A stretch of 64,000 nt of DNA. It comes from Escherichia coli. GTDB lineage: Bacteria; Pseudomonadota; Gammaproteobacteria; Enterobacterales; Enterobacteriaceae. Positions 1-64,000 of the stretch are shown piece by piece. Both the position numbers and the translations under genes were made by a program. The stretch is from assembly GCF_003991155.1 (NCBI RefSeq), contig NZ_CP031293.1. One strand, 5' to 3'. Positions within the stretch are counted from its first letter, which is position 1. Every line of letters begins with the position of its first letter. The notes beneath the pieces are model-generated. The model saw nothing but the letters and a program-made list of their open reading frames with translations, was not told the origin of the DNA and did no database searches.

Positions 1-249
1 TATTTTTAAAATTATGCCTAAGACTGAATAACTCGTTATATTTAAAACCGTTAGTAATAATTTTACGCCTTACTTTTTCCAGTTTCATTTATTATCACTC
101 CTTGAGATCTTTAAATTATTATAGTGTATTTTTTAAGTGAGTCAATGCATCAGAGAAAGATCATCAGAAGAACTCTTTTTGTACTAAATAATTCGCATTT
201 TATGTTTAAAAATTGAGATATTCCTCATTGTCTGAAGCTGTTTTTTATT

Positions 250-1450
250 GCTTATACATGATCAAATACTCCTTACATAATTAAGGAGAACAAAATGGAA
301 CTTAAAAAATTGATGGAACATATTTCTATTATTCCCGATTACAGACAAGTCTGGAAAGTGGAACATAAATTGTCTGATATTCTACTGCTGACTATTTGTG
401 CCGTTATTTCGGGTGCAGAAGGTTGGGAAGATATAGAGGATTTTGGGGAAACACATCTCGATTTTTTAAAACAATACGGTGATTTTGAAAATGGTATTCC
501 TGTTCACGATACCATTGCCAGAGTTGTATCCTGTATCAGTCCTGCAAAATTTCACGAGTGCTTTATTAACTGGATGCGTGACTGCCATTCTTCAGATGAT
601 AAAGACGTCATCGTAATTGATGGAAAAACACTCTGGCATTATTATGACAAGAGTCGCCGCAAGGGAGCGATTCATGTCATTAGTGCGTTCTCAACAATGC
701 ACAGTCTGGTCATCGGACAGATCAAGACGGATGAGAAATCCAATGAGATTACAGCTATCCCAGAACTTCTTAACATGCTGGATATTAAAGGAAAAATCAT
801 CACAACTGATGCGATGGGTTGCCAGAAAGATATTGCAGAGAAGATACAAAACAGGGAGGTGATTATTTATTCGCTGTAAAAGGAAACCAGGGGCGGCTAA
901 ATAAAGCCTTCGAGGAAAAATTTCCGCTGAAAGAATTAAATAATCCAGAGCATGACAGTTACGCAATGAGTGAAAAGAGTCACGGCAGAGAAGAAATCCG
1001 TCTTCACATTGTTTGCGATGTCCCTGATGAACTTATTGATTTCACGTTTGAATGGAAAGGTCTGAAGAAATTATGCGTGGCAGTCTCCTTTCGGTCAATA
1101 ATAGCAGAACAAAAGAAAGAGCCAGAAATGACGGTCAGATATTATATCAGTTCTGCTGATTTAACCGCAGAGAAGTTCGCCACAGCAATCCGAAACCACT
1201 GGCACGTGGAGAATAAGCTGCACTGGCGTCTGGACGTGGTAATGAATGAAGACGACTGCAAAATAAGAAGAGGAAACGCCGCAGAATTATTTTCAGGGAT
1301 ACGGCACATCGCTATTAATATTTTAACGAATGATAAGGTATTCAAGGCAGGGTTAAGACGTAAGATGCGAAAAGCTGCCATGGACAGAAACTATCTCGCG
1401 TCAGTCCTTGCGGGGAGCGGGCTTTCGTAATCTTTCCCTGGAGTGAGTAT
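250..1450 (+). mobile_element. ISAs1-family (H-repeat) insertion element; boundaries approximate
   Basis: Contains the H-repeat-associated transposase reading frame (295-1430); flanks are AT-rich non-coding DNA on the left and a 5'-truncated gene on the right. Terminal inverted repeats not mapped. Confidence 0.55.
295..1430 (+). pseudogene. ISAs1-family / H-repeat-associated transposase, frameshifted
   Basis: ORFs 295-879 ([18 protein letters not shown]...) and 819-1430 ([23 protein letters not shown]...) together match the ~378-aa H-repeat protein family (YhhI/YdcC type). The frame breaks in the A-run at 848-851 (caaaac), consistent with a 1-bp deletion. Confidence 0.8.
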
Positions 1451-1603
1451 TTTGATTTACTGAAATATCTTATTAGAAACGGATATATTGATGAAACATA
1501 TAATGACTATATAACATATTTCTATGAAAACAGTTTAAACCGGAGTGACAAAGCTTTTTTAAGAAGTATTTCCGATAAAAAAGGGAAAGATTTTTCTTAT
1601 GCT

Positions 1604-3448
1604 TTGAATAACCCCTCATTAATAGCAAGTCGATTACAACTTTATGATTATAGCCAGCAAGAAACGTTAAATTTTGATTTGTTGGATCACCTCTTGGATT
1701 CATTGACTCAACATACAACACAACTTAAGACATTTATATCTCAACTGAAAAAAGATAAAAATCTCCGATTTATTAAAGAGTACATGGACACTGAACGTAA
1801 TATTTCAAGGTTAATCCCTTTATTAAATCAGCAGTGGAGTGATTTTTTTCAATTGATGTTGAATGAAAAATTATATACACAACAACAAATAAAATCATAT
1901 TCCCTGGACAGTCTTTATTTTTCAAATCAAGACACTTTATTAAAAGTCAACCATAATGGCTGTCTATCACAGTATATATCTGAACATAAAACATATCTAA
2001 ATATAGAACAGCCTCAAATTCAAATGCTAATAGATAAGTTTAAATGTTTAGATATTTTATTTAAGAATTTATCATATAACAACTCAGAAGCATCTTTATT
2101 TTCAGCCGTATATAAAGAGTCACTTTATGAACTTAATTATCATAATTTAAAAGAGCTTATTTGCTATGAATACAAATGTGCAGACGAAGATAAAATCAAA
2201 CACCAAAACTTCACCATATTACTAAGCAATGCATCAACATATCTTTATAAAAAGATAGATAAAAATATCGAAAAATATATAGCTATAGTTCTCGAAAATT
2301 GTGAGAATAGTATAGCTGATGCTGAAAATGCAGTTGTTGTAATTATTAATAAATCAGGAATTGATGAGGAAATAAAAAAATCATACATAGCAAAACTCAA
2401 TAATAGATTGAGTGACTTAAGTAAAATAGATGAATCAAATATGTGGTCTTACTTATTAGACCAACGAAAAATAGAGTATACTGCTGAGAATATTATTTTT
2501 TATTTTTCTCAGCATAGTGAATTAGATGAAACAATAATTAAATTTATAGATAGCGAAAAATCTATTACACTAGACTATTATAGTGGGTTTACAGACGATA
2601 TCAAAGAGAGATTTTTCGACAAGGTCATCATTTGTGAACAAATTAGCGATAACAAATACTTCGAGATATTATCTTCATTAGACTATTGCTATGAATCATT
2701 TGATATATCCGGTTTGCAGGATGCGAAGATAAAAGTACTTATCGACACTAATATAATTCGAATGTCCATTCTGAATCTAGAGTTTCTAAGAACTACATAT
2801 CCTAATAACCTTATGCATTATATAAATAAAAATATAATCGACTATATTAAACTACAGACAGGTGAATCTGCTGTTAGTGACACAAATGAAATTTTGAACG
2901 TCTTAGAATTAGATATTGATGATTCACAAAAAGAAAAGCTATCAATGATAGTAGATACTCCAATCTCTATTCAAAATAATAAATACTCAACTCTCTTTAA
3001 GAAACACATCCTCACAAATAAATTAGATATAAATGACATCCCTTATCTCATAGAAAATTATGGCACATTAGTAGCACTTCAATCGACAATTCTAATCATT
3101 TTAAGTGGTCACGTCAATGAGGTAAAAGATCATGCTGATAAATTATCGATTAACTTGTTAGAGGTCTTAATAAAGGATGCTCATTTTATCCATGATGATA
3201 ATGTAGAATTATTTGTAAAGCAGATAACTAACATGAATAAAATACAAATCAAGAAGTTTCTAAAACTGATTAATTCTTCTGAGTTAACTATCTTATTAGA
3301 TAAAAAATTGGCATCGATAAAAATAAGCTCGTCTAATGAAAAAATACTTAAGAGTTTCATAACAAATGGATTAATAAAATCCTACAGCCAAAGTACTGAA
3401 GATCCTGAATCATACATAATAGATTTCCCTGAGGAGTTTCTTGATTAA
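1604..3448 (+). CDS. Hypothetical protein, very AT-rich (N/K/I/L-rich); reading frame is open upstream to 1358, so likely 5'-truncated by the IS
   Basis: 614-aa ORF starting at a TTG. The same frame stays open back through the 3' end of the ISAs1 element to a stop at 1355-1357. No recognisable motifs. Confidence 0.5.
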   Translation: MNNPSLIASRLQLYDYSQQETLNFDLLDHLLDSLTQHTTQLKTFISQLKKDKNLRFIKEYMDTERNISRLIPLLNQQWSDFFQLMLNEKLYTQQQIKSYSLDSLYFSNQDTLLKVNHNGCLSQYISEHKTYLNIEQPQIQMLIDKFKCLDILFKNLSYNNSEASLFSAVYKESLYELNYHNLKELICYEYKCADEDKIKHQNFTILLSNASTYLYKKIDKNIEKYIAIVLENCENSIADAENAVVVIINKSGIDEEIKKSYIAKLNNRLSDLSKIDESNMWSYLLDQRKIEYTAENIIFYFSQHSELDETIIKFIDSEKSITLDYYSGFTDDIKERFFDKVIICEQISDNKYFEILSSLDYCYESFDISGLQDAKIKVLIDTNIIRMSILNLEFLRTTYPNNLMHYINKNIIDYIKLQTGESAVSDTNEILNVLELDIDDSQKEKLSMIVDTPISIQNNKYSTLFKKHILTNKLDINDIPYLIENYGTLVALQSTILIILSGHVNEVKDHADKLSINLLEVLIKDAHFIHDDNVELFVKQITNMNKIQIKKFLKLINSSELTILLDKKLASIKISSSNEKILKSFITNGLIKSYSQSTEDPESYIIDFPEEFLD

Positions 3449-3492
3449 TGCTAATCTTTAACAAGATGTCATAAATACACTTCAACAAAGAA

Positions 3493-3528
3493 AAAACCAC
3501 CAGCATCTCAATTGCTGGTGGTTTTTCT
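3493..3528 (+). terminator. Rho-independent terminator downstream of the AT-rich gene
   Basis: aaaaaaccaccagcatctcaattgctggtggtttttc: GC stem ccaccagca/tgctggtgg followed by a T-run. Confidence 0.6.
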
Positions 3529-3577
3529 TCTCCTAATTATCAGGAATCACCTCACGTAGCGGTCGGATGCAGTAGAA

Positions 3578-3677
3578 AAATTGGTGGTCATTCTGGTGGT
3601 CTTGACAATCTCGATTTTTTGTTTTAGCTTACCAATCAGCCAGTTAATGGCTACGGCGATCCCAGTCAGAGGAGCCC
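3578..3677 (+). repeat. att-like repeat copy A (about 70 bp of island arm plus the last ~17 nt of tRNA-Asn)
   Basis: ttggtggtcattctggtggtcttgacaatctcgattttttgttttagcttaccaatcagccagttaatggctacggcgatcccagtcagaggagcc; the 3' end matches the tRNA-Asn acceptor/T-arm end (cagtcagaggagcc). Confidence 0.75.
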
Positions 3678-3683
3678 AATTTC

Positions 3684-3710
3684 TGAAAAACCCGCTTTTA
3701 TAGCGGGCTT
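3684..3710 (-). terminator. Hairpin terminator downstream of cbl
   Basis: cccgcttttatagcggg stem with flanking A/T runs, immediately 3' of the cbl stop on the minus strand. Confidence 0.5.
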
Positions 3711-3714
3711 TTCG

Positions 3715-4665
3715 CTATATCTGATAATCAATTTCCTCTTCACTGTTTTCCATCACCTGGCGCTTGATATCCTCAACTGACAGTCCTGCATTACAAAGTT
3801 CCAGAAAGCGCCAGACATAGTTACGTTGAAGTTGCCCTCGCTTCAGTCCCAACCAGACAGTATTAGCATCGAAAAGATGCCTCGTATCCAGACGGATTAA
3901 ATTCTTTTCCTCTTGTTCACCACTGGATTGTTCGGCAACTAATCCGATCCCCAGCCCAAGAGCAACATAGGTTTTAATGACATCAGAATCCTGCGCACTT
4001 AATACAATATCTGCCAGCAAACCTTTGCGGGCAAATGCGTCATCAATACGTGAGCGCCCCGTAATCCCCTGTCGGTAAGTAATTAACGGCCACTTCGCTA
4101 TTGATTCCAGCGTCAACGGTGTAATTTGCGTCAAGGGATGATCGAGTGGAACAAGCAAACTATGGTGCCAACGAAACCACGGGAAGGCGACGAGCTGCGG
4201 GTCATTACTCAAACGCTCGCTGGCGATACCAATATCAGCTTCGCCATTTTGCAACAACGTCGCAATTTCCTGTGGTGTACCCTGGATTAGCTCCAGCCGA
4301 ACCTCCGGGAAAAGTTCGCGAAAAGCTTTAATGACCTCAGGCAAGCTATAACGTGCCTGAGTATGCGTCGTTGCAATAGTGAGAACGCCAGACGTATCGT
4401 TGGTAAACAGGTCTGCAAGCCGACGAACATTACTGGCTTCATTCAGAATACGTTCTGCAATGACCAGTAATGCTTTGCCCGGTTCAGTCATGCCCAGCAG
4501 TCGCTTACCTCGTCGAACAAATATTTCGATGCCAAGTTCATCCTCCAGTTCCCGAATATGACGGCTAACGCCTGACTGTGAGGTAAAAAGCATATTCGCA
4601 ACCTCTGTCAGGTTGTAATCCTGACGTGCAGCCTCGCGGATTATCTTTAGTTGTTGGAAATTCAC
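3715..4665 (-). CDS. cbl: LysR-family regulator Cbl (CysB-like)
   Basis: 316-aa ORF MNFQQLKIIREAARQDYNLTEVANMLFTSQSGVSRHIRELEDELGIEIFVRRGKR...; N-terminal HTH plus LysR substrate-binding region; sits next to nac as in E. coli. Confidence 0.85.
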   Translation of the reverse strand: MNFQQLKIIREAARQDYNLTEVANMLFTSQSGVSRHIRELEDELGIEIFVRRGKRLLGMTEPGKALLVIAERILNEASNVRRLADLFTNDTSGVLTIATTHTQARYSLPEVIKAFRELFPEVRLELIQGTPQEIATLLQNGEADIGIASERLSNDPQLVAFPWFRWHHSLLVPLDHPLTQITPLTLESIAKWPLITYRQGITGRSRIDDAFARKGLLADIVLSAQDSDVIKTYVALGLGIGLVAEQSSGEQEEKNLIRLDTRHLFDANTVWLGLKRGQLQRNYVWRFLELCNAGLSVEDIKRQVMENSEEEIDYQI

Positions 4666-4766
4666 GGTAAACTCCGGGCAGTTCAGATATCCCGTTATTG
4701 TTAAAGTCTAATGCCCGGCATAACAAATAATAAAAACCCGCATCTTATTCCATCCCGATATAACGC

Positions 4767-5684
4767 TTAGCTCACCAATTGCCACTGCCTTTTTTCCATC
4801 ACTGGAGAATTCATCACTGACATTAACAACTCTTTCACTGCTTGCGCCTGTGGTGATAAGTTCGCTCTGGCGGGTAAATTTAATGACAAAGAGAGACTCA
4901 TGGAAGGAGTGGTAATGCGTGACATCCAACCATTTACTGCGCCACATAACGAACGCGCGGCCGATTCGGGTAATACTGCAACGCCCATGCCGCTGGCAAT
5001 CGCTGCGGTAAGCGTGGCAATAGACTCAATTTCACCAATGACTTTTGCCGTGAGTCGCCGTAGGGAAAAAGCCTCATCAACACGAAGTCTAATAGCACTG
5101 TAATCACTTGGGAGAAAAAGGTTCATTTGCGCAATAGCATTAACATCAACGCTTTGCCCCGGGCAATCTTGAGTTCCTACCAGAAAAAGATCTTCTTTCA
5201 GTAAAGCCTGACTGGATACACCAGCCACAGGGGAATGCTCATAAATCACCGCCATATCGAGTTGGTGATTTATCAGTTTTTCGTTAAGTACTGCACCGCT
5301 ATTTTCATGAAGATAAATAACGACCTCCGGGAATTCAGCGCGAACCGCCTGTAATAAGGGCATGGTGATGGATGACGCAGCGGTTCCTGGCGCAAAGCCA
5401 ATCGAGACTTGCCCCGATAATGCCTGACCAACGTTATGCACCGCCAGTTGGGCCTGCTCACACTGACGTAAAATGGCCCGCGCATGGGTATAGAGAATTT
5501 TTCCGGCGTCAGTTGGCGTAACACCCCGTTTTGTGCGAATCAAAAGTTGTTGATTTAACTCACCTTCCAGTGTGGCAACCTGCTGACTGAGCGCTGGTTG
5601 TGCGATATGCAATACTTCAGCAGCCTGGGTCAGGCTACCAATATCTACAATTTTTACGAAGTATTTCAGGCGTCTGAAGTTCAT
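4767..5684 (-). CDS. nac: Nitrogen assimilation control protein Nac (LysR family)
   Basis: ORF 4767-5714; likely start at MNFRRLKYFVKIVDIGSLTQAAEVLHIAQPALSQQV... (5684); LysR HTH. Confidence 0.85.
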   Translation of the reverse strand: MNFRRLKYFVKIVDIGSLTQAAEVLHIAQPALSQQVATLEGELNQQLLIRTKRGVTPTDAGKILYTHARAILRQCEQAQLAVHNVGQALSGQVSIGFAPGTAASSITMPLLQAVRAEFPEVVIYLHENSGAVLNEKLINHQLDMAVIYEHSPVAGVSSQALLKEDLFLVGTQDCPGQSVDVNAIAQMNLFLPSDYSAIRLRVDEAFSLRRLTAKVIGEIESIATLTAAIASGMGVAVLPESAARSLCGAVNGWMSRITTPSMSLSLSLNLPARANLSPQAQAVKELLMSVMNSPVMEKRQWQLVS

Positions 5685-5961
5685 GTTGCCTCCGGTTTTT
5701 AAGAATCGGCCCAAGTGCCGCCATTACTTACAACCAGATTGCAAGATGCTTGCCAGTTTTATTTTGGCGTTGATGTACAAGCTAACCAACTGTCAAATAA
5801 GAGATTATGATAGTTTTGTCACTCGATCTTTTTATTAGAACTCGCGTTCTCTGCCCCAAGACATAAAGGTATGCACCACGATGGTTCATTACCAAAAAGA
5901 TTGAAAGCTCACCATTTTGTCGAAATTGGCAGCAAACAAACAAAAAAATGCATTTCACCCT

Positions 5962-5990
5962 TTGACATCACCATGCACTGCCATTAATAT
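5962..5990 (+). promoter_or_regulatory. Sigma70-like promoter for tRNA-Asn
   Basis: TTGACA (5962-5967), 17-bp spacer, TAATAT (5985-5990), about 18 bp upstream of the tRNA 5' end. Confidence 0.55.
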
Positions 5991-6008
5991 GCGCCCCGTT
6001 CACACGAT

Positions 6009-6084
6009 TCCTCTGTAGTTCAGTCGGTAGAACGGCGGACTGTTAATCCGTATGTCACTGGTTCGAGTCCAGTCAGAGGAGCCA
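6009..6084 (+). tRNA. tRNA-Asn (GTT anticodon)
   Basis: tcctctgtagttcagtcggtagaacggcggactgttaatccgtatgtcactggttcgagtccagtcagaggagcca; 76 nt, anticodon loop ctGTTaa. By recalled K-12 layout this is asnT-like by its downstream context and asnV-like by its upstream context. Confidence 0.95.
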
Positions 6085-6226
6085 AATTTTAGTCTTGAGA
6101 CATCTCTATAAGTCTCAGGATAGTTAAAAAACAAGAACTTATCTTTACCCGGTTGTCTCGCAAGAGGCTGCTGGGTTTCTTGACATCCATAGTTTTTAGG
6201 GGCCTAATCAGGGGCCTCACGGTTCG

Positions 6227-7513
6227 GTGAGCAAACGGAGCCCCCACGCTATGGCATTAACAGACACCGCTATTCGCAAGACTAAACCCTCTGACAAACC
6301 CTTCAAAATGACGGACAGTTCTGGACTGTACCTGTTGATCAAACCTAACGGCTCAAAACTCTGGTATATGAAGTACCGCATCGACGGCAAAGAGAAGAAA
6401 CTGGCCTTTGGCCCCTACCCGGAGATCTCCCTGTTGCAGGCTCGCCGCCTGCGCGAAACAGCACGCAATAACATTCATGCAGGCGTCGATCCGGCTGCGG
6501 TGAAGCAAACCGAGAAACAGAAGAGGAAAAACGGGCAGACGTTCAGCCAGATCGCCATCAACTGGCATAGCGAGCATAAACGCTGGTCTGAGCATTACGC
6601 GAAAACGGTTATGCGCAGGCTGGAAATGTACGTTTTCCCGGATATCGGGGATCGCCTTATCGAGGAGATCGAAACGGAGGATTTGTTATTCACGTTGCGC
6701 AAGGTAGAGAGTAAAGGCTTTCTGGAAATCACCGCGCGGCTGAAAAACTACGTCACCGATATCATGCACTACGCGATGAAAAAGAAACTGCTCAAAGCGA
6801 ACCCGGCGCTGTATCTGGACGGTGAGTTTGCCGCGCCAGAAACCAGTCACTACCCGGCCCTGTCGCTGGACAAATTGCCTGAGCTTTTAACCCGGACGGA
6901 TAGCTACTGCGGCAGGCTGCTGACAAAATACGCGCTTAAGCTGTCGCTGATTTTTTTTGTGCGCTCCAGCGAACTACGCTTTGCGCGCTGGAGTGAGATC
7001 GACTGGCAGCAGAAGTTATGGATAATCCCGGAAGAGCGCGAACAGATCGAAAACGTGCGCTTCTCTTACCGGGGGTCGAAAATGAAAATCCAGCACATTG
7101 TGCCGCTGTCGGATCAGGCGATTGCGATACTGAAACAGATCGAGGCCCTCTCCGGGCATCTGGCCTTTATTTTTCCCGGCGAATACGACCAGGACAAGTG
7201 CATGAGCGACAACACCGTCAACAAGGCGCTGCGCGTGATGGGTTACGACACCAAAAAGGATATCTGCGGGCATGGCTTCCGGGCAATGGCCTGTAGTGCG
7301 CTGAGCGAATCGGGATTATGGAGCAAAGAAGCCATTGAAAAGCAGATGAGCCACCAGGAAAGAAACAGCGTCCGTGCTGCCTATATTCACAAGGCTGAAT
7401 ATCTGGAGGAACGGATCGAGATGATGCAGTGGTGGTCAGATTATCTTGATGCAAACAGTGACGGGTATGTCTCGGCTTACCAGTATGCCCGCCGCCTAAA
7501 ACAGGCGTCGTAA
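6227..7513 (+). CDS. P4-type tyrosine integrase, island-associated
   Basis: 428-aa ORF directly 3' of tRNA-Asn. C-terminal ...HGFRAMACSALSESGLWSKEAIEKQMSHQERNSVRAAYIHKAEYLEERI... carries the catalytic H-x-x-R ... Y region. Possible alternative start at MALTDTAIRK (6251). Confidence 0.85.
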   Translation: MSKRSPHAMALTDTAIRKTKPSDKPFKMTDSSGLYLLIKPNGSKLWYMKYRIDGKEKKLAFGPYPEISLLQARRLRETARNNIHAGVDPAAVKQTEKQKRKNGQTFSQIAINWHSEHKRWSEHYAKTVMRRLEMYVFPDIGDRLIEEIETEDLLFTLRKVESKGFLEITARLKNYVTDIMHYAMKKKLLKANPALYLDGEFAAPETSHYPALSLDKLPELLTRTDSYCGRLLTKYALKLSLIFFVRSSELRFARWSEIDWQQKLWIIPEEREQIENVRFSYRGSKMKIQHIVPLSDQAIAILKQIEALSGHLAFIFPGEYDQDKCMSDNTVNKALRVMGYDTKKDICGHGFRAMACSALSESGLWSKEAIEKQMSHQERNSVRAAYIHKAEYLEERIEMMQWWSDYLDANSDGYVSAYQYARRLKQAS

Positions 7514-7636
7514 GTTAACAAAGCATCAGAGGGGGAAAAGGTATATTCCCCCTTTGTGCGTTTCAAATGTCGATGCTGACTGTAGCTTTTAAACTAAATT
7601 ACTGGATAAAAAGTAGCTTTTAAGCTACTATCTTTT

Positions 7637-7954
7637 ATGAAAACGATAAAGACCTACATAACTGCCGACGGGCGAGATCTGTATGCAGAGTTTTTTAAAG
7701 GGTTACGCGACCCCATCGCGAAGGCAAAGATCGCTTCCCGGATCAACCGGATGGCTTCGGACAATTTTGGCGACCATAAGCCCTGCCGGGAAGGTGTCTG
7801 GGAACTCAGGATAGATCAAGGGGCTGGGTATCGGGTTTATTACAGCCTGGTGGATGGAGAAGTCGTCCTGTTGATTCTGGCTGGCGACAAGCGTACGCAG
7901 GATGCAGATATAGATGAGGCTATTCGCTGCCTCAAAGACTATTTGAAGAGGTGA
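7637..7954 (+). CDS. Type II toxin, RelE/ParE superfamily (addiction module killer protein)
   Basis: 105-aa ORF MKTIKTYITADGRDLYAEFFKGLRDPIAKAKIASRINRMASDNFGDHKPCREGVWELRIDQGAGYRVYYSLVDGEVVLLILAGDKRTQ...; upstream of and 3 nt from an HTH antitoxin gene. Confidence 0.7.
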   Translation: MKTIKTYITADGRDLYAEFFKGLRDPIAKAKIASRINRMASDNFGDHKPCREGVWELRIDQGAGYRVYYSLVDGEVVLLILAGDKRTQDADIDEAIRCLKDYLKR

Positions 7955-7957
7955 TGT

Positions 7958-8266
7958 ATGGCGAAAGAACGTTTATATGATGATGTCATGGTGGAAGCGC
8001 TCCGGGAAGATCCTGCTTTTGCTCAGGCCTATCTGCATCAGGCATTTCTGGATATGGATGAAGATGGCGGTCAGGAAGCTTTTTTACTCGCGTTACGCCA
8101 TGTTGTTGAAGCGCGGGGAGGAATGGCGACGGTTGCCCAGAAAGCCGGTGTATCGCGTGAATCACTGTACCGCACGCTCTCCCCGACCGGCAACCCGACA
8201 CTGAAAACACTCCGCAGCGTCGTCCACGCCGCAGGTTTTCAGTTCTCTGCGCTGGCAAGTGCCTGA
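7958..8266 (+). CDS. HTH-type antitoxin (addiction module antidote protein)
   Basis: 102-aa ORF with C-terminal HTH (ATVAQKAGVSRESLYRTLSPTGNPTLKTLRSVVHAAG); adjacent to the toxin gene. Confidence 0.7.
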   Translation: MAKERLYDDVMVEALREDPAFAQAYLHQAFLDMDEDGGQEAFLLALRHVVEARGGMATVAQKAGVSRESLYRTLSPTGNPTLKTLRSVVHAAGFQFSALASA

Positions 8267-8388
8267 GTAGTTTTACATTTTGCAGCGATAATATAAATTG
8301 TAAATCATAATCCCTCCGTTGCTCTGTTCTGAGCAACGGATTACTTTGCATATTATCTGCTTTGCTAATCCATCAATTTTTAATTACC

Positions 8389-8682
8389 TTACATGGAAGC
8401 AACATACTCCATTAAATTATCTAATAAAAAATCAACCTTACTTATACCTTCATTTACATTATCGGCATAGATAAGTTCTACGAGCTTCATCCAACTTAAA
8501 TTGGAACGTACATTGTATTGTAAAAGGAGCCACTCTCTAAATCCCTCTAACATTTTACCGTCAAAGGAAAAATCCATCCCTAGTATAAAAGCCACAGTGT
8601 TTTCATAGTTATTTTCAAGTAGATACATATCGATATGCTTCTTAAAAAAAACAATTTTTTTTAGGAGGATATTTTTATTCAT
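8389..8682 (-). CDS. Putative immunity protein for the orphan Rhs C-terminal toxin
   Basis: 97-aa AT-rich ORF immediately 3' of the orphan Rhs toxin fragment (2-nt gap). Confidence 0.5.
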   Translation of the reverse strand: MNKNILLKKIVFFKKHIDMYLLENNYENTVAFILGMDFSFDGKMLEGFREWLLLQYNVRSNLSWMKLVELIYADNVNEGISKVDFLLDNLMEYVASM

Positions 8683-8684
8683 AA

Positions 8685-9299
8685 TTAAAATCCAAAATTG
8701 ATTGCATCAGGATATTGCCATAACTCTTTATATTCTTGTAATGGTAAACCGTCTGAGCCAGTAAAGGCATCATAAACCCGACCATCTTTTACTACAACGT
8801 CGTGATATGCCCAACCGGGATTCGTGCCTCTGTATTTACCTAATGAAGGAGCTCCGAAATCAGGTCTAATTCTTGCAATATCACCACCGATTTTCTTTTG
8901 TACCCACAATGCAAAATCTTCACAACCATTCCAGTTCTCAGAATTTTTAATATCCGCAGCCTTCCATACACAATCAGCGTTAAGGCCTAATGGATCAATC
9001 CAATTTAACGGATCTTTGACGTAACTGTATGGATTAATACCTCCCAACACCCCGGTTGGATCTGCCGAAATATACTGCGCAGTATCAGGATCATAGTACC
9101 GGAACCGGTTATAGTACAGTCCTGATTCGGCATCTTCATACTGCCCCGGAAAACGCAGGCGGCAGTCAGGTGCATCATCCCTGTTCCTGCCTTCTTCCCG
9201 GCCCCAGAGCTGTTGTTTTCCCCGCCAGACAATGGTGCCGCCCTCGGTCAGCAGTTCCTGGACACGGCCGACCGTATCCGTCACCGCGTAATGCAACAA
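8685..9299 (-). CDS. Orphan Rhs C-terminal fragment with a distinct toxin tip
   Basis: 204 aa: conserved end of the Rhs core (GRVQELLTE...RLRFPGQYED.ESGLYYNRFRYYDPDTAQYISADPTGVLGGINPYSYVKDPLNWIDPLGL) followed by a divergent ~95-aa C-terminus. About 300 bp (9000-9300) nearly identical to 10140-10440 in the main Rhs gene. Confidence 0.8.
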   Translation of the reverse strand: MLHYAVTDTVGRVQELLTEGGTIVWRGKQQLWGREEGRNRDDAPDCRLRFPGQYEDAESGLYYNRFRYYDPDTAQYISADPTGVLGGINPYSYVKDPLNWIDPLGLNADCVWKAADIKNSENWNGCEDFALWVQKKIGGDIARIRPDFGAPSLGKYRGTNPGWAYHDVVVKDGRVYDAFTGSDGLPLQEYKELWQYPDAINFGF

Positions 9300-9442
9300 G
9301 CCTTTCTCATAACGCGCCAGCGGTGTAAAACTTCCCGGTTCGTATATCCAGCGGATGGCGTTTTCATCATCTGGCTTGCCGTCCTGGCTGACCGGAATTT
9401 CTTGGTTAGATGACCGTCAGTTAAATGGATATTATCATTCCA

Positions 9443-9784
9443 TTAAAAATCGGAATGATCCATATATTCTATATGCTCATCAGAAAGTCCATCTGGATAT
9501 AACTCTCTTGGATAATCACTATCTAAAATTGCTAGGAAGTTATTTATAGTATTTTCCAATGCCTCATCTACTGTTTTTCCCCAGCCAATAGCACCTTCGG
9601 GACAATCATCAAATTTCCGTTTAATCATTACATTTGTAATCCCCATGTAACTCCCATCCTGAGACTCTCGTATTTTTATTTTTACTTTTGCGCTAGGGAT
9701 AACACCAAACATCCAAATTACAAACTCGGCTTCAACTTTCTCTACTTTAGATACACTGCGTATTTTCATTTGATGCCAGCCCAT
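9443..9784 (-). CDS. Putative immunity protein for the main Rhs toxin
   Basis: Small ORF 10 nt 3' of the Rhs stop; likely start at MGWHQMKIRS (9784). No motif-based support. Confidence 0.5.
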   Translation of the reverse strand: MGWHQMKIRSVSKVEKVEAEFVIWMFGVIPSAKVKIKIRESQDGSYMGITNVMIKRKFDDCPEGAIGWGKTVDEALENTINNFLAILDSDYPRELYPDGLSDEHIEYMDHSDF

Positions 9785-9794
9785 ATCTTTTCCT

Positions 9795-12700
9795 CTATAA
9801 ACGACCAAAAGAGACAATTTCCCCTGTATCTACCGCAACATCAATATATCTTCCGTTCTTTCTATATCTCCACACATTTTCAGTATAACCAGAAACTTTG
9901 GTTGGTTTTATTCTTCTCAAGTTCTCAGAAAAAACCTTAGCTTTATTTAGATATTGCTCTACCGTTTCTGCACCAACTTCACGACCATGTTTTCTGAAGT
10001 GCTCCAGTAATGACTCTGCCGGAGTATCCCAACTTCCTTTACTCCATAGTTTTTTACAATTTACTTCTTGCAGGAATGCAAATAATGCCGATAAACCTAA
10101 AGGGTCAATATAACTAAATGGGTTCTGTACATATGAATATGGATTTAATCCCCCAAGTAACCCAATGGGATCTGCCGAAATATACTGCGCCGTATCAGGA
10201 TCATAGTACCTGAACCGGTTATAGTACAGTCCTGATTCCGTATCTTCGTACTGCCCCGGAAAACGCAGGCGGCAGTCAGGCGCATCATCCTTGTTTCTGC
10301 CTTCTTCCCGGCCCCAAAGTTGCTGTTTTCCCCGCCAGACAATCGTGCCGTCTTCGGTCAGCAACTCCTGGACACGACCGACCGTATCCGTCACCGCGTA
10401 ATGCAGCAAGCCTTTCTCATAACGTGCCAGCGGTGTAAAACTTCCCGGTTCATATATCCAGCGAATGGCATTTTCATATTCTGGTTTGCCATCAGTACCA
10501 ACAGGAATTTCTTCGGTTAACTGATCGCCATTCCAGTGGAAATCCATTCCGGACTTATCACGGTTGGTACACCGTTTGCTGATGCGCCTGCCAAACGGGT
10601 CGTATTTATACTCCCAGCGTTCCCCCTCCGGCGTTTCAAGCCCGGTAAGCTGACTTCTGGCATCCCAGCGATAGCGCCATTCGAGCGGACGATAGCCGCC
10701 TTTATCGACCAGTTTCTCCACCAGGCGACCATTAGCATCGTACGTCCAGGTAATATTGTGCTCATTCACCACCCGGACAAATTTTCCCTCTTCCGGCTTT
10801 CCTGTGTCCGGGTTGATGCGGTGTGTCTGATGCCGCCAGCCTTTGTGCTCTCTGGAAACAACTCTTCCATGCCGCAACTGCTGGTGTGTCTCGCTTTCCA
10901 GCACCTCATTTACCCATGTCTGGCGGCGGGCAATATTCAGGTTTTTGTCATAAGTGAACAGTTCCTCACACAGCGGAAACTCCCGGGAATCGCCCGTCCA
11001 GGTGGCATGGCTTACCTGGTCGTTAACCGTCATATTGTTGAAGGCTGATCCCCGCAGCGAGTCTGATATTACCGTCAGGTTGTACGCCTTGTCATACAGC
11101 CACTGGCGCTCCAGGCTTTTGTTCCGTTCGTACGGCCCGGCCTGGTGGTCCCCGGCATTCTGCTTCGCTGGCATCCCTGTGCGCGTGTATGCCAGCGTCT
11201 GGTAAAACCCGGCCTCGCTCCGCCTGGACGTTTCCAGGCCGCGCAGGTCGTGCTCAAATGTCAGCGGGGCATGGTCCGCTATCTGCCAGGATGCCAGATG
11301 CCCCATCAGGTTTCGGGTAAAGCGTTCTGTGATACCTGCTGTGGTGCGCTGTGTGACCGTATCCAGGTCAGGGTCGTAACGGTATTCTGTGCGCCTGCCG
11401 TTCAGCGTTTCGGCAACAATCTGGTTTGCATCGTTATATTCAAATGTAACGGTGGCATCGTCATTCTTCGCTTCCACCAGACGACGCTGCGTGTCGTAAC
11501 GAAATGTGGTGACACTCAGAGTTCGGTCACTGTTGCCCTGTGTGACTTCCTCGTCCGTCACCTGGTCATTCACGTTGTAGCGGCGGTTAAGGTGAGTGCC
11601 GTCCGGGAAGCTGGTGCGAATACAACGCCCGACGGCATCGTAGGTGTAGTTCAGCGTGCGTCCGGTGAAGTCTGTTTCTGCTACAAGCTGCCCGGCTTTA
11701 TCATATTTAAGACGGTAGCGCTCGCCTTCGGCGTTGGTAATTTCGGTCAGGCGGGTCAGTTTATCGTAGCGACACGCCAGCCGCTCGCCGTCAGGACGCA
11801 CCAGAGCCGTGAGCAGATCGAATGCACCGTATTCGTAACGGGTGGTTTTGCCCTCGCCATCGGTAAAGCTTTCCGGTAGCTTTTCGCTGTTCTGGCGCAT
11901 CAGTTCCCGCACGCCGTCCGGGCGCTGGATTTCTTCCACGCAGCCCTGTGGCCCGGCGTGGATTTTGCTGTGACGAAACTGCGTGGTGAAGCCAAGTGGG
12001 TCTTTCACACTTAACAGTCGGCCCAGCATATCCTGTTCGGTCTGCGTGATGCCGCCGTCTGGCGCAACAGTCTCGCGCACCTGATGCAGGGCGTCATGAC
12101 TCCAGCACCAGGTGGCCCCGCCCGGCAGAATCCGTGCAAGCAAATCACCCTGTTCACTGTAGCTGAACTGCTGTTTCCGGCCCTGAGGGTCGATCAGGCT
12201 GATTATGCTGCCCCGATCATCATAGACCCATTGCCACGCCTGATTATCAGTTGTCGACAGCCGGGTTAACTGACCGGTATCATTATACTCGTAGAACAGG
12301 CCATAGCCGCCCGGCAGGGCAACCTGGATAACCTCACCTTCCCGGTTATAGCGGTACGCCGTGGTACGCCCCAGCGCATCGGTGCGTGACTGAAGCCGGG
12401 CATTATTCCAGACGGTAATTTCTTCCCGCCCCAGCGGATCGATACAGCGGGTGACCAGGCCGTCCTCGTTATACCAGTAACGGGTTTCGCCCCCTTCTGC
12501 ATCCAGGTAGGTGGTGCATTTTTCATCATCGTTATAGATAAAGCGGTCATCGAAGTAGCCTTCCGTTGACAGTGTGCTGACAGCGCGCCCCTGCGGATCA
12601 TAGCGGATATCCACACAGGTTTTGTCCGTATCCCGCCAGCGGGTCATAAAGCCTTCTGATGTGTACTCATGCCATAAATGCGAGAACTGGAAGGTATCGC

Positions 12701-13883
12701 ATTCTGCCATAAAACCATTGTCATCATACTGGCAGGTCACAAGACGCTGACGCTGCGGCGTTGCCAGGTCAATGCTCATCAGCTGAGCCTGTTGCCAGGC
12801 AAGGGCGAGCATATAGCCATCGCTGTGACGGATTTCTGTCAGCAGACCATCAGTGCGGATAAAATCAATCCGGTTGCCATAATTATCGAAGACAGCGGAC
12901 AACCGCCAGACGCCATTGCCTGCCGGGGAAAAGAGCTGTGTCTGCTGCGAACGGCGATCGAAAACGCTCACGCCATCGCGCAGGCTTCCCGTCAGCCGGT
13001 AGTACGCCTGGCGTGAGTTCACTGCACCGCGAAAGATACCGTCCTGCGGCAGGCGGTAATACAGTACAACGCCTTCACTGTCGGTAAAATGCAGCCGGTT
13101 ACCCTGTATCGTCAGCGACGCTGACCACTCATCGGTCCATTTCGGGCCGAAAATCCCGGTCCCCCTGGCCTGTGAGCGGTAAAAACGCGAGAGCGTCAGC
13201 GGCAGGGAACCCGGCAGCGAAAGCACGCTGAAATGCTGGAGAAAATCGCCGGTGCCAATATCCACAGGCTCACCGGGTTTGGTGCACAACTGAGCACCAA
13301 CACATTTACTCTGATCACCAGTTCCCTCGGTTTCACCTTTAATATTTGCGCCATCCTGGCCTTCGGGTATGACATCATCCGCCAACTTTTCTGCGTCACT
13401 GACAACATCGTCTGCTTTGTTTACCTTCAGCAGATCGGCGGTGAATTTCCCCGCCGCTGCTTCTTCTCGTGCCAGTTTACTGGCAGTCCGCATCGCTCTA
13501 AGACCCACGAACCCGCCTCGGGCCAGACCATATCCTCCCAGCGCCAGCGAGCCATGGTCATAAATCATGCCGCCAATTTCCTGGTTCCTGTTGCTCATTT
13601 CCAGACGGTACATGTCCAGATTGAAATCTCCCGCATGCTCCCGGAGATCTCCGCCCATGTTGTACATATCCTCGCCAATATCATCCATGCCCATCGCAGA
13701 AAGCATGGCGCCGTTCATCTGCATTTCTCCGGCATACTGCATGGTGGCCCCCTGGCCTATCATCGTCGCCATATCCGGGAACTGGTTCCAGAATGCTTTG
13801 GCAGCACCAATAGCCAAATCAAGCTGGACTGCCGAAGCTTCAATTTTCGCCCGACTTTCATCCATCTGGATCATCAACATCAT
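9795..13883 (-). CDS. Rhs-family YD-repeat toxin (core plus variable C-terminal toxin domain); frame open upstream to the IS boundary at 13994
   Basis: 1362-aa ORF with many YD repeats (YRYDxxGRL, YxYDxxGxL), the core-terminating ...RYYDPDTAQYISADPIGLLGGLNPYSYVQNPFSYIDPLGL motif, then a ~95-aa unrelated tip. N-terminus is not the canonical E. coli Rhs MSGKPAARQGD start and is Gly/Ala/Met-rich. Confidence 0.9.
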   Translation of the reverse strand: MMLMIQMDESRAKIEASAVQLDLAIGAAKAFWNQFPDMATMIGQGATMQYAGEMQMNGAMLSAMGMDDIGEDMYNMGGDLREHAGDFNLDMYRLEMSNRNQEIGGMIYDHGSLALGGYGLARGGFVGLRAMRTASKLAREEAAAGKFTADLLKVNKADDVVSDAEKLADDVIPEGQDGANIKGETEGTGDQSKCVGAQLCTKPGEPVDIGTGDFLQHFSVLSLPGSLPLTLSRFYRSQARGTGIFGPKWTDEWSASLTIQGNRLHFTDSEGVVLYYRLPQDGIFRGAVNSRQAYYRLTGSLRDGVSVFDRRSQQTQLFSPAGNGVWRLSAVFDNYGNRIDFIRTDGLLTEIRHSDGYMLALAWQQAQLMSIDLATPQRQRLVTCQYDDNGFMAECDTFQFSHLWHEYTSEGFMTRWRDTDKTCVDIRYDPQGRAVSTLSTEGYFDDRFIYNDDEKCTTYLDAEGGETRYWYNEDGLVTRCIDPLGREEITVWNNARLQSRTDALGRTTAYRYNREGEVIQVALPGGYGLFYEYNDTGQLTRLSTTDNQAWQWVYDDRGSIISLIDPQGRKQQFSYSEQGDLLARILPGGATWCWSHDALHQVRETVAPDGGITQTEQDMLGRLLSVKDPLGFTTQFRHSKIHAGPQGCVEEIQRPDGVRELMRQNSEKLPESFTDGEGKTTRYEYGAFDLLTALVRPDGERLACRYDKLTRLTEITNAEGERYRLKYDKAGQLVAETDFTGRTLNYTYDAVGRCIRTSFPDGTHLNRRYNVNDQVTDEEVTQGNSDRTLSVTTFRYDTQRRLVEAKNDDATVTFEYNDANQIVAETLNGRRTEYRYDPDLDTVTQRTTAGITERFTRNLMGHLASWQIADHAPLTFEHDLRGLETSRRSEAGFYQTLAYTRTGMPAKQNAGDHQAGPYERNKSLERQWLYDKAYNLTVISDSLRGSAFNNMTVNDQVSHATWTGDSREFPLCEELFTYDKNLNIARRQTWVNEVLESETHQQLRHGRVVSREHKGWRHQTHRINPDTGKPEEGKFVRVVNEHNITWTYDANGRLVEKLVDKGGYRPLEWRYRWDARSQLTGLETPEGERWEYKYDPFGRRISKRCTNRDKSGMDFHWNGDQLTEEIPVGTDGKPEYENAIRWIYEPGSFTPLARYEKGLLHYAVTDTVGRVQELLTEDGTIVWRGKQQLWGREEGRNKDDAPDCRLRFPGQYEDTESGLYYNRFRYYDPDTAQYISADPIGLLGGLNPYSYVQNPFSYIDPLGLSALFAFLQEVNCKKLWSKGSWDTPAESLLEHFRKHGREVGAETVEQYLNKAKVFSENLRRIKPTKVSGYTENVWRYRKNGRYIDVAVDTGEIVSFGRL

Positions 13884-13992
13884 GTCCCAGATACTTTGCT
13901 CTTCTTTTGTTTCTGGCTCTGGCGCAGGGTCAGCTTCGCTGGCGGAAATAGCGGCTTCAGGGGGCTGACCGATAATTAAACCCGTCGTATTA

Positions 13993-15244
<1,252 letters not shown>

Positions 15245-15252
15245 CCACTACA

Positions 15253-15453
15253 CATAGCAAGGGGAAAAGGTGGATGGGAGCCAACTAAGTTACAAAATTT
15301 TGATCCTGAATTTGGCAGAAAACTACAAGCAATAAATAACGCGTTAAGGAATGGACGGATAGAATTTGCTCATGCACAGGTTTTTTTACGCAATGATGGC
15401 TCTGTTAATGCTGCAGTAGGCATTGGTAGCGGAATACAGTGGAATACCTGGTA
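15253..15453 (+). pseudogene. C-terminal remnant of an unidentified gene truncated by IS3 copy 1
   Basis: Frame open from the IS boundary: ...KLQNFDPEFGRKLQAINNALRNGRIEFAHAQVFLRNDGSVNAAVGIGSGIQWNTW*, with no start codon. Confidence 0.45.
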
Positions 15454-15463
15454 ATAATAGTAT

Positions 15464-16426
15464 GTGTATATAACGAATAAAGGAGTCCATTTTATGGCAG
15501 CAAGCAAAACAAAAAACAGACTGGAAAAAATGCTTCCTCGCGTTTATAGCTGGGCACAGAGCGGCAGCCAATCAGTAACCGCCCCTGAGTTTAACTATAT
15601 GGAACAATATATTAATGGTCAATCTGAACTTTTCATGGCATTAATTCATTTATATGGACTTGGCATGAGTGAAGCTGCATTAAGCTTACTGGAAGCCAAA
15701 CAGTCTATGGCTTCTTCTGTTATCCATATGAGTTATGGATTCTCTCGAATGCTTCATTCTGATGGCATTAATATATTGAGTTTAAAAGAAAGCAAGGCAA
15801 CTATTACTTCAGGCTTGGATTTCGTCACACATAGTATGCTTGGAGCAATTGCGCTGGGTATGCCCGCTCTGACGAAAAAATTTCACCAGATTGTTTTTAC
15901 TGCTCTTGAGAAAGGGTATGGCATTGTAAATGCGCATGAAGATCCTGGCCCAGAAACTTTACGCTATGCTGCTATGGGACTTTCCATCATTAATGACTGG
16001 CTACAGATCCCCCTGGATTTAGATAAGCTGGGACTGCCACGCGATCCGGCCTGGGGGCTTCTGGTCAAACACTGGAATAACCCTGATCCCGTTAAATTAC
16101 AATCGGTTCTGTATGATGCCTGTGATATCCATATAGAACGTATCGCGTTAACAGAACGTGAAGTTTATACCGGTAACTTTGAATTTGGCTCTCCGTTTGA
16201 AGCCGTTCACCCAACAGAGATTCTGGCGGTATTGCGCCTGAGAGACATGCTGAATCTGCCCAATCCGACATTAGACCATCCGCTGATGAACACACCTTAT
16301 GCCCAAATCACCACCACTCCGGGCCAGGTCACTCAGCCGGACAGTCTGCTAGAAACCTTTCTGGCTAAGGCCCGTGAACGGGATCCAGAGGTCATGGCCG
16401 AATGGGATCGGGTTCAGGTGGATTAA
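15464..16426 (+). CDS. Hypothetical protein encoded upstream of a PAAR gene (possible T6SS effector-associated protein)
   Basis: 320-aa ORF; no recognisable catalytic motif; 27 nt upstream of the PAAR gene. Confidence 0.5.
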   Translation: MYITNKGVHFMAASKTKNRLEKMLPRVYSWAQSGSQSVTAPEFNYMEQYINGQSELFMALIHLYGLGMSEAALSLLEAKQSMASSVIHMSYGFSRMLHSDGINILSLKESKATITSGLDFVTHSMLGAIALGMPALTKKFHQIVFTALEKGYGIVNAHEDPGPETLRYAAMGLSIINDWLQIPLDLDKLGLPRDPAWGLLVKHWNNPDPVKLQSVLYDACDIHIERIALTEREVYTGNFEFGSPFEAVHPTEILAVLRLRDMLNLPNPTLDHPLMNTPYAQITTTPGQVTQPDSLLETFLAKARERDPEVMAEWDRVQVD

Positions 16427-16453
16427 TTTGGTACTGGATACAAAGGATAGATA

Positions 16454-16717
16454 ATGAAACCATTAATAACGCTTGGGGATAAAACATCTCATGGTGGTGT
16501 TGTAATTAGTGCCAGTGCAAATTTTTTGCATGAGGGACAGCCTGTCGCCTGTGATGGTGACCAGGTAACTTGTCCGATAGAAGGCCATGGGCCAGCAAAA
16601 ATCATAGCATCTGGACAGGGGTTTTCTATAAATGGGAAACAGGCTGCACATGATGGCGATAAAACAACCTGTGGGGCAACGCTGATAGCCAGTCATTTTA
16701 TTGTGCGTCATAAGTAA
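16454..16717 (+). CDS. PAAR-domain protein (type VI secretion spike tip)
   Basis: 87 aa: MKPLITLGDKTSHGGVVISASANFLHEGQPVACDGDQVTCPIEGHGPAKIIASGQGFSINGKQAAHDGDKTTCGATLIAS; three PAAR-like repeats (GD..HGG, CDGD...CP, HDGD..TCG). Confidence 0.8.
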   Translation: MKPLITLGDKTSHGGVVISASANFLHEGQPVACDGDQVTCPIEGHGPAKIIASGQGFSINGKQAAHDGDKTTCGATLIASHFIVRHK

Positions 16718-16841
16718 CTAATACCAAAATAACTCTATGATTAAAAAGGCTGATATATATGCTGGAAGTAGACAGACTACCGGAAACAGTACGACGGTGA
16801 CAGGGTGAACCAAAGGGTTAGGCGCATTTTAAAAAGGTGGT

Positions 16842-16928
16842 CATTCTGGTGGTCTTGACAAACTCGATTTTTTGTTTTAGCTTATCAATCAGCCTGTTAA
16901 AGGCTAAGGCGATCCCAGTCAGAGGAGC
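16842..16928 (+). repeat. att-like repeat copy B (island right end next to yeeJ)
   Basis: aaaaaggtggtcattctggtggtcttgacaaactcgattttttgttttagcttatcaatcagcctgttaaaggctaaggcgatcccagtcagaggagc; sits where asnT lies in recalled K-12 order (about 250 bp upstream of yeeJ). Confidence 0.75.
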
Positions 16929-17168
16929 AAAATTCTAAAAATTCGCTTTTTTAGCGCAATATCACTGACCTTAGTTGAGCATTGCTTTTTAATGGATAGC
17001 GGGTTTTTGACATCTTAAGCGCCCTCGACCTTTATGGTTGAGGGCGTTTTGCTATGAACGCCATCACCATTTTCCCCTCGATTATAAAACTTGAGTAATT
17101 CAGTAGTCTCCCCTCTTGCAACTCACACCCAAAACTGCTTAACGAAAAGTTATTAATTTTCAATCATA

Positions 17169-25223
<8,055 letters not shown>

Positions 25224-25483
25224 TTTTCCGCTATAATTTCTTAAAGAGTGCTCCATTCGGGGCACTCTTTTTTACATTCCCTCTACAGAACTTGCCCTTC
25301 TCTCACAGAAAATGAATAAATAAAAATGCGATACCGCCAGATTCGCGTTCGGTGTGACTATGGTTGTATCCGGTGAGTACAGCTTTGATCCAAAGGCTGG
25401 CTTCTGTGATGATTAACCAGCCTCAGGGTATTGATGACACCACCGTTCATAACAGATCGGCATTACTTTGCATACGTACTGCT

Positions 25484-26599
25484 TCATATTCTCGCCAAAA
25501 CACTTTTTAATGCCTTTGCGAATTCATCCAGACTTATATTGTCAATTTTTTGCCCAACGACGACTGACTCCGAAACATCGGCCATTGCTGGCCATCGCGT
25601 TTTGTAATCAGCATAAATTGCAACAACGGGGGTATTATAGGCACTTGCCATATGTAATATTGAGGTGTCAGGAGTTATTGCGATATAAGCATCTTTTATG
25701 ATTGCTGCTGAACGTTTAATCGAGGGTGATAAGGATAAACGGTAGACATTATTATAACAATCCACTAACACCCTGGCTTTTTCTTCCCCTTTTGGTCCAT
25801 GAACGATCACTATTGGTATATCTGTTTCACTTTGAATTTTTTCTATTATATTTTCTGCAATCGATAATAAAAATGTACGTTCCTGCGAGCTACCTTCTAA
25901 ATTAAGCGCAATGTAAGATCCTAACGATCGCATTTCCTCGCGCACCTCATCGAGTACATCCTTACTTAGTGGCAATTCATATATTGGCCTGACTGCTGGA
26001 AAACCCGCCTCACGCATCATAAATGCCCATGTCATGGGCACAGGAGCCCGGAGATTCTGATCCATCCGGGACGCGCTCTTACACAAAGGGGAATAGCACT
26101 TCATGGTTAAACCAACAACCTGAAAATTCGTTTTTGCTTTCAACTGACTGATAAATATCATCGTTTTCAGGTTCTTTTTACGCATCGCCTCTATACAAAG
26201 ATCCGGCGTACCGTATTGCTGTGTTATGTTCTTCGCTAAATCTTTTATTTCTTTTAATGTTGCGTGATCCTGCATAGTCATTGTGACTAATGTTAATTTA
26301 GTCTGTTCAAGTTTGAGCGCGTTAAAGACTTCTAAATTAATTGTCGACGTAACAATTAAAAGATGCTTAATTTTATGCAATTCAAGCGCCCTAATAACTG
26401 GAAAGATGGCCATAGCATCGCCAATCTGATCGGGAATATGGATAACAACAAACTCTGTTTTTTCAATATTGAAATTAAAAGCTTTATAATCGTAGTAACT
26501 AAATGCAATACGTCTCAACAATGATGCTAAAAACATAACTAACCCCGCTTCCCTACTGGTTATAATGCAATGCAGTTTATCAGACTCATCAGGGCGCAA
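25484..26599 (-). CDS. yeeL: Glycosyltransferase family 9 (heptosyltransferase-like)
   Basis: 371-aa ORF at the yeeL position downstream of yeeJ; appears uninterrupted here. Probable start at MFLASLLRR. Confidence 0.6.
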   Translation of the reverse strand: MRPDESDKLHCIITSREAGLVMFLASLLRRIAFSYYDYKAFNFNIEKTEFVVIHIPDQIGDAMAIFPVIRALELHKIKHLLIVTSTINLEVFNALKLEQTKLTLVTMTMQDHATLKEIKDLAKNITQQYGTPDLCIEAMRKKNLKTMIFISQLKAKTNFQVVGLTMKCYSPLCKSASRMDQNLRAPVPMTWAFMMREAGFPAVRPIYELPLSKDVLDEVREEMRSLGSYIALNLEGSSQERTFLLSIAENIIEKIQSETDIPIVIVHGPKGEEKARVLVDCYNNVYRLSLSPSIKRSAAIIKDAYIAITPDTSILHMASAYNTPVVAIYADYKTRWPAMADVSESVVVGQKIDNISLDEFAKALKSVLARI

Positions 26600-26850
26600 T
26601 TTTGTGCATATGCGGACTTTTATGTTTCATATCTCGAATCTGTGGATCCTCTGCTTAATCCTTAAACAACACCAGCAACTCCTGCGCTTTCATCTACCAT
26701 CGAATTTTTCATGTTGCCGTTAATCAGCCATAAAATCATTTGCAGATGCGCTCTGTCGAGGTAGTCTCATAAGGTTCGTTTATAGATCGACGGCAATGTG
26801 AGTTACCTTTTCCATACTAATTATAAAAAGACAGTACAAACAGGATCATT

Positions 26851-28167
26851 ATGGACTCCACGCTCATCTCCACTCGTCCCGATGAAGGGACGCTTTCGTT
26901 AAGTCGCGCCCGACGAGCTGCGTTAGGCAGTTTCGCTGGTGCCGTCGTCGACTGGTATGATTTTTTACTCTATGGCATTACCGCCGCACTGGTGTTTAAT
27001 CGCGAGTTTTTCCCGCAAGTAAGCCCGGCTATGGGAACGCTCGCCGCATTTGCCACCTTTGGTGTCGGATTCCTGTTCCGTCCGCTCGGCGGTGTCATTT
27101 TCGGTCACTTTGGCGACCGACTGGGACGTAAGCGCATGTTAATGCTGACCGTCTGGATGATGGGTATCGCGACAGCCTTGATTGGTATTCTTCCTTCATT
27201 CTCGACTATTGGGTGGTGGGCCCCCATTTTACTGGTGACGCTGCGTGCCATTCAGGGATTTGCCGTCGGCGGCGAATGGGGAGGCGCGGCGTTACTTTCC
27301 GTTGAAAGTGCACCGAAAAATAAAAAAGCCTTTTACAGTAGCGGTGTACAAGTTGGCTACGGAGTAGGTTTACTGCTTTCGACAGGACTGGTTTCATTGA
27401 TCAGTATGATGACGACTGACGAACAGTTTTTAAGCTGGGGCTGGCGGATTCCTTTCCTGTTTAGCATCGTACTGGTACTGGGGGCATTGTGGGTGCGTAA
27501 TGGCATGGAGGAGTCCGCGGAATTTGAACAACAGCAACATAATCAAGCGGCCGCGAAAAAACGCATCCCGGTTATCGAAGCACTATTACGACATCCCGGT
27601 GCTTTCCTGAAGATTATTGCGCTACGACTGTGCGAGTTGCTGACGATGTACATCGTTACCGCCTTTGCACTTAATTATTCAACCCAGAATATGGGGTTAC
27701 CGCGCGAACTTTTCCTTAATATTGGTTTGCTGGTCGGTGGATTAAGCTGCCTGACAATTCCCTGTTTTGCCTGGCTTGCCGATCGTTTTGGTCGCCGCAG
27801 GGTTTATATCACAGGCGCGTTGATCGGAACGTTGAGCGCATTTCCTTTCTTTATGGCGCTTGAAGCACAATCTATTTTCTGGATAGTTTTCTTCTCCATA
27901 ATGCTGGCAAACATTGCGCATGACATGGTGGTGTGCGTGCAACAACCGATGTTTACCGAAATGTTTGGTGCCAGTTATCGCTATAGTGGCGCTGGAGTCG
28001 GATATCAGGTTGCCAGTGTGGTTGGCGGTGGATTTACACCTTTTATTGCCGCTGCACTCATCACTTACTTTGCCGGGAACTGGCATAGCGTCGCTATTTA
28101 TTTGCTGGCTGGATGCCTGATTTCCGCAATGACCGCTTTGTTGATGAAAGACAATCAACGCGCTTAA
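26851..28167 (+). CDS. shiA: Shikimate transporter, MFS family
   Basis: 438-aa ORF with 12 predicted hydrophobic spans; MFS signature GHFGDRLGRKR; conserved position. Confidence 0.85.
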   Translation: MDSTLISTRPDEGTLSLSRARRAALGSFAGAVVDWYDFLLYGITAALVFNREFFPQVSPAMGTLAAFATFGVGFLFRPLGGVIFGHFGDRLGRKRMLMLTVWMMGIATALIGILPSFSTIGWWAPILLVTLRAIQGFAVGGEWGGAALLSVESAPKNKKAFYSSGVQVGYGVGLLLSTGLVSLISMMTTDEQFLSWGWRIPFLFSIVLVLGALWVRNGMEESAEFEQQQHNQAAAKKRIPVIEALLRHPGAFLKIIALRLCELLTMYIVTAFALNYSTQNMGLPRELFLNIGLLVGGLSCLTIPCFAWLADRFGRRRVYITGALIGTLSAFPFFMALEAQSIFWIVFFSIMLANIAHDMVVCVQQPMFTEMFGASYRYSGAGVGYQVASVVGGGFTPFIAAALITYFAGNWHSVAIYLLAGCLISAMTALLMKDNQRA

Positions 28168-28268
28168 TAGCCTGGCGAAGATCATCCGATCTTCGCCTTA
28201 CACTTTTGTTTCACATTCCTGTGACATACTATCGGAAGTGCGGTAATTGTATGGAACAGGAGACACAC

Positions 28269-29723
28269 ATGAATAATAAGGGCTCCGGTCTGACCCCAGC
28301 TCAGGCACTGGATAAACTCGACGCGCTGTATGAGCAATCTGTAGTCGCATTACGCAACGCCATTGGCAAATATATTAGAAGTGGCGAATTACCTGATGAA
28401 AACGCCCGCAAACAAGGTCTTTTTGTCTATCCATCACTGACCGTAACCTGGGACGGTAGCACAACCAATCCCCCCAAAACGCGCGCATTTGGTCGTTTTA
28501 CTCACGCAGGCAGCTACACCACCACGATTACTCGCCCTACTCTCTTTCGTTCGTATCTTAATGAACAACTTACGTTGCTGTATCAGGATTATGGTGCGCA
28601 TATCTCGGTGCAACCCTCGCAGCATGAAATCCCTTATCCTTATGTCATCGATGGCTCTGAATTGACACTTGATCGCTCAATGAGCGCTGGGTTAACTCGC
28701 TACTTCCCGACAACAGAACTGGCGCAAATTGGCGATGAAACTGCAGACGGCATTTATCATCCAACTGAATTCTCCCCGCTATCGCATTTTGATGCGCGCC
28801 GCGTCGATTTTTCCCTCGCGCGGTTGCGCCATTATACCGGTACGCCAGTTGAACATTTTCAGCCGTTCGTCTTGTTTACCAACTACACACGTTATGTGGA
28901 TGAATTCGTTCGTTGGGGATGCAGCCAGATCCTCGATCCTGATAGTCCCTACATTGCCCTTTCTTGTGCTGGCGGGAACTGGATCACCGCCGAAACCGAA
29001 GCGCCAGAAGAAGCCATTTCCGACCTTGCATGGAAAAAACACCAGATGCCAGCATGGCATTTAATTACCGCCGATGGTCAGGGTATTACTCTGGTGAATA
29101 TTGGCGTGGGACCGTCAAATGCTAAAACCATCTGCGATCATCTGGCGGTGCTACGCCCGGATGTCTGGTTGATGATTGGTCACTGTGGTGGCTTACGTGA
29201 AAGCCAGGCCATTGGAGATTATGTACTTGCACACGCTTATTTACGCGATGACCACGTTCTTGATGCGGTACTGCCGCCCGATATTCCTATTCCGAGCATT
29301 GCTGAAGTGCAACGTGCGCTTTATGACGCTACCAAGTTAGTCAGCGGCAGGCCCGGAGAGGAAGTTAAACAGAGGCTACGTACTGGCACTGTGGTAACCA
29401 CAGATGACAGGAACTGGGAATTACGTTACTCAGCTTCTGCACTTCGTTTTAACTTAAGCCGGGCCGTAGCAATTGATATGGAAAGTGCAACCATTGCCGC
29501 GCAAGGATATCGTTTCCGCGTGCCATACGGGACACTACTGTGTGTTTCAGATAAACCGTTGCATGGTGAGATTAAACTTCCCGGTCAGGCTAACCGTTTT
29601 TATGAAGGCGCTATTTCCGAACACCTGCAAATTGGCATTCGGGCGATCGATTTGCTGCGCGCAGAAGGCGACCGACTGCATTCACGTAAATTACGAACCT
29701 TTAATGAACCGCCGTTCCGGTAA
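28269..29723 (+). CDS. amn: AMP nucleosidase
   Basis: ORF 28113-29723; likely start at MNNKGSGLTPAQALDKLDALYEQSV (28269), giving about 484 aa. Confidence 0.85.
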   Translation: MNNKGSGLTPAQALDKLDALYEQSVVALRNAIGKYIRSGELPDENARKQGLFVYPSLTVTWDGSTTNPPKTRAFGRFTHAGSYTTTITRPTLFRSYLNEQLTLLYQDYGAHISVQPSQHEIPYPYVIDGSELTLDRSMSAGLTRYFPTTELAQIGDETADGIYHPTEFSPLSHFDARRVDFSLARLRHYTGTPVEHFQPFVLFTNYTRYVDEFVRWGCSQILDPDSPYIALSCAGGNWITAETEAPEEAISDLAWKKHQMPAWHLITADGQGITLVNIGVGPSNAKTICDHLAVLRPDVWLMIGHCGGLRESQAIGDYVLAHAYLRDDHVLDAVLPPDIPIPSIAEVQRALYDATKLVSGRPGEEVKQRLRTGTVVTTDDRNWELRYSASALRFNLSRAVAIDMESATIAAQGYRFRVPYGTLLCVSDKPLHGEIKLPGQANRFYEGAISEHLQIGIRAIDLLRAEGDRLHSRKLRTFNEPPFR

Positions 29724-29784
29724 TAAGTTCTGTTCCTTTTTATCAGGAATAGATGTGAAGGATTTAGTAAGTCATCCAGCAAAT

Positions 29785-29812
29785 AGCCTGCAATAAAGCA
29801 GGCTGTTTGCTT
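29785..29812 (+). terminator. Rho-independent terminator after amn
   Basis: agcctgcaataaagcaggct hairpin followed by gtttgctt. Confidence 0.5.
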
Positions 29813-30064
29813 CCTGGGGCGGATACGAGTTTTATTATAGCCTTAATGATTTCCATATATTAAAAGCAAGTATGCTTTCAAAACACAATTATAAAAAAAT
29901 CCGCCAACGACATTAGTTTTTATGAGATTAAATATAATATTATGGCTTTAGAATATTTTTATTTCTAATAGACGAGATTTTTCCTGTTATGATATAATAT
30001 GCCGAATTAACACATGTTAACGATTTACCAGTAATGTAAATAAATTTTCGAGGAGATCATTCCA

Positions 30065-30781
30065 GTGGGACGTAAATGGGCCAATATTGTTGCTAAAAAA
30101 ACGGCTAAAGACGGTGCAACGTCTAAAATTTATGCAAAATTCGGTGTAGAAATCTATGCTGCTGCTAAACAAGGTGAACCCGATCCAGAATTAAACACAT
30201 CTTTAAAATTCGTTATTGAACGAGCAAAGCAGGCACAAGTTCCAAAGCATGTTATTGATAAAGCAATTGATAAAGCCAAAGGCGGCGGAGATGAAACGTT
30301 CGTGCAGGGCCGTTATGAAGGCTTTGGTCCTAATGGCTCAATGATTATCGCCGAGACCTTGACTTCAAATGTTAACCGTACGATTGCTAACGTTCGCACA
30401 ATTTTCAATAAAAAAGGCGGCAATATCGGAGCGGCAGGTTCTGTCAGCTATATGTTTGACAATACGGGTGTGATTGTATTTAAAGGAACAGACCCTGACC
30501 ATATTTTTGAAATTTTACTTGAAGCTGAAGTTGATGTTCGTGATGTGACTGAAGAAGAAGGTAATATTGTTATTTATACTGAACCTACTGACCTTCATAA
30601 AGGAATCGCGGCTCTAAAAGCAGCTGGAATCACTGAGTTCTCAACAACAGAATTAGAAATGATTGCTCAATCTGAAGTTGAGCTTTCCCCAGAAGATTTA
30701 GAAATCTTTGAAGGGCTTGTTGATGCCCTTGAAGATGACGACGATGTTCAAAAAGTTTATCATAACGTCGCAAATCTCTAA
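30065..30781 (+). CDS. yeeN: YebC/PmpR-family transcriptional regulator
   Basis: 238-aa ORF with GTG start: [27 protein letters not shown]... Confidence 0.85.
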
Positions 30782-31238
30782 TTATATTTTAAAGAAATCT
30801 GTCTTTATGGCAGATTTCTTTAATCTCATATAATTCTTATAAAGAATATAATATCCAGCTCGTCATATTGATTATAAAACCCACGCTCCCAGAGAAATAA
30901 TATTTATTAAAATTCCAGGCCTTCTTTTTCTGATTACAGAAGGCAAAGTGGCAATTACGTATAGTTTCCCGATAAAGACGTGACAGCAACATCCCGCATA
31001 AGGCATTTTTCTCTTTATCTTTGTACGGTGCTTCATGGAACAGAGTTTTTGACCTTGCGAATCGTGATGTCTGTTGGGGGGCAATTTGCTCACTGAAGCG
31101 TGAGACTCGATTAAGCACACGAAACACAGAAATCAAAAAACCCGGTCACTTTTTTACAAGGTAACCGGGTAAAAATGATTTTATTTTTTAACTGTCTTGA
31201 GACTCATAGAGATGTCTCAAAACTAAAATTTGGCTCCT

Positions 31239-31338
31239 CTGACTGGGATCGCCGTAGCCTTTAACAGGCTGATTGATAAGCTAAAACAAAAAATCGAGTT
31301 TGTCAAGACCACCAGACTGACCACCATTTTTATTAGCG
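31239..31338 (-). repeat. att-like repeat copy C (tRNA-Asn 3' fragment plus island arm) bounding the defence-like cassette
   Basis: Minus-strand reading: tggtggtcagtctggtggtcttgacaaactcgattttttgttttagcttatcaatcagcctgttaaaggctacggcgatcccagtcagaggagccaaa. The adjacent 31196-31238 matches the hairpin downstream of the tRNA at 6085-6120. Confidence 0.75.
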
Positions 31339-31496
31339 TATATTTTCGCTATGGGCATACTGTCTATTCATTTAACACATGCACGTCTTATTAGAGCGAA
31401 AAGTGTACATTTCAAAAATGCTTTAATAGGATTTCTAGCTATGATGCTAAAGTATCACTACTTTTATGGATATAAACTAGACAGGAATGATGTGTT

Positions 31497-32414
31497 ATGA
31501 AGTCCAGATTTGGACCAAATGGGGTGCATTTATTCGACCGAAATACAGGTCTGAACGTCCTCCTGGAGGAGTTACGCCCAAAGGAATCTGTTTGGTCCAT
31601 TTCTCCACGCCAGGTCTCGATTGCACTTACCAATCTTTGTGACCTTCGCTGCGCACATTGTTTTGCGCCCAAGCATAAGGCATTGCTACATACTGACCAA
31701 GTGCTTACTTGGTTAAAAGAACTGGATACTGAAGGATGCCTCGGTATCGGATTTGGTGGTGGAGAACCAACACTGCATCCTGATTTCGTCGAAATATGTA
31801 AACGGGCTGCTGGGGAAACTCATCTTGCAGTCACATTTACGACTCATGGTCACCGTCTGACCCAGCCATTGGTTAAAAAACTCAAAGGCTCGATCCACTT
31901 TGCGCGCATTAGCGTTGACGGGATAGGTCATACCTACGAAGAACAACGTGGAAGGCAGTTTTCAAGTTTACTCAGAGGCATTGAGTCGATCGCGAAATTG
32001 TCGTCTTTTGGGATCAATGTCGTGATAAACGAGCGTACGATTTTTGAGCTTGACGCAGTGGCTGAGCTGGCGCAACAGTTTGGTGCTAGTGAATTGCTGT
32101 TGTTGCCTCAGCAAGCAACTAATGCAGTCGCAAGTATGGACGAATTGGTCGGCCGAGAGCTTCAAAACTGGGTCTCTAGCTATAGAGGAAAGGTTCGACT
32201 TGCAGTAAGTGAGGTGGGAGCGTCAGGGCTCCCCATATGTGACCCTCTTCCTAATGAAACAGGCCTTCAAGCCTACGCGCATATAGACGCTTCCGGGATA
32301 TTGCGCACGAGTTCTTATTCAACCACAGGTATGGATATTGAAGAAACTGGTGTTATGTCCGCGCTTAAACGGCTTAGAAATACCTTAGAGATTAAACAAG
32401 GGACACAATCATGA
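31497..32414 (+). CDS. Radical SAM enzyme (single 4Fe-4S cluster type, no SPASM extension)
   Basis: 305-aa ORF; CDLRCAHCF (CxxxCxxC, nt 31635-31658), GFGGGEPTLHP (GGEP SAM-binding motif), ARISVDG; stop overlaps the next start (ATGA at 32411-32414). Confidence 0.8.
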   Translation: MKSRFGPNGVHLFDRNTGLNVLLEELRPKESVWSISPRQVSIALTNLCDLRCAHCFAPKHKALLHTDQVLTWLKELDTEGCLGIGFGGGEPTLHPDFVEICKRAAGETHLAVTFTTHGHRLTQPLVKKLKGSIHFARISVDGIGHTYEEQRGRQFSSLLRGIESIAKLSSFGINVVINERTIFELDAVAELAQQFGASELLLLPQQATNAVASMDELVGRELQNWVSSYRGKVRLAVSEVGASGLPICDPLPNETGLQAYAHIDASGILRTSSYSTTGMDIEETGVMSALKRLRNTLEIKQGTQS

Positions 32415-32818
32415 AAATTTGGAACGGATACGGATCTGAGCATTCGATGAACTTAGTTCTCATCGGAAAATTCAAGCAAGAGCAAGATGCAGTGAAGGTC
32501 GAGAAGGATATTAAAACGCTCAGTACTCAGGCTGAGAAAGATGAATGTTACTCGATCCCTTTTGATGAGCCAGAGAATCAACGGTTTTCATATGAAATGC
32601 TCTCATTACTATGCAGCCTAAAACTCCACACTTTAGGACCAACCGATCTTGGTCAATTGGTGTCAGATCATCATCTAGATCGCGAAGGCGATAGAATAAC
32701 AATAACTACTGATGAGGCAGAGGTATCCGCGTTCGTGAAGCTGTTTGTCGAGGCTGGAGCAAAGGTCGAGATTTTCTCAGCGCATGACTATCCGTCCGAT
32801 TCCAGCGATGCCAGTTGA
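32411..32818 (+). CDS. Hypothetical 135-aa protein, translationally coupled between the radical SAM and NTPase genes
   Basis: Start overlaps the radical SAM stop; its own stop TGA overlaps the TTG at 32815. No recognisable motifs. Confidence 0.6.
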   Translation: MKIWNGYGSEHSMNLVLIGKFKQEQDAVKVEKDIKTLSTQAEKDECYSIPFDEPENQRFSYEMLSLLCSLKLHTLGPTDLGQLVSDHHLDREGDRITITTDEAEVSAFVKLFVEAGAKVEIFSAHDYPSDSSDAS

Positions 32819-35800
32819 CAGAGGATGCATTGATGCCTGAAGTAAATTGGAAAGTATTCAACGAACTGCCCGGTGCAGCAGATGTGAACTTCGAAAACCT
32901 TTGCCGCGCTCTGGTACGCCGACACTATGGTCGTTTCGGTCGCTTTAAGCAACTCGCAAATCAGCCTGGGGTGGAGTTTCACCTCGAGCTGACGGAGCCT
33001 TGTGATCTCGGTGCGCCACCAGGTTGGATTGGTTGGCAATGCAAGTGGTATGAACTGGTGAATGGACAAGATTTGGGAGCCTCCCGCCGCAACAAGATCA
33101 TCGAAGGTATCGAAAAGACGCGTAAGCATGTCCCTGGAGTGACCAATTGGAAGCTTTGGACTCATCACACGTTAACAAAAGGTGATCAAGAGTGGTTTTT
33201 CGCGCTAGAGCAAGACCGCTTCCCAGAATTGAAGTTAGAACTGCTCACAGCTACGGATATCGAAGATCTTTTGGTCGGACCGGGAGCGCTTTTACGAGAA
33301 ACCTACTTTGGTGAACTGGTTCTAACTCCAGAGCTAATTGCTGAGCAGTATAAGCTTGCAGTGGCCCCATTTAAGAACCGCTACCAGCCAGATGTTCATG
33401 TAGCGGTGGGGGCTGAGGAGAATATATTCAGGCATCTGTGCAGCCAAAACGCATGGGAATCTCTGGAAGAACTCTCAAACGCTTTAAAAAAGAATCATAC
33501 GAGCATTGCTTCGGTTACTGAGCAACTCAAAACTGAGCTCAGGGCTGAAGTTGAATTACTCCTGGCCCGGGTTATTGGGTTGACTGAGTTTATTGATGGC
33601 TTACACGCGGCGCTCGGCAAAGGTGACTTTAACTCTGTATATCAAGCGTTGGTTTCAAATCCGCGTCAGCCGGTACGTTATGACAGGCTACTTTCGAAAT
33701 TGCGTGGAGCGCGCTTTGACGGGGCTCCGTTAACCGCTAATTTGGTTGCAGATATCCACGCGGTTTCGTCAGTTCTCCGCAGTCTGGAGCAATCGATTAG
33801 TGCTCGGGCGGTTGCTGTTCTTGCGGCGGCGGGGGAAGGTAAGTCTGAACTTGCAGTCAAGGTAACACAGCCAGAAGGGGCGTTCCTAGGGGGAATCCTC
33901 CTATTAGGCAAGAATCTTCATTCAGGCCAGGGGCTTGATGATCTCGTATCTGCCTTCAAGATTTCTGGGAGACCAGCAGAAAGTTTTGACCGCCTGATTG
34001 AGGCCGTAGATGCGGCAGGCCAGCGTGCAGGTAAACGCATACCTATTGTTATTGACGGTCTGAATGAGGCGGAAGATCCGAGAAATTGGAAGGATGAATT
34101 ATCCCGAGTGGATGAGCTTCTAAAGAATTTTCCTTATGTCTTGTTAGTTGTCACTCTTCGCAATGAATTCGCCCAGATGTGTCTGCCTGAGGGGTTTCCC
34201 CAAGTTGAACATAATGGGTTTCAGGAAGATCCGAAGACAGCATTTGACAAGTATTTTGAGTACTACAAGATCGATGCTACTGATGCGGATCTACCAGTCG
34301 AACTCTTGCAGCACCCCTTAACACTGAGAATTTTTTGCGAAGTAGCAAATTCTCCTCGTCAGCATATTGTCGGAGTGGAAGCATTGCCCCGTTCGCTTGC
34401 AAGCCTGTTCGAAGCTCACTTTAACAAGGTTGCAGCACGAGTCGCTGAGCTTTCACCGACGATGCATCGCATTTATCAAGATGACGTTCAGGATGCACTA
34501 CTAACGATCGCGGGTCTTCTTTGGGATAACAATGCGAGAAGTGTGGATTTTCAGGCTACACGGATGGCAGTTCGGGATATGGGGTGGGACGACAGTATTA
34601 TTCGTGCACTGGAGTCTGAAGGCATTCTCGTTCGGACTATTTCTCCAGAAGGTAGGCAAGGAGTTGCGTTTGCATACGACCTAATGGCCGGACATATGAT
34701 GGCGCGCAACCTGCTTATGAAGCCTGAACTGGTGCAATGGCTACAAAGCGATGAAGGGAACGCAAAATTTAAATCTCATGGACCTGATTCGCATACCTTC
34801 GCTTATGACGTATTACGGGCTCTGGTTGATCTGTATCCGCAACACTCTGGTAGGCGGCAGCTTTGGCAAGACTTGTCGGATGATATACTCGTTATGAACG
34901 CTCTGCTATTGACGACGCAATCGGATCCAAGATATATCGGGCGGGCTACTGTTGAACGATTTGCTCAAGCTATGCAGGAGTCGAAGCGGTTTGCACAACT
35001 TGCCTTCGAGAGACTACGGAGCACTAGGGCTGCGCTGGCACATCCGTTTGATATGAGCTTTTTGCATGATGTGCTAATGGCTATGTCCAACACTCAGCGC
35101 GATCTTTTTTGGTCAGAGTGGATTCGTCAGAAATCTGAACAAGTTAAAGACGACTTAAAATTCTTGTCGACGAGATGGAAATCGGGTCATCTGGATGAGC
35201 GTGAACTTCGAAGAGTTCGCTGGGTAATGTGGACACTGACGACGACATCCAGAGCTTTGCGGGATATGGCTACCAAAGCCCTGTATGAATTTGCCATCAG
35301 GCGGCCAGAAGAGTTTTTCCGGTTAGCGACGGAGACAATTGTAGTTTCAGACCCATATGTCCCCGAGCGAGTGTTCGCCGCAGCCTACGGTGCAGTCCTG
35401 ACCACTTGGTCGGATATCGATGCGGTAGAGTTACATGATGCGTTGCCACGGTTCGCTCGTGAGATTTACCAAACCATGTTTGCACCTGGCGCTACAGCCC
35501 CTACCTGGCATGCATTACATCAGCAGTACTGTTTGGGAATCATTGCCATTGCGAGGATGGTCGATCCAAATTGTTTTTCAGAGGACGAAGCTGTTTATCT
35601 TCTTCCGCCATTTAGCCATCTGCCTAACGTATTTGAAAGCATTCAACCGTACGATCCAGAGATGATTGGGCGAGCGGAGAGCGCAGCGATTCAAATGGAC
35701 TTTGGTAACTATACGATTGGTGGACTTATTCCAGACAGAGCGAACTACGATGACAGTAATCCGGAGTACCAACAGGTGTTGCAGGCCATTGTTTCTCGAA

Positions 35801-36891
35801 TGCTGATGCTTGGTTATGACCCTGAGCAGTTTGAAGCTGTTGATCGGCAAATGTACTCCGGTTCTCGTATGGGAGATGACAAGCACAAAATCGATCGATA
35901 TGGCAAAAAGTACGGCTGGATAGCTTACTTCGAGATGTGGGGGATACGATACGCGCAGGGCCTCCTTTCCGAAGAACGCAGTGCTCGCCCATCAGATGCT
36001 GATATCGATCCAACGTTTCCGCAAAAAGTAGAGAGTATTAGTTTGTCACTCCCAGTCTTATTTAACGATCCGTCTGTGGATGATGGTGACTGGATCGTGG
36101 GAGGCCCGCTACCTGACTACCGTAGCATCCTTGAGATTACGGAGGTTGATGGTCTGACGGGGCCATGGATCCTACTTGACGGTTTTGTTGAGCAAAATGC
36201 TACCTCGGATGACCGACAGATTTTCACTTTCCTGCGAGGAGTATTCGTAGATAGCCAAGAAGTTGACAATCTATGTAGGTTGTTCATTGATCTTGAATAT
36301 CCTGGCAATAGCGCCATCCCTGATGCTCCTGGCTACTATTACACCTATGCGGGTGAGATGCCTTTCCCGACTATTCCGGGGCTGCTAGTCGCTAATGAAC
36401 AAGAGGATGATAGCGATGAAAATTTGGTGTTCGCAGAAAGATGGTCAGGCAATGGCGTTGCGGTAGATATCACAGTGCAGGACTACAACTGGGAGAGCTA
36501 CCATAGCGTGGAGAACCAAAGCAGCGGTGCGAGCCTGCCCTCAAAGCAACTTTGTGAGGCTTTGAATCTCAGATACTGTGCAAACAAATGGGATTTGCAT
36601 GATGCTGCAGGTGTAGCGTCACTTTACCGCAAAATTGACGAAAATGGTTCGGACGTCAGTGGCTCTGTCAGCTATCTACGTCGTGATCTACTTGACCGCT
36701 ATTTGATGCAATCCGGTAAGGTATTGGTATGGCTTATGTGGGGAGAGCGTGGTTTTCATTACCGGTCCAACAAGACACGCAATTTGCACAGGTATTACGT
36801 GAATCACCAACATATTCACAAGCGTATTCATATCCATCAGATAGCTTCGAGTACTAGTAACCCAAATATTGCGGATGGAGTCGCTATATGA
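32815..36891 (+). CDS. NACHT-like STAND NTPase with an N-terminal Mrr-like nuclease-fold domain and a long C-terminal region (NLR/Avs-like)
   Basis: 1358-aa ORF (TTG at 32815 or ATG at 32833). N-terminus FENLCRALVRRHYG...EPCDLGAPPGWIGWQCKWY resembles an Mrr-cat type D...QxK nuclease. Walker A VLAAAGEGKSE (nt 33823-33849, aa ~340); Walker B IPIVIDGLNEAED (aa ~410) then LLVVTLR. About 850 aa of C-terminus without enzymatic motifs. Confidence 0.8.
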   Translation: MTEDALMPEVNWKVFNELPGAADVNFENLCRALVRRHYGRFGRFKQLANQPGVEFHLELTEPCDLGAPPGWIGWQCKWYELVNGQDLGASRRNKIIEGIEKTRKHVPGVTNWKLWTHHTLTKGDQEWFFALEQDRFPELKLELLTATDIEDLLVGPGALLRETYFGELVLTPELIAEQYKLAVAPFKNRYQPDVHVAVGAEENIFRHLCSQNAWESLEELSNALKKNHTSIASVTEQLKTELRAEVELLLARVIGLTEFIDGLHAALGKGDFNSVYQALVSNPRQPVRYDRLLSKLRGARFDGAPLTANLVADIHAVSSVLRSLEQSISARAVAVLAAAGEGKSELAVKVTQPEGAFLGGILLLGKNLHSGQGLDDLVSAFKISGRPAESFDRLIEAVDAAGQRAGKRIPIVIDGLNEAEDPRNWKDELSRVDELLKNFPYVLLVVTLRNEFAQMCLPEGFPQVEHNGFQEDPKTAFDKYFEYYKIDATDADLPVELLQHPLTLRIFCEVANSPRQHIVGVEALPRSLASLFEAHFNKVAARVAELSPTMHRIYQDDVQDALLTIAGLLWDNNARSVDFQATRMAVRDMGWDDSIIRALESEGILVRTISPEGRQGVAFAYDLMAGHMMARNLLMKPELVQWLQSDEGNAKFKSHGPDSHTFAYDVLRALVDLYPQHSGRRQLWQDLSDDILVMNALLLTTQSDPRYIGRATVERFAQAMQESKRFAQLAFERLRSTRAALAHPFDMSFLHDVLMAMSNTQRDLFWSEWIRQKSEQVKDDLKFLSTRWKSGHLDERELRRVRWVMWTLTTTSRALRDMATKALYEFAIRRPEEFFRLATETIVVSDPYVPERVFAAAYGAVLTTWSDIDAVELHDALPRFAREIYQTMFAPGATAPTWHALHQQYCLGIIAIARMVDPNCFSEDEAVYLLPPFSHLPNVFESIQPYDPEMIGRAESAAIQMDFGNYTIGGLIPDRANYDDSNPEYQQVLQAIVSRMLMLGYDPEQFEAVDRQMYSGSRMGDDKHKIDRYGKKYGWIAYFEMWGIRYAQGLLSEERSARPSDADIDPTFPQKVESISLSLPVLFNDPSVDDGDWIVGGPLPDYRSILEITEVDGLTGPWILLDGFVEQNATSDDRQIFTFLRGVFVDSQEVDNLCRLFIDLEYPGNSAIPDAPGYYYTYAGEMPFPTIPGLLVANEQEDDSDENLVFAERWSGNGVAVDITVQDYNWESYHSVENQSSGASLPSKQLCEALNLRYCANKWDLHDAAGVASLYRKIDENGSDVSGSVSYLRRDLLDRYLMQSGKVLVWLMWGERGFHYRSNKTRNLHRYYVNHQHIHKRIHIHQIASSTSNPNIADGVAI

Positions 36892-37052
36892 GTTACGACT
36901 TCAGAAATCTTTCATCCGCAAACTTTGAGGATCTTGTGCGGGATCTTATCGAAAAAGAAGAAGGGTTCGCTTCGAAGCATTCTCTGTGGGGGCTGATAAT
37001 GATATTGATGGCCGACACGCACATGCTGGAGGGAATGTCAGTTTATAGGTAA
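36888..37052 (+). pseudogene. Short ORF resembling an Mrr-like N-terminal fragment (possible remnant of a further gene)
   Basis: 54 codons overlapping the NTPase stop (ATGA): MSYDFRNLSSANFEDLVRDLIEKEEGFASKH...; the FEDLV..L motif echoes the N-terminus of the NTPase protein; followed by ~1 kb with no ORF. Confidence 0.3.
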
Positions 37053-38005
37053 AACCTTATGAAGGGGCGTCGTTTAGTATACTGATGGCTATTATGAAGT
37101 GTGAGTGGTTGTCTAAAGATAAGCTAGCCCTCACACGCTGTATCAAGCGACCTCTTGTTAGCTTACTCCAGCTAGCAAGAGTAAACTTTCCCCACTCATA
37201 GGGCTATGTTTGAAGTCCGAGTCGGAAATTGGGGGGCAGAAGACATAAAAGGTCTCCTTAAGAAGTCTTCTTGTCTGTACAAAAACTCTTATTTTGACAA
37301 AGAGCATTGTAGTTATTAACAGGCTGATTAATAAATTTAAAAATAAGTCGTCAGGAACACCAGATTAGCTACCCAAATTCTCATGCCGTGGAAGCGGAAG
37401 AAAAATACTCCCCTGAATATCTTCATATCGGATATACATAATAAGCTTGAGGTTGTATATTTGAAGAATTGAGTAGCCAGAGCCTTGTTGACATAAAGCG
37501 ACACGAACAACATGTTACTTAAAATATCACGAGTATATATTCAGACTTGTTTATGTTGCGACATGGATTCTACAGGCAGCTGGCTGAAACAGTGAGTCAG
37601 AAAAATTTACAGGAGCGCCATAGTCATTAATGGATATCCGTAATATGCTGATGCAAAAGGGTAAGGAGTTTGCCGGTAATCTGCGGTGTTAGACGACAAT
37701 TACAAAACGACCTTAGGCGTCAATTACCGCTGAAAAAAGTGACAGATCACTTTCTATAAAATGCTGCCGTATGACCGACAGATTTATTCCGCTTTATAGC
37801 CATGACTGTTCGGTGCTCACTTCGCTGCGCTCCGCCTCAGTCCTGCCTAAAAAGCGTTGCAGGTTAGTTTGTATCGGCCTAATGAAAGGCTGTTTTAGCG
37901 AAGCGTAAATGTGACATCTTATCTGGTCTAATCTCTTTGCGATAATTGACGCAAAAGCATGGGCTGTAATTGTCACGCAATACTGCGGCAAGTCTCATGA
38001 TGATG

Positions 38006-38100
38006 CCTCTGACAGGGATCTCCGTAGCCATTAACTGGTCGATTGGTAAGCTAAAACAAAAAAATTGAATTTGTCAAGACAGCCATAATGACTACCATTT
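38006..38100 (-). repeat. att-like repeat copy D (degenerate), internal boundary of the composite island
   Basis: Minus-strand reading: tggtagtcattatggctgtcttgacaaattcaatttttttgttttagcttaccaatcgaccagttaatggctacggagatccctgtcagagg; the tRNA-derived end is truncated and diverged. Confidence 0.65.
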
Positions 38101-38264
38101 TCGTCTCTGCTTTTCCATCCTGAAATTAATGGCTATCATATTCGCAATAGACAACATCATCTTACTTGCACTCAACTATAACTAATGCTGAGTGCAAGAA
38201 ACGGGGATTATATCCCCTATCAAGGACCTGTTGAAATATTAGTCTGGAATTTCGAGGCTGTAAT

Positions 38265-38789
38265 TTAAATTGCTCCATTTGCCTTAGCATCAAGAATGAA
38301 TTTTTCATACTCGCGTTCTGCAACAACAACAGGGACTGTTTTGCGATTATATAATTGCATTAATAACAATGTACGATGCCTTCCATCAGAAACACCAAAT
38401 TCACTGTTAGATGCCTCTGGATATTCAACATACCCTTTTGATATATATTTTTTGATTTTATGCCATCTACGCGGATCAATGCAGAATGCTCCATCTCCTA
38501 ATTTTTTAAGAAAGGCTAGCCCATCGACATATACAATCCTGGTAGGACAATGCCGATAGCGTACAGGAAGGGTAAAGATAATATTTTCAAAAACAGGGAA
38601 AGTAAGACCTGAATCATCTTTAGGTATTGACTCAAAGGAATCAAAAGGATATTTTGTCATGTAATCATTTAGTTTTTCAATATCCATATTGGAAAACCAC
38701 GATACTTCCGGGAGAAATTTTTTATCTCTTTCTCTAATTTCTTTGATCGAATCTCCAAATATATCATCTAACCTCCACCCCTCTTTCAT
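38265..38789 (-). CDS. Hypothetical protein with a DGxHR motif (ParB/Srx-like fold suspected)
   Basis: 174-aa AT-rich ORF; ...EFGVSDGRHRTLLLMQL... resembles the DG(Q/H)HR core of ParB-like nuclease-domain proteins; last gene of the orphan Rhs array. Confidence 0.4.
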   Translation of the reverse strand: MKEGWRLDDIFGDSIKEIRERDKKFLPEVSWFSNMDIEKLNDYMTKYPFDSFESIPKDDSGLTFPVFENIIFTLPVRYRHCPTRIVYVDGLAFLKKLGDGAFCIDPRRWHKIKKYISKGYVEYPEASNSEFGVSDGRHRTLLLMQLYNRKTVPVVVAEREYEKFILDAKANGAI

Positions 38790-38833
38790 TTATGCTCCTA
38801 AAATAATGTGATATTAAAAATTCTGTTAATAAG

Positions 38834-39349
38834 TCAAATTTTATGAATACTAATAAGGGGTTTGCACCACTCAACCGAGAGAATATCTTCCATTTTATAA
38901 AAAACGCCATAATCACTTTGATTATAATGCTCAATTTTATCAGCCATTTGTAATCTAATTTTGTCTTTGTAAATTCTACTTCGGATCAAACTGGCGAAAT
39001 TATATATATCAACCCTCAGATTGATAATATTATTTCTATCTGGGCGTCTTTCATGTAACATATCACGAAAAGAAACAAGTAACGTAATTAATTTTTTAGC
39101 CTCATTATTTTTAATATATCCTTTTTTAAAGATGCATAATATTAATTTTGAAATTAAGCTGATTTTTATTTGTAAATTATAGATAGCATTATCGTTTGTC
39201 AGGCAGGTTATGACTTCAATTACTTCACGTGAGCGAATATAATTGTCCAGTGCTTCCCATTCATCCATTCCTCGATGCATTGAAAGTTCCAATTGCCTTA
39301 AAAAAGCATATAACCCCAATAAGAAGTCGCTATTGCAGTATATTTTCAT
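38834..39349 (-). CDS. Putative immunity protein for Rhs fragment B
   Basis: 171-aa AT-rich ORF overlapping by 4 nt the stop of the Rhs C-terminal fragment. Confidence 0.5.
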   Translation of the reverse strand: MKIYCNSDFLLGLYAFLRQLELSMHRGMDEWEALDNYIRSREVIEVITCLTNDNAIYNLQIKISLISKLILCIFKKGYIKNNEAKKLITLLVSFRDMLHERRPDRNNIINLRVDIYNFASLIRSRIYKDKIRLQMADKIEHYNQSDYGVFYKMEDILSVEWCKPLISIHKI

Positions 39350-40835
39350 GAATCACATCCTTTAATAAAACTCATTATTCGTGACCAAAAAGAGTCTTTT
39401 TTGTATATAGGGTTTTTATCGTTTAATGGTAAAGGATCGTCTGTTGGTATAACGGCTGTATTTCTTGGCCCAACATTTGTTTTAGTAAGTGAATCTTTGG
39501 AAGCATCAAACTCTACATAAGAACCATTCTTCCATGCCCCTGTTTCTGCACCTGCCGTTTTAGGATCTCCAAATGGCTCCACCTCAACGTGTACACCAAC
39601 AGGATTGCCTCTGGCAGGGTTGATAGACCCATCCTTGCTAATTCCATCAATACCCTCTGTTGAAGTATGATGTCTAACTCTAACAGTATCGTCACCAGTT
39701 AACCCTAACGGATCAATAATTTTTAGCGGATTAAATACATATCCATACAGGCAATCCCCACCTCTCAGCCCCATCGGATCAGCACACAGATACTGCCCCG
39801 TATCGCAATCATAATACCTGAATCGGTTATAGTACAGGCCTGACTCAACATCCTCGTACTGCCCCGGAAAACGTAACCGGCATGTGGGCGCATCTTCTTT
39901 ACTGATGCCTTCCTCACGCCCCCAGAGCTGCTGCTTGCCTTTCCAGACTATCAGACCCTCTTCGGTCAGCAGTTCTTGTACGCGGCCAGTTGTGTCTGTT
40001 ACCGCATAATGCAGTTGCCCCTTTTCATAACGCGCAAACGGCGTGAAATCTCCCGGCTCGTATATCCAGCGGATGGCGTTTTCATCTTCCGGTTTGCCGT
40101 CAGCGCCAACCGGAATTTCCGCCGTCAACTGGTCGCCGTTCCAGTGAAAATCCATGCCGCGTTTGTCGCGGCTGGTACAGCGCTTGCTGATGCGCCTGCC
40201 GAACGGGTCATACTTATATTCCCAGCGTTCGCCCTCCGGTGTTTCCAGTCCGGTCAACTGGCTGCGTGCATCCCATTTATAACGCCATTCCAGTGGGCGA
40301 TAACCCCCTTTATCCACCAGTTTCTGTACCAGCCTGCCGTTAACATCATATTTCCAGGTGATGTTGTGCGCATTCACCACCCGGACAAATCTCCCGTCTT
40401 CCCCTTTTCCGGTGTCCGGGTTGATGCGATGCGTCGAGTGCCGCCAGCCTTCATGTTCCCGCGATACCACACGACCATGCTGCTGTTGCTGGTGCGTCTC
40501 GCTTTCCAGTACGTTATTCACCCTGATCTGGCGACGGGTAATGTTCAGGTTTTTATCGTAAGTGAACAGCTCCTCGCACAGCGGAAACTGGCTGGAATCA
40601 CCCGTCCAGGTGGCGTGGCTTATCTGGTCGTTTGCCGTGATGGTGTTGAACATGGAGCCGCGCAGCGAGTCGGCGATTGCGGTGAGGTTATACGCTTTGT
40701 CGTAGCTTCGCTGCGTCGGGAGGTTTCCATGCCGCACAGGTCGTGCTCAAATGTCAGCGGGGCATGGTCCGCTATTCGCCATGACGTAAGATGCCCCATC
40801 AGGTCGCGGGTGAAGCGTTCTGTGATACCCTCAGC
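39346..40835 (-). pseudogene. 5'-truncated Rhs fragment B (last ~350 aa of core plus a distinct C-terminal toxin tip)
   Basis: ORF 39346-40737: ...GLYYNRFRYYDCDTGQYLCADPMGLRGGDCLYGYVFNPLKIIDPLGL then a unique ~120-aa tip. DNA 39690-40835 is homologous to 10150-11340 of the main Rhs gene, with a frame disruption near 40700-40760. Confidence 0.8.
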
Positions 40836-40850
40836 CTGTAATTTTACAGG

Positions 40851-41303
40851 TTAAATGGGGAATTTTTCTTCAATGAGCTTCAAGCCAAGTAATGCCATAT
40901 CATGAATATCTTCATCATGCGATTGAGCCGAAATTTTCAACCCGTTTACCATTCTTTTATCTGGGAAAGACATTGTTAATATAGTACACCAAAGCCTAAC
41001 GCTTTTTATTGTGTTAGGATTTTCGAGTATGTTAACGATATTTATAACAACATCATTAAAATCACACTTATAGAGAAAATCCTCAACAATTTGATATACT
41101 CCAAGACCATCACCCTCACCAAAAGATCGCAAAAATAAAGGTATTGCATCTTTATCGGGATGGGAAAGAAAGTAAATTCGTACCTCATCGTATTTATCTA
41201 TAAGATCCTGAGTAATATCACAATCCGCGGGCATTGGTTGATGTAGTGACAGGAACTCTAATGCTTCTTTTTTATTCATATTCATATATTTAATGATTCC
41301 CAA
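40851..41303 (-). CDS. Putative immunity protein for Rhs fragment A
   Basis: 150-aa ORF immediately 3' of Rhs C-terminal fragment A. Confidence 0.5.
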   Translation of the reverse strand: MGIIKYMNMNKKEALEFLSLHQPMPADCDITQDLIDKYDEVRIYFLSHPDKDAIPLFLRSFGEGDGLGVYQIVEDFLYKCDFNDVVINIVNILENPNTIKSVRLWCTILTMSFPDKRMVNGLKISAQSHDEDIHDMALLGLKLIEEKFPI

Positions 41304-41763
41304 AGTTTTTTATTCTGTCTGGCTAACTCATATAGTTGTTCAGTGATGACCTTTTTATCATAGCCTGCATTTGTTAAGATTTTTCTTAGGTCATCTATAT
41401 CCCTTTTCAAATATTGTTCTTTTGTCAAACCTCGAACAAATGCTCGTCTGAATGTCCAGGTAAGAGCATGTAAATCTTTACGCAGATTTATCGTAATTCC
41501 CTTACATTTTGTTGTGGGGCTTACCGCATCCTGAATGGCATGATGAGGTGTATGAGTTGCATTAAGCCCTGTTTTACCATTCGCATAAATTGAAGAACCA
41601 TATGTACCAACGTATAAATCTTCTCCTGGACCAGCTAACAATCCCAAGGGATCAATCCATACCAGTGGATTTGGAGCGTAATTGTAAAGGTTTACTCCCC
41701 CCGACAGTCCAATCGGATCAGCACACAGATACTGTCCTGTCTCGCAATCATAGTACCGGAACC
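41282..41763 (-). pseudogene. Rhs C-terminal fragment A, truncated at its 5' end by IS3 copy 2
   Basis: ORF 41282-41812 runs into the IS; ...YRFRYYDCETGQYLCADPIGLSGGVNLYNYAPNPLVWIDPLGL then a unique ~130-aa tip. Confidence 0.8.
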
Positions 41764-43013
<1,250 letters not shown>

Positions 43014-43016
43014 CCA

Positions 43017-43385
43017 CTACAATGAGAGCATAAGTACACCTGCCGTCATTTCTGGTACGGCAACGCCCCCCGGTGTATAAGCTGTCCCGTTAATGATGAT
43101 GTCACAGGCGGGTTTCAGGGGGGCGAGGTCGCTTTCGCGCAGTACCGGAGATGTGTTCATCTCCCCGGCATACTCATCTTCCACACACAGCGGTAGCGGC
43201 GGGTTTTCGATAAGTTGGGTTTGCCACTGACCATTTTCGTCCCGTTGCAGCCGGAAGCCCGTTTTCATGGCGATAACGCGGTGACGTTCGCTATGTTTAT
43301 CATCCATCGCATATTCTATCGCTGAAAACGGCGTCAGGTTACGAAATTCCATATTGCACCCCGATCCCGTCTGTACCTGTCGCAA
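43017..43385 (-). CDS. Hypothetical 121-aa protein (possible effector-associated adaptor); last codons now replaced by IS sequence
   Basis: MEFRNLTPFSAIEYAMDDKHSERHRVIAMKTGFRLQRDENGQWQ...; the reading frame runs 5 nt into IS copy 2. Confidence 0.5.
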   Translation of the reverse strand: MRQVQTGSGCNMEFRNLTPFSAIEYAMDDKHSERHRVIAMKTGFRLQRDENGQWQTQLIENPPLPLCVEDEYAGEMNTSPVLRESDLAPLKPACDIIINGTAYTPGGVAVPEMTAGVLMLSL

Positions 43386-43964
43386 AACATAATTCTACAG
43401 ATGGCACAGTATCCCCCTGATACAGGTAAAAACTTATTTCACGGAAACCGGCATAGCAAACTGGATGACACAATACCGGGCAAAACGATAAGTATGGTTA
43501 CTATATGAAACGGAATACTCCCGTTTCGTATTATTTTTTTTGACTGATATCAACGGGACGAATTAACTGACAGGATATTTACTGGAAAGTGTCTGCATAT
43601 TGCTCAATATATTTTTAATGGAAATGTATTCTCCATTAATATTTATGGTGTGATTGTGTTTCCCTGTGTGTCAGCTTCCGCTAAACCCCTTGCTGCAAAT
43701 TACCGATCATTGTATTGTTGCGCCGCGCCTGCAAAATCAGGCGTCGGGATTGGAACCCTGATAAGTGTTACAGGCGACATATAGCGCATTTTGCGTCTTT
43801 TTTATGTCGTGCGTCTGGCTGCATCTCAATGGTGGGCTGGACGGGGGCGTCGCAAGACGCGCCGGTTTCCTGTAACACCGGTAGTTCCAACCCCGTTCAG
43901 TTCACCACCAATGAGATTGGAACCTCTGGTGGTGGAATTACCACCCGTTACAGGAGGCTATCCT

Positions 43965-44426
43965 ATGGTTATCATCCTTTCCCCTGACTGCGACTTACTT
44001 TCCATCCCCTTCAGTGCCACCACGGATTTCACCGATCTGGCCGACTACTGCGATCGCTTCGCTGAAACCCTGATCGAATGCCACGATCCGGCGCTGAAAA
44101 TGGCGCTTTATGGCAGGATCAACGCCAGCCTTGCGCTGCTGCGTCCCTCGTTGGGCGAGCCGATCCCGCTGCACCTGATCGACCGTTTCATTGTGGACAC
44201 GCTTCCCGACGTTTCACCGCGCTTTGAACCCGGCGCAGGGCTGCTCTGTGACTACTGTCTGGCGCTGACGCAGGTATTAAGCGGGCGGTCGCTGCTGCCG
44301 GAAACCGAAACCACACTGACCGGGTTGCTGTGCGAACTGGTCTGGTATTTTGCCGCCGACCTTAAAGCGCCGCAGTGGCTGCGCACCGCTGATGGCTTAC
44401 AGGTTATTGACGGGGGGACGGTATGA
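43965..44426 (+). CDS. Hypothetical protein of the P4-like module
   Basis: ORF 43791-44426; probable start at 43965 (MVIILSPDCDLLS...) preceded by AGGAGG at 43952-43957. Confidence 0.5.
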   Translation: MVIILSPDCDLLSIPFSATTDFTDLADYCDRFAETLIECHDPALKMALYGRINASLALLRPSLGEPIPLHLIDRFIVDTLPDVSPRFEPGAGLLCDYCLALTQVLSGRSLLPETETTLTGLLCELVWYFAADLKAPQWLRTADGLQVIDGGTV

Positions 44427-44677
44427 TGCAACCGGACTGGCATCCCGCCGATATCATGGCAGCACTGCGAAAACGTGGTACGTCGCTGGCAGCGGTTTCC
44501 CGCAAAGCGGGACTGGCGTCCGCCACACTGGCAAACGCGCTGAGCCGCTCCTGGCCGCGTGGCGAAAAACTCATTGCGGATGCGCTGGAAACATCACCGG
44601 AAATTATCTGGCCGTCCAGATATTTCGATGATCAGGGCAACCGTATTGTAAGGCTCATGCGAAAGCAGTGCTCCTGA
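44423..44677 (+). CDS. Ner/Nlp-family small DNA-binding regulator
   Basis: 84 aa: ...WHPADIMAALRKRGTSLAAVSRKAGLASATLANALSRSWPRGEKLIADALETSPEIIWPSRY... Confidence 0.7.
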   Translation: MMQPDWHPADIMAALRKRGTSLAAVSRKAGLASATLANALSRSWPRGEKLIADALETSPEIIWPSRYFDDQGNRIVRLMRKQCS

Positions 44678-44826
44678 TGACAGAAGTGTCAGAAACACGA
44701 TTACAGTAAAATCAGGCTCTCCCGGCTCTCTGCCTGCTTCTGCTGGCGGAGAGCCGGGAGAAGACAAGCGAAGCGCGGCAGGATGCCATCCCGCTGTTGA
44801 TAACAGTCACAACCGGAGTCGTTTTT

Positions 44827-45099
44827 ATGCACATGTTTAATCCACCCCATCCGGGTGACGTCCTTCGCGATTATCTGGACGGCGTGAGCATCACGCAGGC
44901 CGCTTCCCGGCTTCAGGTATCGCGCTCGCGGTTATCCCGTATCCTCAATGGACATGCACCAGTGACGGCTGATATGGCGCTACGTCTGGCGGCGCTGCTG
45001 AATACCCGCGCTGAACTGTGGACGGGGATGCAGTCTGAGTATGGCCTCTGGCAGGCGTCACAAAAACCACGACCCGTTATCCGGTCATTGCGGGGTTAA
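44827..45099 (+). CDS. HigA/VapI-like HTH (XRE-family) protein
   Basis: MHMFNPPHPGDVLRDYLDGVSITQAASRLQVSRSRLSRILNGHAPVTADMALRLAALL...; no partner toxin ORF found. Confidence 0.65.
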   Translation: MHMFNPPHPGDVLRDYLDGVSITQAASRLQVSRSRLSRILNGHAPVTADMALRLAALLNTRAELWTGMQSEYGLWQASQKPRPVIRSLRG

Positions 45100-45864
45100 C
45101 TCAGCATTTTACATTCACAAATACACGATAAAATCAGGGGGAAAACCAATATCCAGAAAAATGAGTTTCCCCTTTCTGCGCCAGAAATAACGGTGTAATC
45201 TCCCTCCTGCATTGTCGCCTTCGGGCACCCTTTGGCTTCATGGTCTGCAAGAAGCCCCTGATTTATCAGGATGACCAGCCCTTACTACCGGTACGACCTC
45301 CGCAATACCGGAACGCGAAAGCGTTTGAGGCTAAGAGTACATACACCCGAACGGCTTCATCGTCATTGCTTAACGGCAACAGTCTTCACCGGCTGAACGG
45401 CTTTTCTTTGCCGGAATTTCCCGACTGCCCCATACCCAGCTGAAAACAGCGCCCTTTACATGACGGGCTGCGGCCTGCATTGCCGTCAGGCTTTGCTGCC
45501 GCGTGACCGTCATTCTGCACCAGAAACGCAACGTTTACCCCCTGCACCAGATGAGGCGTCACTTTGGTCGCGCCAGCGAAAAAGCAAAGTGACGCCGTAC
45601 AACATACCGCCGCAAGCCGCGCCAGTTCTGGCCTGCGTCCTGTTTCCGCCGTCTGACATGCCCTTTGGGGCGCTGTCAGTCCAGAGTAAAGGAGAAAAAG
45701 ATCGATACCGAGGGGGGCACGACGCCCCGGAGATACCCCTGCTTCGTCAGGCAGTCTGTACCGCGTACAGCCTGAAACTCCCTAAACCTCAACAATCAGC
45801 CACTCCGGCGTGAAGGTATCGTTCTGGCGCAGCCAAAAAGCACACGCCGGAGACTGTTTGTTTT

Positions 45865-46767
45865 TTGTTGCAGGGGGTAGTTATGAGCAAATTAAGCAGT
45901 GAAATGAAGGCGCTGGCGAAAAAAGCAGGCGGTAGTTTCAGAACGGTGGACTACCGTATCCATGCCACGAAGCGGTTCAGTCAGCATTTACGCGAACTGA
46001 ATATTCAGATCCAGCGGGTGGAGCAGATCAAAGTTCGCCATATCGAATGCTATATTCAGGAGCGGCTGGAGCAGGATATTGGCCTGCGCACGCTGCAAAA
46101 CGAAATGGCGGCGCTGCGGGCCGTGCTGAGGCTGGCGGGACGCCGGCAGGTGGTGGAGCATCCGCGCCTGACCAATAAGGCGCTGGGGCTGTCAGGTGCT
46201 TCGCGCAACGGCACGCGTCGCGCCATCACGCCGGAACATTATGAAAAAGTGATGGAGAACGCCCGCGCACAGGATGCGGGGCTGGCGGCAGCGGTGGAGA
46301 TCGCGCGACTGATGGGATTACGCTCGCAGGAGGCGGTACAGAGTTCACAGTCGCTGAAAACGTGGCTGAAAGCCATTTCCCGCGGCGAAACCCGGCTGAA
46401 AGTGGTGTTTGGCACCAAAGGCGGGCGTCCGCGTTACACGACGCTCCTGGACGCTGGCGCAGTCAGGAAGGCGGTGGAAAACGCATTACCGATCGCCAGA
46501 CAGCGCAATGGCAGGCTGATCGACAAGCCAGACCTTAAAACGGCGCTGGAGAGCTGGCACAAACAGGCCATTAAGGCGGGGCTGAAAGGGGAATTTTCCC
46601 CGCACTCGCTGCGTTATGCGTGGGCGCAGGACGCGATCCGCCATTATCTGGCGCAGGGATTCAGCGAAAAGGAATCGCTGGCGCTGACGGCGACGGATCT
46701 GGGTCATGGCGACGGTCGCGGCCGCTGGGTGAAACAGGTGTACGGCTACCGCTGGAAGGAGGAATAA
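45865..46767 (+). CDS. Integrase-like protein (putative tyrosine recombinase domain)
   Basis: 300-aa ORF; C-terminal ...FSPHSLRYAWAQDAIRHYLAQG...VYGYRW has an R/H/Y arrangement suggestive of a recombinase catalytic region. Start may be MSKLSSEM (45883). Confidence 0.45.
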   Translation: MLQGVVMSKLSSEMKALAKKAGGSFRTVDYRIHATKRFSQHLRELNIQIQRVEQIKVRHIECYIQERLEQDIGLRTLQNEMAALRAVLRLAGRRQVVEHPRLTNKALGLSGASRNGTRRAITPEHYEKVMENARAQDAGLAAAVEIARLMGLRSQEAVQSSQSLKTWLKAISRGETRLKVVFGTKGGRPRYTTLLDAGAVRKAVENALPIARQRNGRLIDKPDLKTALESWHKQAIKAGLKGEFSPHSLRYAWAQDAIRHYLAQGFSEKESLALTATDLGHGDGRGRWVKQVYGYRWKEE

Positions 46768-46841
46768 CGGCTTTCATGAATGGCGCAAAATAGTACGTTA
46801 CTGCGTAACGACAGCGATTTATCGTACCCTCTGTACCGGAT

Positions 46842-47520
46842 CTGGCGCAGGGGGCGAGCGGGTTTGTATTGTGAAAATATCGTTACAGCATGACGAATAA
46901 ATATCAATAGCTCAGATTTTCCTGCTGAACCAATGTAGCTCGCCGGAATATTATAGTGATTACCCGGTAATCACTCGAAACGATCCCGATTAATAGCTGG
47001 TGTTTCAATCGTTTTACCGATATTACAGGTACAGGGTCGGGAAATTTTAAAATGTAAACTCACCGAGGCATCACATTAATTCTGGCGCAGGATTATATCT
47101 GAATAATTCTCTCTGTGTTTTCCTGCATCCTGTGACATATATTGCATGGTCACAGAATGTCTCATGATTTTATAAAAAATGCTGCGACGGTTTTTGACAT
47201 CATAACCTGCTGCATATAGATTAATAATTTTCGGTGCTTCATGTTATTTTTTTGCGCTCTGTGATCGTTATCTGGTGGTGAAAATACAATCTGGTGCAGA
47301 CTGTCATGGTGCATTTCTGAATAAACTGGTTGCGCCAGAAAGGGAAAGGGCCATAAAGGTTAAGGGGCGATAAGGGTAACAGCGCCTGACCGGAAAGGGC
47401 CGAAAACCAAAGAGCCAGAAACTGGCGCAGTCCTGAATGTGTGAAGTGGCGAGACGCTGGCGCAGATAACCGATCTTCCGGGGCTGGTGCAGATTATTTC
47501 GTCTCTGTATATCTGGTGCA
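46842..47520. repeat. Iteron-like direct repeats CTGG(C/T)GCAG (at least 7 copies) in a 1.2-kb non-coding region
   Basis: Copies near 46842, 47082, 47291, 47422, 47455, 47483, 47512; short palindromes at 46964-46982 (gtgattacccggtaatcac) and 47129-47155. Confidence 0.6.
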
Positions 47521-47625
47521 GTTATAATATGTATCAGGGAAGGCTGTCCGGTATTTTATGACGCCTCTTTTAGAGTATATTAATTGGTATTTCCGTGAAA
47601 ATATCGCTTATTGATAGTTTTTCAT

Positions 47626-47655
47626 CTTCCGTGATTAACGCGTTAATCACGGAAG
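47626..47655. promoter_or_regulatory. Perfect 30-bp palindrome (operator-like) upstream of the integrase
   Basis: cttccgtgattaacgcgttaatcacggaag; followed by a second inverted repeat acctatcaa(N11)ttgataggt at 47662-47690. Confidence 0.55.
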
Positions 47656-47841
47656 ACTGTTACCTATCAAAAAAAGATATATTGATAGGTAACGGTCAAA
47701 TTTTATTTGGGGCCAAATAATTGTAGATACTTTCCGATTGGTAATAAAAAAGAACAACGGCAATACCTCTCAATACAAAAAAGCAGATCCCGGCCAATCA
47801 GGATCTGCTTTTCCATTTTAATGATTTCAGCTATTTATGAC

Positions 47842-49104
47842 TCAGGCTGCCTTATGCTGCCGCGCATAAATATACGGCGCGACATACCCCTCGCGGCACA
47901 CATCCAGATAATCCGACCACCACTGCATCATGGCCTTTCTGGCCTCCAGATGCTCCGCTTTATGCACATAGGCCGCCCGCACGCTGTTACGCTCCTAGTG
48001 GCTCATTTGCCGTTCCACCGTATCGCGTGACCAGAGATCCGACTCTACCAGGGCGCTACAGGCCATTGCGCGAAGTCCATGTCCGCACACATCGGTTTTC
48101 GTATCATACCCCATCAGGCGCAGCGCCCGGTTGGTTGTGTTTTCGCTCATTGGCTTGTACGGGTTATGGTCGCCGGGGAATACCAGATCCAGATGGCCGG
48201 AAAGCTCCTGTATCTGTTTCAGAATGGCAATCGCCTGGCGGGAGAGTGGCACGATATGCGGACTACGCATTTTTGCGCCACGCCCCGAAAACCGTACTTT
48301 GTCGATGGCCTCGCGGGTGGCGGGGATGGTCCAGATTTTGTGCCTGAAATCAATCTCGCTCCAGCGGGCGAAACGCAGTTCGCTGGAACGGATGAACAGG
48401 TGCAGTGTCAGCACCACCGCCAGCCGGGTTAACTCCCGGCCCTGCCGGTAATCGCCAATACGATCGAGCAATTCAGGCAACCGCTCCAGCGGTAAAGCGG
48501 GATAGTGATTCTTGACGGGAGAGGCGACTACACCATCCAGATGCTGCGCCGGGTTGCTTTCGGTCAGTCCCTGCTGAACGGCATAGCGCATGATGTTGCT
48601 GAGTTGCTGCCGGGTTCGGGACGCGACTTCCAGAAAGCCCTTATCCTCAATAACCCGCAGCAAAGCCGTGAAATCCTGCGTTTTAAGCGCAGCAACGGGC
48701 AGATGACCAATCGCCGGGAAGATATGGTTTTCCATACTGGCGAGAATACGGGCGGCATAATCAGCCGACCATTTTTTGTTGGTTTTGTGCCAGGCCAGCG
48801 CCACCGCCTTAAAGCACTTTTCAGGGGAGCAGGCGGATTTCTCTGCCATACGCTGTTGCGCCGGGTTGATATTCTGCGCCAGTAGCTTGCGGATACCGTC
48901 GCGCTGTTGCCTGGCTTCTGCCAATGAGACAAGCGGATATGCGCCAAGACTGACTCTGGATTCTTTTCCGTTGAAACGATATTTGAGATACCAGATGCGT
49001 GAACCACCCGGATTGACGAGCAGATACAGACCCTGAGAGTCGGAGAGTTTTACCGGACGGGAAGAAGACTTTAACTTGCGGATTTTAGAATCGTTTAAAG
49101 ACAT
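47842..49104 (-). pseudogene. P4-type integrase with an in-frame amber codon before the catalytic tyrosine
   Basis: ORF 47995-49206 ends ...VERQMSH at TAG (47995-47997); the same frame continues ERNSVRAAYVHKAEHLEARKAMMQWWSDYLD... to 47842. The integrase at 6227-7513 has CAG (Q) at the equivalent codon. Adjacent to tRNA-Asn. Confidence 0.8.
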
Positions 49105-49265
49105 TTGGGGGTCACTCCAGAATCGAACCAAACTGACCCCAGATCTGACCACCAAATTATCCCGATGCGGAGAGAAAATTAGATACGCACCGGGAAGGAT
49201 TTTCACGCTAACTTACTGAATCGTAAACAAATAGAGACGCATAGATAAGCATGAAAACTTGAATT

Positions 49266-49341
49266 TGGCTCCTCTGACTGGACTCGAACCAGTGACATAC
49301 GGATTAACAGTCCGCCGTTCTACCGACTGAACTACAGAGGA
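49266..49341 (-). tRNA. asnW: tRNA-Asn (GTT)
   Basis: Reverse complement is identical to the tRNA-Asn at 6009-6084; lies between the integrase and yeeO. Gene symbol from recalled K-12 synteny. Confidence 0.9.
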
Positions 49342-49354
49342 ATCGTGAGAACGA

Positions 49355-49385
49355 GGCGAATATTAGCGACGCTCATCCACAATGT
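49355..49385 (-). promoter_or_regulatory. Sigma70-like promoter for tRNA-Asn (minus strand)
   Basis: Minus-strand reading ctttgacattgtggatgagcgtcgctaatattcgcc: TTGACA, 17-bp spacer, TAATAT. Confidence 0.5.
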
Positions 49386-49441
49386 CAAAGCCTGTTTTTT
49401 AAATTTGAAATCGTTTGCTGAAATAATCTGCACTTTGTCGT

Positions 49442-50929
49442 TTATTCCGACACAACTGGCTTTTTTTCACACTTTTGCGGCTCAGGTCGAGGATATTTCC
49501 ACAGCCAACGTCCAGTAACCATTCGCCAGTAAAACAGCACGGCCCGCACAGCCCAGTCGGCAAACATTCCCATCCAGACACCAACTACACCCCAGCCAAG
49601 CATGATTCCCAGCACATAACCGACTACAACCCGGCAACCCCACATGCTCAACATAGAAACCCACATGGCGTAACGTGCATCGCGAGCACCCTTAAATCCA
49701 GCGGGTAGCACCCATGAGGCAGACCAAATAGGCATAAATAAAGCATTTAGCCAAATCAGAATCACAACGACATGTTTAACCTGTGGATCCTGGGTGTAAA
49801 ACGATGCCATAACCCCGGCAAAGGGAGCCGTTAGCCAGGCGATGGCCGTTAATCCAAGAGTGGACAGCCAGAACACATGCCGCAACTGAATCTCTGCTTG
49901 CGCTATCTGCCCTACCCCCAACCTTCGGCCTGTAATGATCGTAGAAGCAGAGCCGAGCGCACTTCCGGGTAAGTTGATAAGAGCCGCAATTGAAAACGCG
50001 ATAAAATTTCCGGCAATAACACTGGTCCCCATCCCGGCAACGAACATTTGGGTTAATAACCGACCACTGGTAAATAACACTGATTCGACACTCGCTGGAA
50101 TACCAATCCCCATGACTTCCCAGATAATGCTAAAATTCAGCGGGTTAAAATAGCTCTTTAACGAAATTCTTAGCGCAGGATTAAAACCAATCGCCAGCAC
50201 CCACAAAATTGCAACTGCGCCAATATAACGAGAAATGGTTAAACCCAACCCAGCCCCGACAAATCCCAGTCCCGGCCAGGAGAAAAGGCCGTAAATCAAT
50301 ATGCCGCTAATAATAATATTAAGAATATTCAGGCTACCGTTAATCAGTAGCGGTATTTTCGTATTCCCTGCACCACGAAGTGCCCCGCTACCAATCAAAG
50401 TGATGGCAGCTGCTGGATAACTGAGTACCGTCAGCTCCAGATAAGTCAACGCCAGTGCTTTAACTTCTGTCGTGGCATCACCCGCGACGAAATCAATAAT
50501 TTGTTCGCCAAAATGATGAATAAGCGTTGCCAACAGTACGGCAAACAACGTCATGATCACCAATGACTGCCGCGTCGCCACCCTCGCTCGTCGTCGATCC
50601 CGCTTACCGAGACAAAATGCCACAACGACAGTAGTACCAAGATCGATAGCAGCAAAAAAAGCCATAATGACCATATTGAAGCTGTCCGCCAATCCCACGC
50701 CGGCCATCGCATCTTTTCCCAGCCAGCTGACCAGAAAAGTGCTCAGGACCCCCATCAACAGGACACAGGCATTCTCCATGAAGATAGGAACAGCAAGCGG
50801 GGTTATCTCGCGCCAGAACAACACTTTGTAGCTCTTGCGTTTAGCGTGCCAGCGAGTGCCGTGAACAACCTGGCGTAAAGCAGAGGAGATATTCAAAGCC
50901 GACCTTAATTGCAGAAAGTGAAACCACAT
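49442..50929 (-). CDS. yeeO: MATE-family efflux transporter
   Basis: ORF 49442-51088; probable start at MWFHFLQLRSALNISSALRQ (50929); multiple transmembrane segments. Confidence 0.8.
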   Translation of the reverse strand: MWFHFLQLRSALNISSALRQVVHGTRWHAKRKSYKVLFWREITPLAVPIFMENACVLLMGVLSTFLVSWLGKDAMAGVGLADSFNMVIMAFFAAIDLGTTVVVAFCLGKRDRRRARVATRQSLVIMTLFAVLLATLIHHFGEQIIDFVAGDATTEVKALALTYLELTVLSYPAAAITLIGSGALRGAGNTKIPLLINGSLNILNIIISGILIYGLFSWPGLGFVGAGLGLTISRYIGAVAILWVLAIGFNPALRISLKSYFNPLNFSIIWEVMGIGIPASVESVLFTSGRLLTQMFVAGMGTSVIAGNFIAFSIAALINLPGSALGSASTIITGRRLGVGQIAQAEIQLRHVFWLSTLGLTAIAWLTAPFAGVMASFYTQDPQVKHVVVILIWLNALFMPIWSASWVLPAGFKGARDARYAMWVSMLSMWGCRVVVGYVLGIMLGWGVVGVWMGMFADWAVRAVLFYWRMVTGRWLWKYPRPEPQKCEKKPVVSE

Positions 50930-51045
50930 TTCAAATAATGAGGGAGAATCAGCAAAGCTGCAAAGATTTTCGCCAACAAATTGTCTGCAAATGCAACAAA
51001 CTGTTGATAGAAACGGCAAACGGTTGGGAAATTTAAAAATCGGGT

Positions 51046-51073
51046 TTGACAAAAGATTTTTCGCCGTTAAGAT
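51046..51073 (+). promoter_or_regulatory. Sigma70-like promoter for tRNA-Asn
   Basis: TTGACA (51046-51051), about 16-bp spacer, TAAGAT. Confidence 0.5.
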
Positions 51074-51089
51074 GTGCCTCAACAGCAAT

Positions 51090-51165
51090 TCCTCTGTAGT
51101 TCAGTCGGTAGAACGGCGGACTGTTAATCCGTATGTCACTGGTTCGAGTCCAGTCAGAGGAGCCA
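51090..51165 (+). tRNA. tRNA-Asn (GTT)
   Basis: Identical 76-nt sequence; upstream context yeeO (asnU-like), downstream context ldtA (asnV-like) by recalled K-12 order. Confidence 0.95.
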
Positions 51166-51171
51166 AATTCA

Positions 51172-51199
51172 AAAAAGCCTGCTTTCAAGCAGGCTTTTT
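51172..51199 (+). terminator. Rho-independent terminator after tRNA-Asn
   Basis: aaaaaagcctgctttcaagcaggctttttgc. Confidence 0.7.
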
Positions 51200-51220
51200 G
51201 CTTTCTAATTACCAACGCTC

Positions 51221-52156
51221 TTAAAACATCTGTCTTGAACCAGAACTAATTTGCACAGGCATTCCCGATCGACGTTGCAACGCAGCATTTGCGCGATTTA
51301 CATCAACTTCTTGCCCGTTGATAAACGCCCGCAAAGATGGGGTTACCGGCAATGGTACTTTTCGGTCAGACTCATATTCTGCACGATTGCGCGACAGCGG
51401 CTCATGAACTTCCAGCCACTTTGAACCATCCGGTTCCGTTGTGTATTTCACTGGCTGATCAATAATTTGTACACGAGTGCCTACAGGAACATTATCAAAC
51501 AGATATTTGATATCGTCATTGCGCAGACGAATACAGCCCTGACTTACCCGGAGCCCAATACCAAAATTGGCATTGGTACCGTGGATGGCATATAGCCTGC
51601 CAATATAAATCGCATACAGCCCCATGGGATTATCAGGCCCCGCAGGAACAAATGCGGGCAAACTCTCCCCTCGTTTCGCATATTCGCGCCGAGTGTTCGG
51701 CGTTGGCGTCCAGGTTGGAGCTTCTTGTTTACGTTCAACGGTAGTCACCCAGTTACGCGGGGTTTCTCGCCCAGCCTGGCCGATACCAATAGGAAAGACT
51801 TCCACAGTATTACTGTCTGGTGGGTAGTAATAAAGACGCATCTCAGCGACGTTAACCACAATCCCTTTACGAACAGTGGCGGGCAAAATCAGTTGCTGCG
51901 GAATGGTGAGTTGCGAACCTGACTTCGGCAAGAAAACATCAGCGCCCGGATTCGCTTCCAGCATGTTACTTAACCCTTGCCCGTATTGTGCGGCAAAAGT
52001 CTCCAGCGGCTGGGTATTGTGATCAGGAACAGTTACAGTAAACGACTGCCCCACTAAACGGCTACCCTCTGGAGGTAATGGATAAGTTACCGCCAGGCTA
52101 GTATGGCTGGCAAAAAGCAGAGCAAATGAGCAAAGAATATTTACACGACGCATCAT
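51221..52156 (-). CDS. ldtA: L,D-transpeptidase (YkuD domain)
   Basis: 311-aa ORF with signal peptide and catalytic region ...[29 protein letters not shown]...; synonym erfK. Confidence 0.85.
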
Positions 52157-52217
52157 GTCCCTTTCCTATGTCGCGAAAGCTATCCATTAAGTATAGCTTT
52201 TATCAGACTTTTCGTTT

Positions 52218-53297
52218 TTAACTGTTCAAATCAGAAGTCGTATTCCCCGGTAGAACAATATTACTGGCAGCAAGTTCGCCCATGTTGTTGTATATCGCAC
52301 AAGCAGCTTCGATGATGGGCATCGCCAGAGCTGCGCCACTCCCCTCACCTAAACGCATCTCCATATTGAGATAAGGCTCCAGCCCCAAATGCGACAGCGC
52401 TATACGCGCCCCTTTTTCTGCCGACAGGTGAGAAGGAATGAGATACGGTTTGATTGCAGGAGACATCTGGCAGGCTGCGAGCGCAGCAGCATAAGAAAGA
52501 AATCCATCCAGCAACACGGGTAAACCGCAGGAAGCAGCGCCTAACATCACGCCAGCCATTCCGACCAAATCAAATCCACCCACTTTTGCCAGAACATTAA
52601 CGCCATCCTGCGGATTTGGCTGATTCAACGTAATCGCCCGGCGCACAACATCAATTTTATTAGCCAGTTTATCTGTCGGCAGGTTTGCGCCAATCCCAAC
52701 CACTTCTTCAGGATCCCGGCCAGTGATTGTGCTGACTATTGCTGCTGCCGGTGTCGTGTTTGCCATCCCCAGTTCACCTACACCAAACAGCGTGACACCG
52801 TTTTTTGCCAGCTCCCGCGTATAACATATGACGTCCAAAAGCAACTTTTCAGCCTGACGGCGACTCATTGCCGGAGCTGAAGCAATATTGCCGCTACCTC
52901 GTGCGACACGCATGTTGATAAGCCCGGGGATAGGCTCAGCAGTATCAATACCAACATCAATTACGTGGACGTTAGCGCCCGCTTGTGCTGCCAGCACACA
53001 CACGCCGGTTGTTCCGCGGGTCATATTTTCAGCCTGAATGGCTGTGACTTCTTTTGGGGAAATAGCGACCCCTTCCTCCCAGACGCCGTGATCGGCACAC
53101 ATAACCAGTACCGCTTTTTTGCCCACATGCGGTATGCCATTCAACCCCGGCATTCCCGCCAGTTGTACGCCAAGCGCCTCCAGCCTTCCCAGGCTACCAA
53201 CAGGTTTGAGTAACCCGTCAATATGCCGTTGTGCACGCGACATAGCGGCAGGATCGATGGCAGGGATCGTATTCAGTAAATTGGCAAGTGTTTGCAT
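52218..53297 (-). CDS. cobT: Nicotinate-nucleotide--dimethylbenzimidazole phosphoribosyltransferase
   Basis: 359-aa [43 protein letters not shown]... Confidence 0.85.
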
Positions 53298-53308
53298 GTC
53301 ACGTCTCT

Positions 53309-54052
53309 TTATAGCAGTGCCAGCAGGAAGACCAGTTCACCAAGCTCTATGGCTGCTCCCAGCGTATCGCCGGTTTGCCCGCCCAGCGTACGTTTGAGAA
53401 GCTGACCGAGGATGAAAATCGCCACCATCGTCACCACCATAGCAGCCACACCATGCATACCCGGCAATAATACGGCAGCAAAAATAGCGGCTAAGCCGAG
53501 TGTGACGCAGGTTTGTCGCCCATCAATTTTGCCAATGAACACATTGCCAAGCCCTTCTTCCCGCGCATAACGATGACGATACATCAATAATGCGGCAGTC
53601 CCGCGGCTGACCGCACATGCTGCCGCCAGCGATGCAAGGATCGGTTCGCCACGCAGAGCCAACTCGCTTAACACCAGAATCTTTGCCAGTACCACAAAAA
53701 TCAATGCCAGACCGCCGTGGGTGCCTAAACGGCTATCACGCATGATTTCCAACATGCGATCGCGGCTACGTGCAGAAAATACGCCATCACAGGTATCAGC
53801 GAGGCCGTCCAGGTGGAATCCCCCGGTCATCAGCGCCAGCATAAGTACGCTAAACAGTGCCGCCAGTGGTACGTCACACCATGCCTGCAGCACCATGAAG
53901 ACCAGCCCGCTAATCGCGCCAAGCAATAATCCAATCAAAGGAAAAGTAATAATACCGCGAGAATAATGCTCGAAATCCAGTCCCTGGGACCAGCGACGCG
54001 GTACAGGCAGACGCGTAATAAATGAGAGCATCGCCCAAAATAATTTACTCAT
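53309..54052 (-). CDS. cobS: Adenosylcobinamide-GDP ribazoletransferase (cobalamin synthase)
   Basis: ORF 53309-54088; start likely [18 protein letters not shown] (54052); polytopic membrane protein. Confidence 0.85.
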
Positions 54053-54594
54053 TTGATTTTTACTCCAATACACGAAACCACCAGCCATACTTCATTTGCC
54101 GCAGCGGCCAACTGCTGGTTTACCCGCCCGGCAATATCACGAAAATGTCGTGCCAGACGACTCTCCGGCACAATCCCCATTCCCACTTCGTTAGTCACTA
54201 ATACAACCTTTGCGGGGCAACGTTGGCAGGCAGCAATCAACGACTGAATCTCAGCATTAATCGCCTGTTCCATCGCCTGATAATCCCATTCATCAGGGTC
54301 TTTATCGCCGCCATAATCAAACAACAGATTAGTCACCATTGTGGTAACGCATTCCAGCAACACAGCCTCATTCGGGTTAATGTCTGCATGAATTAATTCA
54401 TCAAGATGTTGCCAGCGCTCCACTGTGCGCCAGTGCGCCGGGCGGCCTTTCCGATGATGTTCTATCCGTGCAGCCATCTCATCATCAAGGATTTGCGAGG
54501 TGGCGATATACAGAACCTGTGAAGAGTCCCCAATAAGCGCTTCTGCGTGGCGACTCTTCCCGCTCCGTGCTCCACCTGTCACCAAAATCATCAT
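54049..54594 (-). CDS. cobU: Adenosylcobinamide kinase / adenosylcobinamide-phosphate guanylyltransferase
   Basis: 181 aa; P-loop [11 protein letters not shown]. Confidence 0.85.
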
Positions 54595-54727
54595 ACCGAC
54601 TCCTGATTCAATTGTATGATGGTATTCATTGAACAGAACAATGGATCCCCCACCGTTGCTGACCGCAAAACATTTACGCGATTAATACTGCGCGTAATAT
54701 AATTAAAAATCCAGCATTCTCAATCCA

Positions 54728-55234
54728 TTACGAAAGAAGATGGCATTGCGGAATAGCCAGACTTCCTCGTGTTAACGTCCGACAAAATGCGTCATTGACA
54801 GCGGTTTCTCTGGCATGACAGATTTCATTCAGATAATGGATTAATGCTACAGCCCCACCAGCCGGACCAGTCAGCAAACGGGCATTGTGTTCTGTAATCA
54901 AAATTACCGTCGTTCCCTCAGAATGAGCGAGCCATTCTGGTACGGATATCTCGCTTTCAGCTGCTATCAATAGCAGCACTGAATAATCGCTATACGCATC
55001 TGATAACGATTGCACAGGCCCACCGTCAAAAGGCTGGAAATCTTGCTGCCAGTCCTCACCAACCAAACAGGTTATTGGCAATATTTCCGCCAGATGTTTC
55101 GCCAGATCCACATCTCCAGATAAGAGGCAAAAAAGAGCTATCGATTCGGGTTTTATCGTTTTCATGCCCCTCGCCCTCCACTTAATTTCCTGTAATGGCG
55201 GTCTGGTTGATAAGCCATGAAACAAGATTGCCAC
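54728..55234 (-). CDS. Hypothetical protein at the position where the cbi operon would begin
   Basis: 168-aa ORF immediately downstream of a cobalamin riboswitch; no P-loop or other CbiA-like motif recognised. Confidence 0.35.
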   Translation of the reverse strand: MAILFHGLSTRPPLQEIKWRARGMKTIKPESIALFCLLSGDVDLAKHLAEILPITCLVGEDWQQDFQPFDGGPVQSLSDAYSDYSVLLLIAAESEISVPEWLAHSEGTTVILITEHNARLLTGPAGGAVALIHYLNEICHARETAVNDAFCRTLTRGSLAIPQCHLLS

Positions 55235-55299
55235 ACCTTAAGTGCAGCCCTGGTGCCTGTCGGCACTGCGATGAAAGAACTAAATGATGCCGCCATACC

Positions 55300-55530
55300 C
55301 TGATCCTTTCAGGGTGGTAGGGGTATAAAGACGCGCCTGTACTCTACCGGACGCTTCCGGGCAACCCACTTCCCACCGAAGTTGTTGGTATTGACTGACT
55401 GGCTGGTCTTCTGGCTTAGCGTCATCCTCTCCCGACCTTCCCAATCTCGCGATCAGTGGCATTTTCGGGTTTGTCAGCATTACAGCAGCGGGGGCTGCGA
55501 GGGATTTTCACCCTCTTCCCAGGCACAAAT
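55300..55530 (-). promoter_or_regulatory. Cobalamin (B12) riboswitch
   Basis: Minus-strand reading contains GGTGAAAATCCC, GCAGCCCCCGCTGCTGTAA and a B12-box-like AAGCCAGAAGACCAGCC (14 of 16 to consensus). Confidence 0.6.
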
Positions 55531-55649
55531 GTGCCACACCTGTCAGCGTATGTTATGAGCTGATTTCACTTTTCCCATAACAGGGAAATAACGTTAATTA
55601 TTCATTCCAGAGTTTATTTAAACCGTCCTCTTTTTTTGGGGCATTTACT

Positions 55650-56564
55650 CTATACCGTTTCCATCGCCGCATTATCACTCACTTGCTGTCGATACACCTG
55701 CGGCGTAACCTGATAAGTCTGACGGAAAACTTTGCAAAAATAACTTGTTTGCGAAAAACCTAAATTACGCGCAATGCTGGCGATGCTCCAGTCACTATGG
55801 CACAGTAACTCACGAGCGCTGGCCATCCGTTGTTGGTTTACCCACGCATTAAACCCGATTCCATGGTATTTCTTAAATAACTTACTGAAATAATAAGGGC
55901 TTAGATAAACGTGCGAGGCGACATCTTCCAGACGCAAATCGTCTGATAAATGCGCATCAATATAACGTAAAGCTTTTTTCATTTTATTGTCGTGGGGACC
56001 AGGCGCACGAGTCTGGCGCAACGAATCTGACTGAGATTTGTTCTCTTTAATAACCACAAAATTGAGTTGTTTTTTTAGGCAATTTTCTACAATCAACTTC
56101 AACAAATCCGCAGAGGCCATAACTCTTGAGTAATCCATCTCAGGGACTTTGCGAAATTCATTAAGTAATTCGGGATCTGCCTGCCAGCAATCATCGACAT
56201 TCAGAATATCGACCAAATCGACATCATCATTACGCAGACGAACTTGCCCGCACAATACAAAACCAACTAAATGTCCGGCGATTACCAGTGGAATAGAGAA
56301 ATCGGTTAATCCGGCATGACAGCGATAAATACAAGGCTGATCGGATTTAGAGGCTTCCAGCCCCCCACAACGATCGCTCATGCGACATCGAGTGCTCATC
56401 TGAGGGTGTTGCCGCATCATCTGACAAAATGGAGTGAAGTTAAACAGCTCGGAAATTTCATCGCCGTGAATATTGACCACGACAACCGCAAGGCTGGTCG
56501 CCTGCGCAAAATCCTGCGCGATTTTATTAATGAGTTCTGAATTAAGTGTCGCCGCAGAAATCAT
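55650..56564 (-). CDS. pocR: AraC-family regulator of the pdu/cob regulon
   Basis: 304-aa ORF with C-terminal AraC HTH (...LRLEDVASHVYLSPYYFSKLFKKYHGIGFNAWVNQQRMASARELL...); divergent from the pdu operon. Confidence 0.8.
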   Translation of the reverse strand: MISAATLNSELINKIAQDFAQATSLAVVVVNIHGDEISELFNFTPFCQMMRQHPQMSTRCRMSDRCGGLEASKSDQPCIYRCHAGLTDFSIPLVIAGHLVGFVLCGQVRLRNDDVDLVDILNVDDCWQADPELLNEFRKVPEMDYSRVMASADLLKLIVENCLKKQLNFVVIKENKSQSDSLRQTRAPGPHDNKMKKALRYIDAHLSDDLRLEDVASHVYLSPYYFSKLFKKYHGIGFNAWVNQQRMASARELLCHSDWSIASIARNLGFSQTSYFCKVFRQTYQVTPQVYRQQVSDNAAMETV

Positions 56565-56766
56565 GATAAAACCTCCCAGTTAATTTATTGTTATAGCAAA
56601 ACAATTGTTTTACATTTAATCTTCACATCATCCTTGATGATTTACTGACGAGAAGCACAAAGGACAATAACAAAAGCCTCCGTGAAGCGGGAGACTTTTT
56701 AATAAGTTCGGAAAGCAGATCACAAACAGTAAAAAAATAAACGTTTATAACTGCCAGATTATTTCA

Positions 56767-57576
56767 TTATTCGCTGATTTCTTTAGGCGTTACACTATTG
56801 ACAGGTAAATTCTTTGCAATGAGATAGCGATAAATCGCCGCACCAACACATGCCCCAATGATCGGTGCAATAATGGGTACAATGAAATAAGGAATATTGC
56901 GTCCACCAGTCATCGCAATTTCCCCCCAACCCGCAAACCAGGTGAAAATTTTAGGTCCAAAATCACGCGCTGGATTCATGGCAAAACCGGTTAATGGTCC
57001 GGTAGAAGCACCAATAACAGCAACCAGAATACCAATAAGTAAAGGCGCAAGCGGTCCTTTGGGTACGCCATTACCGTCATCGGTCAACGCCATAATCAAC
57101 CCCATTAACATGGACGTTATGACCACTTCGACCAACGCAGCTTGCCATACATTAATCGCCGCTGCTGGATAAGTACTGAAGATACTGGCGAGTTGTAAAC
57201 TTTCTGCGCTACCACGCACTATATTGTGAGCAGATTCAAAATCGATAAACAAACTGCTGTAGAGAGAATATGCCAGAACCGCACCACCAAAGGCACCCGC
57301 TAATTGCGCCACACAAAATGGCAGCACTTTACGGGCTGGGAAAGAGGCAAACAGCCACAGAGCAATGGTAACTGCCGGGTTGAGATGAGCGCCGGAAATA
57401 CCTGCCGTAAGGTAAACAGCAAGCGAAATCCCTAACCCCCATATGATACAAATTTCCCACAGTCCCAGACTTGCCCCGGCAACTTTCAGGGCGCACAAAC
57501 AACCAATGCCAAAAAAGAGGAACAGTCCGGTGCCCAAAAACTCGGCAACGCATTGCGCCTTGAGTGAATCATTCAT
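56767..57576 (-). CDS. pduF: Propanediol diffusion facilitator (MIP/aquaglyceroporin family)
   Basis: ORF 56767-57615; start likely MNDSLKAQ (57576); two NPA motifs (HLNPAVT, MNPARD). Confidence 0.8.
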   Translation of the reverse strand: MNDSLKAQCVAEFLGTGLFLFFGIGCLCALKVAGASLGLWEICIIWGLGISLAVYLTAGISGAHLNPAVTIALWLFASFPARKVLPFCVAQLAGAFGGAVLAYSLYSSLFIDFESAHNIVRGSAESLQLASIFSTYPAAAINVWQAALVEVVITSMLMGLIMALTDDGNGVPKGPLAPLLIGILVAVIGASTGPLTGFAMNPARDFGPKIFTWFAGWGEIAMTGGRNIPYFIVPIIAPIIGACVGAAIYRYLIAKNLPVNSVTPKEISE

Positions 57577-58009
57577 AGTGACACCTTCTTTACGGAGTTT
57601 TTCTTTATCAGCCAACTATGCGCTGATTGTTGTGTATACCGAGCGCAACTATAAAAAATTGCTCTGCAGAAAATATTGCCAACATGCATGACAGACTCGT
57701 GTAAAAATCGTGCTAACATAACAAATTATTGTCATTGCCGAATCATGCAACACAGCTTTAATCAGTGTTGAAGTAATAATTTCCACCAAACTTTTACAAT
57801 AAAAAATTGCCATCATGACATAATAAAATTGAAACAAATATCACAGTTCCTTCCTCGAACCAAACTCAACGAAATATTATTCGCGATTAAACTCACTAGC
57901 CAACGCAATTAATTCACATTGAAACATCCACAAAACAACCAATAAATTAACAACATATAGTTCATAAAAGCAATTTTATTATATTTGTTCTCTAGGTAAT
58001 GACTCCAAC

Positions 58010-58513
58010 TTATTGATAGTGTTTTATGTTCAGATAATGCCCGATGACTTTGTCATGCAGCTCCACCGATTTTGAAAACGACAGCGACTTCCGTCCCAGC
58101 CGTGCCAGGTGCTGCCTCAGATTCAGGTTATGCCGCTCAATTCGCTGCGTATATCGCTTGCTGATTACGTGCAGCTTTCCCTTCAGGCGGGATTCATACA
58201 GCGGCCAGCCATCCGTCATCCATATCACCACGTCAAAGGGTGACAGCAGGCTCATAAGACGCCCCAGCGTCGCCATAGTGCGTTCACCGAATACGTGCGC
58301 AACAACCGTCTTCCGGAGCCTGTCATACGCGTAAAACAGCCAGCGCTGGCGCGATTTAGCCCCGACGTATCCCCACTGTTCGTCCATTTCCGCGCAGACG
58401 ATGACGTCACTGCCCGGCTGTATGCGCGAGGTTACCGACTGCGGCCTGAGTTTTTTAAATGGCGGAAAATCGTGTTGAGGCCAACGCCCATAATGCGGGC
58501 GGTTGCCCGGCAT
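58010..58513 (-). CDS. insB: IS1 InsB (transposase catalytic part)
   Basis: 167 aa: [64 protein letters not shown]... Confidence 0.9.
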
Positions 58514-58707
58514 CCAACGCCATTCATGGCCATATCAATGATTTTCTGGTGCGTACCGGGTTGAGAAGCGGTGTAAGTGAACTGCAGTTGCCATGTTTTA
58601 CGGCAATGAGAGCAGAGATAGCGCTGATGTCCGGCGGTGCTTTTGCCGTTACGCACCACTCCGTCAGTAGCTGAACAGGAGGGACAGCTGATAGAAACAG
58701 AAGCCAC
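58432..58707 (-). CDS. insA: IS1 InsA
   Basis: 91 aa: [43 protein letters not shown]... Confidence 0.9.
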
Positions 58708-58863
58708 TGGAGCACCTCAAAAACACCATCATACACTAAATCAGTAAGTTGGCAGCATCACCTGTTCTCTATTAATTTTTCTCATTAGCCGAGTAAGTCA
58801 GCCATTCTTTTTCCTCGCTTTTTTTTATAGTCATATCGTCAAAAAAATCCAGGCGAGGTCTTT

Positions 58864-59148
58864 ATGCAACAAGAAGCGTTAGGAATGGTAGAAACCAAAG
58901 GCTTAACTGCCGCCATAGAGGCCGCAGATGCCATGGTGAAGTCGGCAAATGTTTTGCTGGTCGGCTACGAAAAAATAGGTTCCGGGCTGGTGACCGTCAT
59001 CGTTCGTGGTGATGTCGGGGCGGTAAAAGCGGCAACAGACGCGGGTGCCGCAGCTGCGCGTAACGTCGGCGAAGTAAAAGCCGTACACGTTATTCCCCGC
59101 CCACATACCGATGTCGAAAAAATCTTACCAAAGGGAATTAACCCATGA
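58864..59148 (+). CDS. pduA: Bacterial microcompartment shell protein (BMC domain)
   Basis: 94 aa: [57 protein letters not shown]... Confidence 0.9.
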
Positions 59149-59957
59149 GCAGCAATGAACTGGTCGAACAGATCATGGCGCAGGTCATCGCTCGCGTAGC
59201 GACGCCAGAGCATGAGGTTCTCCCGAAAACCACTCATCAAATACGAGAGACGGCTATGGCAGAAAAAAGCTGCACGTTAACAGAATTTGTTGGCACCGCT
59301 ATTGGCGACACTGTAGGTCTGGTCATTGCGAACGTTGATAGCGCCCTGTTGGACGCGATGAAACTTGAAAAACGCTATCGTTCCATTGGCATTCTGGGGG
59401 CGCGTATTGGCGCAGGGCCACACATTATGGCCGCTGATGAAGCGGTAAAAGCCACCAACACTGAAGTTATTAGCATTGAACTTCCTCGCGATACTAAAGG
59501 CGGTGCCGGACACGGCTCATTGATCCTCTTAGGTGGCAACGATGTTTCCGACGTGAAACGCGGTATTGAAGTTGCCCTGAAAGAACTCGATCGGACCTTT
59601 GGTGATGTCTATGCCAACGAAGCCGGGCATCTTGAACTGCAATACACCGCCCGCGCCAGCTATGCACTGGAAAAAGCGTTTGGCGCTCCACTGGGACGGG
59701 CTTGCGGCGTTATTGTCGGCGCTCCGGCTGCGGTGGGTGTTCTGATGGCCGACACCGCGCTGAAGTCCGCCAATGTGGATGTCGTGGCATACAGCTCCCC
59801 CGCTCAAGGCACCAGCTACAGCAACGAAGTCATTCTGATTATCTCGGGTGACTCCGGCGCAGTCCGCCAGGCGGTCATCTCCGCACGCGCAATCGGTAAA
59901 ACCGTGCTTTCGACTCTCGGCGATACACCGAAAAACGATCGCCCTTCCTACATCTGA
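59145..59957 (+). CDS. pduB: Microcompartment shell protein, tandem BMC domains
   Basis: 270-aa ORF overlapping the pduA stop; [24 protein letters not shown]... Confidence 0.85.
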
Positions 59958-59975
59958 ATTCTCTGAGGCAGATTT

Positions 59976-61640
59976 ATGAGATCGAAAAGATTTGAAGCAC
60001 TGGCAAAACGCCCGGTCAACCAGGACGGTTTCGTTAAAGAGTGGATTGAAGAAGGCTTCATTGCGATGGAAAGCCCGAACGATCCTAAACCGTCAATCAA
60101 AATTGTTAACGGCGTCGTTACCGAACTGGATGGAAAACCCGCCAGTCAGTTTGACCTGATCGACCACTTTATCGCCCGCTACGGCATCAATCTCGCGCGC
60201 GCAGAAGAAGTCATCGCGATGGATTCGGTAAAACTTGCCAATATGTTGTGCGATCCAAATGTCAAACGTAGCGATATCGTTCCCCTTACCACAGCAATGA
60301 CGCCTGCAAAAATCGTCGAAGTGGTTTCGCAGATGAACGTGGTAGAGATGATGATGGCGATGCAGAAAATGCGCGCCCGTCGAACACCATCACAACAGGC
60401 TCACGTCACCAACATCAAAGATAACCCGGTACAAATTGCCGCCGACGCAGCTGAAGGCGCATGGCGCGGGTTTGATGAACAGGAAACCACTGTTGCCGTT
60501 GCTCGCTATGCACCGTTCAACGCCATCGCCCTGCTGGTCGGCTCACAGGTGGGACGTCCGGGCGTCTTGACCCAGTGTTCACTGGAAGAAGCCACCGAAC
60601 TGAAACTCGGTATGTTAGGCCACACCTGTTACGCCGAAACAATTTCTGTCTATGGTACAGAACCTGTTTTCACCGATGGCGATGATACCCCGTGGTCAAA
60701 AGGATTTCTCGCGTCATCCTATGCTTCTCGCGGCTTAAAAATGCGCTTTACTTCCGGCTCCGGCTCTGAAGTACAGATGGGTTACGCGGAAGGCAAATCA
60801 ATGCTTTATCTCGAGGCTCGATGCATTTACATCACCAAAGCCGCAGGCGTTCAGGGTCTGCAGAATGGTTCGGTAAGCTGCATCGGTGTTCCATCAGCTG
60901 TGCCATCAGGCATCCGCGCAGTATTAGCGGAAAACTTAATTTGCTCATCGCTGGATCTGGAATGCGCCTCCAGTAATGACCAGACCTTTACCCACTCGGA
61001 TATGCGCCGTACCGCACGTTTCCTGATGCAATTTCTGCCGGGTACCGACTTTATCTCGTCCGGTTTTTCCGCTGTGCCGAACTACGACAACATGTTTGCT
61101 GGTTCAAACGAAGATGCTGAAGACTTCGATGATTACAACGTCATTCAGCGTGACCTGAAGGTTGATGGCGGGCTGCGACCAGTACGCGAAGAAGATGTTA
61201 TCGCAATCCGCAATAAAGCCGCTCGCGCTTTACAGGCTGTCTTTGCCGGTATGGGACTACCGCCAATTACCGATGAAGAAGTCGAAGCGGCAACCTATGC
61301 CCACGGTTCGAAAGATATGCCTGAGCGCAATATTGTGGAAGACATCAAGTTCGCCCAGGAGATTATCAATAAAAACCGTAACAGCCTGGAAGTGGTGAAA
61401 GCCCTGGCGCAAGGCGGTTTTACCGATGTCGCCCAGGACATGCTCAACATGCAAAAAGCAAAACTGACCGGCGATTATCTCCATACCTCAGCCATCATCG
61501 TCGATGACGGACAAGTGCTCTCAGCGGTCAATGACATCAATGATTACGCCGGACCAGCTACAGGTTACCGCCTGCAAGGGGAACGCTGGGAAGAGATCAA
61601 AAATATTCCCGGTGCACTTGATCCCAACGAAATTGACTAA
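59976..61640 (+). CDS. pduC: B12-dependent propanediol dehydratase, large subunit
   Basis: 554 aa: MRSKRFEALAKRPVNQDGFVKEWIEEGFIAMESPNDPKPSIKIVNGVVTELDGK... Confidence 0.9.
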   Translation: MRSKRFEALAKRPVNQDGFVKEWIEEGFIAMESPNDPKPSIKIVNGVVTELDGKPASQFDLIDHFIARYGINLARAEEVIAMDSVKLANMLCDPNVKRSDIVPLTTAMTPAKIVEVVSQMNVVEMMMAMQKMRARRTPSQQAHVTNIKDNPVQIAADAAEGAWRGFDEQETTVAVARYAPFNAIALLVGSQVGRPGVLTQCSLEEATELKLGMLGHTCYAETISVYGTEPVFTDGDDTPWSKGFLASSYASRGLKMRFTSGSGSEVQMGYAEGKSMLYLEARCIYITKAAGVQGLQNGSVSCIGVPSAVPSGIRAVLAENLICSSLDLECASSNDQTFTHSDMRRTARFLMQFLPGTDFISSGFSAVPNYDNMFAGSNEDAEDFDDYNVIQRDLKVDGGLRPVREEDVIAIRNKAARALQAVFAGMGLPPITDEEVEAATYAHGSKDMPERNIVEDIKFAQEIINKNRNSLEVVKALAQGGFTDVAQDMLNMQKAKLTGDYLHTSAIIVDDGQVLSAVNDINDYAGPATGYRLQGERWEEIKNIPGALDPNEID

Positions 61641-61649
61641 GGGTGAGAA

Positions 61650-62318
61650 ATGGAAATTAACGAAAAATTACTGCGTCAGATTATCGAAGGCGTGCTGGCA
61701 GAAATGCAAACCAGCGACAAGTCCGTTTCATTTCGTGCACCTGTCTCTGCAACTGTCTCTTCAGTGCCAGATACCGGAAATTTTCTGACCGAAATTGGCG
61801 AAGCCCAACAAGGCACTCAGCAAGATGAAGTCATTATTGCTGTAGGCCCGGCGTTCGGCCTGGCGCAAACCGTCAATATCATCGGTATTCCGCATAAAAA
61901 CATTTTGCGCGAAGTGATTGCCGGTATCGAAGAAGAAGGCATTAAAGCCCGTGTGATTCGCTGCTTTAAATCGTCCGATGTCGCATTCGTAGCAGTCGAA
62001 GGCGATCGTCTTAGTGGTTCAGGTATTGCTATCGGTATTCAGTCGAAAGGCACAACGGTTATCCACCAGCAGGGACTTCCCCCCTTGTCTAACCTGGAAC
62101 TTTTCCCACAAGCGCCTTTGTTGACGCTGGATACTTATCGTCAGATTGGCAAAAACGCCGCGCGTTATGCGAAGCGCGAGTCTCCACAACCGGTGCCGAC
62201 CCTCAACGATCAAATGGCGCGACCGAAATACCAGGCCAAATCTGCCATTTTGCATATTAAAGAGACGAAGTACGTGGTCACTGGCAAAAAACCGCAAGAA
62301 CTGCGCGTGACGTTTTAA
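61650..62318 (+). CDS. pduD: Propanediol dehydratase, medium subunit
   Basis: 222-aa ORF following pduC. Confidence 0.85.
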
Positions 62319-62332
62319 CAAAGGAAACCTTC

Positions 62333-62851
62333 ATGAATACCGATGCAATTGAGTCGATGGTCAGGGACGTGTTGAACCGCATGAACAGTTTACAGGGTGC
62401 AGCTCCTGTTTCTGCGGTCCCCAGCGCGTCAATACAGAGCGCCAAAGTGACGGATTACCCGCTGGCAAATAAACATCCGGAATGGGTTAAAACAGCAACC
62501 AATAAAACGCTCGACGATTTCACTCTGGAAAATGTGCTCAGCGATAACGTCACCGCCCAGGATATGCGCATTACCCCTGAAACATTGCGTATTCAGGCCG
62601 CGATTGCCAGAGATGCTGGTCGCGATCGCCTGGCGATGAATTTCGAACGCGCCGCTGAGCTTACCTCAGTACCGGATGATCGCATCCTCGAAATCTACAA
62701 TGCGTTACGCCCTTATCGTTCGACTAAGCAAGAACTTATTGCCATTGCTGACGATCTTGAACGGCGTTATCAGGCCAAAATTTGTGCTGCATTTGTCCGT
62801 GAAGCTGCGGAACTTTATGTCGAGCGCAAAAAACTGAAAGGCGACGATTAA
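62333..62851 (+). CDS. pduE: Propanediol dehydratase, small subunit
   Basis: 172-aa ORF following pduD. Confidence 0.85.
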   Translation: MNTDAIESMVRDVLNRMNSLQGAAPVSAVPSASIQSAKVTDYPLANKHPEWVKTATNKTLDDFTLENVLSDNVTAQDMRITPETLRIQAAIARDAGRDRLAMNFERAAELTSVPDDRILEIYNALRPYRSTKQELIAIADDLERRYQAKICAAFVREAAELYVERKKLKGDD

Positions 62852-62887
62852 GGACGAACTATGCGATATGACGATTAAGGACGAACT

Positions 62888-64000
62888 ATGCGATATATAG
62901 CAGGCATTGATATCGGCAACTCATCAACAGAGGTTGCGCTGGCAACGCTCAGTGCAACTGGAGAGTTGTCGTTCGTGAGTAGCGCCCTGGCGGAAACCAC
63001 CGGAATTAAAGGTACGTTGCGTAACGTCCATGGTATTCAGGAGGCGCTCGCACAGGCAACGAAAAAAGTCGGCATCAATGTTAGCGATATTTCGCTTATT
63101 CGTATCAACGAAGCAACTCCGGTCATTGGTGATGTGGCGATGGAAACCATCACTGAAACTATCATCACCGAATCAACCATGATCGGTCACAACCCGAAAA
63201 CGCCGGGCGGAGTGGGGCTGGGCGTAGGGCTCACCATCACTCCGCAAGAGTTATTAACATGCCCGGCGGACACACCCTACATTCTGGTGGTGTCATCGGC
63301 ATTTGATTTTGCCGATATCGCAACAATGATAAACGCCTCCGTACGCGCCGGATATCAGCTGACTGGCGTTATTCTGCAACGCGACGATGGCGTACTGGTC
63401 AATAACCGCCTGGAAATTCCTCTCCCTATTGTTGATGAAGTCCTCTACATCGATCGTATTCCGCTCGGCATGCTGGCTGCGATTGAAGTTGCCGTTCCCG
63501 GGAAAGTTATCGAAACCCTGTCTAACCCGTATGGGATTGCCACCGTTTTCGCCCTCAATGCTGAAGAGACTAAAAATATTGTTCCTGTCGCGCGGGCGCT
63601 AATCGGCAACCGTTCAGCAGTGGTAGTGAAAACGCCTTCTGGCGACGTTAAAGCCCGTTCGATACCCGCCGGAAATATCGAACTGCTTTCTGCCGGGCGC
63701 ACAACGCGGGTTGATGTAGCTGCTGGTGCCGATGCCATTATGAAAGCGGTCGGTGAGTGCCCAAAACTGGAAAACGTGACGGGAGAACCTGGCTCCAACA
63801 TCGGCGGAATGCTGGAACATGTTCGCCAGACCATGGCTGAACTGACCAACAAACCCAGCCACGAAATTTTTATTCAGGATTTGCTGGCGATAGATACCTC
63901 TGTCCCCGTCAACGTAACCGGTGGTCTGGCAGGTGAATTTTCACTGGAACAGGCTGTGGGTATTGCCTCTATGGTGAAATCCGACCGTCTGCAAATGGCG
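62888..64000 (+). CDS. pduG: Diol dehydratase reactivase, large subunit (3' partial, runs off the window)
   Basis: Frame open from ATG 62888 (MRYIAGIDIGNSSTEVALATL...) to the window end; position after pduE. Opposite-strand ORFs here are judged spurious. Confidence 0.75.
   Translation, partial: MRYIAGIDIGNSSTEVALATLSATGELSFVSSALAETTGIKGTLRNVHGIQEALAQATKKVGINVSDISLIRINEATPVIGDVAMETITETIITESTMIGHNPKTPGGVGLGVGLTITPQELLTCPADTPYILVVSSAFDFADIATMINASVRAGYQLTGVILQRDDGVLVNNRLEIPLPIVDEVLYIDRIPLGMLAAIEVAVPGKVIETLSNPYGIATVFALNAEETKNIVPVARALIGNRSAVVVKTPSGDVKARSIPAGNIELLSAGRTTRVDVAAGADAIMKAVGECPKLENVTGEPGSNIGGMLEHVRQTMAELTNKPSHEIFIQDLLAIDTSVPVNVTGGLAGEFSLEQAVGIASMVKSDRLQMA

Follow-up and report, generated by a model that had tools for sequence, protein, structure and literature searches.

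Near the start of the 64,000-nucleotide stretch of Escherichia coli DNA that we analysed (hereafter, the window), two overlapping open reading frames (ORFs), each resembling a part of a transposase, raise the question of whether they are two genes, the two parts of one gene joined by programmed frameshifting, or the remains of a single gene and, in the last case, whether the lesion belongs to the genome or to its assembly. Multiple lines of comparison converge on the answer that the feature is one frameshifted ISAs1/H-repeat pseudogene and not two genes, as RefSeq already annotates it; in other words, it is an ordinary defunct copy, already annotated, of an insertion sequence that is common in E. 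coli, and not a novel element. More specifically, it is highly probable that the locus consists of a structurally complete H-repeat, the transposase gene of which was pseudogenised by the inherited loss of one A, and which lies at a junction that lacks a target-site duplication.

The upstream ORF (ORF1, 295-879) encodes 194 aa and the downstream ORF (ORF2, 819-1430), which lies in the -1 frame, 203 aa. At the lesion, C847 is followed by four A's and then by C852, and the upstream frame reads ...GAG AAG ATA CAA AAC AGG GAG GTG ATT ATT TAT TCG CTG TAA. Addition of one A to the run yields a single 378-aa ORF without an internal stop, and this 1-bp loss is the sole frame-breaking lesion in the transposase gene. 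The proposal of the first-pass annotation that the two ORFs together make one full-length protein therefore holds: they match consecutive parts of the same profiles, and a single restored A merges them into one ORF.

With respect to family membership, both ORFs match the NCBIfam profile NF033564 (transpos_ISAs1; cut-off 70 bits), ORF1 on positions 1-160 (E=8.5e-67, 225.6 bits) and ORF2 on positions 157-314 (E=1.7e-49, 168.7 bits), and the intact orthologous allele described below matches it continuously on positions 1-314 (406.6 bits, E=6.8e-122). Similarly, the 200 positions of the Pfam domain DDE_Tnp_1 (PF01609) are shared out between ORF1 (3-99) and ORF2 (97-200) and are continuous in the intact allele, and DDE_Tnp_1_assoc (PF13808) is found at residues 8-94, in ORF1. 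Consecutive profile matches of this kind are far beyond chance. Together with the similarity to H-repeats, the NF033564 and DDE_Tnp_1 matches bear out the assignment to the ISAs1 family and the H-repeats that had been made from the letters of the sequence. The motifs VIDGKT (D109), TTDAMG (D172) and HWHVEN (E306) are all found, and D109, D172 and E306 are the putative catalytic DDE triad, judging from these motifs and from the split Pfam domain. When the intact transposase was compared by sequence with solved structures, there were no matches at E<=1. The single uninterrupted ORF that characterizes ISAs1 elements is missing from the window copy and present in the intact orthologous allele; given that this orthologue and nearly all of ~18,000 H-repeat copies have a single ORF, the window copy is a mutated member of the family and not a different kind of element. 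The coordinates of the element, its parts and its right-hand neighbour are collected in Table 1.

Table 1. Features of the window H-repeat and of the gene remnant joined to its right end (coordinates are those of the window).
Feature	Position	Strand	Details
Complete H-repeat/ISAs1-family insertion sequence	151..1440	+	1290 bp (1291 bp if the missing A is put back)
Left terminal inverted repeat CAGAGAAAGAT	151..161	+	aligns with CAGGGAAAGAT of ISEc1
Shine-Dalgarno-like AAGGAG	283..288	+	6 nt before ATG 295; putative function, read from sequence
5' part of transposase pseudogene	295..879	+	codons 1-185 authentic, then 9 out-of-frame codons and stop
Domains of the 5' part	in 295..879		DDE_Tnp_1_assoc and first half of DDE domain (DGK D109 and TTDAMG D172 motifs)
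Substitution T (V19)	350	+	C (A19) in intact orthologous allele and ISEc1; derived
Substitution A (K144)	725	+	G (R144) in intact orthologous allele and ISEc1; derived
A-run, site of the 1-bp deletion	848..851	+	four A's; five in intact copies
3' part of transposase pseudogene	852..1430	+	-1 frame; authentic codons 187-378 plus stop
Domain of the 3' part	within 852..1430		second half of DDE domain, including HWHVEN motif (E306)
Right terminal inverted repeat ATCTTTCCCTG	1430..1440	+	overlaps last base of transposase stop codon
yobI remnant fused to right end of the element	1442..3448	+	3'-terminal 668 codons of a 1242-codon gene for a YobI-family P-loop NTPase

Given the AAGGAG sequence upstream of ATG 295, ORF1 is probably still translatable. 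Neither the mechanically assigned start of ORF2 (TTG 819) nor its first ATG (966) is preceded by a Shine-Dalgarno sequence. The frameshift follows Gln185 and thus falls between the TTDAMG and HWHVEN motifs; since it cuts the Pfam catalytic domain in the middle, the prediction is that neither product can be a working transposase. A promoter and terminator scan of window positions 1-1700 gave a count of 9 compared with 5.6 +/- 2.6 expected from shuffled sequence, which is not above expectation, and therefore no promoter is claimed for the transposase gene. Immediately beyond the left end of the H-repeat there is a near-consensus sigma-70 promoter-like site with 11/12 matches (TTGACT, 16 nt, TATAAT; window 145..118, minus strand), which is directed toward a small hypothetical gene on the minus strand.

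In two strains, 980-2 and UID2309220003, the locus is found among identical neighbours and reads ACAAAAACAG, with five A's; their gene is an intact 1137-bp ORF for the 378-aa protein WP_100792585.1, to which PGAP gives the generic name 'ISAs1 family transposase' and not ISEc1. Thus, both the 1-bp deletion that the first-pass annotation had placed in the A-run and its prediction of how the restored protein would read are matched by a natural allele at the same locus, which has five A's at 848 and an identical reading, and the alignment to intact H-repeat copies that had been proposed as a check finds five A's in this allele as well as in the adjacent ISEc1. Over window positions 200-1500, the allele of the two strains differs from the window at three sites only, namely the A-run, 350 and 725, and at all three it agrees with ISEc1, the outgroup copy. 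By parsimony, the window states are therefore derived, and the window lineage has gained one frameshift and two nonsynonymous substitutions.

Comparative genomic analysis of 5426 complete E. coli genomes puts this allele in perspective. H-repeat copies that are >95% identical occur in 5342 of them; the best place has 95-99% identity to the query in 4907 records, and 4919 records contain a place that covers at least 80% of the 1301-bp query. The locus itself is present in 30 genomes, 28 with four A's (a run length that is based on agreement among assemblies) and 2 with five. The window is chromosomal DNA of E. coli: 27 complete genomes match its positions 200-1500 at 100% identity, and positions 1-9500 are identical to strain 2016C-3878 (NZ_CP029747.1), in which RefSeq/PGAP annotates "ISAs1 family transposase" as a frameshifted pseudogene. 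With a 66-bp probe across the site, the exact four-A sequence was recovered from 31 records, 28 of them at the window locus, and nearly all the other ~18,000 H-repeat copies matched by the probe, in 5,243 genomes, have five A's. Moreover, throughout the 30 genomes four A's always occur with T350 and A725, and five A's with C350 and G725; when one representative of each group is compared over ~12 kb, the five-A strain differs also by a T6/T7 indel and by two flanking SNPs. Many laboratories, hosts and countries contributed to the 28 four-A assemblies, and the sources include humans, livestock, pets and wastewater. As judged from these sequences, the four-A deletion is genuine and vertically inherited in one E. 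coli lineage (28/5426 complete genomes).

The remaining four-A states are singletons in already degraded H-repeats of three unrelated genomes: ybfD in H1, a copy in G5 and the yafV locus in SCU-313, so that two belong to the RhsC-linked ybfD region and one to the yafV locus. Over the 5 kb of the G5 assembly that were examined, several other genes are also called as frameshifted, and the three singletons could be assembly errors or independent slips at the run. The T6/T7 difference is a second 1-bp homopolymer difference, T6 here and T7 in the intact-allele strains, located 7 bp upstream of window position 1; it disrupts the gene for the 121-aa hypothetical protein WP_075861615.1 (start at window ~88, minus strand), which is annotated only in the T7 strains. 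The four-A lineage thus has two homopolymer deletions within ~860 bp.

Could the missing A be an assembly or sequencing artefact, the true genome having five A's and an intact gene? Homopolymer miscounts do occur in long-read assemblies, and the singletons in three unrelated genomes, along with the other frameshift calls in G5, are what such errors might produce; however, four or five bases make a short run for errors of this kind, 28 independent complete assemblies agree on four A's, and the perfect linkage of the A-count to two in-gene SNPs across 30 genomes, together with the further nearby differences that track it in the representatives compared, forms a phylogenetic and not a random pattern. 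The assembly error that the first-pass annotation had named as its refuting outcome is thereby answered indirectly, and we consider an artefact extremely unlikely. The same grade is given to a programmed -1 ribosomal frameshift, or transcriptional slippage, that would produce one transposase as in IS1 and IS3. Although ORF2, in the -1 frame, overlaps ORF1 and the presumed shift site is A-rich, the 807-877 overlap contains no X XXY YYZ slippery heptamer, four A's are far below the run length required for slippage of RNA polymerase, and the family norm is one ORF, with five A's in nearly all of the ~18,000 copies and an intact orthologue. Furthermore, PGAP marks an IS3 gene of the region as 'programmed frameshift' and the window gene as 'frameshifted'. 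This candidate was rejected for the lack of a slippery heptamer in the overlap and for the single-ORF structure of the relatives.

Two other alternatives accept the deletion and differ in its history or its consequences. If the five-A allele were a secondary repair of an older four-A state, through reversion or through gene conversion by ISEc1, one could understand why the three differences of the intact allele all match ISEc1, the only other copy in those genomes, and why the 1.1-kb gene contains half of the differences, three out of six, that were counted over ~12 kb (Poisson P about 0.02). Conversion, however, would have had to change 350, 725 and 848 and yet skip >15 intervening sites where both alleles differ from ISEc1, which amounts to three separate micro-patches, and with ISEc1 as the outgroup it is more parsimonious to place three derived changes in the lineage of the window. 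With the intervening differences unconverted, gene conversion is an unlikely source of the intact allele, and we regard secondary repair in general as very improbable; which allele is older makes no difference to what the window copy is today. Alternatively, the 194-aa N-terminal product might have been kept as an inhibitor or regulator of the neighbouring ISEc1, one that binds the ends without catalysis in the manner of IS1 InsA, IS911 OrfA or the Tn5 inhibitor, and as a trans-dominant inhibitor it would stabilise the T6SS/Rhs orphan-toxin array against H-repeat rearrangement. The good Shine-Dalgarno sequence before an intact DDE_Tnp_1_assoc domain, the stability of the allele across 28 genomes and the presence of a closely related intact copy next door are compatible with such a role, but the two nonsynonymous changes in the retained part fit decay, nothing points to selection, the neighbouring small gene has also been hit by a homopolymer deletion, DNA binding by the DDE_Tnp_1_assoc domain is not established, and clonal persistence is the neutral expectation. 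Retention as an inhibitor is thus very improbable.

We therefore return to the inherited loss of one A from an otherwise complete H-repeat. Under this reading, an event of the replication-slippage type would have removed one A from a five-A run and produced the pseudogene. Translation from ATG 295 is expected to leave the true frame after Gln185 and to stop nine codons later, and the resulting 194-aa product would contain the N-terminal domain and the first two putative catalytic aspartates and would lack the glutamate-bearing half. Given this truncation and a downstream half that appears to have no ribosome-binding site of its own, the copy is predicted to be unable to make transposase. As both inverted repeats are retained, it could in principle move only with enzyme supplied in trans by ISEc1, and with both ends kept and a near-identical intact transposase encoded 1.65 kb away, trans-mobilisation is conceivable; the genomes with this locus hold only these two H-repeat copies. 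The term 'non-autonomous', applied to the window copy by the first-pass annotation, is a reasonable inference, but since transposition of E. coli H-repeats has not been observed, intact copies included (PMC3032704), 'inactivated' is to be understood as a statement on coding capacity, not on loss of mobility.

Structurally, the element is complete. Similarity to the neighbouring intact ISEc1 spans ~151 to ~1440, and the family-type ends are present in the form of 11-bp terminal inverted repeats (10/11 complementary) that enclose 1290 bp, a size within the roughly 1.2-1.5 kb expected of the family; the right end can be placed only to within 1-2 nt, as the element and the target gene have GG at 1440-1441 in common. 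Elsewhere in the 64-kb window no other H-repeat fragments were found, so that this is the sole copy. A stretch of about 14 nt that follows the left inverted repeat on its inner side (~164-177) reads TCAGAAGAACTC… here and CGTAACGCTGCT… in ISEc1, two unrelated sequences, and may represent a subterminal variable patch that distinguishes H-repeat subtypes. A direct target-site duplication, of a length typical of the family, is expected for ISAs1 elements. At the ends of the window element there is none: the flanks GTCAATGCAT and GAGTGAGTAT do not match, the left flank being Rhs-array DNA and the right flank the interior of yobI. An AGTGAGT 7-mer (136-142 and 1442-1448) was rejected as a duplication given that it is not adjacent to the left end, and is taken for a coincidence or microhomology. 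The missing duplication fits a rearranged junction and is not evidence against family membership.

On the left side, the gene order leads from a type VI secretion system (T6SS) cluster, complete and outside the window, through Hcp, VgrG, a DUF2169 protein, a 4.4-kb PAAR-Rhs effector and orphan Rhs tips with imm11 to the intact ISEc1, a DUF4225 gene, a small hypothetical gene and the window H-repeat, 1.65 kb downstream of ISEc1. The copy thus lies downstream of Rhs core and C-terminal-tip modules, where H-repeats are expected, and occupies the classical position at the end of an Rhs array.

On the right side, the element opens straight into a reading frame, that of yobI, at a breakpoint ~1721 bp into the gene. 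The first ~574 codons are gone, including the whole YobI-ATPase domain (residues 53-423, PF20693, E=1e-113); the remnant has no start codon before TTG 1604, and PGAP annotates a 554-aa 'hypothetical protein' from ATG ~1785. NCBIfam, PADLOC and Pfam detected nothing significant in the remnant, and its identity derives from the full-length orthologue alone. The 3' DNA of yobI was found in 44 complete genomes, 30 with the H-repeat locus and 14 at ~99.5% identity; several of the 14 are annotated as YobI, and the two inspected (SY038 and 94-3024) have a full-length 3729-bp gene without an H-repeat. The intact island has the order tRNA-Asn, two integrase genes, a gene for an AAA-domain protein, yobI, an HNH endonuclease gene, an AAA ATPase gene and cbl. 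A simple-insertion intermediate (yobI 5' part, H-repeat, yobI 3' part) was not detected in any of the 44 genomes with yobI 3' DNA among the 5,426 searched. The segment with the DUF4225 and hypothetical genes occurs only in the same 30 genomes and so offers no independent view of the ancestral right flank. The different origins of the flanks and the lack of a target-site duplication indicate that the junction probably arose by an H-repeat-associated event, either recombination between copies of the element or a deletion next to it, not by simple insertion; such an event would have joined the Rhs/orphan-toxin array to the 5'-truncated yobI. In this interpretation, the junction is the trace of a replacement, in which a T6SS/Rhs island with H-repeats at its end took the place of part of an older island associated with tRNA-Asn and the ATPase half of a YobI-family NTPase gene was removed.

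Several further features of the region were observed. A ~98-bp sequence at window 3577-3674 occurs twice in the locus with the intact yobI island (~11147-11244 and ~14927-15024), where the two repeats flank the pair of HNH endonuclease and AAA-family ATPase genes; the pair is absent from the window, so that beside cbl this cassette has either been gained by insertion or disappeared between short direct repeats. At window 6009-8266, a tyrosine integrase gene (6227-7513) and a RelE/ParE toxin-antitoxin pair (7637-8266) come after a tRNA-Asn (GTT), and 9795-13883 contains a large Rhs gene on the minus strand; together they look like another island at a tRNA-Asn in the asn-tRNA hotspot region. In addition, the window contains two copies of an IS3-family element (13995-15252 and 41764-43021), each of 1258 bp with a pair of 115-aa and 248-aa ORFs that match NF033516; they are in direct orientation, 99.9% identical and 27.8 kb apart, and might function as a composite unit or provide the substrate of a deletion.

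The relevance of the locus beyond correct annotation is small, and its uses are those of a lineage marker and a signpost of an island junction. The combination of four A's with T350 and A725 is a clean marker of a globally spread E. coli clone.

Among known systems, the closest is ISEc1, the H-repeat (H-rpt) of E. coli Rhs elements, with which the window copy shares ~96-97% nucleotide identity over the whole element, a size of ~1291 bp, 11-bp terminal inverted repeats and a site downstream of Rhs C-terminal tips. In contrast to ISEc1, it has the 1-bp deletion in the A5 run, V19, K144 and the ~14-nt patch at about 164-177; between its repaired protein and the transposase of the adjacent ISEc1, 8 of 378 residues are different. 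ISPmar4 of Paracoccus, a demonstrably mobile member of the ISAs1 family that has been captured on trap plasmids (PMC3281130), is similar in matching NF033564, in combining DDE_Tnp_1_assoc with DDE_Tnp_1 and in its single-ORF organisation, whereas the window copy cannot encode the enzyme and, according to the E. coli W genome paper, transposition of H-repeats in E. coli has not been observed (PMC3032704). The two-ORF transposases of IS1 and IS3 resemble the window copy in having two overlapping ORFs, the second in the -1 frame. Unlike them, the window copy lacks a slippery heptamer, its split is not conserved, and one ORF is both its ancestral and its family-wide state; the genuine two-ORF arrangement can be seen in the two IS3 copies of the same window. 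Finally, K-12 H-repeat loci go by the names ybfD, ydcC and others in the RefSeq annotation, and the defective copies at ybfD/ybfQ (by RhsC) and at the yafV locus are, like the window copy, pseudogenised ISAs1 transposases beside Rhs. Those copies have extra truncations, internal stops and singleton four-A states, whereas the window copy is full length, retains both ends and has a single frame-breaking lesion that is fixed in a lineage of 28 genomes.

Follow-up and report, generated by a model that had tools for sequence, protein, structure and literature searches.

What is the very AT-rich reading frame that lies between an H-repeat insertion sequence and the backbone gene cbl on the Escherichia coli contig NZ_CP031293.1, and does it code for a functional protein? 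The window analyzed here is a stretch of 64,000 nucleotides from this contig, and all positions refer to it. The ORF listing of the window contains a 614-aa ORF on the plus strand (1604..3448) with TTG as the start codon, which is the longest start-bearing ORF of the region. In RefSeq (PGAP), the annotated CDS is 1784..3448; it starts with ATG and codes for a 554-aa "hypothetical protein" (WP_223718429.1). A sequence-only reading of the window had described the 614-aa ORF as far more AT-rich than the backbone and had proposed that it is truncated at its 5' end, that it lies distally in an island, and that it could be a sensor-like part left over from a larger accessory protein. The compositional description is accurate. 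The G+C content is 27.7% for 1442-3448 versus 47.4% for the cbl-nac region and for the window as a whole, and the translation is rich in leucine (12.7%), isoleucine (11.7%), serine (9.6%), lysine (9.1%), aspartate (7.9%) and asparagine (7.9%).

Identity of the reading frame

The region was identified by DNA synteny with other E. coli genomes and not by profile searches with its own translation. A DNA search with positions 1441-3500 as the query was run against 5,426 complete E. coli genomes. The sequence was found in 44 of them, with one copy each and always on the chromosome. Over its first 3.7 kb, the window has 100% identity to several complete genomes, among them that of strain 2016C-3878. 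The sequence-only reading had suggested that related genomes be searched for the uninterrupted gene, and this search was successful: 14 of the 5,426 genomes code for the intact form (a 3.7-kb gene with a 1242-aa product), from which the N-terminal half was recovered.

Positions 1442..3448 (plus strand) are a remnant of this gene, which is a tmn gene coding for an NTPase of the YobI family (Tmn). The remnant comprises codons 575-1242 and the native stop codon. The alignment of its translation with residues 575-1242 of the intact protein (WP_000235887.1) is gapless and has 661 identities in 668 positions (99%). At the DNA level, the identity to the 3' part of the intact gene is about 97% and extends through the downstream flank. 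The remnant is free of internal stop codons and frameshifts over 2 kb. That it is orthologous to the intact allele is supported by the shared right-hand neighbors (an att-like island end, cbl, nac and a tRNA-Asn gene).

The function assignment is based on the intact protein, which is named "YobI family P-loop NTPase" in recent RefSeq annotation. It has the Pfam domain PF20693 (YobI-ATPase) at residues 53-423 (E 1.1e-113), covering model positions 1-363 of 363, and it matches the PADLOC profile for Tmn (E 5.2e-61), with the best stretch being residues 247-489. A Walker A motif (GPYSAGKS) is found at residues 73-80 and a Walker B-like motif (VIVFED) near residues 267-272. There are two hydrophobic segments, one at residues 201-219 (Kyte-Doolittle 2.19) and a weaker one at residues 151-169 (0.88), and both precede the break at residue 575. 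A sequence search of the PDB with the full-length allele as the query did not result in a match.

The profile searches suggested for the remnant itself came back empty. No Pfam family (no match below E 0.02), NCBIfam family or PADLOC family was matched significantly, and the product is therefore annotated as a hypothetical protein. The AlphaFold2 model of the remnant is an all-alpha solenoid (pLDDT 89), and its fold matches are exclusively HEAT/ARM-like. The highest Kyte-Doolittle hydropathy in the remnant (1.51) is located inside a helix of this predicted solenoid. Among the features of the Tmn/YobI family, the copy in the window lacks the NTPase, the transmembrane helices and the match to the PADLOC profile, while the helical C-terminal arm is present. 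It is thus a fragment of a family member and not a member itself.

The start of the original gene is not found in the window. The reading frame of the 614-aa ORF is open from 1364, with an in-frame stop codon at 1361-1363. The frame is thus open upstream into the insertion sequence, as had been noted; the proposed limit, 1358, is 6 nt off. No ATG, GTG or TTG occurs in this frame from 1364 to the TTG at 1604, and no Shine-Dalgarno sequence is evident before this TTG when the sequence is read by eye. Both the TTG at 1604 and the ATG at 1784 are internal codons of the intact tmn gene.

The insertion sequence and the surrounding island

The element to the left of the remnant is a full-length H-repeat/ISEc1-type insertion sequence of the ISAs1 family (151..1441, plus strand, 1291 bp), which is also recognized by the RefSeq annotation. 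Its ends were set by comparison with an independent copy of ISEc1 that lies 2.6 kb upstream within the same genome, and it is 97% identical to an intact ISEc1 copy over 1266 bp. The element resembles H-repeats of this family in its length of 1291 bp, its inverted repeats, this degree of identity and its location at the tail of an Rhs region. It differs from them by a frameshifted transposase, a diverged left inverted repeat and the lack of a target-site duplication. The transposase is split into two ORFs (295-879 and 819-1430) and is annotated in RefSeq as "ISAs1 family transposase, frameshifted". The left inverted repeat starts with CAGAGAAAGATCA, the right one (reverse complement) reads CCAGGGAAAGATTACG, and the right inverted repeat ends with CTTTCCCTGG at position 1441.

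The homology to tmn starts at 1440-1442 and thus at the right terminus of the element. This agreement argues for a genuine transposition into codon 574/575. The 5' truncation by the H-repeat, as proposed by the sequence-only reading, is confirmed by the gapless homology to residues 575-1242, which begins at this terminus. It had also been proposed that the original N-terminus was replaced. Its loss is evident, but it has been deleted or separated, not replaced. The transposase ends with a stop codon at 1428-1430 and uses a frame other than that of the remnant, and therefore a fusion of transposase and remnant is not possible.

No target-site duplication is found around the element; the left flank (GTCAATGCAT) and the right flank (AGTGAGTATT) differ. 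This is expected if the flanks stem from different loci, either by IS-mediated deletion or by recombination, and it fits a recombinant or deletion-associated copy of the element. The left flank (1..150) is not syntenic with the intact tmn locus and has no similarity to it. According to the annotation of a genome with a matching sequence (NZ_CP029747.1), it is the end of a region associated with Rhs and T6SS genes: a DUF4225 gene and the second copy of ISEc1 are located just upstream, and the region forms the last part of an array of Rhs/PAAR effectors, which follows a complete T6SS cluster. H-repeats are the usual companions of Rhs elements.

To the right of the remnant, the order known from the intact genomes is largely retained. 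In those genomes, the island consists of asnU, two consecutive integrase genes, a gene for an MkoC-like protein, tmn, an att-like repeat of about 100 bp, ptuB/ptuA and a second copy of the same repeat, followed by cbl, nac and asnV. The MkoC-like protein (1197 aa) matches Mokosh type II (E 5.5e-92), and PtuB and PtuA match Septu (E 2.8e-127 and 2e-293). In the window, the native stop codon of tmn is followed by a terminator-like G+C-rich hairpin with A and T runs on its sides (3491..3527), which is conserved, being also present after the intact gene. Next comes the att-like island end of about 100 bp (3576..3677, plus strand), and its last 15 nt are a match to the 3' terminus of tRNA-Asn. These 15 nt (3662-3676, CCAGTCAGAGGAGCC) equal the last 16 nt of tRNA-Asn without the terminal A. 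An Rfam scan of positions 1-6300 detected tRNA-Asn alone. Two copies of the att-like repeat bracket Septu in the intact genomes, while the window has one hybrid copy and is devoid of the Septu module at this locus. The first backbone gene is cbl (3715..4665, minus strand), which is syntenic with the intact genomes and forms the boundary of the island on its right-hand side. The placement of the ORF at the far end of an island that ends in an att-like repeat is supported, and in the intact genomes this island is of the tRNA-Asn type. The window holds the right end of this island (3662-3676). The other end, at asnU and the integrase genes, is seen exclusively in the intact genomes, and the lineage of the window has T6SS/Rhs DNA in place of the left part of the island.

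Relation to Tmn

Tmn is a single-gene antiphage defence system. The protein has been described as a decamer that is anchored in the membrane and has two transmembrane helices within its NTPase domain; of its arms, the "proximal arm" is a coiled coil and the "distal arm" an ARM/HEAT-like alpha-solenoid (PMC13001434, a 2026 preprint). According to the same report, the C-terminal arms bind the trigger and determine specificity. Binding of RIIB from phage T2 to the arms leads to ATP turnover, Mg2+ export and plasmolysis (PMC13001434). Mutants in the Walker A motif and in the proximal arm lose defence, fragments that consist of just the distal arm bind RIIB weakly, and Tmn shows synergy with Septu type I (PMC13001434).

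The parent protein of the remnant is similar to Tmn in its length (1242 aa), its Walker A motif, its intradomain hydrophobic segments and its helical C-terminal arms. Of the published architecture, the remnant covers roughly the "distal arm" solenoid. In the copy in the window, the proximal arm is missing along with the NTPase and the membrane segments, and this copy is thus not a functional Tmn. Likewise, the complete domain that is shared with Bacillus subtilis YobI (PF20693) is found in the parent protein and is entirely absent from the window. KAP-family NTPases such as PifA, as well as Avs/STAND proteins, follow the same general logic of an NTPase core combined with a helical-repeat sensor of a phage protein (PMC13001434); the remnant represents the repeat-sensor part. 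With the parent being a Tmn/YobI NTPase, the arms being reported to bind the trigger (PMC13001434) and the remnant being modelled as an alpha-solenoid, the proposal of a sensor-like remainder of a larger accessory protein is well supported.

The copies of Tmn on F plasmids presumably represent the clade that was studied experimentally. The parent allele is about 26% identical to these, and this holds for residues 25-624 only. Its best match in the plasmid collection has 35% identity and is a record from Fusobacterium. Judged from these sequence comparisons, the parent is a Tmn/YobI family member from a divergent, chromosomal clade, and mechanistic details given for this allele would be extrapolated across clades.

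Origin, fate and meaning of the remnant

The distribution among the complete genomes points to how the N-terminal half was lost. This half of tmn is present in just 14 of the 5,426 genomes, and these are the same 14 in which there is no insertion sequence at the junction. It is missing from all 30 truncated genomes, those of strains 2016C-3878 and CREC-544 among them, which have an identical arrangement of flank, insertion sequence and remnant (30 of 30), with the copies being essentially identical. A simple insertion of the element, with the N-terminal half still being encoded upstream, was considered and rejected, as the left flank is unrelated and the N-terminal half is absent from every truncated genome.

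We propose that the element inserted at codon 574/575 of tmn, and that a subsequent IS-mediated recombination or deletion eliminated codons 1-574 together with the promoter, and also the Mokosh gene and the integrase genes. The truncating event probably happened once. Codons 1-574 held the Walker A motif, the Walker B-like motif, the hydrophobic segments and the coiled-coil proximal arm. What is left is the predicted all-alpha, ARM/HEAT-like distal arm, which in full-length Tmn is reported to contribute to the binding of the phage trigger.

A promoter scan detected 18 promoter-like sites, which is at the level expected by chance in such AT-rich DNA (13.2 +/- 3.3). The remnant has no NTPase, no membrane anchor, no inherited start and no promoter signal above chance, and Tmn with a mutated Walker A motif or proximal arm is reported to lose defence; we infer from this that it does not act in Tmn defence. 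Expression may occur from a fortuitous promoter in the AT-rich DNA or by read-out from the insertion sequence. Compared with the intact allele, the remnant has 7 non-synonymous and 3 synonymous changes. The resulting dN/dS is about 0.55, but it is derived from 10 changes only, too few to judge selection. When outgroups were used for polarization, 3 of the 7 amino acid changes were found to be derived in the window, the others being ancestral or ambiguous. Taken together, we are confident that 1442-3448 represents the 3'-terminal 54% of a tmn gene on the chromosome which lost its N-terminal half at the IS junction, that it cannot carry out Tmn defence, and that it is most likely a recent relic, silent or functionless.

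An alternative is that a soluble alpha-solenoid of 554-614 aa is expressed and has a function of its own, either as a decoy or sponge for the phage trigger or as a partner that modulates another Tmn or is dominant-negative towards it. The frame being intact over 2 kb, the retention of the native stop codon and of the terminator-like hairpin, and the confident prediction of an autonomous solenoid fold would be consistent with this. ORFs that code for just the C-terminal part of Tmn-like proteins also recur, as in Klebsiella (P0003) and in L006/L007. We nevertheless consider an independent function unlikely. Neither promoter nor start codon is inherited, the first in-frame start codon is a TTG without an evident Shine-Dalgarno sequence, and promoter-like sites are at chance level. 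The 30 near-identical copies with one and the same junction fit a single recent event and not selective maintenance, and fragments with just the distal arm are weak trigger binders (PMC13001434). Furthermore, the two C-terminal-only ORFs for which the genomic context was read turned out to be the half of a frameshift-split gene and an ORF among fragments of defence genes. In the former case (L008-L010), the 783-aa ORF is the downstream half of a gene that is split by a frameshift in an A run, with a 418-aa ORF having PF20693 located 14 nt upstream. In the latter (L006/L007), the 719-aa ORF starts at the equivalent of residue 530, and the preceding ORF is a chimera between the C-terminal fragment of an AAA-ATPase and a fragment of a type III restriction enzyme; here, too, a defence locus seems to have decayed. 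As natural stand-alone arm genes, both were rejected. Among the homologs checked, no intact ones that start near the equivalent of 1604 and are devoid of an N-terminal domain, which would have spoken against a truncation, were found. That the arm-only ORF is expressed and actually used, as a soluble solenoid that binds a phage protein or that interferes with or tunes full-length Tmn, is in our view very unlikely. If it were so, the recurring arm-only ORFs (in E. coli, the 581-aa ORF in Klebsiella and the 719-aa metagenomic ORF) would reflect an exaptation of sensor arms.

The RefSeq CDS (1784-3448) could also be taken at face value, as a complete and naturally short gene which codes for a 554-aa protein and shares just a domain with Tmn. 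This is highly improbable given the 99% protein identity and the approximately 97% DNA identity to the 3' part of the 1242-aa gene at the same place beside cbl. The homology continues for 342 nt upstream of the ATG, up to the end of the insertion sequence. Among the 120 homologs listed, nearly all of those longer than about 860 aa have PF20693, and no IS-free genome among the 5,426 complete ones has this allele starting naturally around codons 575-690. The ORF might instead be cargo of the adjacent Rhs/T6SS element, such as an orphan toxin/immunity module that was delivered with the H-repeat. H-repeats typically accompany Rhs elements, and the insertion sequence and the DNA to its left are indeed an Rhs/T6SS tail. 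We attribute next to no probability to this. The DNA to the right of the element is collinear with the intact tmn-cbl region, including the att-like island end; the match to tmn (residues 575-1242, 99%) leaves no space for a sequence of Rhs type, and there is no Pfam match. By the sequence comparisons, the short-gene and the Rhs-cargo explanations are already contradicted.

The truncated tmn gene is an ordinary case of a defence gene truncated by an insertion sequence in a decaying island, and current understanding is not challenged by it. Its value is mainly one for annotation. It means that a RefSeq "hypothetical protein" which is not seen by Pfam, NCBIfam or PADLOC is a relic of Tmn, and that censuses of defence systems neither count nor flag such a loss. 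The natural fragment from residue 575 to the C-terminus may serve as a ready-made "distal arm only" construct in work on trigger binding by Tmn. For E. coli, the locus documents the decay of a tRNA-Asn defence island with Mokosh II, Tmn and Septu by means of an Rhs-associated H-repeat, in about 0.6% of the complete genomes.

Split, truncated and possibly damaged relatives of tmn

Even among the full-length copies of tmn, some may be damaged. Two of the 14 alleles classed as intact in complete E. coli genomes carry small indels in their 5' part (locus L003, 6367-10008, and NZ_AP027156.1, hit H88). One of these alleles shows a 1-bp length difference, with an annotated start 29 codons later; the indel of the other comprises 7 bp.

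A metagenomic Tmn homologue, with an NTPase part that is 56% identical, is encoded at L008 4730-8352, and likewise at L009 and L010. It is divided by a frameshift within an A-rich run into ORFs of 418 aa and 783 aa. The three loci that were read represent three samples, and the coding of the 783-aa product is identical on nine contigs. Possible explanations for the split are a pseudogene that has become fixed, an artefact of sequencing, or programmed slippage.

Another Tmn-like ORF (719 aa; L006 4860-8160, likewise in L007) covers only the C-terminal part and starts at the equivalent of residue 530 of the intact 1242-aa protein. It is preceded by a chimeric ORF of 391 aa, which joins a C-terminal piece of an AAA ATPase to a piece of a type III restriction enzyme. 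This locus looks like a "graveyard" of pieces of defence genes. A further C-terminal-only Tmn fragment is P0003 from Klebsiella pneumoniae (581 aa, 78% identical), which is annotated on a complete chromosome and whose start corresponds roughly to residue 662.

Islands and gene order at the asn tRNA genes

Upstream of the window, the sequence on the left side of the IS is a complete T6SS cluster, as read in the matching genome (NZ_CP029747.1, 1566000-1608600; loci L005 and L011). There, it codes for a PAAR/Rhs effector and several orphan Rhs-core/immunity modules, with ISEc1 copies interspersed, and it is anchored at asnT via a P4-type integrase. Its integrase-RelE segment has a duplicate at window 5985-7806 (98% identity).

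Over window positions 5985-64000, the genes that surround the four asn tRNA genes are not in the standard E. coli order. The block tmn'-cbl-nac-Asn, containing the 3' remnant of tmn, comes before the block yeeJ...yeeN-asnW-yeeO-asnU. tRNA-Asn genes are found at 6009 (+), 49266 (-) and 51090 (+), the yeeJ-to-yeeN stretch at 16915-31246, and IS3 copies at 13995-15252 and 41763-43021. The junctions of the rearranged blocks are occupied by islands with integrase and Rhs sequences. The altered order is consistent with tRNA-Asn/att sites having served for excision and re-insertion or for recombination.

The Septu module and its flanking repeats

In genomes with intact tmn, a PtuA/PtuB (Septu) module is flanked by direct repeats of ~100 bp that terminate in a tRNA-Asn 3' end (10147-10244 and 13927-14024 in L002, one such locus). 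The window has a single, hybrid copy (3576-3677). Thus, Septu was either inserted separately as an att-flanked module or lost through recombination between the repeats. That Tmn adjoins Septu in these intact genomes is consistent with the published synergy of Tmn and Septu I (PMC13001434).

What the first reader, a model, noticed from the sequence alone, without database searches (positions are those of the whole stretch)
3578..38100. Four copies of a ~90-bp att-like element mark stacked island insertions at tRNA-Asn genes
Copies at 3578-3677 (+), 16842-16928 (+), 31239-31338 (-) and 38006-38100 (-) share about 70 bp of conserved sequence, including two GGTGGTC-like direct repeats and a TTGACA, TAGCTT promoter-like pair, fused to the last ~17 nt of tRNA-Asn. 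This is what the distal junction of P4-type integrase islands looks like, and it implies at least four related integration events, two of them in tandem. The promoter-like hexamers leave open that the element is transcribed.
Basis: seen in the sequence. Interest (0 to 1): 0.6.

Follow-up and report, generated by a model that had tools for sequence, protein, structure and literature searches.

The report
Genomic-island end sites at tRNA-Asn
The four repeats are the far-end attachment arms of mobile genomic islands inserted at asparagine-tRNA genes, and each carries the outward-facing promoter that related islands use to switch on their integrase after they circularise; this is real but is a kind of element already described.

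Summary
There are exactly four copies of a ~95-100 bp element: c1 3578-3677 (+), c2 16831-16929 (+), c3 31231-31331 (-) and a decayed c4 38004-38101 (-). Each has two GGTGGTC repeats, TTGACA, a 17-nt spacer, TAGCTT, a GCCA..TGGC palindrome and the last 14-16 nt of tRNA-Asn.

Compared with E. coli K-12, homology to the island-free chromosome starts exactly at the tRNA fragment. The flanks are asnU for c1, asnT for c2 and asnW for c3. K-12 lacks the arm, and only 719 of 5426 complete E. coli genomes carry it.

The same arm ends islands with unrelated cargo (colibactin, type VI secretion (T6SS)/Rhs, TIR, CHAT, Avs). It also occurs in 63 loci from species-representative genomes across many genera of Enterobacterales.

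Primers published for the ICEKp1 attR/attP site match this element family. A 2026 NAR paper showed that the ICEKp1 and ICEEc1 3' ends carry a sigma-70 promoter. That promoter drives the integrase gene (int) only after circularisation, while the tRNA-Asn terminator is displaced to the island's far end.

These are new members, a diverged subtype, of a known attachment-arm and promoter module. Interest is low to moderate. It remains open whether the short RNA predicted in the integrated state has any function.

The parts
3578..3677 (+). Copy c1. This is the distal (attR) arm of the ~45-kb T6SS/Rhs island that starts at asnT upstream of the window. Repeats 3583-3589 and 3595-3601, -35 TTGACA 3602-3607, -10 TAGCTT 3625-3630, palindrome 3639-3651, tRNA-Asn 3' fragment 3662-3676.
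   Evidence: The flank from the fragment onward is 93.9% identical to the K-12 asnU downstream flank.
3691..3707 (+). Displaced native tRNA-Asn (asnU) terminator hairpin directly after c1. It would end any transcript from the c1 promoter after about 75-80 nt.
   Evidence: Terminator scan. K-12 asnU flank. Fold of 3637-3715 shows a 5' hairpin plus terminator, z = -2.76.
6009..6084 (+). Intact tRNA-Asn at the proximal (attL) end of island II. Its 5' side is the K-12 asnV side (nac).
6085..6250 (+). Integrase-proximal arm and int leader of island II. It has stem-loops and two GGGGCCT repeats at a 12-bp period (6199-6205 and 6211-6217) just upstream of int.
   Evidence: Sequence, fold. Corresponds to the ICEKp1 region the paper'-FSint.
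6251..7513 (+). Integrase of island II, 420 aa, P4-type domain set.
   Evidence: Pfam Arm-DNA-bind_3 + Phage_int_M + Phage_integrase. NF007246 hit. 54% identical to the asnW island integrase.
16831..16929 (+). Copy c2, the distal arm of island II (int, RelE/antitoxin, Rhs, IS3, PAAR). Repeats 16836-42 and 16848-54, -35 16855-60, -10 16878-83, palindrome 16892-904, tRNA fragment 16915-28.
   Evidence: The flank is 96.2% identical over 186 nt to the K-12 asnT downstream flank leading to yeeJ.
31231..31331 (-). Copy c3, the distal arm of island III and the outer end of the tandem array at asnW. Repeats 31319-25 and 31307-13, -35 31301-06, -10 31278-83, palindrome 31257-69, full 16-nt tRNA fragment 31231-46.
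   Evidence: The flank is 94.7% identical over 469 nt to the K-12 asnW downstream flank.
31085..31230 (-). Fossil of an integrase-proximal arm directly after c3, so this junction looks like attP. It has a perfect terminator-like hairpin and about 10 codons resembling an int N-terminus. K-12 has it too.
   Evidence: 75% identity over 153 nt to the island II 5' arm. Sequence. K-12 asnW flank. tblastn finds no longer int remnant.
31339..38003 (-). Island III, the inner member of the tandem pair. Cargo is radical SAM, DUF6375 and an Avs2-like protein on the + strand. No integrase.
38004..38101 (-). Copy c4, the decayed distal arm of island IV at the internal junction of the tandem array. Repeats mutated (38090-96 and 38078-84), -35 38072-77, 18-nt spacer, -10 38048-53, tRNA fragment truncated (38006-16).
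   Evidence: No K-12 homology on either side.
47842..49104 (-). Integrase pseudogene (internal stop) of island IV.
49105..49265 (-). Integrase-proximal arm of island IV, of the ICEKp1/HPI type. It carries GGTGGTCAGATCTGGGGTCA (49134-49153), the same bipartite repeat as in the distal arms, about 40 bp before the int start.
   Evidence: Sequence. Same motif in Serratia, Citrobacter and Symbiopectobacterium arms and in the ICEKp1 primer GAAAAATTGGTGGTCAAATCTGGG.
49266..49341 (-). Intact tRNA-Asn (asnW) at the proximal end of the tandem array IV + III.
51090..51165 (+). Intact tRNA-Asn with no island, an internal control. Its 5' side is the K-12 asnU side (yeeO) and its 3' side is the asnV terminator and ldtA. 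No arm sequence is present.

Best explanation
Each copy is the distal attachment arm (the attR side, equal to one arm of attP) of a genomic island that a P4-type tyrosine integrase inserted into the 3' end of a tRNA-Asn gene. The arm belongs to the integration module shared by the Yersinia high-pathogenicity island (HPI), ICEKp1, ICEEc1 and colibactin (pks) group of asn-tRNA islands.

The arm contains, in order:
(a) Two GGTGGTC repeats at a 12-bp period. These are probably arm-type binding sites for the integrase N-terminal domain (inferred).
(b) An outward-facing sigma-70 promoter, TTGACA-17 nt-TAGCTT.
(c) A short conserved stretch with a palindrome. This probably holds a core-type or accessory-protein site and forms the 5' end of the transcript (inferred).
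(d) The 14-16 nt copy of the tRNA 3' end, where strand exchange occurred.

When the island excises and circularises, this arm is joined to the integrase-proximal arm. The promoter then reads through the crossover site into int and raises integrase for re-integration. This was shown experimentally for ICEKp1 and ICEEc1. It is inferred here from homology and geometry.

While integrated, int depends on read-through from the tRNA-Asn promoter, because the tRNA terminator has been moved to the far end of the island. The distal promoter then fires outward into that terminator (c1), into neighbouring DNA (c2), or into the next island of a tandem array (c3, c4).

The four copies record at least four insertions at three asn loci, later reshuffled by recombination between the att and tRNA repeats.
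For: Junction structure:
- K-12 homology begins exactly at the tRNA fragment for c1 (asnU flank), c2 (asnT flank) and c3 (asnW flank). The arm itself has no match in the K-12 asn region.
- P4-type integrases lie next to the full tRNAs.

Not chromosome backbone:
- 719 of 5426 complete E. coli genomes carry the arm, at 1-4 places each.

Module independent of cargo:
- The same arm ends the colibactin island and CHAT/helicase, TIR and Rhs islands.
- It occurs in 63 loci from species-representative genomes of Citrobacter, Klebsiella, Serratia, Pectobacterium, Erwinia, Pantoea, Rahnella and others. The search pattern did not include the hexamers or the first repeat.

Conservation pattern in 64 distinct copies:
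- First repeat: 1.7-2.0 bits.
- TTGACA: 1.9-2.0 bits.
- First 9 spacer positions: 0.2-0.9 bits.
- TAGCTT: 1.6-2.0 bits.
- Element length is constant in all but three loci, which puts the spacer at 17 nt.

Identity with the studied system:
- ICEKp1 primers F6, F_attR/attP and the attR/P probe match the family. Exact matches are found in 6, 2 and 42 of 66 copies, and there are 1-8 substitutions in c1-c3.

Experiments in PMC13023037:
- The 3' end carries a sigma-70 promoter whose -35 and -10 mutations abolish activity.
- int is transcribed from it in the excised form.
- Tasn is displaced to the ICE 3' end.
- The same holds for ICEEc1 of E. coli.
- The ICEclc Pcirc precedent is described in the review read.

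Natural attP-like junctions:
- c3 here, and loci L009, L061 and L066, place the arm directly upstream of an int leader.

Arm-site idea:
- The integrase has an Arm-DNA-bind_3 domain.
- The same bipartite GGTGGTC/GGGGTC motif recurs on the int-proximal arm of ICEKp1-type islands.
Against: - No expression, excision or binding data exist for these particular copies.
- TAGCTT matches the -10 consensus at 3 of 6 positions, and the scanner does not call the promoter.
- The ICEKp1 paper places the 5'-RACE end 15 bp upstream of the attP core. That is inside the palindrome and about 9 nt downstream of where TTGACA/TAGCTT would start transcription. I could not read which hexamers they mutated, because they are shown only in a figure.
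- The window copies are a diverged subtype, with 5-8 mismatches to the 30-nt ICEKp1 attR primer.
- Islands with the island II-type integrase carry a different repeat (GGGGCCT) on their int-proximal arm. This weakens the idea that one protein binds both arms.
- The island IV int is a pseudogene, island III has no int, and c4 is decayed. Part of the array is therefore no longer mobile.
Confidence: 0.85

Rival explanations
1. The conserved blocks are only recombination-protein binding sites: integrase arm and core sites, plus sites for IHF or an excision directionality factor. The TTGACA/TAGCTT pair is then not the working promoter. Any transcription would start from a different, weaker promoter nearer the core, as the published 5'-RACE position might suggest.
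For: The published 5' end lies 15 bp upstream of the attP core. TATTAG, 7 nt upstream of it in ICEKp1-type arms, could serve as a -10. TAGCTT is a poor -10. The region between TAGCTT and the core is as conserved as the hexamers. AATCAGCCWGTTA is one mismatch from the IHF consensus WATCAANNNNTTR (my reading of the sequence).
Against: The TATTAG positions are among the least conserved downstream columns (0.6-1.1 bits for the first positions). They read AATCAG in all four window copies. No conserved -35 lies 16-18 nt upstream of them, because that position falls in the variable spacer. A perfect -35, a fixed 17-nt variable spacer and the retained T-12, A-11 and T-7 are the classic promoter signature. 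The paper reports that its -35 and -10 point mutants lose activity. The 5'-RACE used did not distinguish primary from processed ends.
Confidence: 0.1
2. The element is chiefly a small-RNA gene. Promoter, 5' hairpin, tRNA-Asn 3' tail and terminator would make a ~75-80 nt RNA that acts in trans in the integrated state. Its position at island ends would be secondary.
For: The promoter fragment alone is active in reporters in ICEKp1, so the integrated copy should fire outward. In c1 and in most of the 63 loci a canonical terminator follows within ~15-45 nt. The predicted c1 RNA folds as a 5' hairpin plus terminator. One compensatory change (GCCA/TGGC to GCCT/AGGC in c2 and c3) and several G-U-compatible changes occur in the hairpin.
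Against: No Rfam family matches at gathering or relaxed thresholds. The hairpin is almost invariant, so covariation support is negligible, and three variants break a pair. The 3' part of the RNA differs by insertion site, because it is host flank. c2, c3 and c4 lack a canonical terminator right after the fragment. The recombination and int-promoter role already explains the conservation.
Confidence: 0.04
3. The copies are ordinary conserved tRNA-flanking chromosome sequence, or decayed tRNA-Asn pseudogenes with their own promoters.
For: The last 14-16 nt are tRNA-Asn sequence, and CGA of the T-loop is also retained just upstream.
Against: The arm has no similarity to the tRNA body or to the upstream promoters of the three real tRNA-Asn genes. 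ARAGORN and the Rfam tRNA model do not call it. It is absent from K-12 and from the empty asn site in the window. It is present in only 13% of E. coli genomes.
Confidence: 0.01

Closest known systems
3' end conserved region and P3'end promoter of ICEKp1 (and ICEKp1-14, ICEEc1), described in PMC13023037, NAR 2026
   Same: The same sequence family: GGTGGTCATTCTGGTGGTC, TTAGCTTA, GCCAGTTAnTGGC, AAGGCGATC and the tRNA-Asn 3' repeat. The published primers and probe match. The geometry is the same: the arm faces outward, opposite a P4-type int that sits ~160 bp after tRNA-Asn, and Tasn is displaced to the far end.
   Different: The window copies are a diverged subtype. They read CCAATCAGCC instead of CTTATTAGCC and have a T-rich spacer. 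They belong to non-conjugative T6SS/Rhs and defence islands. The integrase is only 54% identical to the ICEKp1/HPI-like one at asnW, and its int-proximal arm differs. Promoter activity here is inferred, not measured.
Pcirc of ICEclc (Pseudomonas), from Sentchilo et al. 2003 as summarised in PMC5812530
   Same: An outward-facing constitutive promoter at the end opposite int. It becomes fused upstream of int only after circularisation and favours re-integration.
   Different: No sequence relationship. The target is tRNA-Gly, the integrase family differs, and ICEclc also has its own Pint.
asn-tRNA-targeting islands: Yersinia HPI, the colibactin (pks) island, and ROD21-like islands
   Same: A 16-17 bp tRNA-Asn direct repeat, a P4-type integrase, and occupation of any of the asn genes. 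The arm is found at the clbA end of the pks island. The family is named in work cited.
   Different: Cargo differs. I did not check whether the ROD21 attR or the Yersinia HPI right end carries this exact arm.
Lambda/P4-style attP with arm-type integrase sites
   Same: Repeated short motifs on both arms, and an integrase with an arm-DNA-binding N-terminal domain.
   Different: Binding to GGTGGTC has not been shown. The repeats abut the -35, which suggests a regulatory role as well.

Membership tests
Distal (attR) junction of a P4-type integrase island at tRNA-Asn | A direct repeat of the tRNA 3' end at the far end, in the same orientation as the intact tRNA at the integrase end | tested here: met
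   c2 pairs with tRNA 6009 (+). c3 and c4 pair with tRNA 49266 (-). c1 pairs with asnT 45 kb upstream of the window.
Distal (attR) junction of a P4-type integrase island at tRNA-Asn | Native chromosomal flank resumes at the repeat, and the arm is absent from island-free sites | tested here: met
   K-12 homology starts at the fragment for c1, c2 and c3. The arm has no match in the K-12 asn region. The empty site at 51090 lacks it. 719 of 5426 genomes carry it. c4 is an internal tandem junction without host flank.
Distal (attR) junction of a P4-type integrase island at tRNA-Asn | A tyrosine integrase of the P4 type adjacent to the intact tRNA | tested here: met
   Arm-DNA-bind_3 + Phage_int_M + Phage_integrase. 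Annotated integrases at 6251-7513, at 47842-49104 (pseudogene) and after asnT.
Distal (attR) junction of a P4-type integrase island at tRNA-Asn | Integrase-dependent excision to attP + attB | not testable with these tools
   Needs PCR or long-read evidence for circular junctions. A 10.4-kb Klebsiella 'plasmid' record with the arm proved not to be an attP circle.
Circularisation-dependent int promoter (ICEKp1 P3'end / ICEclc Pcirc type) | A sigma-70 promoter at the island end opposite int, facing outward | tested here: inconclusive
   Sequence-level support is strong: a perfect -35, a 17-nt spacer, and a -10 with T-12, A-11 and T-7. The hexamers are near-invariant and the spacer is variable across 64 copies. 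However, the scanner does not call it, activity was not measured here, and the published TSS is offset by ~9 nt.
Circularisation-dependent int promoter (ICEKp1 P3'end / ICEclc Pcirc type) | After joining of the ends, the promoter is co-oriented with int and directly upstream of it | tested here: met
   In every island the arm and int have the same orientation. Natural attP-like junctions put the arm, the core and an int leader in series at c3, L009 and L066.
Circularisation-dependent int promoter (ICEKp1 P3'end / ICEclc Pcirc type) | Sequence homology to the experimentally tested promoter region | tested here: met
   Primer and probe matches.
Circularisation-dependent int promoter (ICEKp1 P3'end / ICEclc Pcirc type) | tRNA terminator displaced to the distal end | tested here: met
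   A canonical hairpin plus T-run follows c1 and most of the 63 loci. For c2 the native asnT flank is present, but the scan calls no terminator.
Known small-RNA family | A match to a curated RNA family, or covariation-supported structure | tested here: not met
   No Rfam hit at gathering or E<=10 thresholds that is credible. Hairpin pairs are nearly invariant, with one compensatory change.
tRNA gene or pseudogene | A cloverleaf, or similarity to the tRNA beyond the 3' end | tested here: not met
   ARAGORN and the Rfam tRNA model find only the three real genes. Alignment shows identity only over the last 14-16 nt plus CGA of the T-loop.

The most novel reading that the evidence does not exclude
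In the integrated state, each copy is a constitutively firing orphan transcription unit: arm promoter, 5' hairpin, the last ~15 nt of tRNA-Asn, then the displaced tRNA terminator. The resulting ~75-80 nt RNA may have a function of its own. Two possibilities are acting in trans on the tRNA-int leader of the same island family (the leader whose stem-loops attenuate int), or driving neighbours such as yeeJ downstream of c2. With four copies in one genome, dosage would matter.
Probability: 0.08. Interest if true: 0.55.

Novelty: new member of a known kind. Interest (0 to 1): 0.22.

Why it matters
The arm is a precise, easily searched marker for the far boundary of asn-tRNA islands across Enterobacterales. 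It shows that T6SS/Rhs effector islands and anti-phage islands (Avs2, TIR, CHAT) use the same integration and promoter-switch module as the yersiniabactin and colibactin elements.

Practical consequences:
- Island boundaries and tandem arrays can be called from sequence alone.
- Every integrated copy leaves an outward promoter that can affect neighbouring genes.
- A tandem junction permanently recreates the 'excised-state' promoter-int fusion.
- Several att and tRNA repeats in one region promote rearrangements of core genes, seen here as the cbl-nac block moved to the asnT locus.

None of this changes current understanding. It extends a mechanism published in 2026 to more islands.

Tried and rejected
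- Anticodon-arm mimic. The c1 loop GTTAA resembles the tRNA-Asn anticodon loop, but other copies have CTTAC or TTTAT. Rejected.
- RNA hairpin supported by covariation. The pairs are almost invariant. There is one compensatory change, a few wobbles and three disruptions. This is insufficient.
- T-arm-like pairing of ACTGG with CCAGT. It is possible in ICEKp1-type copies, but again invariant and absent as a 5-bp helix in the c1-c4 subtype.
- Promoter scanner. It does not report TTGACA/TAGCTT because of its rule of at least 4 of 6 matches per hexamer.
- Phage or satellite origin. There were no hits in IMG/VR with the repeat-plus-hexamer pattern and none in 50,697 phage records.
- Plasmid hits. 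There are five, mostly large records that may be chromosomal. The one I opened, a 10.4-kb circular Klebsiella record, has arm + core + Tasn + host-like DNA. It is not an attP circle.
- A longer int remnant after c3, or between c4 and the island III cargo. tblastn found nothing.
- The paper's suggestion that the transcribed arm relieves the leader terminator. Minimum-free-energy folds of the reconstructed island II leader were uninformative.
- The exact hexamers mutated in the paper. They could not be recovered from the text or supplement.

Full report
**Observation**

The window is E. coli. It is 100% identical to strain STEFF_1, NZ_CP048609.1 2964243-3028242. It covers the asn-tRNA cluster.

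ARAGORN and Rfam find three intact tRNA-Asn genes, at 6009 (+), 49266 (-) and 51090 (+). Alignment of the four reported stretches confirms a shared element. A local BLAST of c1 finds exactly three further copies at 89%, 93% and 86% identity, plus only the 3' ends of the real tRNAs. A 39-nt degenerate pattern built from the four copies hits only these four places, against zero expected in shuffles.

Every copy has the same order of parts:
- two GGTGGTC repeats 12 bp apart
- TTGACA
- a 17-nt spacer (18 nt in c4)
- TAGCTT
- about 8 nt
- a GCCA-N5-TGGC palindrome
- (A/C)GGCGATC
- the last 14-16 nt of tRNA-Asn

c4 is decayed. Both repeats are mutated and the tRNA fragment is cut to CCTGTCAGAGG.

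**These are island/chromosome junctions**

I fetched the K-12 asn region and compared it with the copies.
- The arm has no match in K-12.
- K-12 homology begins exactly at the tRNA fragment.
- The c1 flank is the asnU downstream flank, running into cbl (93.9%).
- The c2 flank is the asnT downstream flank, running to yeeJ (96.2% over 186 nt).
- The c3 flank is the asnW downstream flank (94.7% over 469 nt).

The tRNA at 51090 carries no island and no arm. P4-type integrases lie ~165 bp after the intact tRNAs, at 6251-7513 and at 47842-49104 (a pseudogene). A third follows asnT, 45 kb upstream of the window. The first has Arm-DNA-bind_3, Phage_int_M and Phage_integrase domains. It is 54% identical to the second.

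Only 719 of 5426 complete E. coli genomes hold the arm, at one to four places each.

**The arm is a module that travels with different cargo**

In other E. coli strains the same arm ends several unrelated islands:
- the colibactin island, next to clbA and abutting ldtA
- a CHAT/helicase-nuclease island
- a TIR-domain island
- an Rhs island

I scanned one genome per species with a pattern that specified only the second repeat and the tRNA fragment. It returned 63 loci in Citrobacter, Klebsiella, Raoultella, Enterobacter, Serratia, Rahnella, Pectobacterium, Dickeya, Brenneria, Lonsdalea, Erwinia, Pantoea and others. Element length was almost always the same. In most loci a canonical tRNA terminator follows the fragment within about 10 nt.

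**Conservation pattern**

Across 64 distinct copies, per-column information content was as follows.

| Part | Bits per column |
|---|---|
| First repeat (unselected by the search) | 1.7-2.0 |
| TTGACA | 1.9-2.0 |
| First nine spacer positions | 0.2-0.9 |
| TAGCTT | 1.6-2.0 |

Element length is constant in all but three loci, which puts the spacer at 17 nt. Two near-invariant hexamers at a fixed distance across a free spacer is the signature of a promoter. This holds even though TAGCTT keeps only T-12, A-11 and T-7, and the simple scanner does not call it.

The palindrome and the stretch up to the tRNA fragment are also nearly invariant. Because they barely vary, they give no real covariation evidence for an RNA structure. 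I found one compensatory change (c2 and c3), a few G-U-compatible changes and three disruptions.

**Link to experiments**

A 2026 NAR paper on ICEKp1 (PMC13023037) reports the following:
- Integration displaces the tRNA-Asn terminator to the 3' end of the element, and int is co-transcribed from the tRNA promoter.
- The leader stem-loops attenuate that transcript.
- In the excised form, int is transcribed from a sigma-70 promoter at the 3' end. Mutations in its -35 and -10 boxes abolish activity.
- ICEEc1 of E. coli and ICEclc behave alike. The ICEclc Pcirc precedent is summarised in PMC5812530.

The paper's primers show that its 3' end is this element:
- GATTGGTGGTCATTCTGGTG
- GGTTTAGCTTACTTATTAGCCAGTTATTGG
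- the attR/attP probe CAAAGGCGATCCCAGTCAGAGGAGCCA

They match 6, 2 and 42 of my 66 copies exactly. They differ from c1-c3 at 1-8 positions. The int-proximal arm of the asnW island here also matches the ICEKp1 leader primers.

**Mechanism: what is shown and what is inferred**

Shown here:
- junction anatomy
- co-orientation of the arm with int
- distribution across strains and genera
- the conservation pattern
- homology to the tested region
- natural attP-like junctions in which arm, core and an int leader lie in series (c3; L009, L061, L066)

Shown elsewhere for homologues: promoter activity and its use for int after circularisation.

Inferred:
- The c1-c3 promoters are active.
- The GGTGGTC repeats are integrase arm-type sites. 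Support: the integrase has an arm-binding domain, and the same bipartite motif GGTGGTCAnnnyTGGGGTCA recurs ~40 bp before int in ICEKp1-type arms. Caveat: island II-type arms carry GGGGCCT repeats instead.
- GGCGATCC next to the crossover region is a core-type site.

**One discrepancy**

The paper puts the 5'-RACE end 15 bp upstream of the attP core. That is inside the palindrome, and about 9 nt downstream of the start expected from TTGACA/TAGCTT.

A -10 that would fit that end (TATTAG) falls partly on poorly conserved columns and has no conserved -35. It reads AATCAG in all four window copies. The RACE procedure did not separate primary from processed ends. I could not read which hexamers were mutated.

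I therefore favour TTGACA/TAGCTT as the family-wide promoter and treat the published end as possibly processed. This needs a direct test.

**Architecture of the window**

Upstream of the window lies mtfA-asnT-int and a ~45-kb T6SS/Rhs island. That island ends in c1. The order within the window is then as follows:
- cbl-nac
- the tRNA at 6009 (its 5' side is the K-12 asnV side)
- island II (int, RelE/antitoxin, Rhs, IS3, PAAR), ending in c2
- yeeJ through yeeN
- a fossil int-proximal arm that K-12 also carries
- c3
- island III (radical SAM, DUF6375, an Avs2-like protein; no int)
- c4
- island IV (Rhs fragments, IS3, ash, HigA, int pseudogene)
- asnW, then yeeO
- an empty hybrid tRNA whose 5' side is asnU and whose 3' side is asnV
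- ldtA

In addition, the att partners of asnT, asnU and asnV have been exchanged. This moved cbl-nac into the asnT locus between two islands.

**Rivals**

- Pure protein-binding sites with a different promoter: about 0.1.
- A dedicated small-RNA gene: about 0.04. The RNA probably exists, but the known role already explains the conservation, and there is no Rfam match.
- Chromosome backbone or tRNA pseudogene: refuted.

**Verdict**

The finding is real and correctly interpreted. It belongs to a known module, so these copies are new members of a known kind: a diverged subtype on T6SS/Rhs and defence islands. The residual novelty is whether the orphan transcript made in the integrated state does anything.

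Noticed in passing
window 3715-6084 (cbl, nac, tRNA-Asn), with flanks at c1, c2 and 51090-51165: The core genes cbl-nac lie between asnU and asnV in K-12. Here they sit at the asnT locus, between the T6SS island (ending in c1) and island II. The old site is a hybrid empty tRNA, with an asnU 5' side and an asnV 3' side. This fits excision of an asnU-asnV circle and its re-insertion at a tandem island junction. About 30 complete genomes share the c1-cbl junction.
   Followed up: partly
window 31085-31230 (-); K-12 NC_000913.3 downstream of asnW (L071 about 17576-18027): K-12 and this strain both carry a fossil of an island's integrase-proximal arm directly after asnW. It has a leader hairpin, a perfect terminator-like stem-loop, and about 10 codons resembling an int N-terminus. 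The 'island-free' asnW site is therefore itself an old scar.
   Followed up: partly
window 31497-36891 (+): The island III cargo looks like an anti-phage operon. It has a radical-SAM protein with sub-threshold viperin similarity (PADLOC pVip, 5e-20), a DUF6375 protein, and a 1352-aa Avs2-like protein (PADLOC Avs2, 7.5e-116, but below the NCBIfam cut-off). I did not check whether the rSAM-DUF6375-Avs2 combination has been described.
   Followed up: partly
window 14063-14185 (+) and 41832-41954 (+): Both Rfam isrC hits (145 bits) coincide with the 5' ends of two identical IS3-family copies (transposase WP_152895938.1, at 14067-15244 and 41836-43013). The 'isrC' model here is detecting an insertion-sequence end.
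   Followed up: no
window 43725-45825 (+): Rfam isrK (43725-43803), C4 antisense RNA (43825-43912) and EFASI (45697-45825) lie in island IV around an ash-family gene and a HigA antitoxin. This is the regulatory RNA set typical of P4/CP4-like elements.
   Followed up: no
window 16929-17243 (+): No canonical terminator is called between the c2 promoter or tRNA fragment and yeeJ. There is only a weak hairpin at 17196-17213. The outward promoter of island II may therefore read into the adhesin gene yeeJ.
   Followed up: no
window 6199-6217 (+) and 49134-49153 (-): Both integrase-proximal arms carry a pair of short repeats at a 12-bp period just before int: GGGGCCT x2 in island II, and GGTGGTCA/GGGGTCA in island IV. 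They mirror the repeats of the distal arms, and in RNA they form part of the last leader stem-loop.
   Followed up: partly
L013, L036, L041, L052 (Dickeya, Symbiopectobacterium, Pectobacterium, Citrobacter): In several genera the arm, core and tRNA terminator are followed within ~100 bp by another P4-type integrase gene with a partial leader. Integrase genes can therefore lie downstream of the displaced terminator. The arrangement was not resolved.
   Followed up: no

What the first reader, a model, noticed from the sequence alone, without database searches (positions are those of the whole stretch)
3715..51165. The tRNA-Asn cluster appears rearranged relative to the K-12 order
From recalled K-12 order (asnT-yeeJ...yeeN-asnW-yeeO-asnU-cbl-nac-asnV-ldtA), cbl-nac should lie between the yeeO-proximal tRNA and ldtA. 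Here the tRNA at 51090 is followed directly by its terminator and ldtA, while cbl-nac sits upstream of the tRNA at 6009, which leads into an island and then yeeJ. One explanation is excision of a cbl-nac circle by recombination between identical tRNA-Asn copies and re-insertion at another copy. The identical 76-nt tRNA genes act as portable homology.
Basis: partly seen in the sequence, partly recalled or inferred. Interest (0 to 1): 0.45.

Follow-up and report, generated by a model that had tools for sequence, protein, structure and literature searches.

The report
Gene-block swap at tRNA-Asn cluster
In one E. coli lineage (ST457), two neighbouring chromosome blocks bounded by identical tRNA-Asn genes have changed places, moving the regulators cbl and nac, fused to a secretion-system island, next to another tRNA copy; this is real, but it is an ordinary repeat-mediated rearrangement at a known hotspot.

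Summary
K-12 has mtfA-asnT-yeeJ..yeeN-asnW-yeeO-asnU-cbl-nac-asnV-ldtA. The window has cbl-nac-tRNA-island-yeeJ..yeeN-island-asnW-yeeO-tRNA-ldtA. Every breakpoint lies in a tRNA-Asn gene. The tRNA at 51090 has the asnU 5' flank and the asnV 3' flank. The tRNA at 6009 has the asnV 5' flank. The asnU 3' flank (cbl side) now follows a 15-nt partial tRNA that ends a large island.

In near-identical genomes that island is about 45 kb, carries a T6SS and Rhs genes, and starts at mtfA-asnT, upstream of the window. The three directly oriented copies have therefore exchanged flanks cyclically, and four tRNA copies are kept.

About 30 of 5,426 complete E. coli genomes share this order, all from one lineage that includes an ST457 strain. 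5,354 keep the K-12 block. It is neither an assembly artefact nor the common order.

However, the unit joined to cbl-nac includes the island. The available homology is a tRNA-integrase module identical for at least 862 nt, not only 76 nt. Which of the two blocks moved cannot be told.

RecA recombination is favoured, and integrase-mediated transposition of a composite island is not excluded. Deletions and inversions between these tRNA copies recur in other lineages. Interest is low to moderate.

The parts
1..3661 (.). Right-hand end of island 1, the T6SS/Rhs island whose start lies upstream of the window. It holds a frameshifted ISAs1-family transposase (about 176-1441), a low-GC hypothetical gene (1784-3448) and the conserved island right arm (about 3574-3661).
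   Evidence: GC is 31-36%. The annotation comes from genomes identical over this stretch. In P19_598 the island runs from mtfA-asnT through int, relE', IS3, the T6SS core, vgrG, DUF2169, PAAR/Rhs and ISAs1. The right arm is 93-95% identical to the right arms of the other two islands.
3662..3676 (+). Partial tRNA-Asn 3' end (CCAGTCAGAGGAGCC). This is the attR direct repeat of island 1. It is followed at 3677-3714 by the asnU 3' flank, which includes the terminator hairpin shared with cbl.
   Evidence: The pattern search gave 6 hits against 0.07 expected. The flank matches the K-12 asnU 3' flank. The same arm-DR-cbl junction occurs in O121 RM8352, which has the K-12 order and an island at asnU.
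3715..4665 (-). cbl, intact at 316 aa.
   Evidence: NCBIfam equivalog NF009324, 685.7 bits, residues 1-316 of 316. The segment is 96.7% identical to K-12, like the neighbouring core genes.
4767..5684 (-). nac, intact at 305 aa. Its upstream region (5685-6008) is the asnV 5' flank.
   Evidence: NCBIfam equivalog NF008410, 599 bits. The 45 nt upstream of the tRNA are identical to the K-12 asnV 5' flank.
6009..6084 (+). tRNA-Asn with the asnV 5' flank. It serves as attL of island 2.
6085..16914 (.). Island 2, an Rhs effector island. It holds P4-type integrase int2 (6251-7513, +), RelE/ParE toxin (7637-7954) with its antidote (7958-8266), Rhs C-terminal fragments, an Rhs core protein (9795-13883, -), IS3a (13995-15252), a hypothetical gene (15494-16426), a PAAR gene (16454-16717) and the right arm (about 16830-16914).
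   Evidence: ORFs are and annotation. NCBIfam integrase profile positions 8-401 of 413 are covered. The same island, 100% identical, sits at mtfA-asnT in CS6L and TL20.
16915..16929 (+). Partial tRNA-Asn 3' end with one mismatch. This is attR of island 2, and the asnT 3' flank and yeeJ follow it.
17244..30781 (+). Core block in K-12 order and orientation: yeeJ-type adhesin (17244-25223), intact yeeL-type glycosyltransferase (25484-26536, -), shiA (26851-28167), amn (28269-29723) and yeeN (30065-30781).
   Evidence: 96.3-96.7% identical to K-12.
31232..31246 (-). Partial tRNA-Asn 3' end. This is attR of the asnW island, adjacent to the asnW 3' flank on the yeeN side.
31247..49265 (.). asnW island. 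It holds a radical-SAM protein, DUF6375, an Avs2-like STAND protein (31497-36891), Rhs fragments (39346-41812, -), IS3b (41764-43021), a DUF2169 fragment, an HTH repressor, HigA, an integrase-domain protein (45883-46767) and a type-B P4-like integrase that is truncated (47842-49104, -).
   Evidence: Annotation is and the PADLOC Avs2 match (E 7.5e-116). The integrase is annotated as a pseudogene with an internal stop, and only profile positions 8-363 of 413 are covered.
49266..49341 (-). asnW, with both flanks as in K-12 apart from the inserted island.
49442..51088 (-). yeeO. RefSeq annotates 49442-50929; the longer K-12-style ORF runs to 51088.
51090..51165 (+). Hybrid tRNA-Asn with the asnU 5' flank (yeeO side) and the asnV 3' flank. 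The terminator hairpin is at 51166-51205 and ldtA follows at 51221-52156 (-). No island or direct repeat is present here.

Best explanation
The window comes from the E. coli lineage that includes ST457 (phylogroup F).

**What is there.** Three P4-type-integrase islands of one family occupy tRNA-Asn genes. The two adjacent blocks bounded by the three directly oriented copies (asnT, asnU, asnV) have swapped order. All crossovers lie in or at the tRNA genes.

**Most likely precursor (inferred).** This is the K-12 order carrying the Rhs island ('island 2') at asnT and the T6SS/Rhs island ('island 1') at asnU:
mtfA-asnT-[int2..]-yeeJ..yeeN-[island]-asnW-yeeO-asnU-[int1..T6SS..]-DR-cbl-nac-asnV-ldtA.

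**Most likely events (inferred).** Two reciprocal homologous (RecA-type) exchanges occurred. One block was looped out as a circle and re-inserted at the third copy. One exchange used the 76-100-nt tRNA identity, either asnU x asnV or circle x asnV. The other used the long tRNA-integrase repeat, which is identical for at least 862 nt.

**Product.** mtfA-tRNA-[int1..T6SS..]-DR-cbl-nac-tRNA-[int2..]-yeeJ..yeeO-tRNA-ldtA. Which block was the circle cannot be determined from the product.

**Consequence.** cbl and nac moved with their own promoter and terminator flanks and remain intact, so the change is probably neutral and serves as a lineage marker.

**Shown:** the anatomy, the flank permutation, the rarity, the lineage restriction, and each half of the proposed precursor existing separately in other genomes.
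**Inferred:** the precursor as a whole, the order of events and the enzyme.
For: 1. **Flank permutation with breakpoints inside identical tRNAs.** The tRNA at 51090 has the asnU 5' and asnV 3' flanks. The tRNA at 6009 has the asnV 5' flank followed by the island. DR 3662 joins an island right arm to the asnU 3' flank. DR 16915 joins a right arm to the asnT 3' flank. In P19_598, asnT has the asnT 5' flank followed by the island left arm.
2. **Translocation, not loss.** Lineage genomes keep four tRNA-Asn places and a single cbl copy.
3. **Native genes.** cbl-nac is 96.7% identical to K-12, like the neighbouring core genes, so it was not imported.
4. **Rare and lineage-restricted.** 30 of 5,426 genomes have this order and 5,354 have the K-12 block. 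AR13438, a member of the lineage, is ST457.
5. **Both halves of the precursor exist elsewhere.** Island 2, 100% identical, sits at mtfA-asnT with an identical left flank and K-12-order cbl-nac in CS6L and TL20. The same right-arm-DR-cbl junction occurs with an Rhs island at asnU in K-12-order genomes such as O121 RM8352.
6. **Long homology is present.** The asnT and nac-side tRNA-int-relE modules are identical for nt 1-862. Thirty differences cluster at 863-1185. Other lineage members carry other mosaics, which indicates ongoing recombination between copies.
7. **RecA-type exchange between these tRNAs recurs without any island at the sites.** The asnU x asnV deletion occurs in 5 genomes. The asnW x asnU inversion of yeeO occurs in 32 genomes at seven identity levels. 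An inversion of the region is published for pks+ B2 strains (PMC8209727).
8. **No recombination directionality factor was recognised in island 2.** The asnW integrase is truncated.
Against: - No genome with the complete proposed precursor (T6SS island at asnU in K-12 order) exists in the collection. The T6SS island occurs only in already rearranged genomes.
- CS6L and TL20 could be deletion derivatives rather than ancestral states. Recombination between the two tRNA-int repeats would produce them. Their right-hand regions are divergent imports, and polarity could not be resolved.
- The swap is seen only where intact integrases of this family flank the blocks, and never island-free (0 of 5,426 for each junction). 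That fits an integrase role equally well.
- The nac-side integrase is not chimeric relative to CS6L. The crossover position is therefore uninformative.
Confidence: 0.55

Rival explanations
1. Integrase-mediated transposition of a composite island. Island 1 sat at asnU and island 2 at asnV, so cbl-nac was trapped between two islands of the same att/int family. Canonical excision between attL(asnU) and attR(island 2) released a circle of about 60 kb holding island 1, cbl-nac, a tRNA and island 2. The circle integrated site-specifically into an empty asnT and left yeeO-tRNA-ldtA behind.
For: - The present structure is exactly an attL (mtfA-asnT-int1) ... attR (DR 16915-yeeJ) composite, with an empty reconstituted attB between yeeO and ldtA.
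- Both flanking integrases are full-length.
- All three islands share one right arm.
- The family uses asnT, asnU, asnV and asnW in other genomes, including a relE-antidote island at asnV in A30.
- The swap is found only in the presence of these islands.
- This route needs only two canonical reactions.
Against: - Island 2, 100% identical, is found at asnT in K-12-order genomes with an identical left flank (CS6L, TL20). That is more simply read as its original site.
- No genome shows island 2 at asnV, or the composite at another tRNA.
- No excisionase was recognised in island 2.
- The int mosaicism and the island-free deletions and inversions show that RecA-type exchange is active at these repeats.
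Confidence: 0.2
2. A bare 2.4-kb cbl-nac circle was excised by asnU x asnV tRNA recombination and re-inserted at asnT, ahead of island 2. The T6SS island then integrated site-specifically into the new mtfA-tRNA-cbl site.
For: - asnU x asnV excision of cbl-nac is seen independently in 5 genomes.
- The final structure is compatible with this route. The attR of island 1 next to the asnU 3' flank would then be formed by integration after the move.
Against: - The required intermediate, mtfA-tRNA-cbl without an island, is absent from 5,426 genomes.
- Both exchanges would have to rely on 76-100 nt of homology.
- A third event, island acquisition at exactly the new copy, would also be needed.
- Islands of this family joined to cbl through the same arm-DR junction already exist at asnU in K-12-order genomes.
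Confidence: 0.18
3. The arrangement is an assembly artefact across repeated tRNA and integrase sequences, or it is simply the common or ancestral order of the species and K-12 is the odd one out.
For: Repeats of 76 nt to 1.8 kb could mislead short-read assemblers.
Against: - The same junctions occur in 29-30 independent complete genomes from different laboratories and hosts.
- The K-12 block is contiguous in 5,354 of 5,426 genomes across phylogroups, including the phylogroup F strain IAI39.
Confidence: 0.01

Closest known systems
Inversion of the asnW-asnU-asnV region (yeeO, cbl, nac/'gltC') in pks-positive B2 E. coli (Auvray et al., Microb Genom 2021, PMC8209727)
   Same: It involves the same locus and the same identical asn tRNA copies as breakpoints. 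It is associated with a P4-type-integrase island inserted at an asn tRNA, and it is lineage-specific.
   Different: That event is an inversion between oppositely oriented copies. Here the event is a transposition, an order swap between three directly oriented copies. It needs two exchanges and leaves all orientations unchanged.
asn-tRNA genomic islands with P4-like integrases (HPI at asnT, pks at asnW/U/V; HPI of Yersinia pseudotuberculosis inserting in any asn tRNA)
   Same: The integrase lies next to an intact tRNA-Asn. A 15-16-nt direct repeat of the tRNA 3' end marks the far end. Any of the identical asn copies can be used.
   Different: The cargo here is T6SS, Rhs and defence genes. The integrases and arms are of other types. 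The notable point is not insertion but that a core segment now sits between two such islands.
Non-allelic homologous recombination between dispersed repeats (rrn operons, IS elements, tRNA genes) causing deletions, inversions and translocations in enterobacterial chromosomes (general knowledge, e.g. rrn-mediated rearrangements in Salmonella Typhi)
   Same: Breakpoints fall exactly in identical repeats, flanks are exchanged reciprocally and there are no target-site duplications. Sister events at the same repeats include deletion in 5 genomes and inversion in 32.
   Different: The repeats are very short (76-100 nt) unless the adjoining integrase genes are counted. The translocation is local, a shift of about 45 kb on the same replichore.
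Tandem accretion and composite excision of integrative elements (CIME/ICE-type composites; general knowledge)
   Same: Two elements of the same att/int family lie in direct orientation with attL, an internal attR and attL, and an outer attR. This geometry would allow excision of the whole array.
   Different: The internal junction holds 2.4 kb of core genes and a complete tRNA, not a simple hybrid att site. No circular form or second location of the composite has been observed.

Membership tests
K-12-type organisation of the tRNA-Asn cluster | yeeO-asnU-cbl-nac-asnV-ldtA contiguous | tested here: not met
   In the window yeeO-tRNA-ldtA is direct and cbl-nac lies 45 kb to the left. The K-12 block is present in 5,354 of 5,426 genomes. 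The 80% coverage rule tolerates loss of one end of that query.
tRNA-associated P4-type integrase genomic island | Tyrosine integrase gene immediately 3' of an intact tRNA gene | tested here: met
   int2 lies at 6251-7513, after the tRNA at 6009. A truncated integrase at 47842-49104 lies next to asnW. int1 follows asnT in P19_598.
tRNA-associated P4-type integrase genomic island | Direct repeat of the tRNA 3' end at the distal boundary, followed by the native 3' flank of a tRNA | tested here: met
   The repeats are at 3662, 16915 and 31246(-). This is 6 hits against 0.07 expected. Each is followed by the K-12 asnU, asnT or asnW 3' flank respectively.
tRNA-associated P4-type integrase genomic island | Variable presence at the site among conspecific genomes | tested here: met
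   The sites are empty in K-12, IAI39 and A30 at the corresponding tRNAs. Related islands occur at asnT, asnU and asnV elsewhere.
Repeat-mediated (non-allelic homologous) rearrangement | Every novel junction lies within a repeat, with reciprocal exchange of the unique flanks and conserved repeat number | tested here: met
   The three pairings are T5'/U3', V5'/T3' and U5'/V3'. Lineage genomes keep four tRNA-Asn places.
Repeat-mediated (non-allelic homologous) rearrangement | RecA dependence of the exchanges | not testable with these tools
   Support is indirect only: island-free deletions and inversions at the same tRNAs and mosaic integrase alleles.
Integrase-mobilised composite (tandem) island | Outer attL and attR of one att family in direct orientation with an intact integrase | tested here: met
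   The composite runs from mtfA-asnT-int1 to the right arm and DR 16915. int1 and int2 are full-length.
Integrase-mobilised composite (tandem) island | Recombination directionality factor (excisionase) available | tested here: inconclusive
   None was recognised in island 2 or annotated in island 1. Only an HTH repressor-like gene is present in the asnW island.
Integrase-mobilised composite (tandem) island | The same composite found at another attB, or as a circular form | tested here: not met
   The T6SS island occurs only in the rearranged context. No genome has island 2 at asnV. Circular forms cannot be assayed here.

The most novel reading that the evidence does not exclude
Two islands of one integrase family, sitting at neighbouring identical tRNA-Asn genes, trapped the core regulators cbl and nac between them. 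The pair then excised and re-integrated as a single composite element of about 60 kb at a third tRNA-Asn copy. This would be site-specific transposition of core genes by genomic-island integrases, and it would make cbl-nac part of a potentially mobilisable element in ST457.
Probability: 0.2. Interest if true: 0.45.

Novelty: new member of a known kind. Interest (0 to 1): 0.25.

Why it matters
- **Structural marker.** The swap is a clean marker for the ST457 lineage, an emerging multidrug-resistant ExPEC clone.
- **Synteny and assembly.** It warns that synteny-based annotation or scaffolding across the asn-tRNA hotspot can fail.
- **How the hotspot behaves.** Four identical tRNA genes loaded with related integrase islands act as a local recombination system. 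Together they yield deletions (5 genomes), inversions (32 genomes) and, here, a transposition that places core regulators inside an island array.
- **No obvious functional change.** cbl and nac are intact and kept their own control regions, so no functional change is evident.
- **Limits.** It does not open a long-standing question. It would be more interesting only if the integrase, rather than RecA, moved the core genes.

Tried and rejected
1. **Inversions as the explanation.** I tested whether inversions between asnT(+) and asnW(-), or between IS3 copies, could produce the order. They cannot, because all genes keep their K-12 orientation. The DUF2169-HTH-HigA module next to asnW is better read as native to that island, since it is only 79% identical to its AMSHJX01 counterpart.
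2. **Import of cbl-nac from another species together with the T6SS island.** Rejected. cbl-nac is 96.7% identical to K-12, like the flanking core genes.
3. **Search for intermediates.**
   - The T6SS island in another context: none, with the next best match only 78% identical.
   - Island-free mtfA-tRNA-cbl and nac-tRNA-yeeJ junctions: 0 of 5,426 each.
4. **Polarising CS6L and TL20 (ancestral or derived).** I compared their right-hand flanks with IAI39 and O121. All are about 97% identical, so this was uninformative.
5. **A G/T difference upstream of asnT as a crossover marker.** It is a common polymorphism, and K-12 is the exception.
6. **Chimerism of the integrase copies as a crossover marker.** The copies are mosaic, but the nac-side copy equals the CS6L copy, so nothing can be inferred.
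7. **Literature.** Searches for this translocation or for an ST457 T6SS island found nothing specific.

Full report
**1.

ARAGORN finds three tRNA-Asn(GTT) genes, at 6009-6084 (+), 49266-49341 (-) and 51090-51165 (+).

In the window, cbl (3715-4665) and nac (4767-5684) are intact, full-length equivalog matches. They sit immediately upstream of the tRNA at 6009. An integrase island follows that tRNA, and then yeeJ. The tRNA at 51090 lies directly between yeeO and ldtA.

**2. Breakpoint anatomy, read directly from the sequence**

All tRNA-Asn copies in the window and in K-12 are identical over 76 nt. Comparing flanks gives the following:

| Feature | 5' side | 3' side |
|---|---|---|
| tRNA 51090 | asnU 5' flank (yeeO start) | asnV 3' flank (terminator hairpin, ldtA) |
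| tRNA 6009 | asnV 5' flank (nac promoter side, 45/45 nt identical) | island left arm |
| Partial tRNA 3662-3676 | island right arm | asnU 3' flank and cbl |
| Partial tRNA 16915-16929 | island right arm | asnT 3' flank and yeeJ |
| Partial tRNA 31232-31246 (-) | island right arm | asnW 3' flank and yeeN |

The three extra partial 3' ends of the tRNA (CCAGTCAGAGGAGCC) are part of 6 hits against 0.07 expected by chance. The roughly 110-bp right arms of the three islands are 93-95% identical to one another.

The window therefore holds the end of one island (1-3676), a complete Rhs island (6085-16929) and a complete island at asnW (31232-49265). All are bounded in the classic attL/attR manner.

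**3. What lies upstream of the window**

Five complete genomes are 100% identical to window 1-8000. A further set is 100% identical to 8001-33000.

In P19_598 the sequence to the left reads serU-mtfA-asnT-int-relE'-IS3, followed by a complete T6SS cluster, vgrG-DUF2169-PAAR/Rhs, further Rhs/immunity modules, ISAs1 copies and finally the window start. The fourth tRNA-Asn is therefore mtfA-asnT. It is the attL of a roughly 45-kb T6SS/Rhs island whose attR is the repeat at 3662 next to cbl.

The flanks of the three directly oriented copies are cyclically permuted:
- asnT 5' flank now pairs with the asnU 3' flank, with island 1 between them.
- asnV 5' flank now pairs with the asnT 3' flank, with island 2 between them.
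- asnU 5' flank now pairs with the asnV 3' flank, with nothing between them.

Lineage genomes keep four tRNA-Asn places and one cbl copy. cbl-nac is as diverged from K-12 (96.7%) as the surrounding core genes. This is a conservative transposition of native genes. It is not a loss, a duplication or an import.

**4. How common it is**

Counts are out of 5,426 complete E. coli genomes.

| Arrangement | Genomes |
|---|---|
| K-12 block contiguous | 5,354 |
| Window's left junctions | 30 |
| nac-tRNA-int junction | 35 (29 of this lineage, 6 unrelated with an island at asnV in K-12 order, e.g. A30) |
| yeeO-tRNA-ldtA junction | 34 (29 of this lineage, 5 unrelated) |

- The 80% coverage rule behind the first count tolerates loss of one end of the query. 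It therefore also counts, for example, the published B2 inversion.
- The 5 unrelated yeeO-tRNA-ldtA genomes have only three tRNA places. They are plain cbl-nac deletions. This was checked by annotation and flanks only in Esc20; the other four are inferred from the junction and the tRNA place count, and one of them (SL112) retains part of cbl.
- AR13438, one of the lineage genomes, is ST457 (PMC10100771).
- The nearest non-lineage relatives on the right flank are the phylogroup F strains IAI39 and CE10. IAI39 has the K-12 order.

Thirty independent complete assemblies exclude misassembly.

**5. Evidence on the precursor**

- The island family uses every asn copy in K-12-order genomes: asnT in AMSHJX01, asnU in O121 RM8352 with the same right-arm-DR-cbl junction, asnV in A30, and asnW in the window.
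- CS6L and TL20 carry island 2 at mtfA-asnT. CS6L is 100% identical to the window over the integrase module and 99.98% identical across 5985-31246 (2 mismatches). TL20 is 99.8% identical across 5985-20449, with only 3 mismatches up to about 20000, beyond which it diverges.
- Both have an identical left flank, K-12-order cbl-nac of a different allele, and no T6SS island.
- The simplest reading is that island 2 was already at asnT before the swap, and that island 1 sat at asnU.
- CS6L and TL20 could instead be deletion derivatives. Their right-hand parts are divergent, and the region adjoins the his/O-antigen recombination hotspot. I could not polarise them.
- The T6SS island occurs only in 28 rearranged genomes. 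The next best match is 78% identical and is the aspV T6SS-1. No true intermediate is available.
- Island-free versions of the new junctions do not exist in the collection (0 of 5,426 each).

**6. Mechanism**

Swapping two adjacent blocks bounded by three direct repeats needs two reciprocal exchanges. One block is looped out and then re-inserted at the third repeat. A duplication followed by deletions would give the same result. The product does not reveal which block was the circle. It could have been island 1 with cbl-nac (about 48 kb) or island 2 with yeeJ..yeeO (about 45 kb).

Homology is not limited to the tRNA. The asnT-side and nac-side tRNA-int-relE modules are identical for nt 1-862 from the tRNA start. 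They differ at 30 clustered positions (863-1185) and at two others. The 980-2 sub-lineage shows different mosaics. This indicates repeated homologous exchange or gene conversion among the copies.

Exchange between the bare tRNAs also happens in nature:
- The asnU x asnV deletion occurs in 5 genomes.
- The asnW x asnU inversion of yeeO occurs in 32 genomes at seven identity levels. The hybrid flanks were verified in TL20.
- An inversion of this region is published for pks+ B2 strains (PMC8209727).

I therefore favour RecA-type recombination, with confidence about 0.55.

The main rival is integrase-mediated transposition of a composite element, with confidence about 0.2. In that model island 1 was at asnU and island 2 at asnV. 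Excision between attL(asnU) and attR(island 2) was followed by integration into an empty asnT. This uses only canonical reactions and yields exactly the observed structure. Its weaknesses are these:
- Island 2 is found at asnT in K-12-order relatives.
- No excisionase was recognised in island 2.
- The composite has not been seen elsewhere.

It remains possible (about 0.18) but needs an unobserved intermediate and a third event.

**7. Comparison with what is known, and verdict**

The asn-tRNA cluster is a recognised island hotspot (HPI, pks), and an inversion there is already documented. Repeat-mediated deletions, inversions and translocations are textbook events.

This specific order swap, its restriction to the ST457 lineage, and the placing of core regulators inside an island array were not found in the literature I could search. 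It is a new instance of a known kind of event.

No functional consequence is evident. Interest is low to moderate (0.25). It would rise only if the integrase route were demonstrated.

Noticed in passing
L013 (TL20) 20090-21989; 32 genomes: yeeO is inverted between asnW and asnU, which are oppositely oriented tRNA-Asn copies. The hybrid flanks were verified in TL20. The junction is found in 32 of 5,426 genomes at seven different identity levels, which suggests several independent events.
   Followed up: partly
L005 (Esc20) 20490-20565; hits H85-H89: Five genomes outside the lineage have yeeO-tRNA-ldtA with only three tRNA-Asn copies. These are plain deletions of cbl-nac by asnU x asnV recombination. 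The two regulators are therefore dispensable in nature.
   Followed up: partly
window 13995-15252 (IS3a) and 41764-43021 (IS3b); L002: The two IS3 copies are 99.9% identical and directly oriented. In 7 of the 30 lineage genomes (e.g. 2016C-3878) the 27.8 kb between them is deleted. That removes yeeJ, shiA, amn, yeeN and the Avs2 module. The spacing from the nac-side tRNA to the yeeO-side tRNA is 17.3 kb instead of 45.1 kb.
   Followed up: partly
window 31497-36891: The asnW island carries a likely anti-phage module. It consists of a radical-SAM protein with a partial viperin-like match, a DUF6375 protein and a 1,352-aa Avs2-like STAND protein (PADLOC E 7.5e-116).
   Followed up: partly
window 6085-6154 versus K-12 L001 17959-18027: The first 70 nt or so of the type-A island left arm resemble the native K-12 sequence just 3' of asnW (93% over 170 nt including the tRNA). 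Either K-12 retains an island remnant there, or the island attP derives from an asnW flank.
   Followed up: no
window 47703-49345 and 6085-7513; L006 (O121) 10509-12151: Two integrase/left-arm types share one right arm. Type A comprises int1, int2, AMSHJX01 and A30. Type B comprises the window's asnW island and the O121 asnU island, which are 94.5% identical to each other. The window's type-B integrase is truncated at its C-terminal end.
   Followed up: partly
L003 (P19_598) 8034-49901, upstream of the window: A complete T6SS cluster with vgrG-DUF2169-PAAR/Rhs lies on an asn-tRNA island. It is found only in this lineage (28 genomes). It is only 78% identical to the common aspV T6SS-1 of E. coli, so it was probably acquired from outside the species.
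   Followed up: partly
window 5985-31246 versus L007/L008 (CS6L) and L013 (TL20): CS6L and TL20 are 99.8-99.98% identical to the lineage from the serU island through island 2, with only 2-3 mismatches in the shared tract. They then switch abruptly to about 97% identity, exactly at asnW in CS6L and inside yeeJ near 20000 in TL20. These look like endpoints of large recombination tracts near the his/O-antigen region.
   Followed up: partly
window 54728-64000: A hypothetical gene, a cobalamin riboswitch (annotated in identical genomes), pocR, pduF and the pdu operon follow cobU. K-12, IAI39 and CS6L have a CP4-44-type island or remnants at this position instead.
   Followed up: no
window 17244-25223 and 25484-26536: The yeeJ-type adhesin is longer than in K-12 (about 2,660 aa) and has an internal tandem repeat (20276-20962 versus 20885-21571, 88.5% identical). 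The yeeL-type glycosyltransferase, a pseudogene in K-12, is intact here.
   Followed up: no
L012 (980-2) 9609-23449: A sub-lineage (980-2 and UID2309220003) shares the swap. In 980-2, the member examined, the T6SS core is missing and a different left end is present (int-hyp-PAAR' resembling AMSHJX01, joined through IS3). This shows further IS3-mediated and recombinational remodelling of island 1.
   Followed up: partly

Follow-up and report, generated by a model that had tools for sequence, protein, structure and literature searches.

What is the function of an rhs fragment that lies downstream of a main rhs gene and its immunity gene, ends in a different toxin tip and is followed by a small ORF of its own? 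Orphan Rhs cassettes are thought to be reservoirs for changing the toxin that is fired at neighbours. We analysed such a fragment in the chromosome of Escherichia coli, within a window of 64,000 nucleotides (the whole stretch of DNA that was analysed). It sits in a genomic island that is integrated at a tRNA-Asn gene (6009-6084) and has nac and cbl as neighbours. A preliminary description of this DNA had reported a fragment with a core repeat, a different tip and its own small ORF, and all three are present there, on the minus strand. The features of the locus are collected in Table 1.

Table 1. Features of the island segment around the orphan cassette (positions in the window)
Feature	Position	Strand	Source or remark
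Integrase	6227-7513	+	
RelE/ParE toxin	7637-7954	+	
Antidote of RelE/ParE toxin	7958-8266	+	
GC-rich hairpin	8315-8340		between the converging orphan immunity and antidote genes; consensus match only
Orphan immunity gene (rhsI-orphan), 97 aa, ATG start	8389-8682	-	ORF list, RefSeq CDS
Orphan toxin tip (Rhs-CT-orphan), 98 codons after DPLGL	8688-8981	-	stop codon at 8685-8687
DPLGL of the orphan copy, core/tip boundary	8982-8996	-	sequence and translation
Annotated orphan ORF, 204 aa, TTG start at 9299	8685-9299	-	ORF list, RefSeq
Orphan copy of the Rhs core 3' end, direct-repeat arm 1	9028-9403	-	
Main immunity gene (rhsI-main), 113 aa	9443-9784	-	RefSeq annotation mapped onto the window
Main Rhs ORF, 1362 aa, 5'-truncated	9795-13883	-	ORF list, comparison with 980-2
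Main tip, 98 aa	9798-10091	-	part of the main Rhs ORF
DPLGL of the main gene	10092-10106	-	
Main-gene core copy, direct-repeat arm 2	10138-10513	-	1110 bp from arm 1
IS3-family element	13991-15256	+	30-nt terminal inverted repeats, orfA/orfB

Anatomy and distribution of the orphan cassette

The main rhs gene, the main immunity gene, the orphan and the orphan immunity gene all lie on the minus strand. Their GC content is 0.29-0.42 in both tips and both small ORFs and 0.50-0.60 in the core. AT-rich tips and immunity genes beside a GC-richer core are the usual contrast in Rhs loci, which argues against a chance arrangement. The hairpin beyond the orphan immunity gene is a possible terminator, judged by its sequence.

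The open frame of the orphan runs from 9416 to 8688 on the minus strand and comprises 243 codons, with the annotated ORF running from 9299 to 8685. Residues 1-106 of this ORF correspond to residues 1161-1266 of main Rhs, up to DPLGL. The repeat of about 110 core residues given in the preliminary description therefore holds for the annotated ORF, but the full open frame extends it to 144 residues, which are 87.5% identical to main residues 1123-1266 (tblastn). The orphan core ends in PYSYVKDPLNWIDPLGL and is followed by an unrelated 98-aa tip; beyond DPLGL, the orphan and main tips have no relation to each other. Homology to the core begins at ~9403, just past a 1-nt indel and ~10-40 nt past the stop codon of the main immunity gene. 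The core remnant has a Pfam RHS match, and both small ORFs (204 aa and 97 aa) are annotated by RefSeq in identical E. coli records, the orphan as 'RHS repeat-associated core domain-containing protein'. We conclude with high confidence that the feature is an orphan rhs-CT/rhsI module, of a well-described kind (Poole 2011; Koskiniemi 2014), downstream of a main rhs/rhsI pair. The earlier reading as a toxin-tip/immunity cassette in this position is borne out: the core ends at DPLGL, no in-frame ATG occurs in the 243 codons, the fragment has no N-terminal delivery domain, and the linkage of tip and immunity gene is conserved (see below).

Tip and immunity gene (8389-8985) were found in 33 of 5426 complete E. 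coli genomes, in one copy each and with 100% identity in all carriers. A 1201-bp query that ran across the junction to the main immunity gene's 3' end was covered to at least 80% in 33/33 carriers, and to 100% in those 30 that were listed, which places every copy in the orphan position. Likewise, the 1.2 kb around the cassette are 100% identical to many RefSeq complete genomes. A chance ORF, or a duplication of the Rhs 3' end that arose during assembly, might be invoked for an ORF with a TTG start only. We regard this as extremely improbable, as the same 1.2 kb occupy the same position with 100% identity in 33 independently assembled complete genomes, and homologues of tip and immunity protein occur across phyla. 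Moreover, the two core copies differ at 44 of 376 positions and are thus not an assembly duplicate. Since all 33 copies are identical, the population carries no signal of selection either way.

Could the cassette be expressed by itself? It might form an autonomous module with a promoter inside the core and a non-ATG start, acting inside the producer and independently of delivery as a growth regulator of the type II toxin-antitoxin kind or as an addiction module of the island. Internal transcription and CTG/ATG starts have been shown for rhs-CT/rhsI pairs of Salmonella Typhimurium, in which the internal start sites of main and orphan pairs lie 89 nt upstream of the PxxxxDPxGL-coding sequence (PMC7043789). 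In the orphan studied here, the first canonical start in the long open frame is the TTG at 9299, further in-frame GTG/TTG codons lie ahead of the tip, and the immunity gene begins with its ATG 2 nt past the orphan stop codon, which makes translational coupling possible. The cassette is also intact despite the decapitated main gene; this is uninformative, however, because all copies are identical. Reading of the sequence gave no convincing Shine-Dalgarno motif before the TTG. A promoter scan of 8200-10600 yielded 6 promoter-like sites, compared with 6.2±2.5 expected from shuffles, and thus no enrichment; none of the sites was located 5' of the orphan on the minus strand. Furthermore, a bona fide RelE/ParE toxin-antitoxin pair is already present next door in the island. 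An autonomous function is accordingly improbable in our view. From its sequence, and by analogy, we infer that the cassette alone is silent as a toxin.

The direct repeat and the truncated main gene

The two core copies align over 376 bp without gaps at 88% identity (local alignment), with 44 mismatches and a 1-nt indel at the 5' edge. By blastn, 9028-9408 matched 10138-10519 at 88.8% over 384 columns (E ~1e-132). Identity in overlapping 50-bp windows across 9058-9357 ranged from 86 to 96% (92-96% in most), and the longest exact runs were 32, 28, 27, 26 and 23 bp. Among 124 codons, 26 differ synonymously and 10 non-synonymously. The preliminary description had placed about 300 nearly identical base pairs opposite 10140-10440. 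These coordinates were about right and slightly short, but the copies are more diverged than 'nearly identical' implies.

As the direct repeats are offset by 1110 bp (3×370), a chimera formed by crossover stays in frame. A simulated crossover gave an ORF of 4089 nt with a single stop codon, encoding 1362 aa that consist of the Rhs shell and the orphan tip, and removed the main tip together with the main immunity gene. RecA-type recombination between the 376-bp repeats could thus re-arm the orphan tip: the crossover would remove 1110 bp, comprising the main tip, the main immunity gene and the 5' remnant of the orphan, and place the orphan tip in frame behind the Rhs shell, as demonstrated for Salmonella LT2. 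With 88% identity and exact runs of at most 32 bp, mismatch repair should make such a crossover rare. We also considered another Rhs fragment in the window (39.7-40.1 kb) as recombination partner and rejected it, as it is only 73-76% identical to the orphan core.

The main gene itself is damaged. Its reading frame runs into the IS3 element at ~13990, the end of which abuts codon ~119; the first ~119 codons are gone, and the first ATG corresponds to residue 156 of the protein of strain 980-2. In 980-2, the gene is intact and encodes 1517 aa with a Tox-PAAR-like domain (PF13665) at residues 16-123 (E 3e-32), which is absent from the main Rhs of the window. Between IS3 and the Rhs frame, 418 bp of the 980-2 sequence are missing from the window, and these were found nowhere in its 64 kb. 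The truncation is common to 31 of the 33 carrier genomes. Only 980-2 and UID2309220003 have kept the 5' end; there, IS3 is located 62 bp upstream of the start. In matching records, the IS3 transposase is annotated with a programmed frameshift. The remaining part of the main protein has RHS_repeat and RHS Pfam matches on its C-terminal 294 aa, is annotated as RHS repeat-associated core by RefSeq and has a core that ends in DPxGL. Neither Pfam nor NCBIfam matched the main tip, and NCBIfam did not match the main immunity protein. No DUF2169 accessory gene lies directly upstream of the Rhs gene in the window, where IS3 stands instead. A DUF2169 remnant was observed 28 kb away, to the right of a second IS3 copy (41764-43021; 99.9% identical).

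PAAR-like domains mount Rhs effectors on the VgrG spike. As the PAAR-like N-terminus was lost to IS3, the truncated main protein is probably not deliverable, and a swap to the orphan tip in this strain would, by its sequence, probably yield no deliverable toxin. The recombination route would then be a dead end here, IS3 having taken both the PAAR-like N-terminus and the upstream region of the main gene. The proposal in the preliminary description that recombination could swap the displayed toxin thus holds for the geometry, which is in frame, whereas the swap was not seen in 33 genomes and the main gene has no PAAR-like domain. In RefSeq, the truncated main gene and the orphan alike bear the ordinary label of an 'RHS repeat-associated core domain' protein, which would mislead counts of effectors.

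The alternative fusion that had been envisaged for other strains was not found: in none of the 33 E. coli carriers is the orphan tip joined to a full-length Rhs, although at the level of the tip family Rhs/YD proteins and long open frames do end in this domain. Besides the 33 carriers, the core remnant was matched over most of its length in E. coli only by 11 further genomes. These have a related island with DUF2169 and a full-length PAAR-like Rhs that is ~95% identical at the Rhs 5' end. The one examined of these 11, AMSHJX01, has a DUF2169-linked intact Rhs with 93% DNA identity to the main Rhs core, a third, different tip with its immunity gene, and no orphan. The main gene ceases to be homologous to the orphan and to the Rhs of AMSHJX01 at the same DPxGL point (window ~10096), at which three different tips (main, orphan and AMSHJX01) are joined to homologous cores. 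We conclude that, within the clade, tips have been replaced at this boundary. At the 44 sites that differ between the core copies, AMSHJX01 agrees with the main gene at 25, with the orphan at 15 and with neither at 4, and its matches are clustered in blocks (window-enrichment permutation P=0.002; runs test P=0.07). This mosaic of core ends suggests past gene conversion, as far as the sequences tell. Polarizing the core copies by AMSHJX01, in order to arrange the displacement of main and orphan in time, yielded no order because of the mosaic.

The toxin tip and its predicted immunity protein

The orphan tip gave no Pfam match even at E≤10 and no NCBIfam match. In 5.8 billion proteins, a word-indexed search recovered 17 clusters with 49-85% identity to the tip, all 56-160 aa long, and no homologue of at least 49% identity that was longer than 160 aa. 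Ahead of the tip, some of these have a DPxGL-type Rhs end, and one has a PT-HINT domain. The closest relatives are two Salmonella fragments and metagenome fragments, and in the alignment of close relatives G-C-E is conserved, and one His and one Asp are invariant. With a profile search of 1.84 billion representatives, the family grew to 477 proteins (336 at E≤1e-10). Among the 150 matches listed, proteins ranged from 76 to 2387 aa, with the domain at or within ~15 residues of the C-terminus; three of the longest (2181-2387 aa) carry YD repeats and the Rhs-associated core (Rhs_assc_core) and end in the tip domain. In an alignment of 46 sequences, H57 is invariant and C17 and D68 are nearly invariant, and the E. 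coli tip has all three; alignment positions C17 and H57 are its residues 20 and 60.

Scanning one genome per species, we found 17 loci in Myxococcota, Planctomycetota, Actinomycetota, Cellvibrio and an alphaproteobacterium. At these distant loci, open frames of 1514-2303 aa end in the tip domain, and clearly eroded tip remnants were also found, among them remnants of 85-237 aa at loci of Streptomyces and Nonomuraea. Among the representative genomes of Enterobacteriaceae species, none yielded a member of the family.

The best structural matches of an AF2 model of the tip were protein-glutaminase (2zk9, 8z3i), NTAQ1/C8orf32 (3c9q), SseI (4g29) and TecA (7pzt). These proteins have a Cys-His(-Asp) triad, and several of them deamidate Gln or Asn in proteins. 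Foldseek against AFDB50 returned homologous toxin tails, two of which (60% and 42% identical) are named 'Tox-PL domain-containing', and 'Tox-PL-2' entries at marginal E-values. However, the Pfam models of Tox-PL (PF15644) and Tox-PL-2 (PF15643) matched none of the 46 family members at E≤0.1, and searching PDB sequences with the family profile produced no meaningful match. Judged by its conserved residues and modelled fold, the tip is probably a Cys-His-Asp papain-like polymorphic-toxin domain and a putative enzyme. It is predicted to act in the cytoplasm of the target as a cysteine peptidase or as a protein (Gln/Asn) deamidase.

Is the 97-aa protein the partner of this tip? It has no Pfam or NCBIfam match. 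In Salmonella Westhampton, a tip with 83% identity has a 98-aa ORF starting 2 nt behind it, whose product shares 64% identity with the protein from E. coli. At a second Salmonella locus, a decayed tip remnant of 74 aa without the Cys region precedes a truncated ORF of 78 aa (59% identical). Of the 17 distant loci, 14 likewise encode a homologue right behind the tip (tblastn, E 1.5e-12 to 3e-4). This linkage, conserved in Salmonella and in distant phyla, indicates that the pair is cognate. No signal-peptide-like N-terminus was recognized in the translation of the 97-aa protein, which argues for a cytoplasmic target rather than the role of a cell-wall amidase. The protein is therefore predicted to be the cognate cytoplasmic immunity protein.

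We tentatively propose that tip and 97-aa partner belong to a toxin/immunity family pair that Pfam and NCBIfam have missed. The toxin would be a Cys-His-Asp papain-like enzyme of ~95 aa that acts in the cytoplasm of the target, probably as protein deamidase or peptidase, and that is carried by Rhs/YD and PT-HINT toxins of Proteobacteria, Myxococcota, Planctomycetota and Actinomycetota, with a member of one small immunity family in tight linkage to each copy. Both databases still overlook this widespread papain-like pair of toxin and immunity protein. If the proposal holds, the E. coli cassette would be a tractable genetic entry point to a new toxin activity.

The decayed copies raise the question of whether the E. 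coli cassette is itself a decaying remnant, in which the toxin fragment erodes while the 97-aa gene is kept as orphan immunity against the same toxin from other bacteria. Orphan immunity genes are reported to protect against non-self effectors (PMC10539506), and inactivation of the main gene by IS3 in 31/33 genomes as well as the tip remnants in Salmonella (74 aa) and in Streptomyces and Nonomuraea would fit such a course. We nevertheless consider it unlikely for the cassette as a whole. Inactivating mutations, which the preliminary description had named as a sign against its reading, are not found: the E. coli tip is full length, its frame is open and the conserved Cys, His and Asp are kept. 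Expression of the immunity gene apart from its upstream neighbour would have to be assumed. Likely attackers would be few, given the absence of the family from Enterobacteriaceae representatives and closest relatives that are Salmonella or metagenome fragments.

Taking these lines of evidence together, we favour the view that a PAAR-like Rhs effector island at tRNA-Asn has here left a displaced orphan rhs-CT/rhsI module, a reading we hold to be very probable. All that the locus now provides in this strain, most likely, is two retained immunity genes and a recombination reservoir. With the main Rhs decapitated in most carriers, it illustrates that a reservoir cassette can outlive its delivery gene.

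Comparison with known systems

The conceptual addition is small: a well-known orphan arrangement combined with a poorly annotated toxin/immunity pair. For the toxin, the points of reference are Tox-PL1, Tox-PL-2 and Tox-PL3 (PMC3482391), which are likewise small C-terminal toxins with a C-H-D triad on RHS-repeat and HINT toxins and have the alpha+beta fold predicted for the tip. Their motifs, given as 'NC, H, D' for Tox-PL1 and 'C, NxxH, DN' for Tox-PL-2 (Zhang 2012, PMC3482391), differ from that of the tip, GCE ... W-x-[YH]-H-[ED]-VVV ... GRVYDAFTG; a further difference is the linked immunity family, which has no Pfam match. Because the motifs differ and the Pfam models miss all 46 members, we place the tip near Tox-PL and not as a demonstrated member.

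For the arrangement, the counterpart is rhs-CT-orphan/rhsI-orphan of Salmonella LT2 (STM0292; PMC3967940). [quoted passage not shown] Both also have a direct repeat with the main gene (full-length in LT2) that permits a deletion fusing the orphan tip to it. LT2 is the one case of orphan activation that has been shown experimentally: its repeats, 522 bp long and 95% identical, recombine, and no orphan product is detectable unless they do (PMC3967940). By this analogy, recombination should be rarer at the E. coli locus, as its repeat is shorter and more diverged (376 bp at 88%). Moreover, the LT2 orphan tip occurs fused to full-length rhs in other serovars (PMC3967940), in contrast to the close relatives studied here; the main gene is intact in LT2 and without its PAAR-like N-terminus in the window; and the toxin domain of the LT2 orphan differs from our tip.

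The same general architecture is reported for the orphan cdiA-CT/cdiI and rhs-CT/rhsI modules of Poole 2011 (PMC3150448) and for arrays of displaced effector and immunity genes, for example in Vibrio cholerae (PMC5361080). The locus studied here differs in having a single orphan only. The presumed origin would be shared, in that a newly acquired tip/immunity cassette enters by recombination in the conserved region and displaces the older one to a downstream position.

IS3 copies and rearrangement between carriers

The two IS3 copies of the window are nearly identical (see table), and the left side of each is adjoined by a 5'-truncated Rhs piece. In the matching E. coli record, strain AR Bank #0349, a single IS3 is present at the locus, and a DUF2169 remnant, ash, HTH, HigA and an integrase-domain gene lie directly beyond it. 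In the window, this same block is 28 kb away, on the right-hand side of IS3 copy 2. We therefore conclude that the carrier strains are set apart by IS3-mediated rearrangement or deletion.

In the RefSeq annotation, both the orphan, which lacks a start, and the IS3-truncated main Rhs gene have ordinary CDS entries named 'RHS repeat-associated core domain-containing protein'; neither is marked as pseudogene or fragment.

Features of the window
Feature	Coordinates	Strand	Remarks
RelE/ParE toxin and antidote	7637-8266		between island integrase and orphan cassette
Orphan	8685-9299	-	start-less
Main Rhs gene	9795-13883	-	IS3-truncated
IS3 copy 1	13991-15256
320-aa hypothetical protein, then 87-aa PAAR protein	15464-16717		between IS3 and YeeJ-type adhesin gene
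Ig-like, YeeJ-type adhesin gene	17169-25223		2684 aa
Radical SAM, DUF6375 and 1358-aa hypothetical (32815-36891) proteins	31497-36891		inserted after yeeN
Second Rhs fragment cluster	38265-43021	-	adjoins IS3 copy 2
Small ORFs 3' of Rhs pieces in this cluster	38265-38789; 38834-39349; 40851-41303
463-aa ORF	39346-40737	-	RHS_repeat and RHS Pfam matches
176-aa ORF	41282-41812	-	contains Rhs core end
IS3 copy 2	41764-43021		99.9% identity to copy 1, direct orientation
DUF2169 remnant to integrase-domain block	42970-46269		right of IS3 copy 2

Second Rhs cluster and neighbouring genes

A further group of Rhs fragments was observed next to the second IS3 copy, and its 463-aa ORF shares 81% identity with residues 920-1266 of the main Rhs protein. 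Because small ORFs come after each Rhs piece, this cluster is probably another orphan toxin/immunity array. It is present in a reduced-length version in strain 980-2, an E. coli cassette carrier with an intact main Rhs 5' end.

The RelE/ParE pair is missing from the related Rhs island of strain AMSHJX01, as is the orphan. On the other side of the main gene, the 320-aa hypothetical protein gave no match in an NCBIfam search, and the 87-aa protein matched T6SS_PAAR_dom weakly (32 bits versus a cutoff of 124). The insertion after yeeN possibly represents a module with a defence or accessory role; in strain 980-2 its annotation is hypothetical only.

Tip homologues in Salmonella

In S. Westhampton (locus L006, 3602-8689), the tip is intact and belongs to an orphan array of several cassettes. 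This array also contains a Peptidase_M91-like ORF (weak Pfam match), a fragment of Ntox34 and an ORF with HEAT repeats (HEAT_2) that presumably encodes an immunity protein. In Salmonella enterica GCA_010503415.1 (locus L008, 8001-8464), a degraded tip copy of 74 aa, from which the Cys region is gone, and a truncated immunity ORF follow a type I-E CRISPR-Cas locus, ~3.4 kb downstream of its cas2 gene.

Gene order at the tRNA-Asn genes

Around the three tRNA-Asn genes of the window (regions 3715-6084 and 49266-51165), the gene order is cbl-nac-asn-island-yeeJ...yeeN...asn-yeeO-asn-ldtA-cob-pdu. This order departs from that of E. coli K-12, which suggests a rearrangement between the asn tRNA genes or their islands.

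Follow-up and report, generated by a model that had tools for sequence, protein, structure and literature searches.

A PAAR gene and a probable orphan immunity gene beside an IS3 element of Escherichia coli as the likely 3′ end of a type VI secretion cargo module

The segment at positions 15253–16717 of the window, the 64,000-nucleotide stretch of Escherichia coli DNA analysed here, is best explained as the 3′ end of a mobile type VI secretion system (T6SS) cargo module that has lost its front, a reading to which we give a probability of about 78%. An earlier note on this DNA had described an 87-amino-acid PAAR protein and an upstream 320-amino-acid open reading frame (ORF) on the plus strand, after a gene remnant cut by IS3, all of which are present in the sequence. 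It had proposed either that the IS had broken a PAAR-adaptor-Rhs module or that the pair belonged to a different, now missing effector. The second proposal is the one borne out, since the remnant, the gene of the upstream ORF (310 codons long, as explained below) and the PAAR gene correspond to the last three genes of a module conserved in seven intact loci. The pair was thus in all likelihood never part of the neighbouring Rhs toxin and, as the tail of another cargo island, would be an ordinary relic of that module left by ordinary genome decay.

The first of the three genes is a stub (15253–15454, plus strand) made of the last 66 codons and the stop codon. Its native sequence begins at 15253 and the frame is open from the end of the IS to the stop at 15452–15454; the truncation by IS3 reported previously therefore stands, whereas the end coordinate given at the time, 15453, was off by one. 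The encoded peptide is 72% identical to the last 60 residues (564–623) of a 623-amino-acid Salmonella protein (E 1e-29), an E. coli draft contig extends the gene upstream past the IS junction, and the remnant is identical to the end of an E. coli toxin gene rebuilt from contigs L016 and L005 of assembly GCA_033744675.1. These matches identify the remnant as the C-terminus of a T6SS cargo toxin of about 620 amino acids. Beside IS3 copy 1 the sequence of the module begins only at toxin codon 553; the missing front, at least 5.1 kb, comprises vgrG, the two adaptor genes and the first 552 codons of the toxin gene, and the absence of vgrG and DUF4123 from the window is thus attributed to deletion. 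Neither the 5′ part of the toxin gene nor an intact module was found among 5426 complete E. coli genomes.

The second gene lies within a maximal ORF of 320 codons starting with GTG (15464–16426). Its likely start is the ATG at 15494, preceded by AAGGAG at 15480–15485, which yields a protein of 310 amino acids (15494–16426, plus strand) matching RefSeq WP_197706531.1. We consider it a real gene because its product has 143 homologs at E ≤ 1e-3, the best at 1e-164. The third gene (16454–16717, plus strand), the last of both the module and the island, encodes the standalone PAAR protein, of which residues 7–79 of 87 match the Pfam PAAR_motif (PF05488, E 5e-24). It scores 32.1 bits (E 9.5e-08) with the NCBIfam model T6SS_PAAR_dom (NF033420), below the curated cut-off of 124 bits, and so falls outside that equivalog. 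It is 92% identical to the PAAR protein that closes the Salmonella module and 90% identical to one located within the T6SS cluster of E. coli strain 48. The genes upstream of the latter, encoding VasX and its immunity protein, were compared and proved unrelated to the remnant and to the 310-amino-acid protein.

The seven intact loci come from E. coli (GCA_033744675.1), Salmonella, Serratia fonticola, P. protegens, P. fontis, P. aeruginosa and Burkholderia, and share the order VgrG, short DUF4123 protein, ~280-amino-acid protein, toxin of ~620–640 amino acids, one to three ~305-amino-acid members of the 310-amino-acid family and PAAR. In the E. coli locus the whole module stands at the same yeeJ junction as in the window, its PAAR-to-yeeJ junction is 99% identical to that of the window, and two contigs abut exactly to give a toxin gene of 618 codons. 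The toxins of the intact loci form one family (33–68% identity). The genes for VgrG and DUF4123 lie 5′ of the toxin gene in six of the seven; at the P. fontis locus DUF4123 alone is called, with 2 kb of uncalled sequence upstream. A member of the 310-amino-acid family follows the toxin gene directly in all seven, as it follows the toxin stub in the window, and PAAR comes 3′ of the immunity gene(s) in six. Across the toxin family, E435/E436 are near-invariant and D472 and E520-x-K522 invariant, in the context GEE...G(I/L)D...ExK, an EE...D...ExK motif as in PD-(D/E)xK nucleases. The toxin carries hydrophobic helices between about residues 210 and 340 and a putative C-terminal nuclease-like domain, with weak fold matches to the nucleases Hjc, YraN and VRR-NUC. 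Sequence searches of Pfam, NCBIfam, PADLOC and PDB gave no family match for the Salmonella toxin or the ~280-amino-acid protein, and a scan of the toxin for the MIX motif returned nothing. From the conserved residues and the fold matches, we infer that the toxin is PD-(D/E)xK nuclease-like. All of these residues lie upstream of the part kept in the window, and the remnant, lacking the predicted catalytic set, is predicted to be non-functional.

The 310-amino-acid protein is probably the immunity protein of the lost toxin, now an orphan. This assignment is drawn from its position after the toxin, from the occurrence of diverged tandem copies and of orphan copies, from the lack of any signal peptide or membrane segment and from its Foldseek matches. 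The tandem copies are 81–86% identical in E. coli, and the Burkholderia and P. fontis loci carry two or three of them; independent orphan copies exist in Serratia and Pectobacterium, one of them again beside a toxin stub. The protein is predicted to be all-helical and cytoplasmic, and its modelled fold best matches PA2201 (PDB 2FEF), a two-domain all-alpha protein whose structure typifies the PoNi/Imm-PA2201 immunity family. Proteins named DUF1911, PoNi and Imm49 are also among the Foldseek matches, the likeness to Imm49 being at the fold level only. Sequence searches were silent: at E ≤ 10 the protein had no Pfam match, nor did any of 41 family members, among which sequence matches to DUF1910 (PoNi_N), DUF1911 (PoNi_C) and Imm49 (PF15575) were absent; searches of NCBIfam, PADLOC and PDB sequences linked the protein to no immunity family; and a family profile did not match 2FEF among PDB sequences. 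The domain search that the earlier note had called for was thus unproductive in Pfam and NCBIfam for both the 320-amino-acid ORF and the remnant, and it was toxin homology that placed the latter. Together, the PD-(D/E)xK-like residues of the toxin and the PA2201-like fold of its neighbour suggest that the pair consists of a probable orphan immunity gene and the terminal PAAR gene of the module. The suggestion that the upstream protein is an adaptor has to be abandoned, given its immunity position and its predicted fold like that of an immunity family, the adaptors of the module being lost genes.

The Rhs toxin gene on the other side of the IS (9795–13994, minus strand; RHS core and YD repeats) belongs, by sequence comparison, to a separate DUF2169-Rhs cargo module. 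Its opposite orientation had been recognized, and what had been missed is that this gene too is cut by the IS: its reading frame continues without a stop as far as the IS junction, beyond the first remaining ATG at 13883, and its N-terminal Tox-PAAR-like domain has been cut off. The same gene in strain 980-2 is 155 codons longer and encodes 1517 amino acids, with PF13665 at residues 16–123. IS-free relatives of the window Rhs gene (93–95% DNA identity) have DUF2169 followed by an Rhs gene with its own N-terminal Tox-PAAR-like domain, and the intact island of strain ESBL 15 carries int, immunity, PAAR-like-Rhs and DUF2169. The window gene, although annotated as complete, is therefore in fact beheaded and its product probably undeliverable.

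Two other readings of the pair were weighed against an orphan immunity gene with its PAAR. PAAR-adaptor-Rhs modules do exist, and with the IS alone intervening between the pair and the Rhs gene it could be imagined that the two genes are the PAAR and adaptor of this Rhs toxin, separated and inverted by the IS insertion. That is almost certainly wrong: the standalone PAAR and 310-amino-acid genes are absent from the Rhs islands of ESBL 15 and 980-2, the IS-free relatives have DUF2169 upstream and a PAAR-like domain of their own, the pair accompanies a different toxin in seven of seven intact loci and never stands beside an Rhs gene, and in the window it is preceded by the stub of that different toxin. 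The comparison with related islands free of the IS, which had been recommended, thus speaks against a module split by the IS; a divergent layout of this kind free of the IS was not encountered, all 26 complete genomes that have the pair carrying the element. The other reading would make the 310-amino-acid protein a spike or PAAR accessory factor, either a chaperone or a co-effector, kept with PAAR as a functional unit. It draws on the position of the gene directly upstream of PAAR, in the window as in six of seven intact loci, on the fact that the protein falls in no sequence family and on the continuing discovery of PAAR-supporting accessory proteins (PMC13373197). We find it quite unlikely, however, because no PAAR accompanies the family in S. 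fonticola or in a Serratia-like orphan locus, a tandem series of two or three diverged copies followed by one PAAR is typical of immunity arrays and not of chaperones, the predicted fold matches an immunity family, and the module already has adaptors in DUF4123 and the ~280-amino-acid protein.

The loss of the front of the module is associated with an IS3-family element, of which the window holds two copies. Copy 1 (13995–15252, plus strand; 1258 bp, with ends TGTAGTGG...CCACTACA) is annotated in RefSeq as a transposase with programmed frameshift; copy 2 (41764–43021, plus strand) lies in direct orientation, differs from it by one base and is its recombination partner. Copy 2 is flanked by a C-terminal Rhs fragment (about 41282–41763, minus strand) and by an N-terminal fragment of 111 codons of a DUF2169 (TvpA-type) accessory gene (43017–43352, minus strand; DUF2169 in RefSeq), which is cut by the element and has 77% DNA identity to the full-length DUF2169 gene of ESBL 15. 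The 3-bp flanks, ATG/CAT for copy 1 and ACC/ATG for copy 2, are not target duplications, and the flanking sequences of either copy were not found contiguous in relatives. The lack of a 3-bp target duplication and the unrelated flanks point to a deletion or recombination event associated with the IS. In strain 2016C-3878 and others a single IS3 stands between the left flank of copy 1 and the right flank of copy 2, with 15253–41763 deleted; the two copies thus account for the recurrent loss of 26.5 kb, including yeeJ, shiA, amn and yeeN, among related strains.

The layout of 2016C-3878 could conversely be ancestral, an IS3-15253–41763-IS3 unit having entered an Rhs-DUF2169 island that already bore an IS3 and brought in the pair together with yeeJ. 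ATG adjoins the IS both in the left flank of copy 1 and in the right flank of copy 2; these flanks share a single IS3 in 2016C-3878 and at least six other genomes and, once joined, are similar to the contiguous Rhs-DUF2169-ash-HTH-HigA island of ESBL 15. Yet the segment between the IS copies carries yeeJ, shiA, amn and yeeN between tRNA-Asn genes, which we take to be their usual chromosomal place in E. coli K-12, and the PAAR-to-yeeJ junction also occurs in an independent E. coli with the complete module. Joining the two flanks leaves a gap of about 1.2 kb of DUF2169 and Rhs sequence, and the left junction of 980-2 differs from that of the window, which led us to reject, as the main account, the idea that these flanks were once contiguous. 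Moreover, the DUF2169 block is only 77–79% identical to ESBL 15, against 93–95% for the Rhs gene, a 3-bp match is expected by chance once per 64 comparisons, and deletion between direct IS copies is a simpler route to the 2016C-3878 layout. Such a translocation therefore appears very unlikely. The order of IS insertion, deletion and recombination can be reconstructed only in part.

The pair is present in 26 of 5426 complete E. coli genomes, always adjoining the IS. Because these genomes are 99.9–100% identical over the pair, its conservation says nothing about selection. The sequence specific to them ends near 16827, beyond which some 3000 genomes match, and an attR-like repeat of the tRNA-Asn 3′ end, CCAGTCAGAGGAGC (16915–16928, plus strand), marks the right end of the tRNA-Asn (6009–6084) island. 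To detect a T6SS, the sequence of the pair was joined to a tssC or vgrG probe and searched as one query, a second matching place being counted; second matches of this kind, tssC-like and vgrG-like, turned up in 21 of the 26 genomes, CREC-544 among them, and were absent from the other five. Genomes carrying the pair thus probably possess a T6SS, and the search for core and vgrG genes elsewhere in the genome that had been advised is, at the level of such matches, answered positively for most of them.

In the intact module, two adaptor proteins would load the toxin onto the VgrG/PAAR spike, the toxin, with its hydrophobic helices and PD-(D/E)xK nuclease-like C-terminus, would be fired into rival cells, and the cytoplasmic immunity protein would bind and block the nuclease in sister cells. 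What this lineage appears to retain is a dead toxin stub, an intact immunity gene and PAAR. The orphan immunity gene could still guard against neighbours armed with this toxin, and PAAR could still serve the resident T6SS as a spike tip. No promoter-like site was found upstream of the 310-amino-acid gene on the plus strand; any expression of the pair would probably come from read-through out of the IS, whose transposase reads in the same direction. These findings leave T6SS biology itself unchanged, and they give a context to two hypothetical or isolated genes, the one being a probable orphan immunity gene and the other the PAAR that closes a T6SS cargo island. They also bring to light a small toxin-immunity family without a name in the databases searched; only 28 cluster representatives of it exist among 1.84 billion proteins, distributed over Enterobacterales, Pseudomonas, Burkholderia and Achromobacter. 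A bolder proposal, that toxin and 310-amino-acid protein form a distinct T6SS toxin-immunity family and that the retained pair is a selected two-gene unit and not debris, seems to us unlikely. If true, the toxin would join a membrane-inserting region to a PoNe-like nuclease domain and use a split DUF4123 adaptor and a dedicated terminal PAAR, and the retained pair would provide protection and, for the resident T6SS, a reserve spike tip.

Orphan immunity genes that have outlasted their effectors occur in the auxiliary clusters of V. cholerae, in the acquired defence islands of Bacteroidales and in Rhs orphan arrays. The locus resembles them in its intact immunity gene, deleted or stub toxin, copy number varying by recombination and location on a mobile island, and differs in that a PAAR gene is also kept and the loss is IS3-associated. 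The module as a whole is reminiscent of the TseT operon of P. aeruginosa, PA3904–PA3908, which encodes PAAR4, TecT, co-TecT, TseT and TsiT (PMC10586262; PMC11582642). Both have a small PAAR, a short DUF4123 protein, a separate second adaptor and a putative nuclease toxin of ~600 amino acids with the immunity gene directly after it; split DUF4123 adaptors are known from TecT/co-TecT (PMC11582642), the short DUF4123 protein being like TecT and the ~280-amino-acid protein occupying the position of co-TecT. Compared by description, PAAR comes first in the TseT operon and last here, where the module is led by its own vgrG; the toxin here lacks any Pfam match, and the window keeps only the immunity and PAAR genes. 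The succession of vgrG, DUF4123 adaptor, cargo toxin and immunity gene also recalls VgrG-Tap(DUF4123)-effector-immunity modules such as VgrG6-Tap6-Ptx2-Pti2 and VgrG14-Tap14-RhsP2 of P. aeruginosa PA14, whose adaptor attaches the toxin to the C-terminus of VgrG (PMC11582642), whereas here the adaptor is divided over two genes, the toxin belongs to another family and PAAR closes the module. Set against the PoNe DNase toxins and PoNi immunity proteins of V. parahaemolyticus (V12_14465/V12_14460; Imm-PA2201, DUF1910+DUF1911, 2FEF), the 310-amino-acid family gives no Pfam match in its 41 members, the K and Y positions of the PoNe motif Kx3GE..GIDx2Y..Yx3ExK are not conserved in the toxin, and the N-terminal part of the toxin is different, with hydrophobic helices. 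Class I Tvp, in which DUF2169/TvpA stabilises DUF4150/PAAR-like domains (PMC13373197), fits the IS-free relatives of the neighbouring Rhs gene and not the pair; the window Rhs gene itself has neither a DUF2169 gene nor the PAAR-like domain, and the DUF2169 fragment lies 29 kb away, at IS3 copy 2.

The segment at 15253–16717 is the decayed end of a T6SS cargo island, where a toxin stub, the terminal PAAR gene and, between the two, a probable orphan immunity gene remain. It lies inside an island at a tRNA-Asn gene (6009–6084), between nac and yeeJ. The order in this island is an integrase gene and a toxin-antitoxin pair of the RelE/ParE type, an orphan C-terminal piece of Rhs and the small genes downstream of it, an Rhs gene (9795–13883, minus strand), an IS3-family element (copy 1, 13995–15252, plus strand), a short open frame, a 310-aa gene and a gene encoding an 87-aa PAAR protein (16454–16717). 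About 200 bp beyond the PAAR gene, 14 nt of the 3' end of tRNA-Asn are repeated (16915–16928), and yeeJ follows. All features listed in the earlier note (IS, remnant, upstream ORF, PAAR, opposite-strand Rhs) are present; its coordinates stand except that the remnant ends at 15454, not 15453, and that the 310-aa gene likely starts at ATG 15494, preceded by AAGGAG, within a maximal ORF opening at GTG 15464. The PF05488 match (E 5e-24) makes the PAAR assignment solid. Over 15245–17168, 24 complete genomes, CREC-544 among them, are 100% identical to the window, and two others are 99.9% identical.

The 310-aa protein has 143 homologues, every one unnamed and none with a Pfam domain, and genomic context was looked up for ten of them. 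At the edge of a T6SS cluster in Salmonella enterica, the order is VgrG, a DUF4123 protein (194 aa), a 282-aa protein, a 623-aa protein, the 310-aa family gene and an 87-aa PAAR. Pseudomonas protegens and P. aeruginosa have these six genes in identical order, as does Burkholderia, with two tandem copies of the 310-aa family; P. fontis keeps it from DUF4123 to PAAR with three tandem copies, no vgrG being called in the 2-kb stretch upstream of the DUF4123 gene, and Serratia fonticola keeps it without the PAAR. The remnant aligns with the C-terminal 60 residues of that 623-aa Salmonella protein at 72% identity (E 1e-29). The suggestion that the 310-aa and PAAR genes (hereafter the pair) belong to a different, now missing, effector was thus right in substance, since the remnant is a toxin C-terminus and the gene order is that of the intact loci.

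How this site is natively organised can be read from the draft E. coli genome GCA_033744675.1. One contig carries an integrase-like/HTH/ASH block, VgrG, DUF4123, a 270-aa protein and toxin codons 1–494; another begins at the very next toxin codon and continues with three tandem 310-aa paralogues, the PAAR gene and yeeJ, its PAAR-to-yeeJ junction being 99% identical to the window. The toxin gene carries on exactly where the window turns into IS sequence. Relative to this genome the window lacks at least 5.1 kb, namely vgrG, the two adaptor genes and 552 codons of the toxin. This missing part is absent from all 5426 complete E. coli genomes searched, and the IS adjoins the pair in 26 of the 26 complete genomes that have it. 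As relics the pair and stub are of an ordinary kind; what is mildly new is only that the toxin-immunity family has no name and that fold and motif alone tie it to known families. The integrase-like/HTH/ASH block of the draft contig (L016, 129–3262) is 75–87% identical to window 43413–46818 and lies divergently upstream of the cargo operon. With cargo of the VgrG-toxin kind behind it in one island type and of the DUF2169-Rhs kind in the other, the block argues for a single family of islands whose T6SS cargo is exchangeable.

The other possibility raised by the earlier note, that the IS split a PAAR-adaptor-Rhs module, is not supported, because the Rhs gene belongs to a separate DUF2169 module: the order in the related, IS-free island of strain ESBL 15 is an integrase, an immunity gene, a PAAR-like-Rhs gene (1536 aa), DUF2169 and an ash/HTH/HigA/integrase-like block. 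DUF2169 proteins (TvpA), which stabilise DUF4150/PAAR-like domains (PMC13373197), are the natural partner of this Rhs, and the 87-aa PAAR is not. The IS did damage the Rhs gene, which in the window (9795–13994, minus strand) is 5'-truncated by IS3: the junction sits 356 bp into the gene, whose frame stays open as far as the IS, and translation from the first ATG yields 1362 aa without the PAAR-like domain, annotated by RefSeq as complete. Strain 980-2, which is among the 26, encodes an Rhs of 1517 aa with a Tox-PAAR-like domain at residues 16–123 (PF13665, E 3e-32); there the IS is located 62 bp ahead of the start of the Rhs gene. Both tRNA-Asn islands also contain arrays, at 38265–41763 and 8389–9817 (both minus strand), in which every Rhs C-terminal fragment has a small gene after it; these are probable orphan toxin-tip/immunity cassettes. 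A 300-nt Rhs core repeat is common to 9051, 10161 and 39769.

A second IS3 copy (41764–43021), in the same orientation as copy 1 and differing at 1 base of 1258, lies in the second tRNA-Asn island, with a C-terminal Rhs fragment on one side and a 111-codon fragment of DUF2169 on the other. No target duplication was found at either copy, so each junction stems from deletion or recombination rather than clean insertion. Among related complete genomes, at least seven (2016C-3878, AR Bank #0349, PK12, SX4, SX48, HB42 and CUVET16-465) have a match to the left flank of copy 1 but not the pair. The one whose layout was inspected, 2016C-3878, has this left flank joined through one IS3 to the right flank of copy 2; 15253–41763 is absent, and with it the pair, yeeJ, shiA, amn and yeeN. 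Recombination between the two direct copies is the simplest account of the single-IS layout; the reverse history, insertion of the segment between them, is unlikely.

Several observations make the 310-aa protein a probable orphan immunity protein. Its family directly follows the toxin in all seven intact loci, the usual position of an immunity gene. The gene also outlives toxin decay in independent places, a further point for immunity: on a Serratia-like scaffold its neighbour is an 81-aa stub from the nuclease core of the toxin, and in Pectobacterium it lies in an island without any toxin. Arrays hold two or three diverged copies (81–86% identity among those of E. coli), and the single window gene equals copy 1 of the E. 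coli array with a 3' end nearer copies 2 and 3, which suggests unequal recombination. No signal peptide or hydrophobic segment was found in the protein. The PA2201 structure 2FEF, the best match for its predicted fold, is the type structure of Imm-PA2201 (DUF1910+DUF1911), whose partner toxins are Tox-REase-1 (PMC3482391), and which was later shown experimentally to be PoNi, conferring immunity to PoNe DNases (PMC6688995). Outside its own family, Foldseek against AFDB matched entries named DUF1911, PoNi C-terminal and Immunity protein 49. As no Pfam model is matched by any family member, PoNi or Imm49 membership is unsupported at the sequence level, and we describe the protein as PoNi-like in predicted fold and position without calling it a PoNi.

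The toxin family is small (28 representatives at 50% clustering of 1.84 billion proteins). In its alignment G434-E435-E436 is near-invariant and D472 and E520-x-K522 are invariant, within the context GEE...G(I/L)D(I/M)LV...(I/V)EVK; these residues form the PD-(D/E)xK pattern, close to the PoNe motif Kx3GE..GIDx2Y..Yx3ExK (PMC6688995). Residues ~210–340 are hydrophobic and poorly modelled, and may be a membrane-insertion region shielded by the adaptors. The combination of a short DUF4123 protein with a second, ~280-aa protein is reminiscent of TecT and co-TecT, which form a split adaptor for TseT, a nuclease toxin of P. aeruginosa whose operon also has a PAAR and an immunity gene (PMC11582642; PMC10586262).

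The window PAAR shares 92% identity with the PAAR ending the Salmonella module, 90% with one in the T6SS cluster of E. coli strain 48, located after an unrelated VasX-immunity pair and before a vgrG, and only ~32% with the terminal PAAR of Pseudomonas-type modules. With terminal PAARs in both Salmonella and Pseudomonas-type modules, the module-closing position of a small PAAR is conserved; the immunity gene is also found without PAAR, which argues against an obligate partnership. When unique sequence of the pair was joined to a tssC or vgrG probe and searched as one query, the 26 genomes with the pair ranked top; 21, including CREC-544, gave a second matching place for each probe, and five, including 980-2, gave none. 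Most carriers of the pair therefore probably have a single T6SS locus with one vgrG.

Elsewhere in the window, a yeeJ-like inverse autotransporter (17169–25223, plus strand; 2684 aa) has 609-bp internal tandem repeats (20260–21777). At 31497–36891 (plus strand) the second island has genes for a radical-SAM protein that partially matches models of prokaryotic viperins (E 5e-20), for a DUF6375 protein and for an antiviral STAND protein of the Avs2 type (1358 aa; PADLOC E 8e-116); the Avs2 gene is split by IS100 in CREC-544 and unsplit here. Of three tRNA-Asn genes (6009–6084, 49266–49341, 51090–51165), two adjoin P4-type integrases, intact at 6227–7513 and a RefSeq pseudogene at 47995–49206. The cbl-nac genes lie upstream of yeeJ, whereas in K-12 they lie between yeeO and ldtA, a difference that suggests recombination among tRNA-Asn copies. 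Upstream of cbl, positions 1–4000 have low GC (27–37%) and are probably another island; for this stretch the CREC-544 annotation shows an ISAs1 pseudogene together with a DUF4225 protein and a hypothetical protein of 554 aa.
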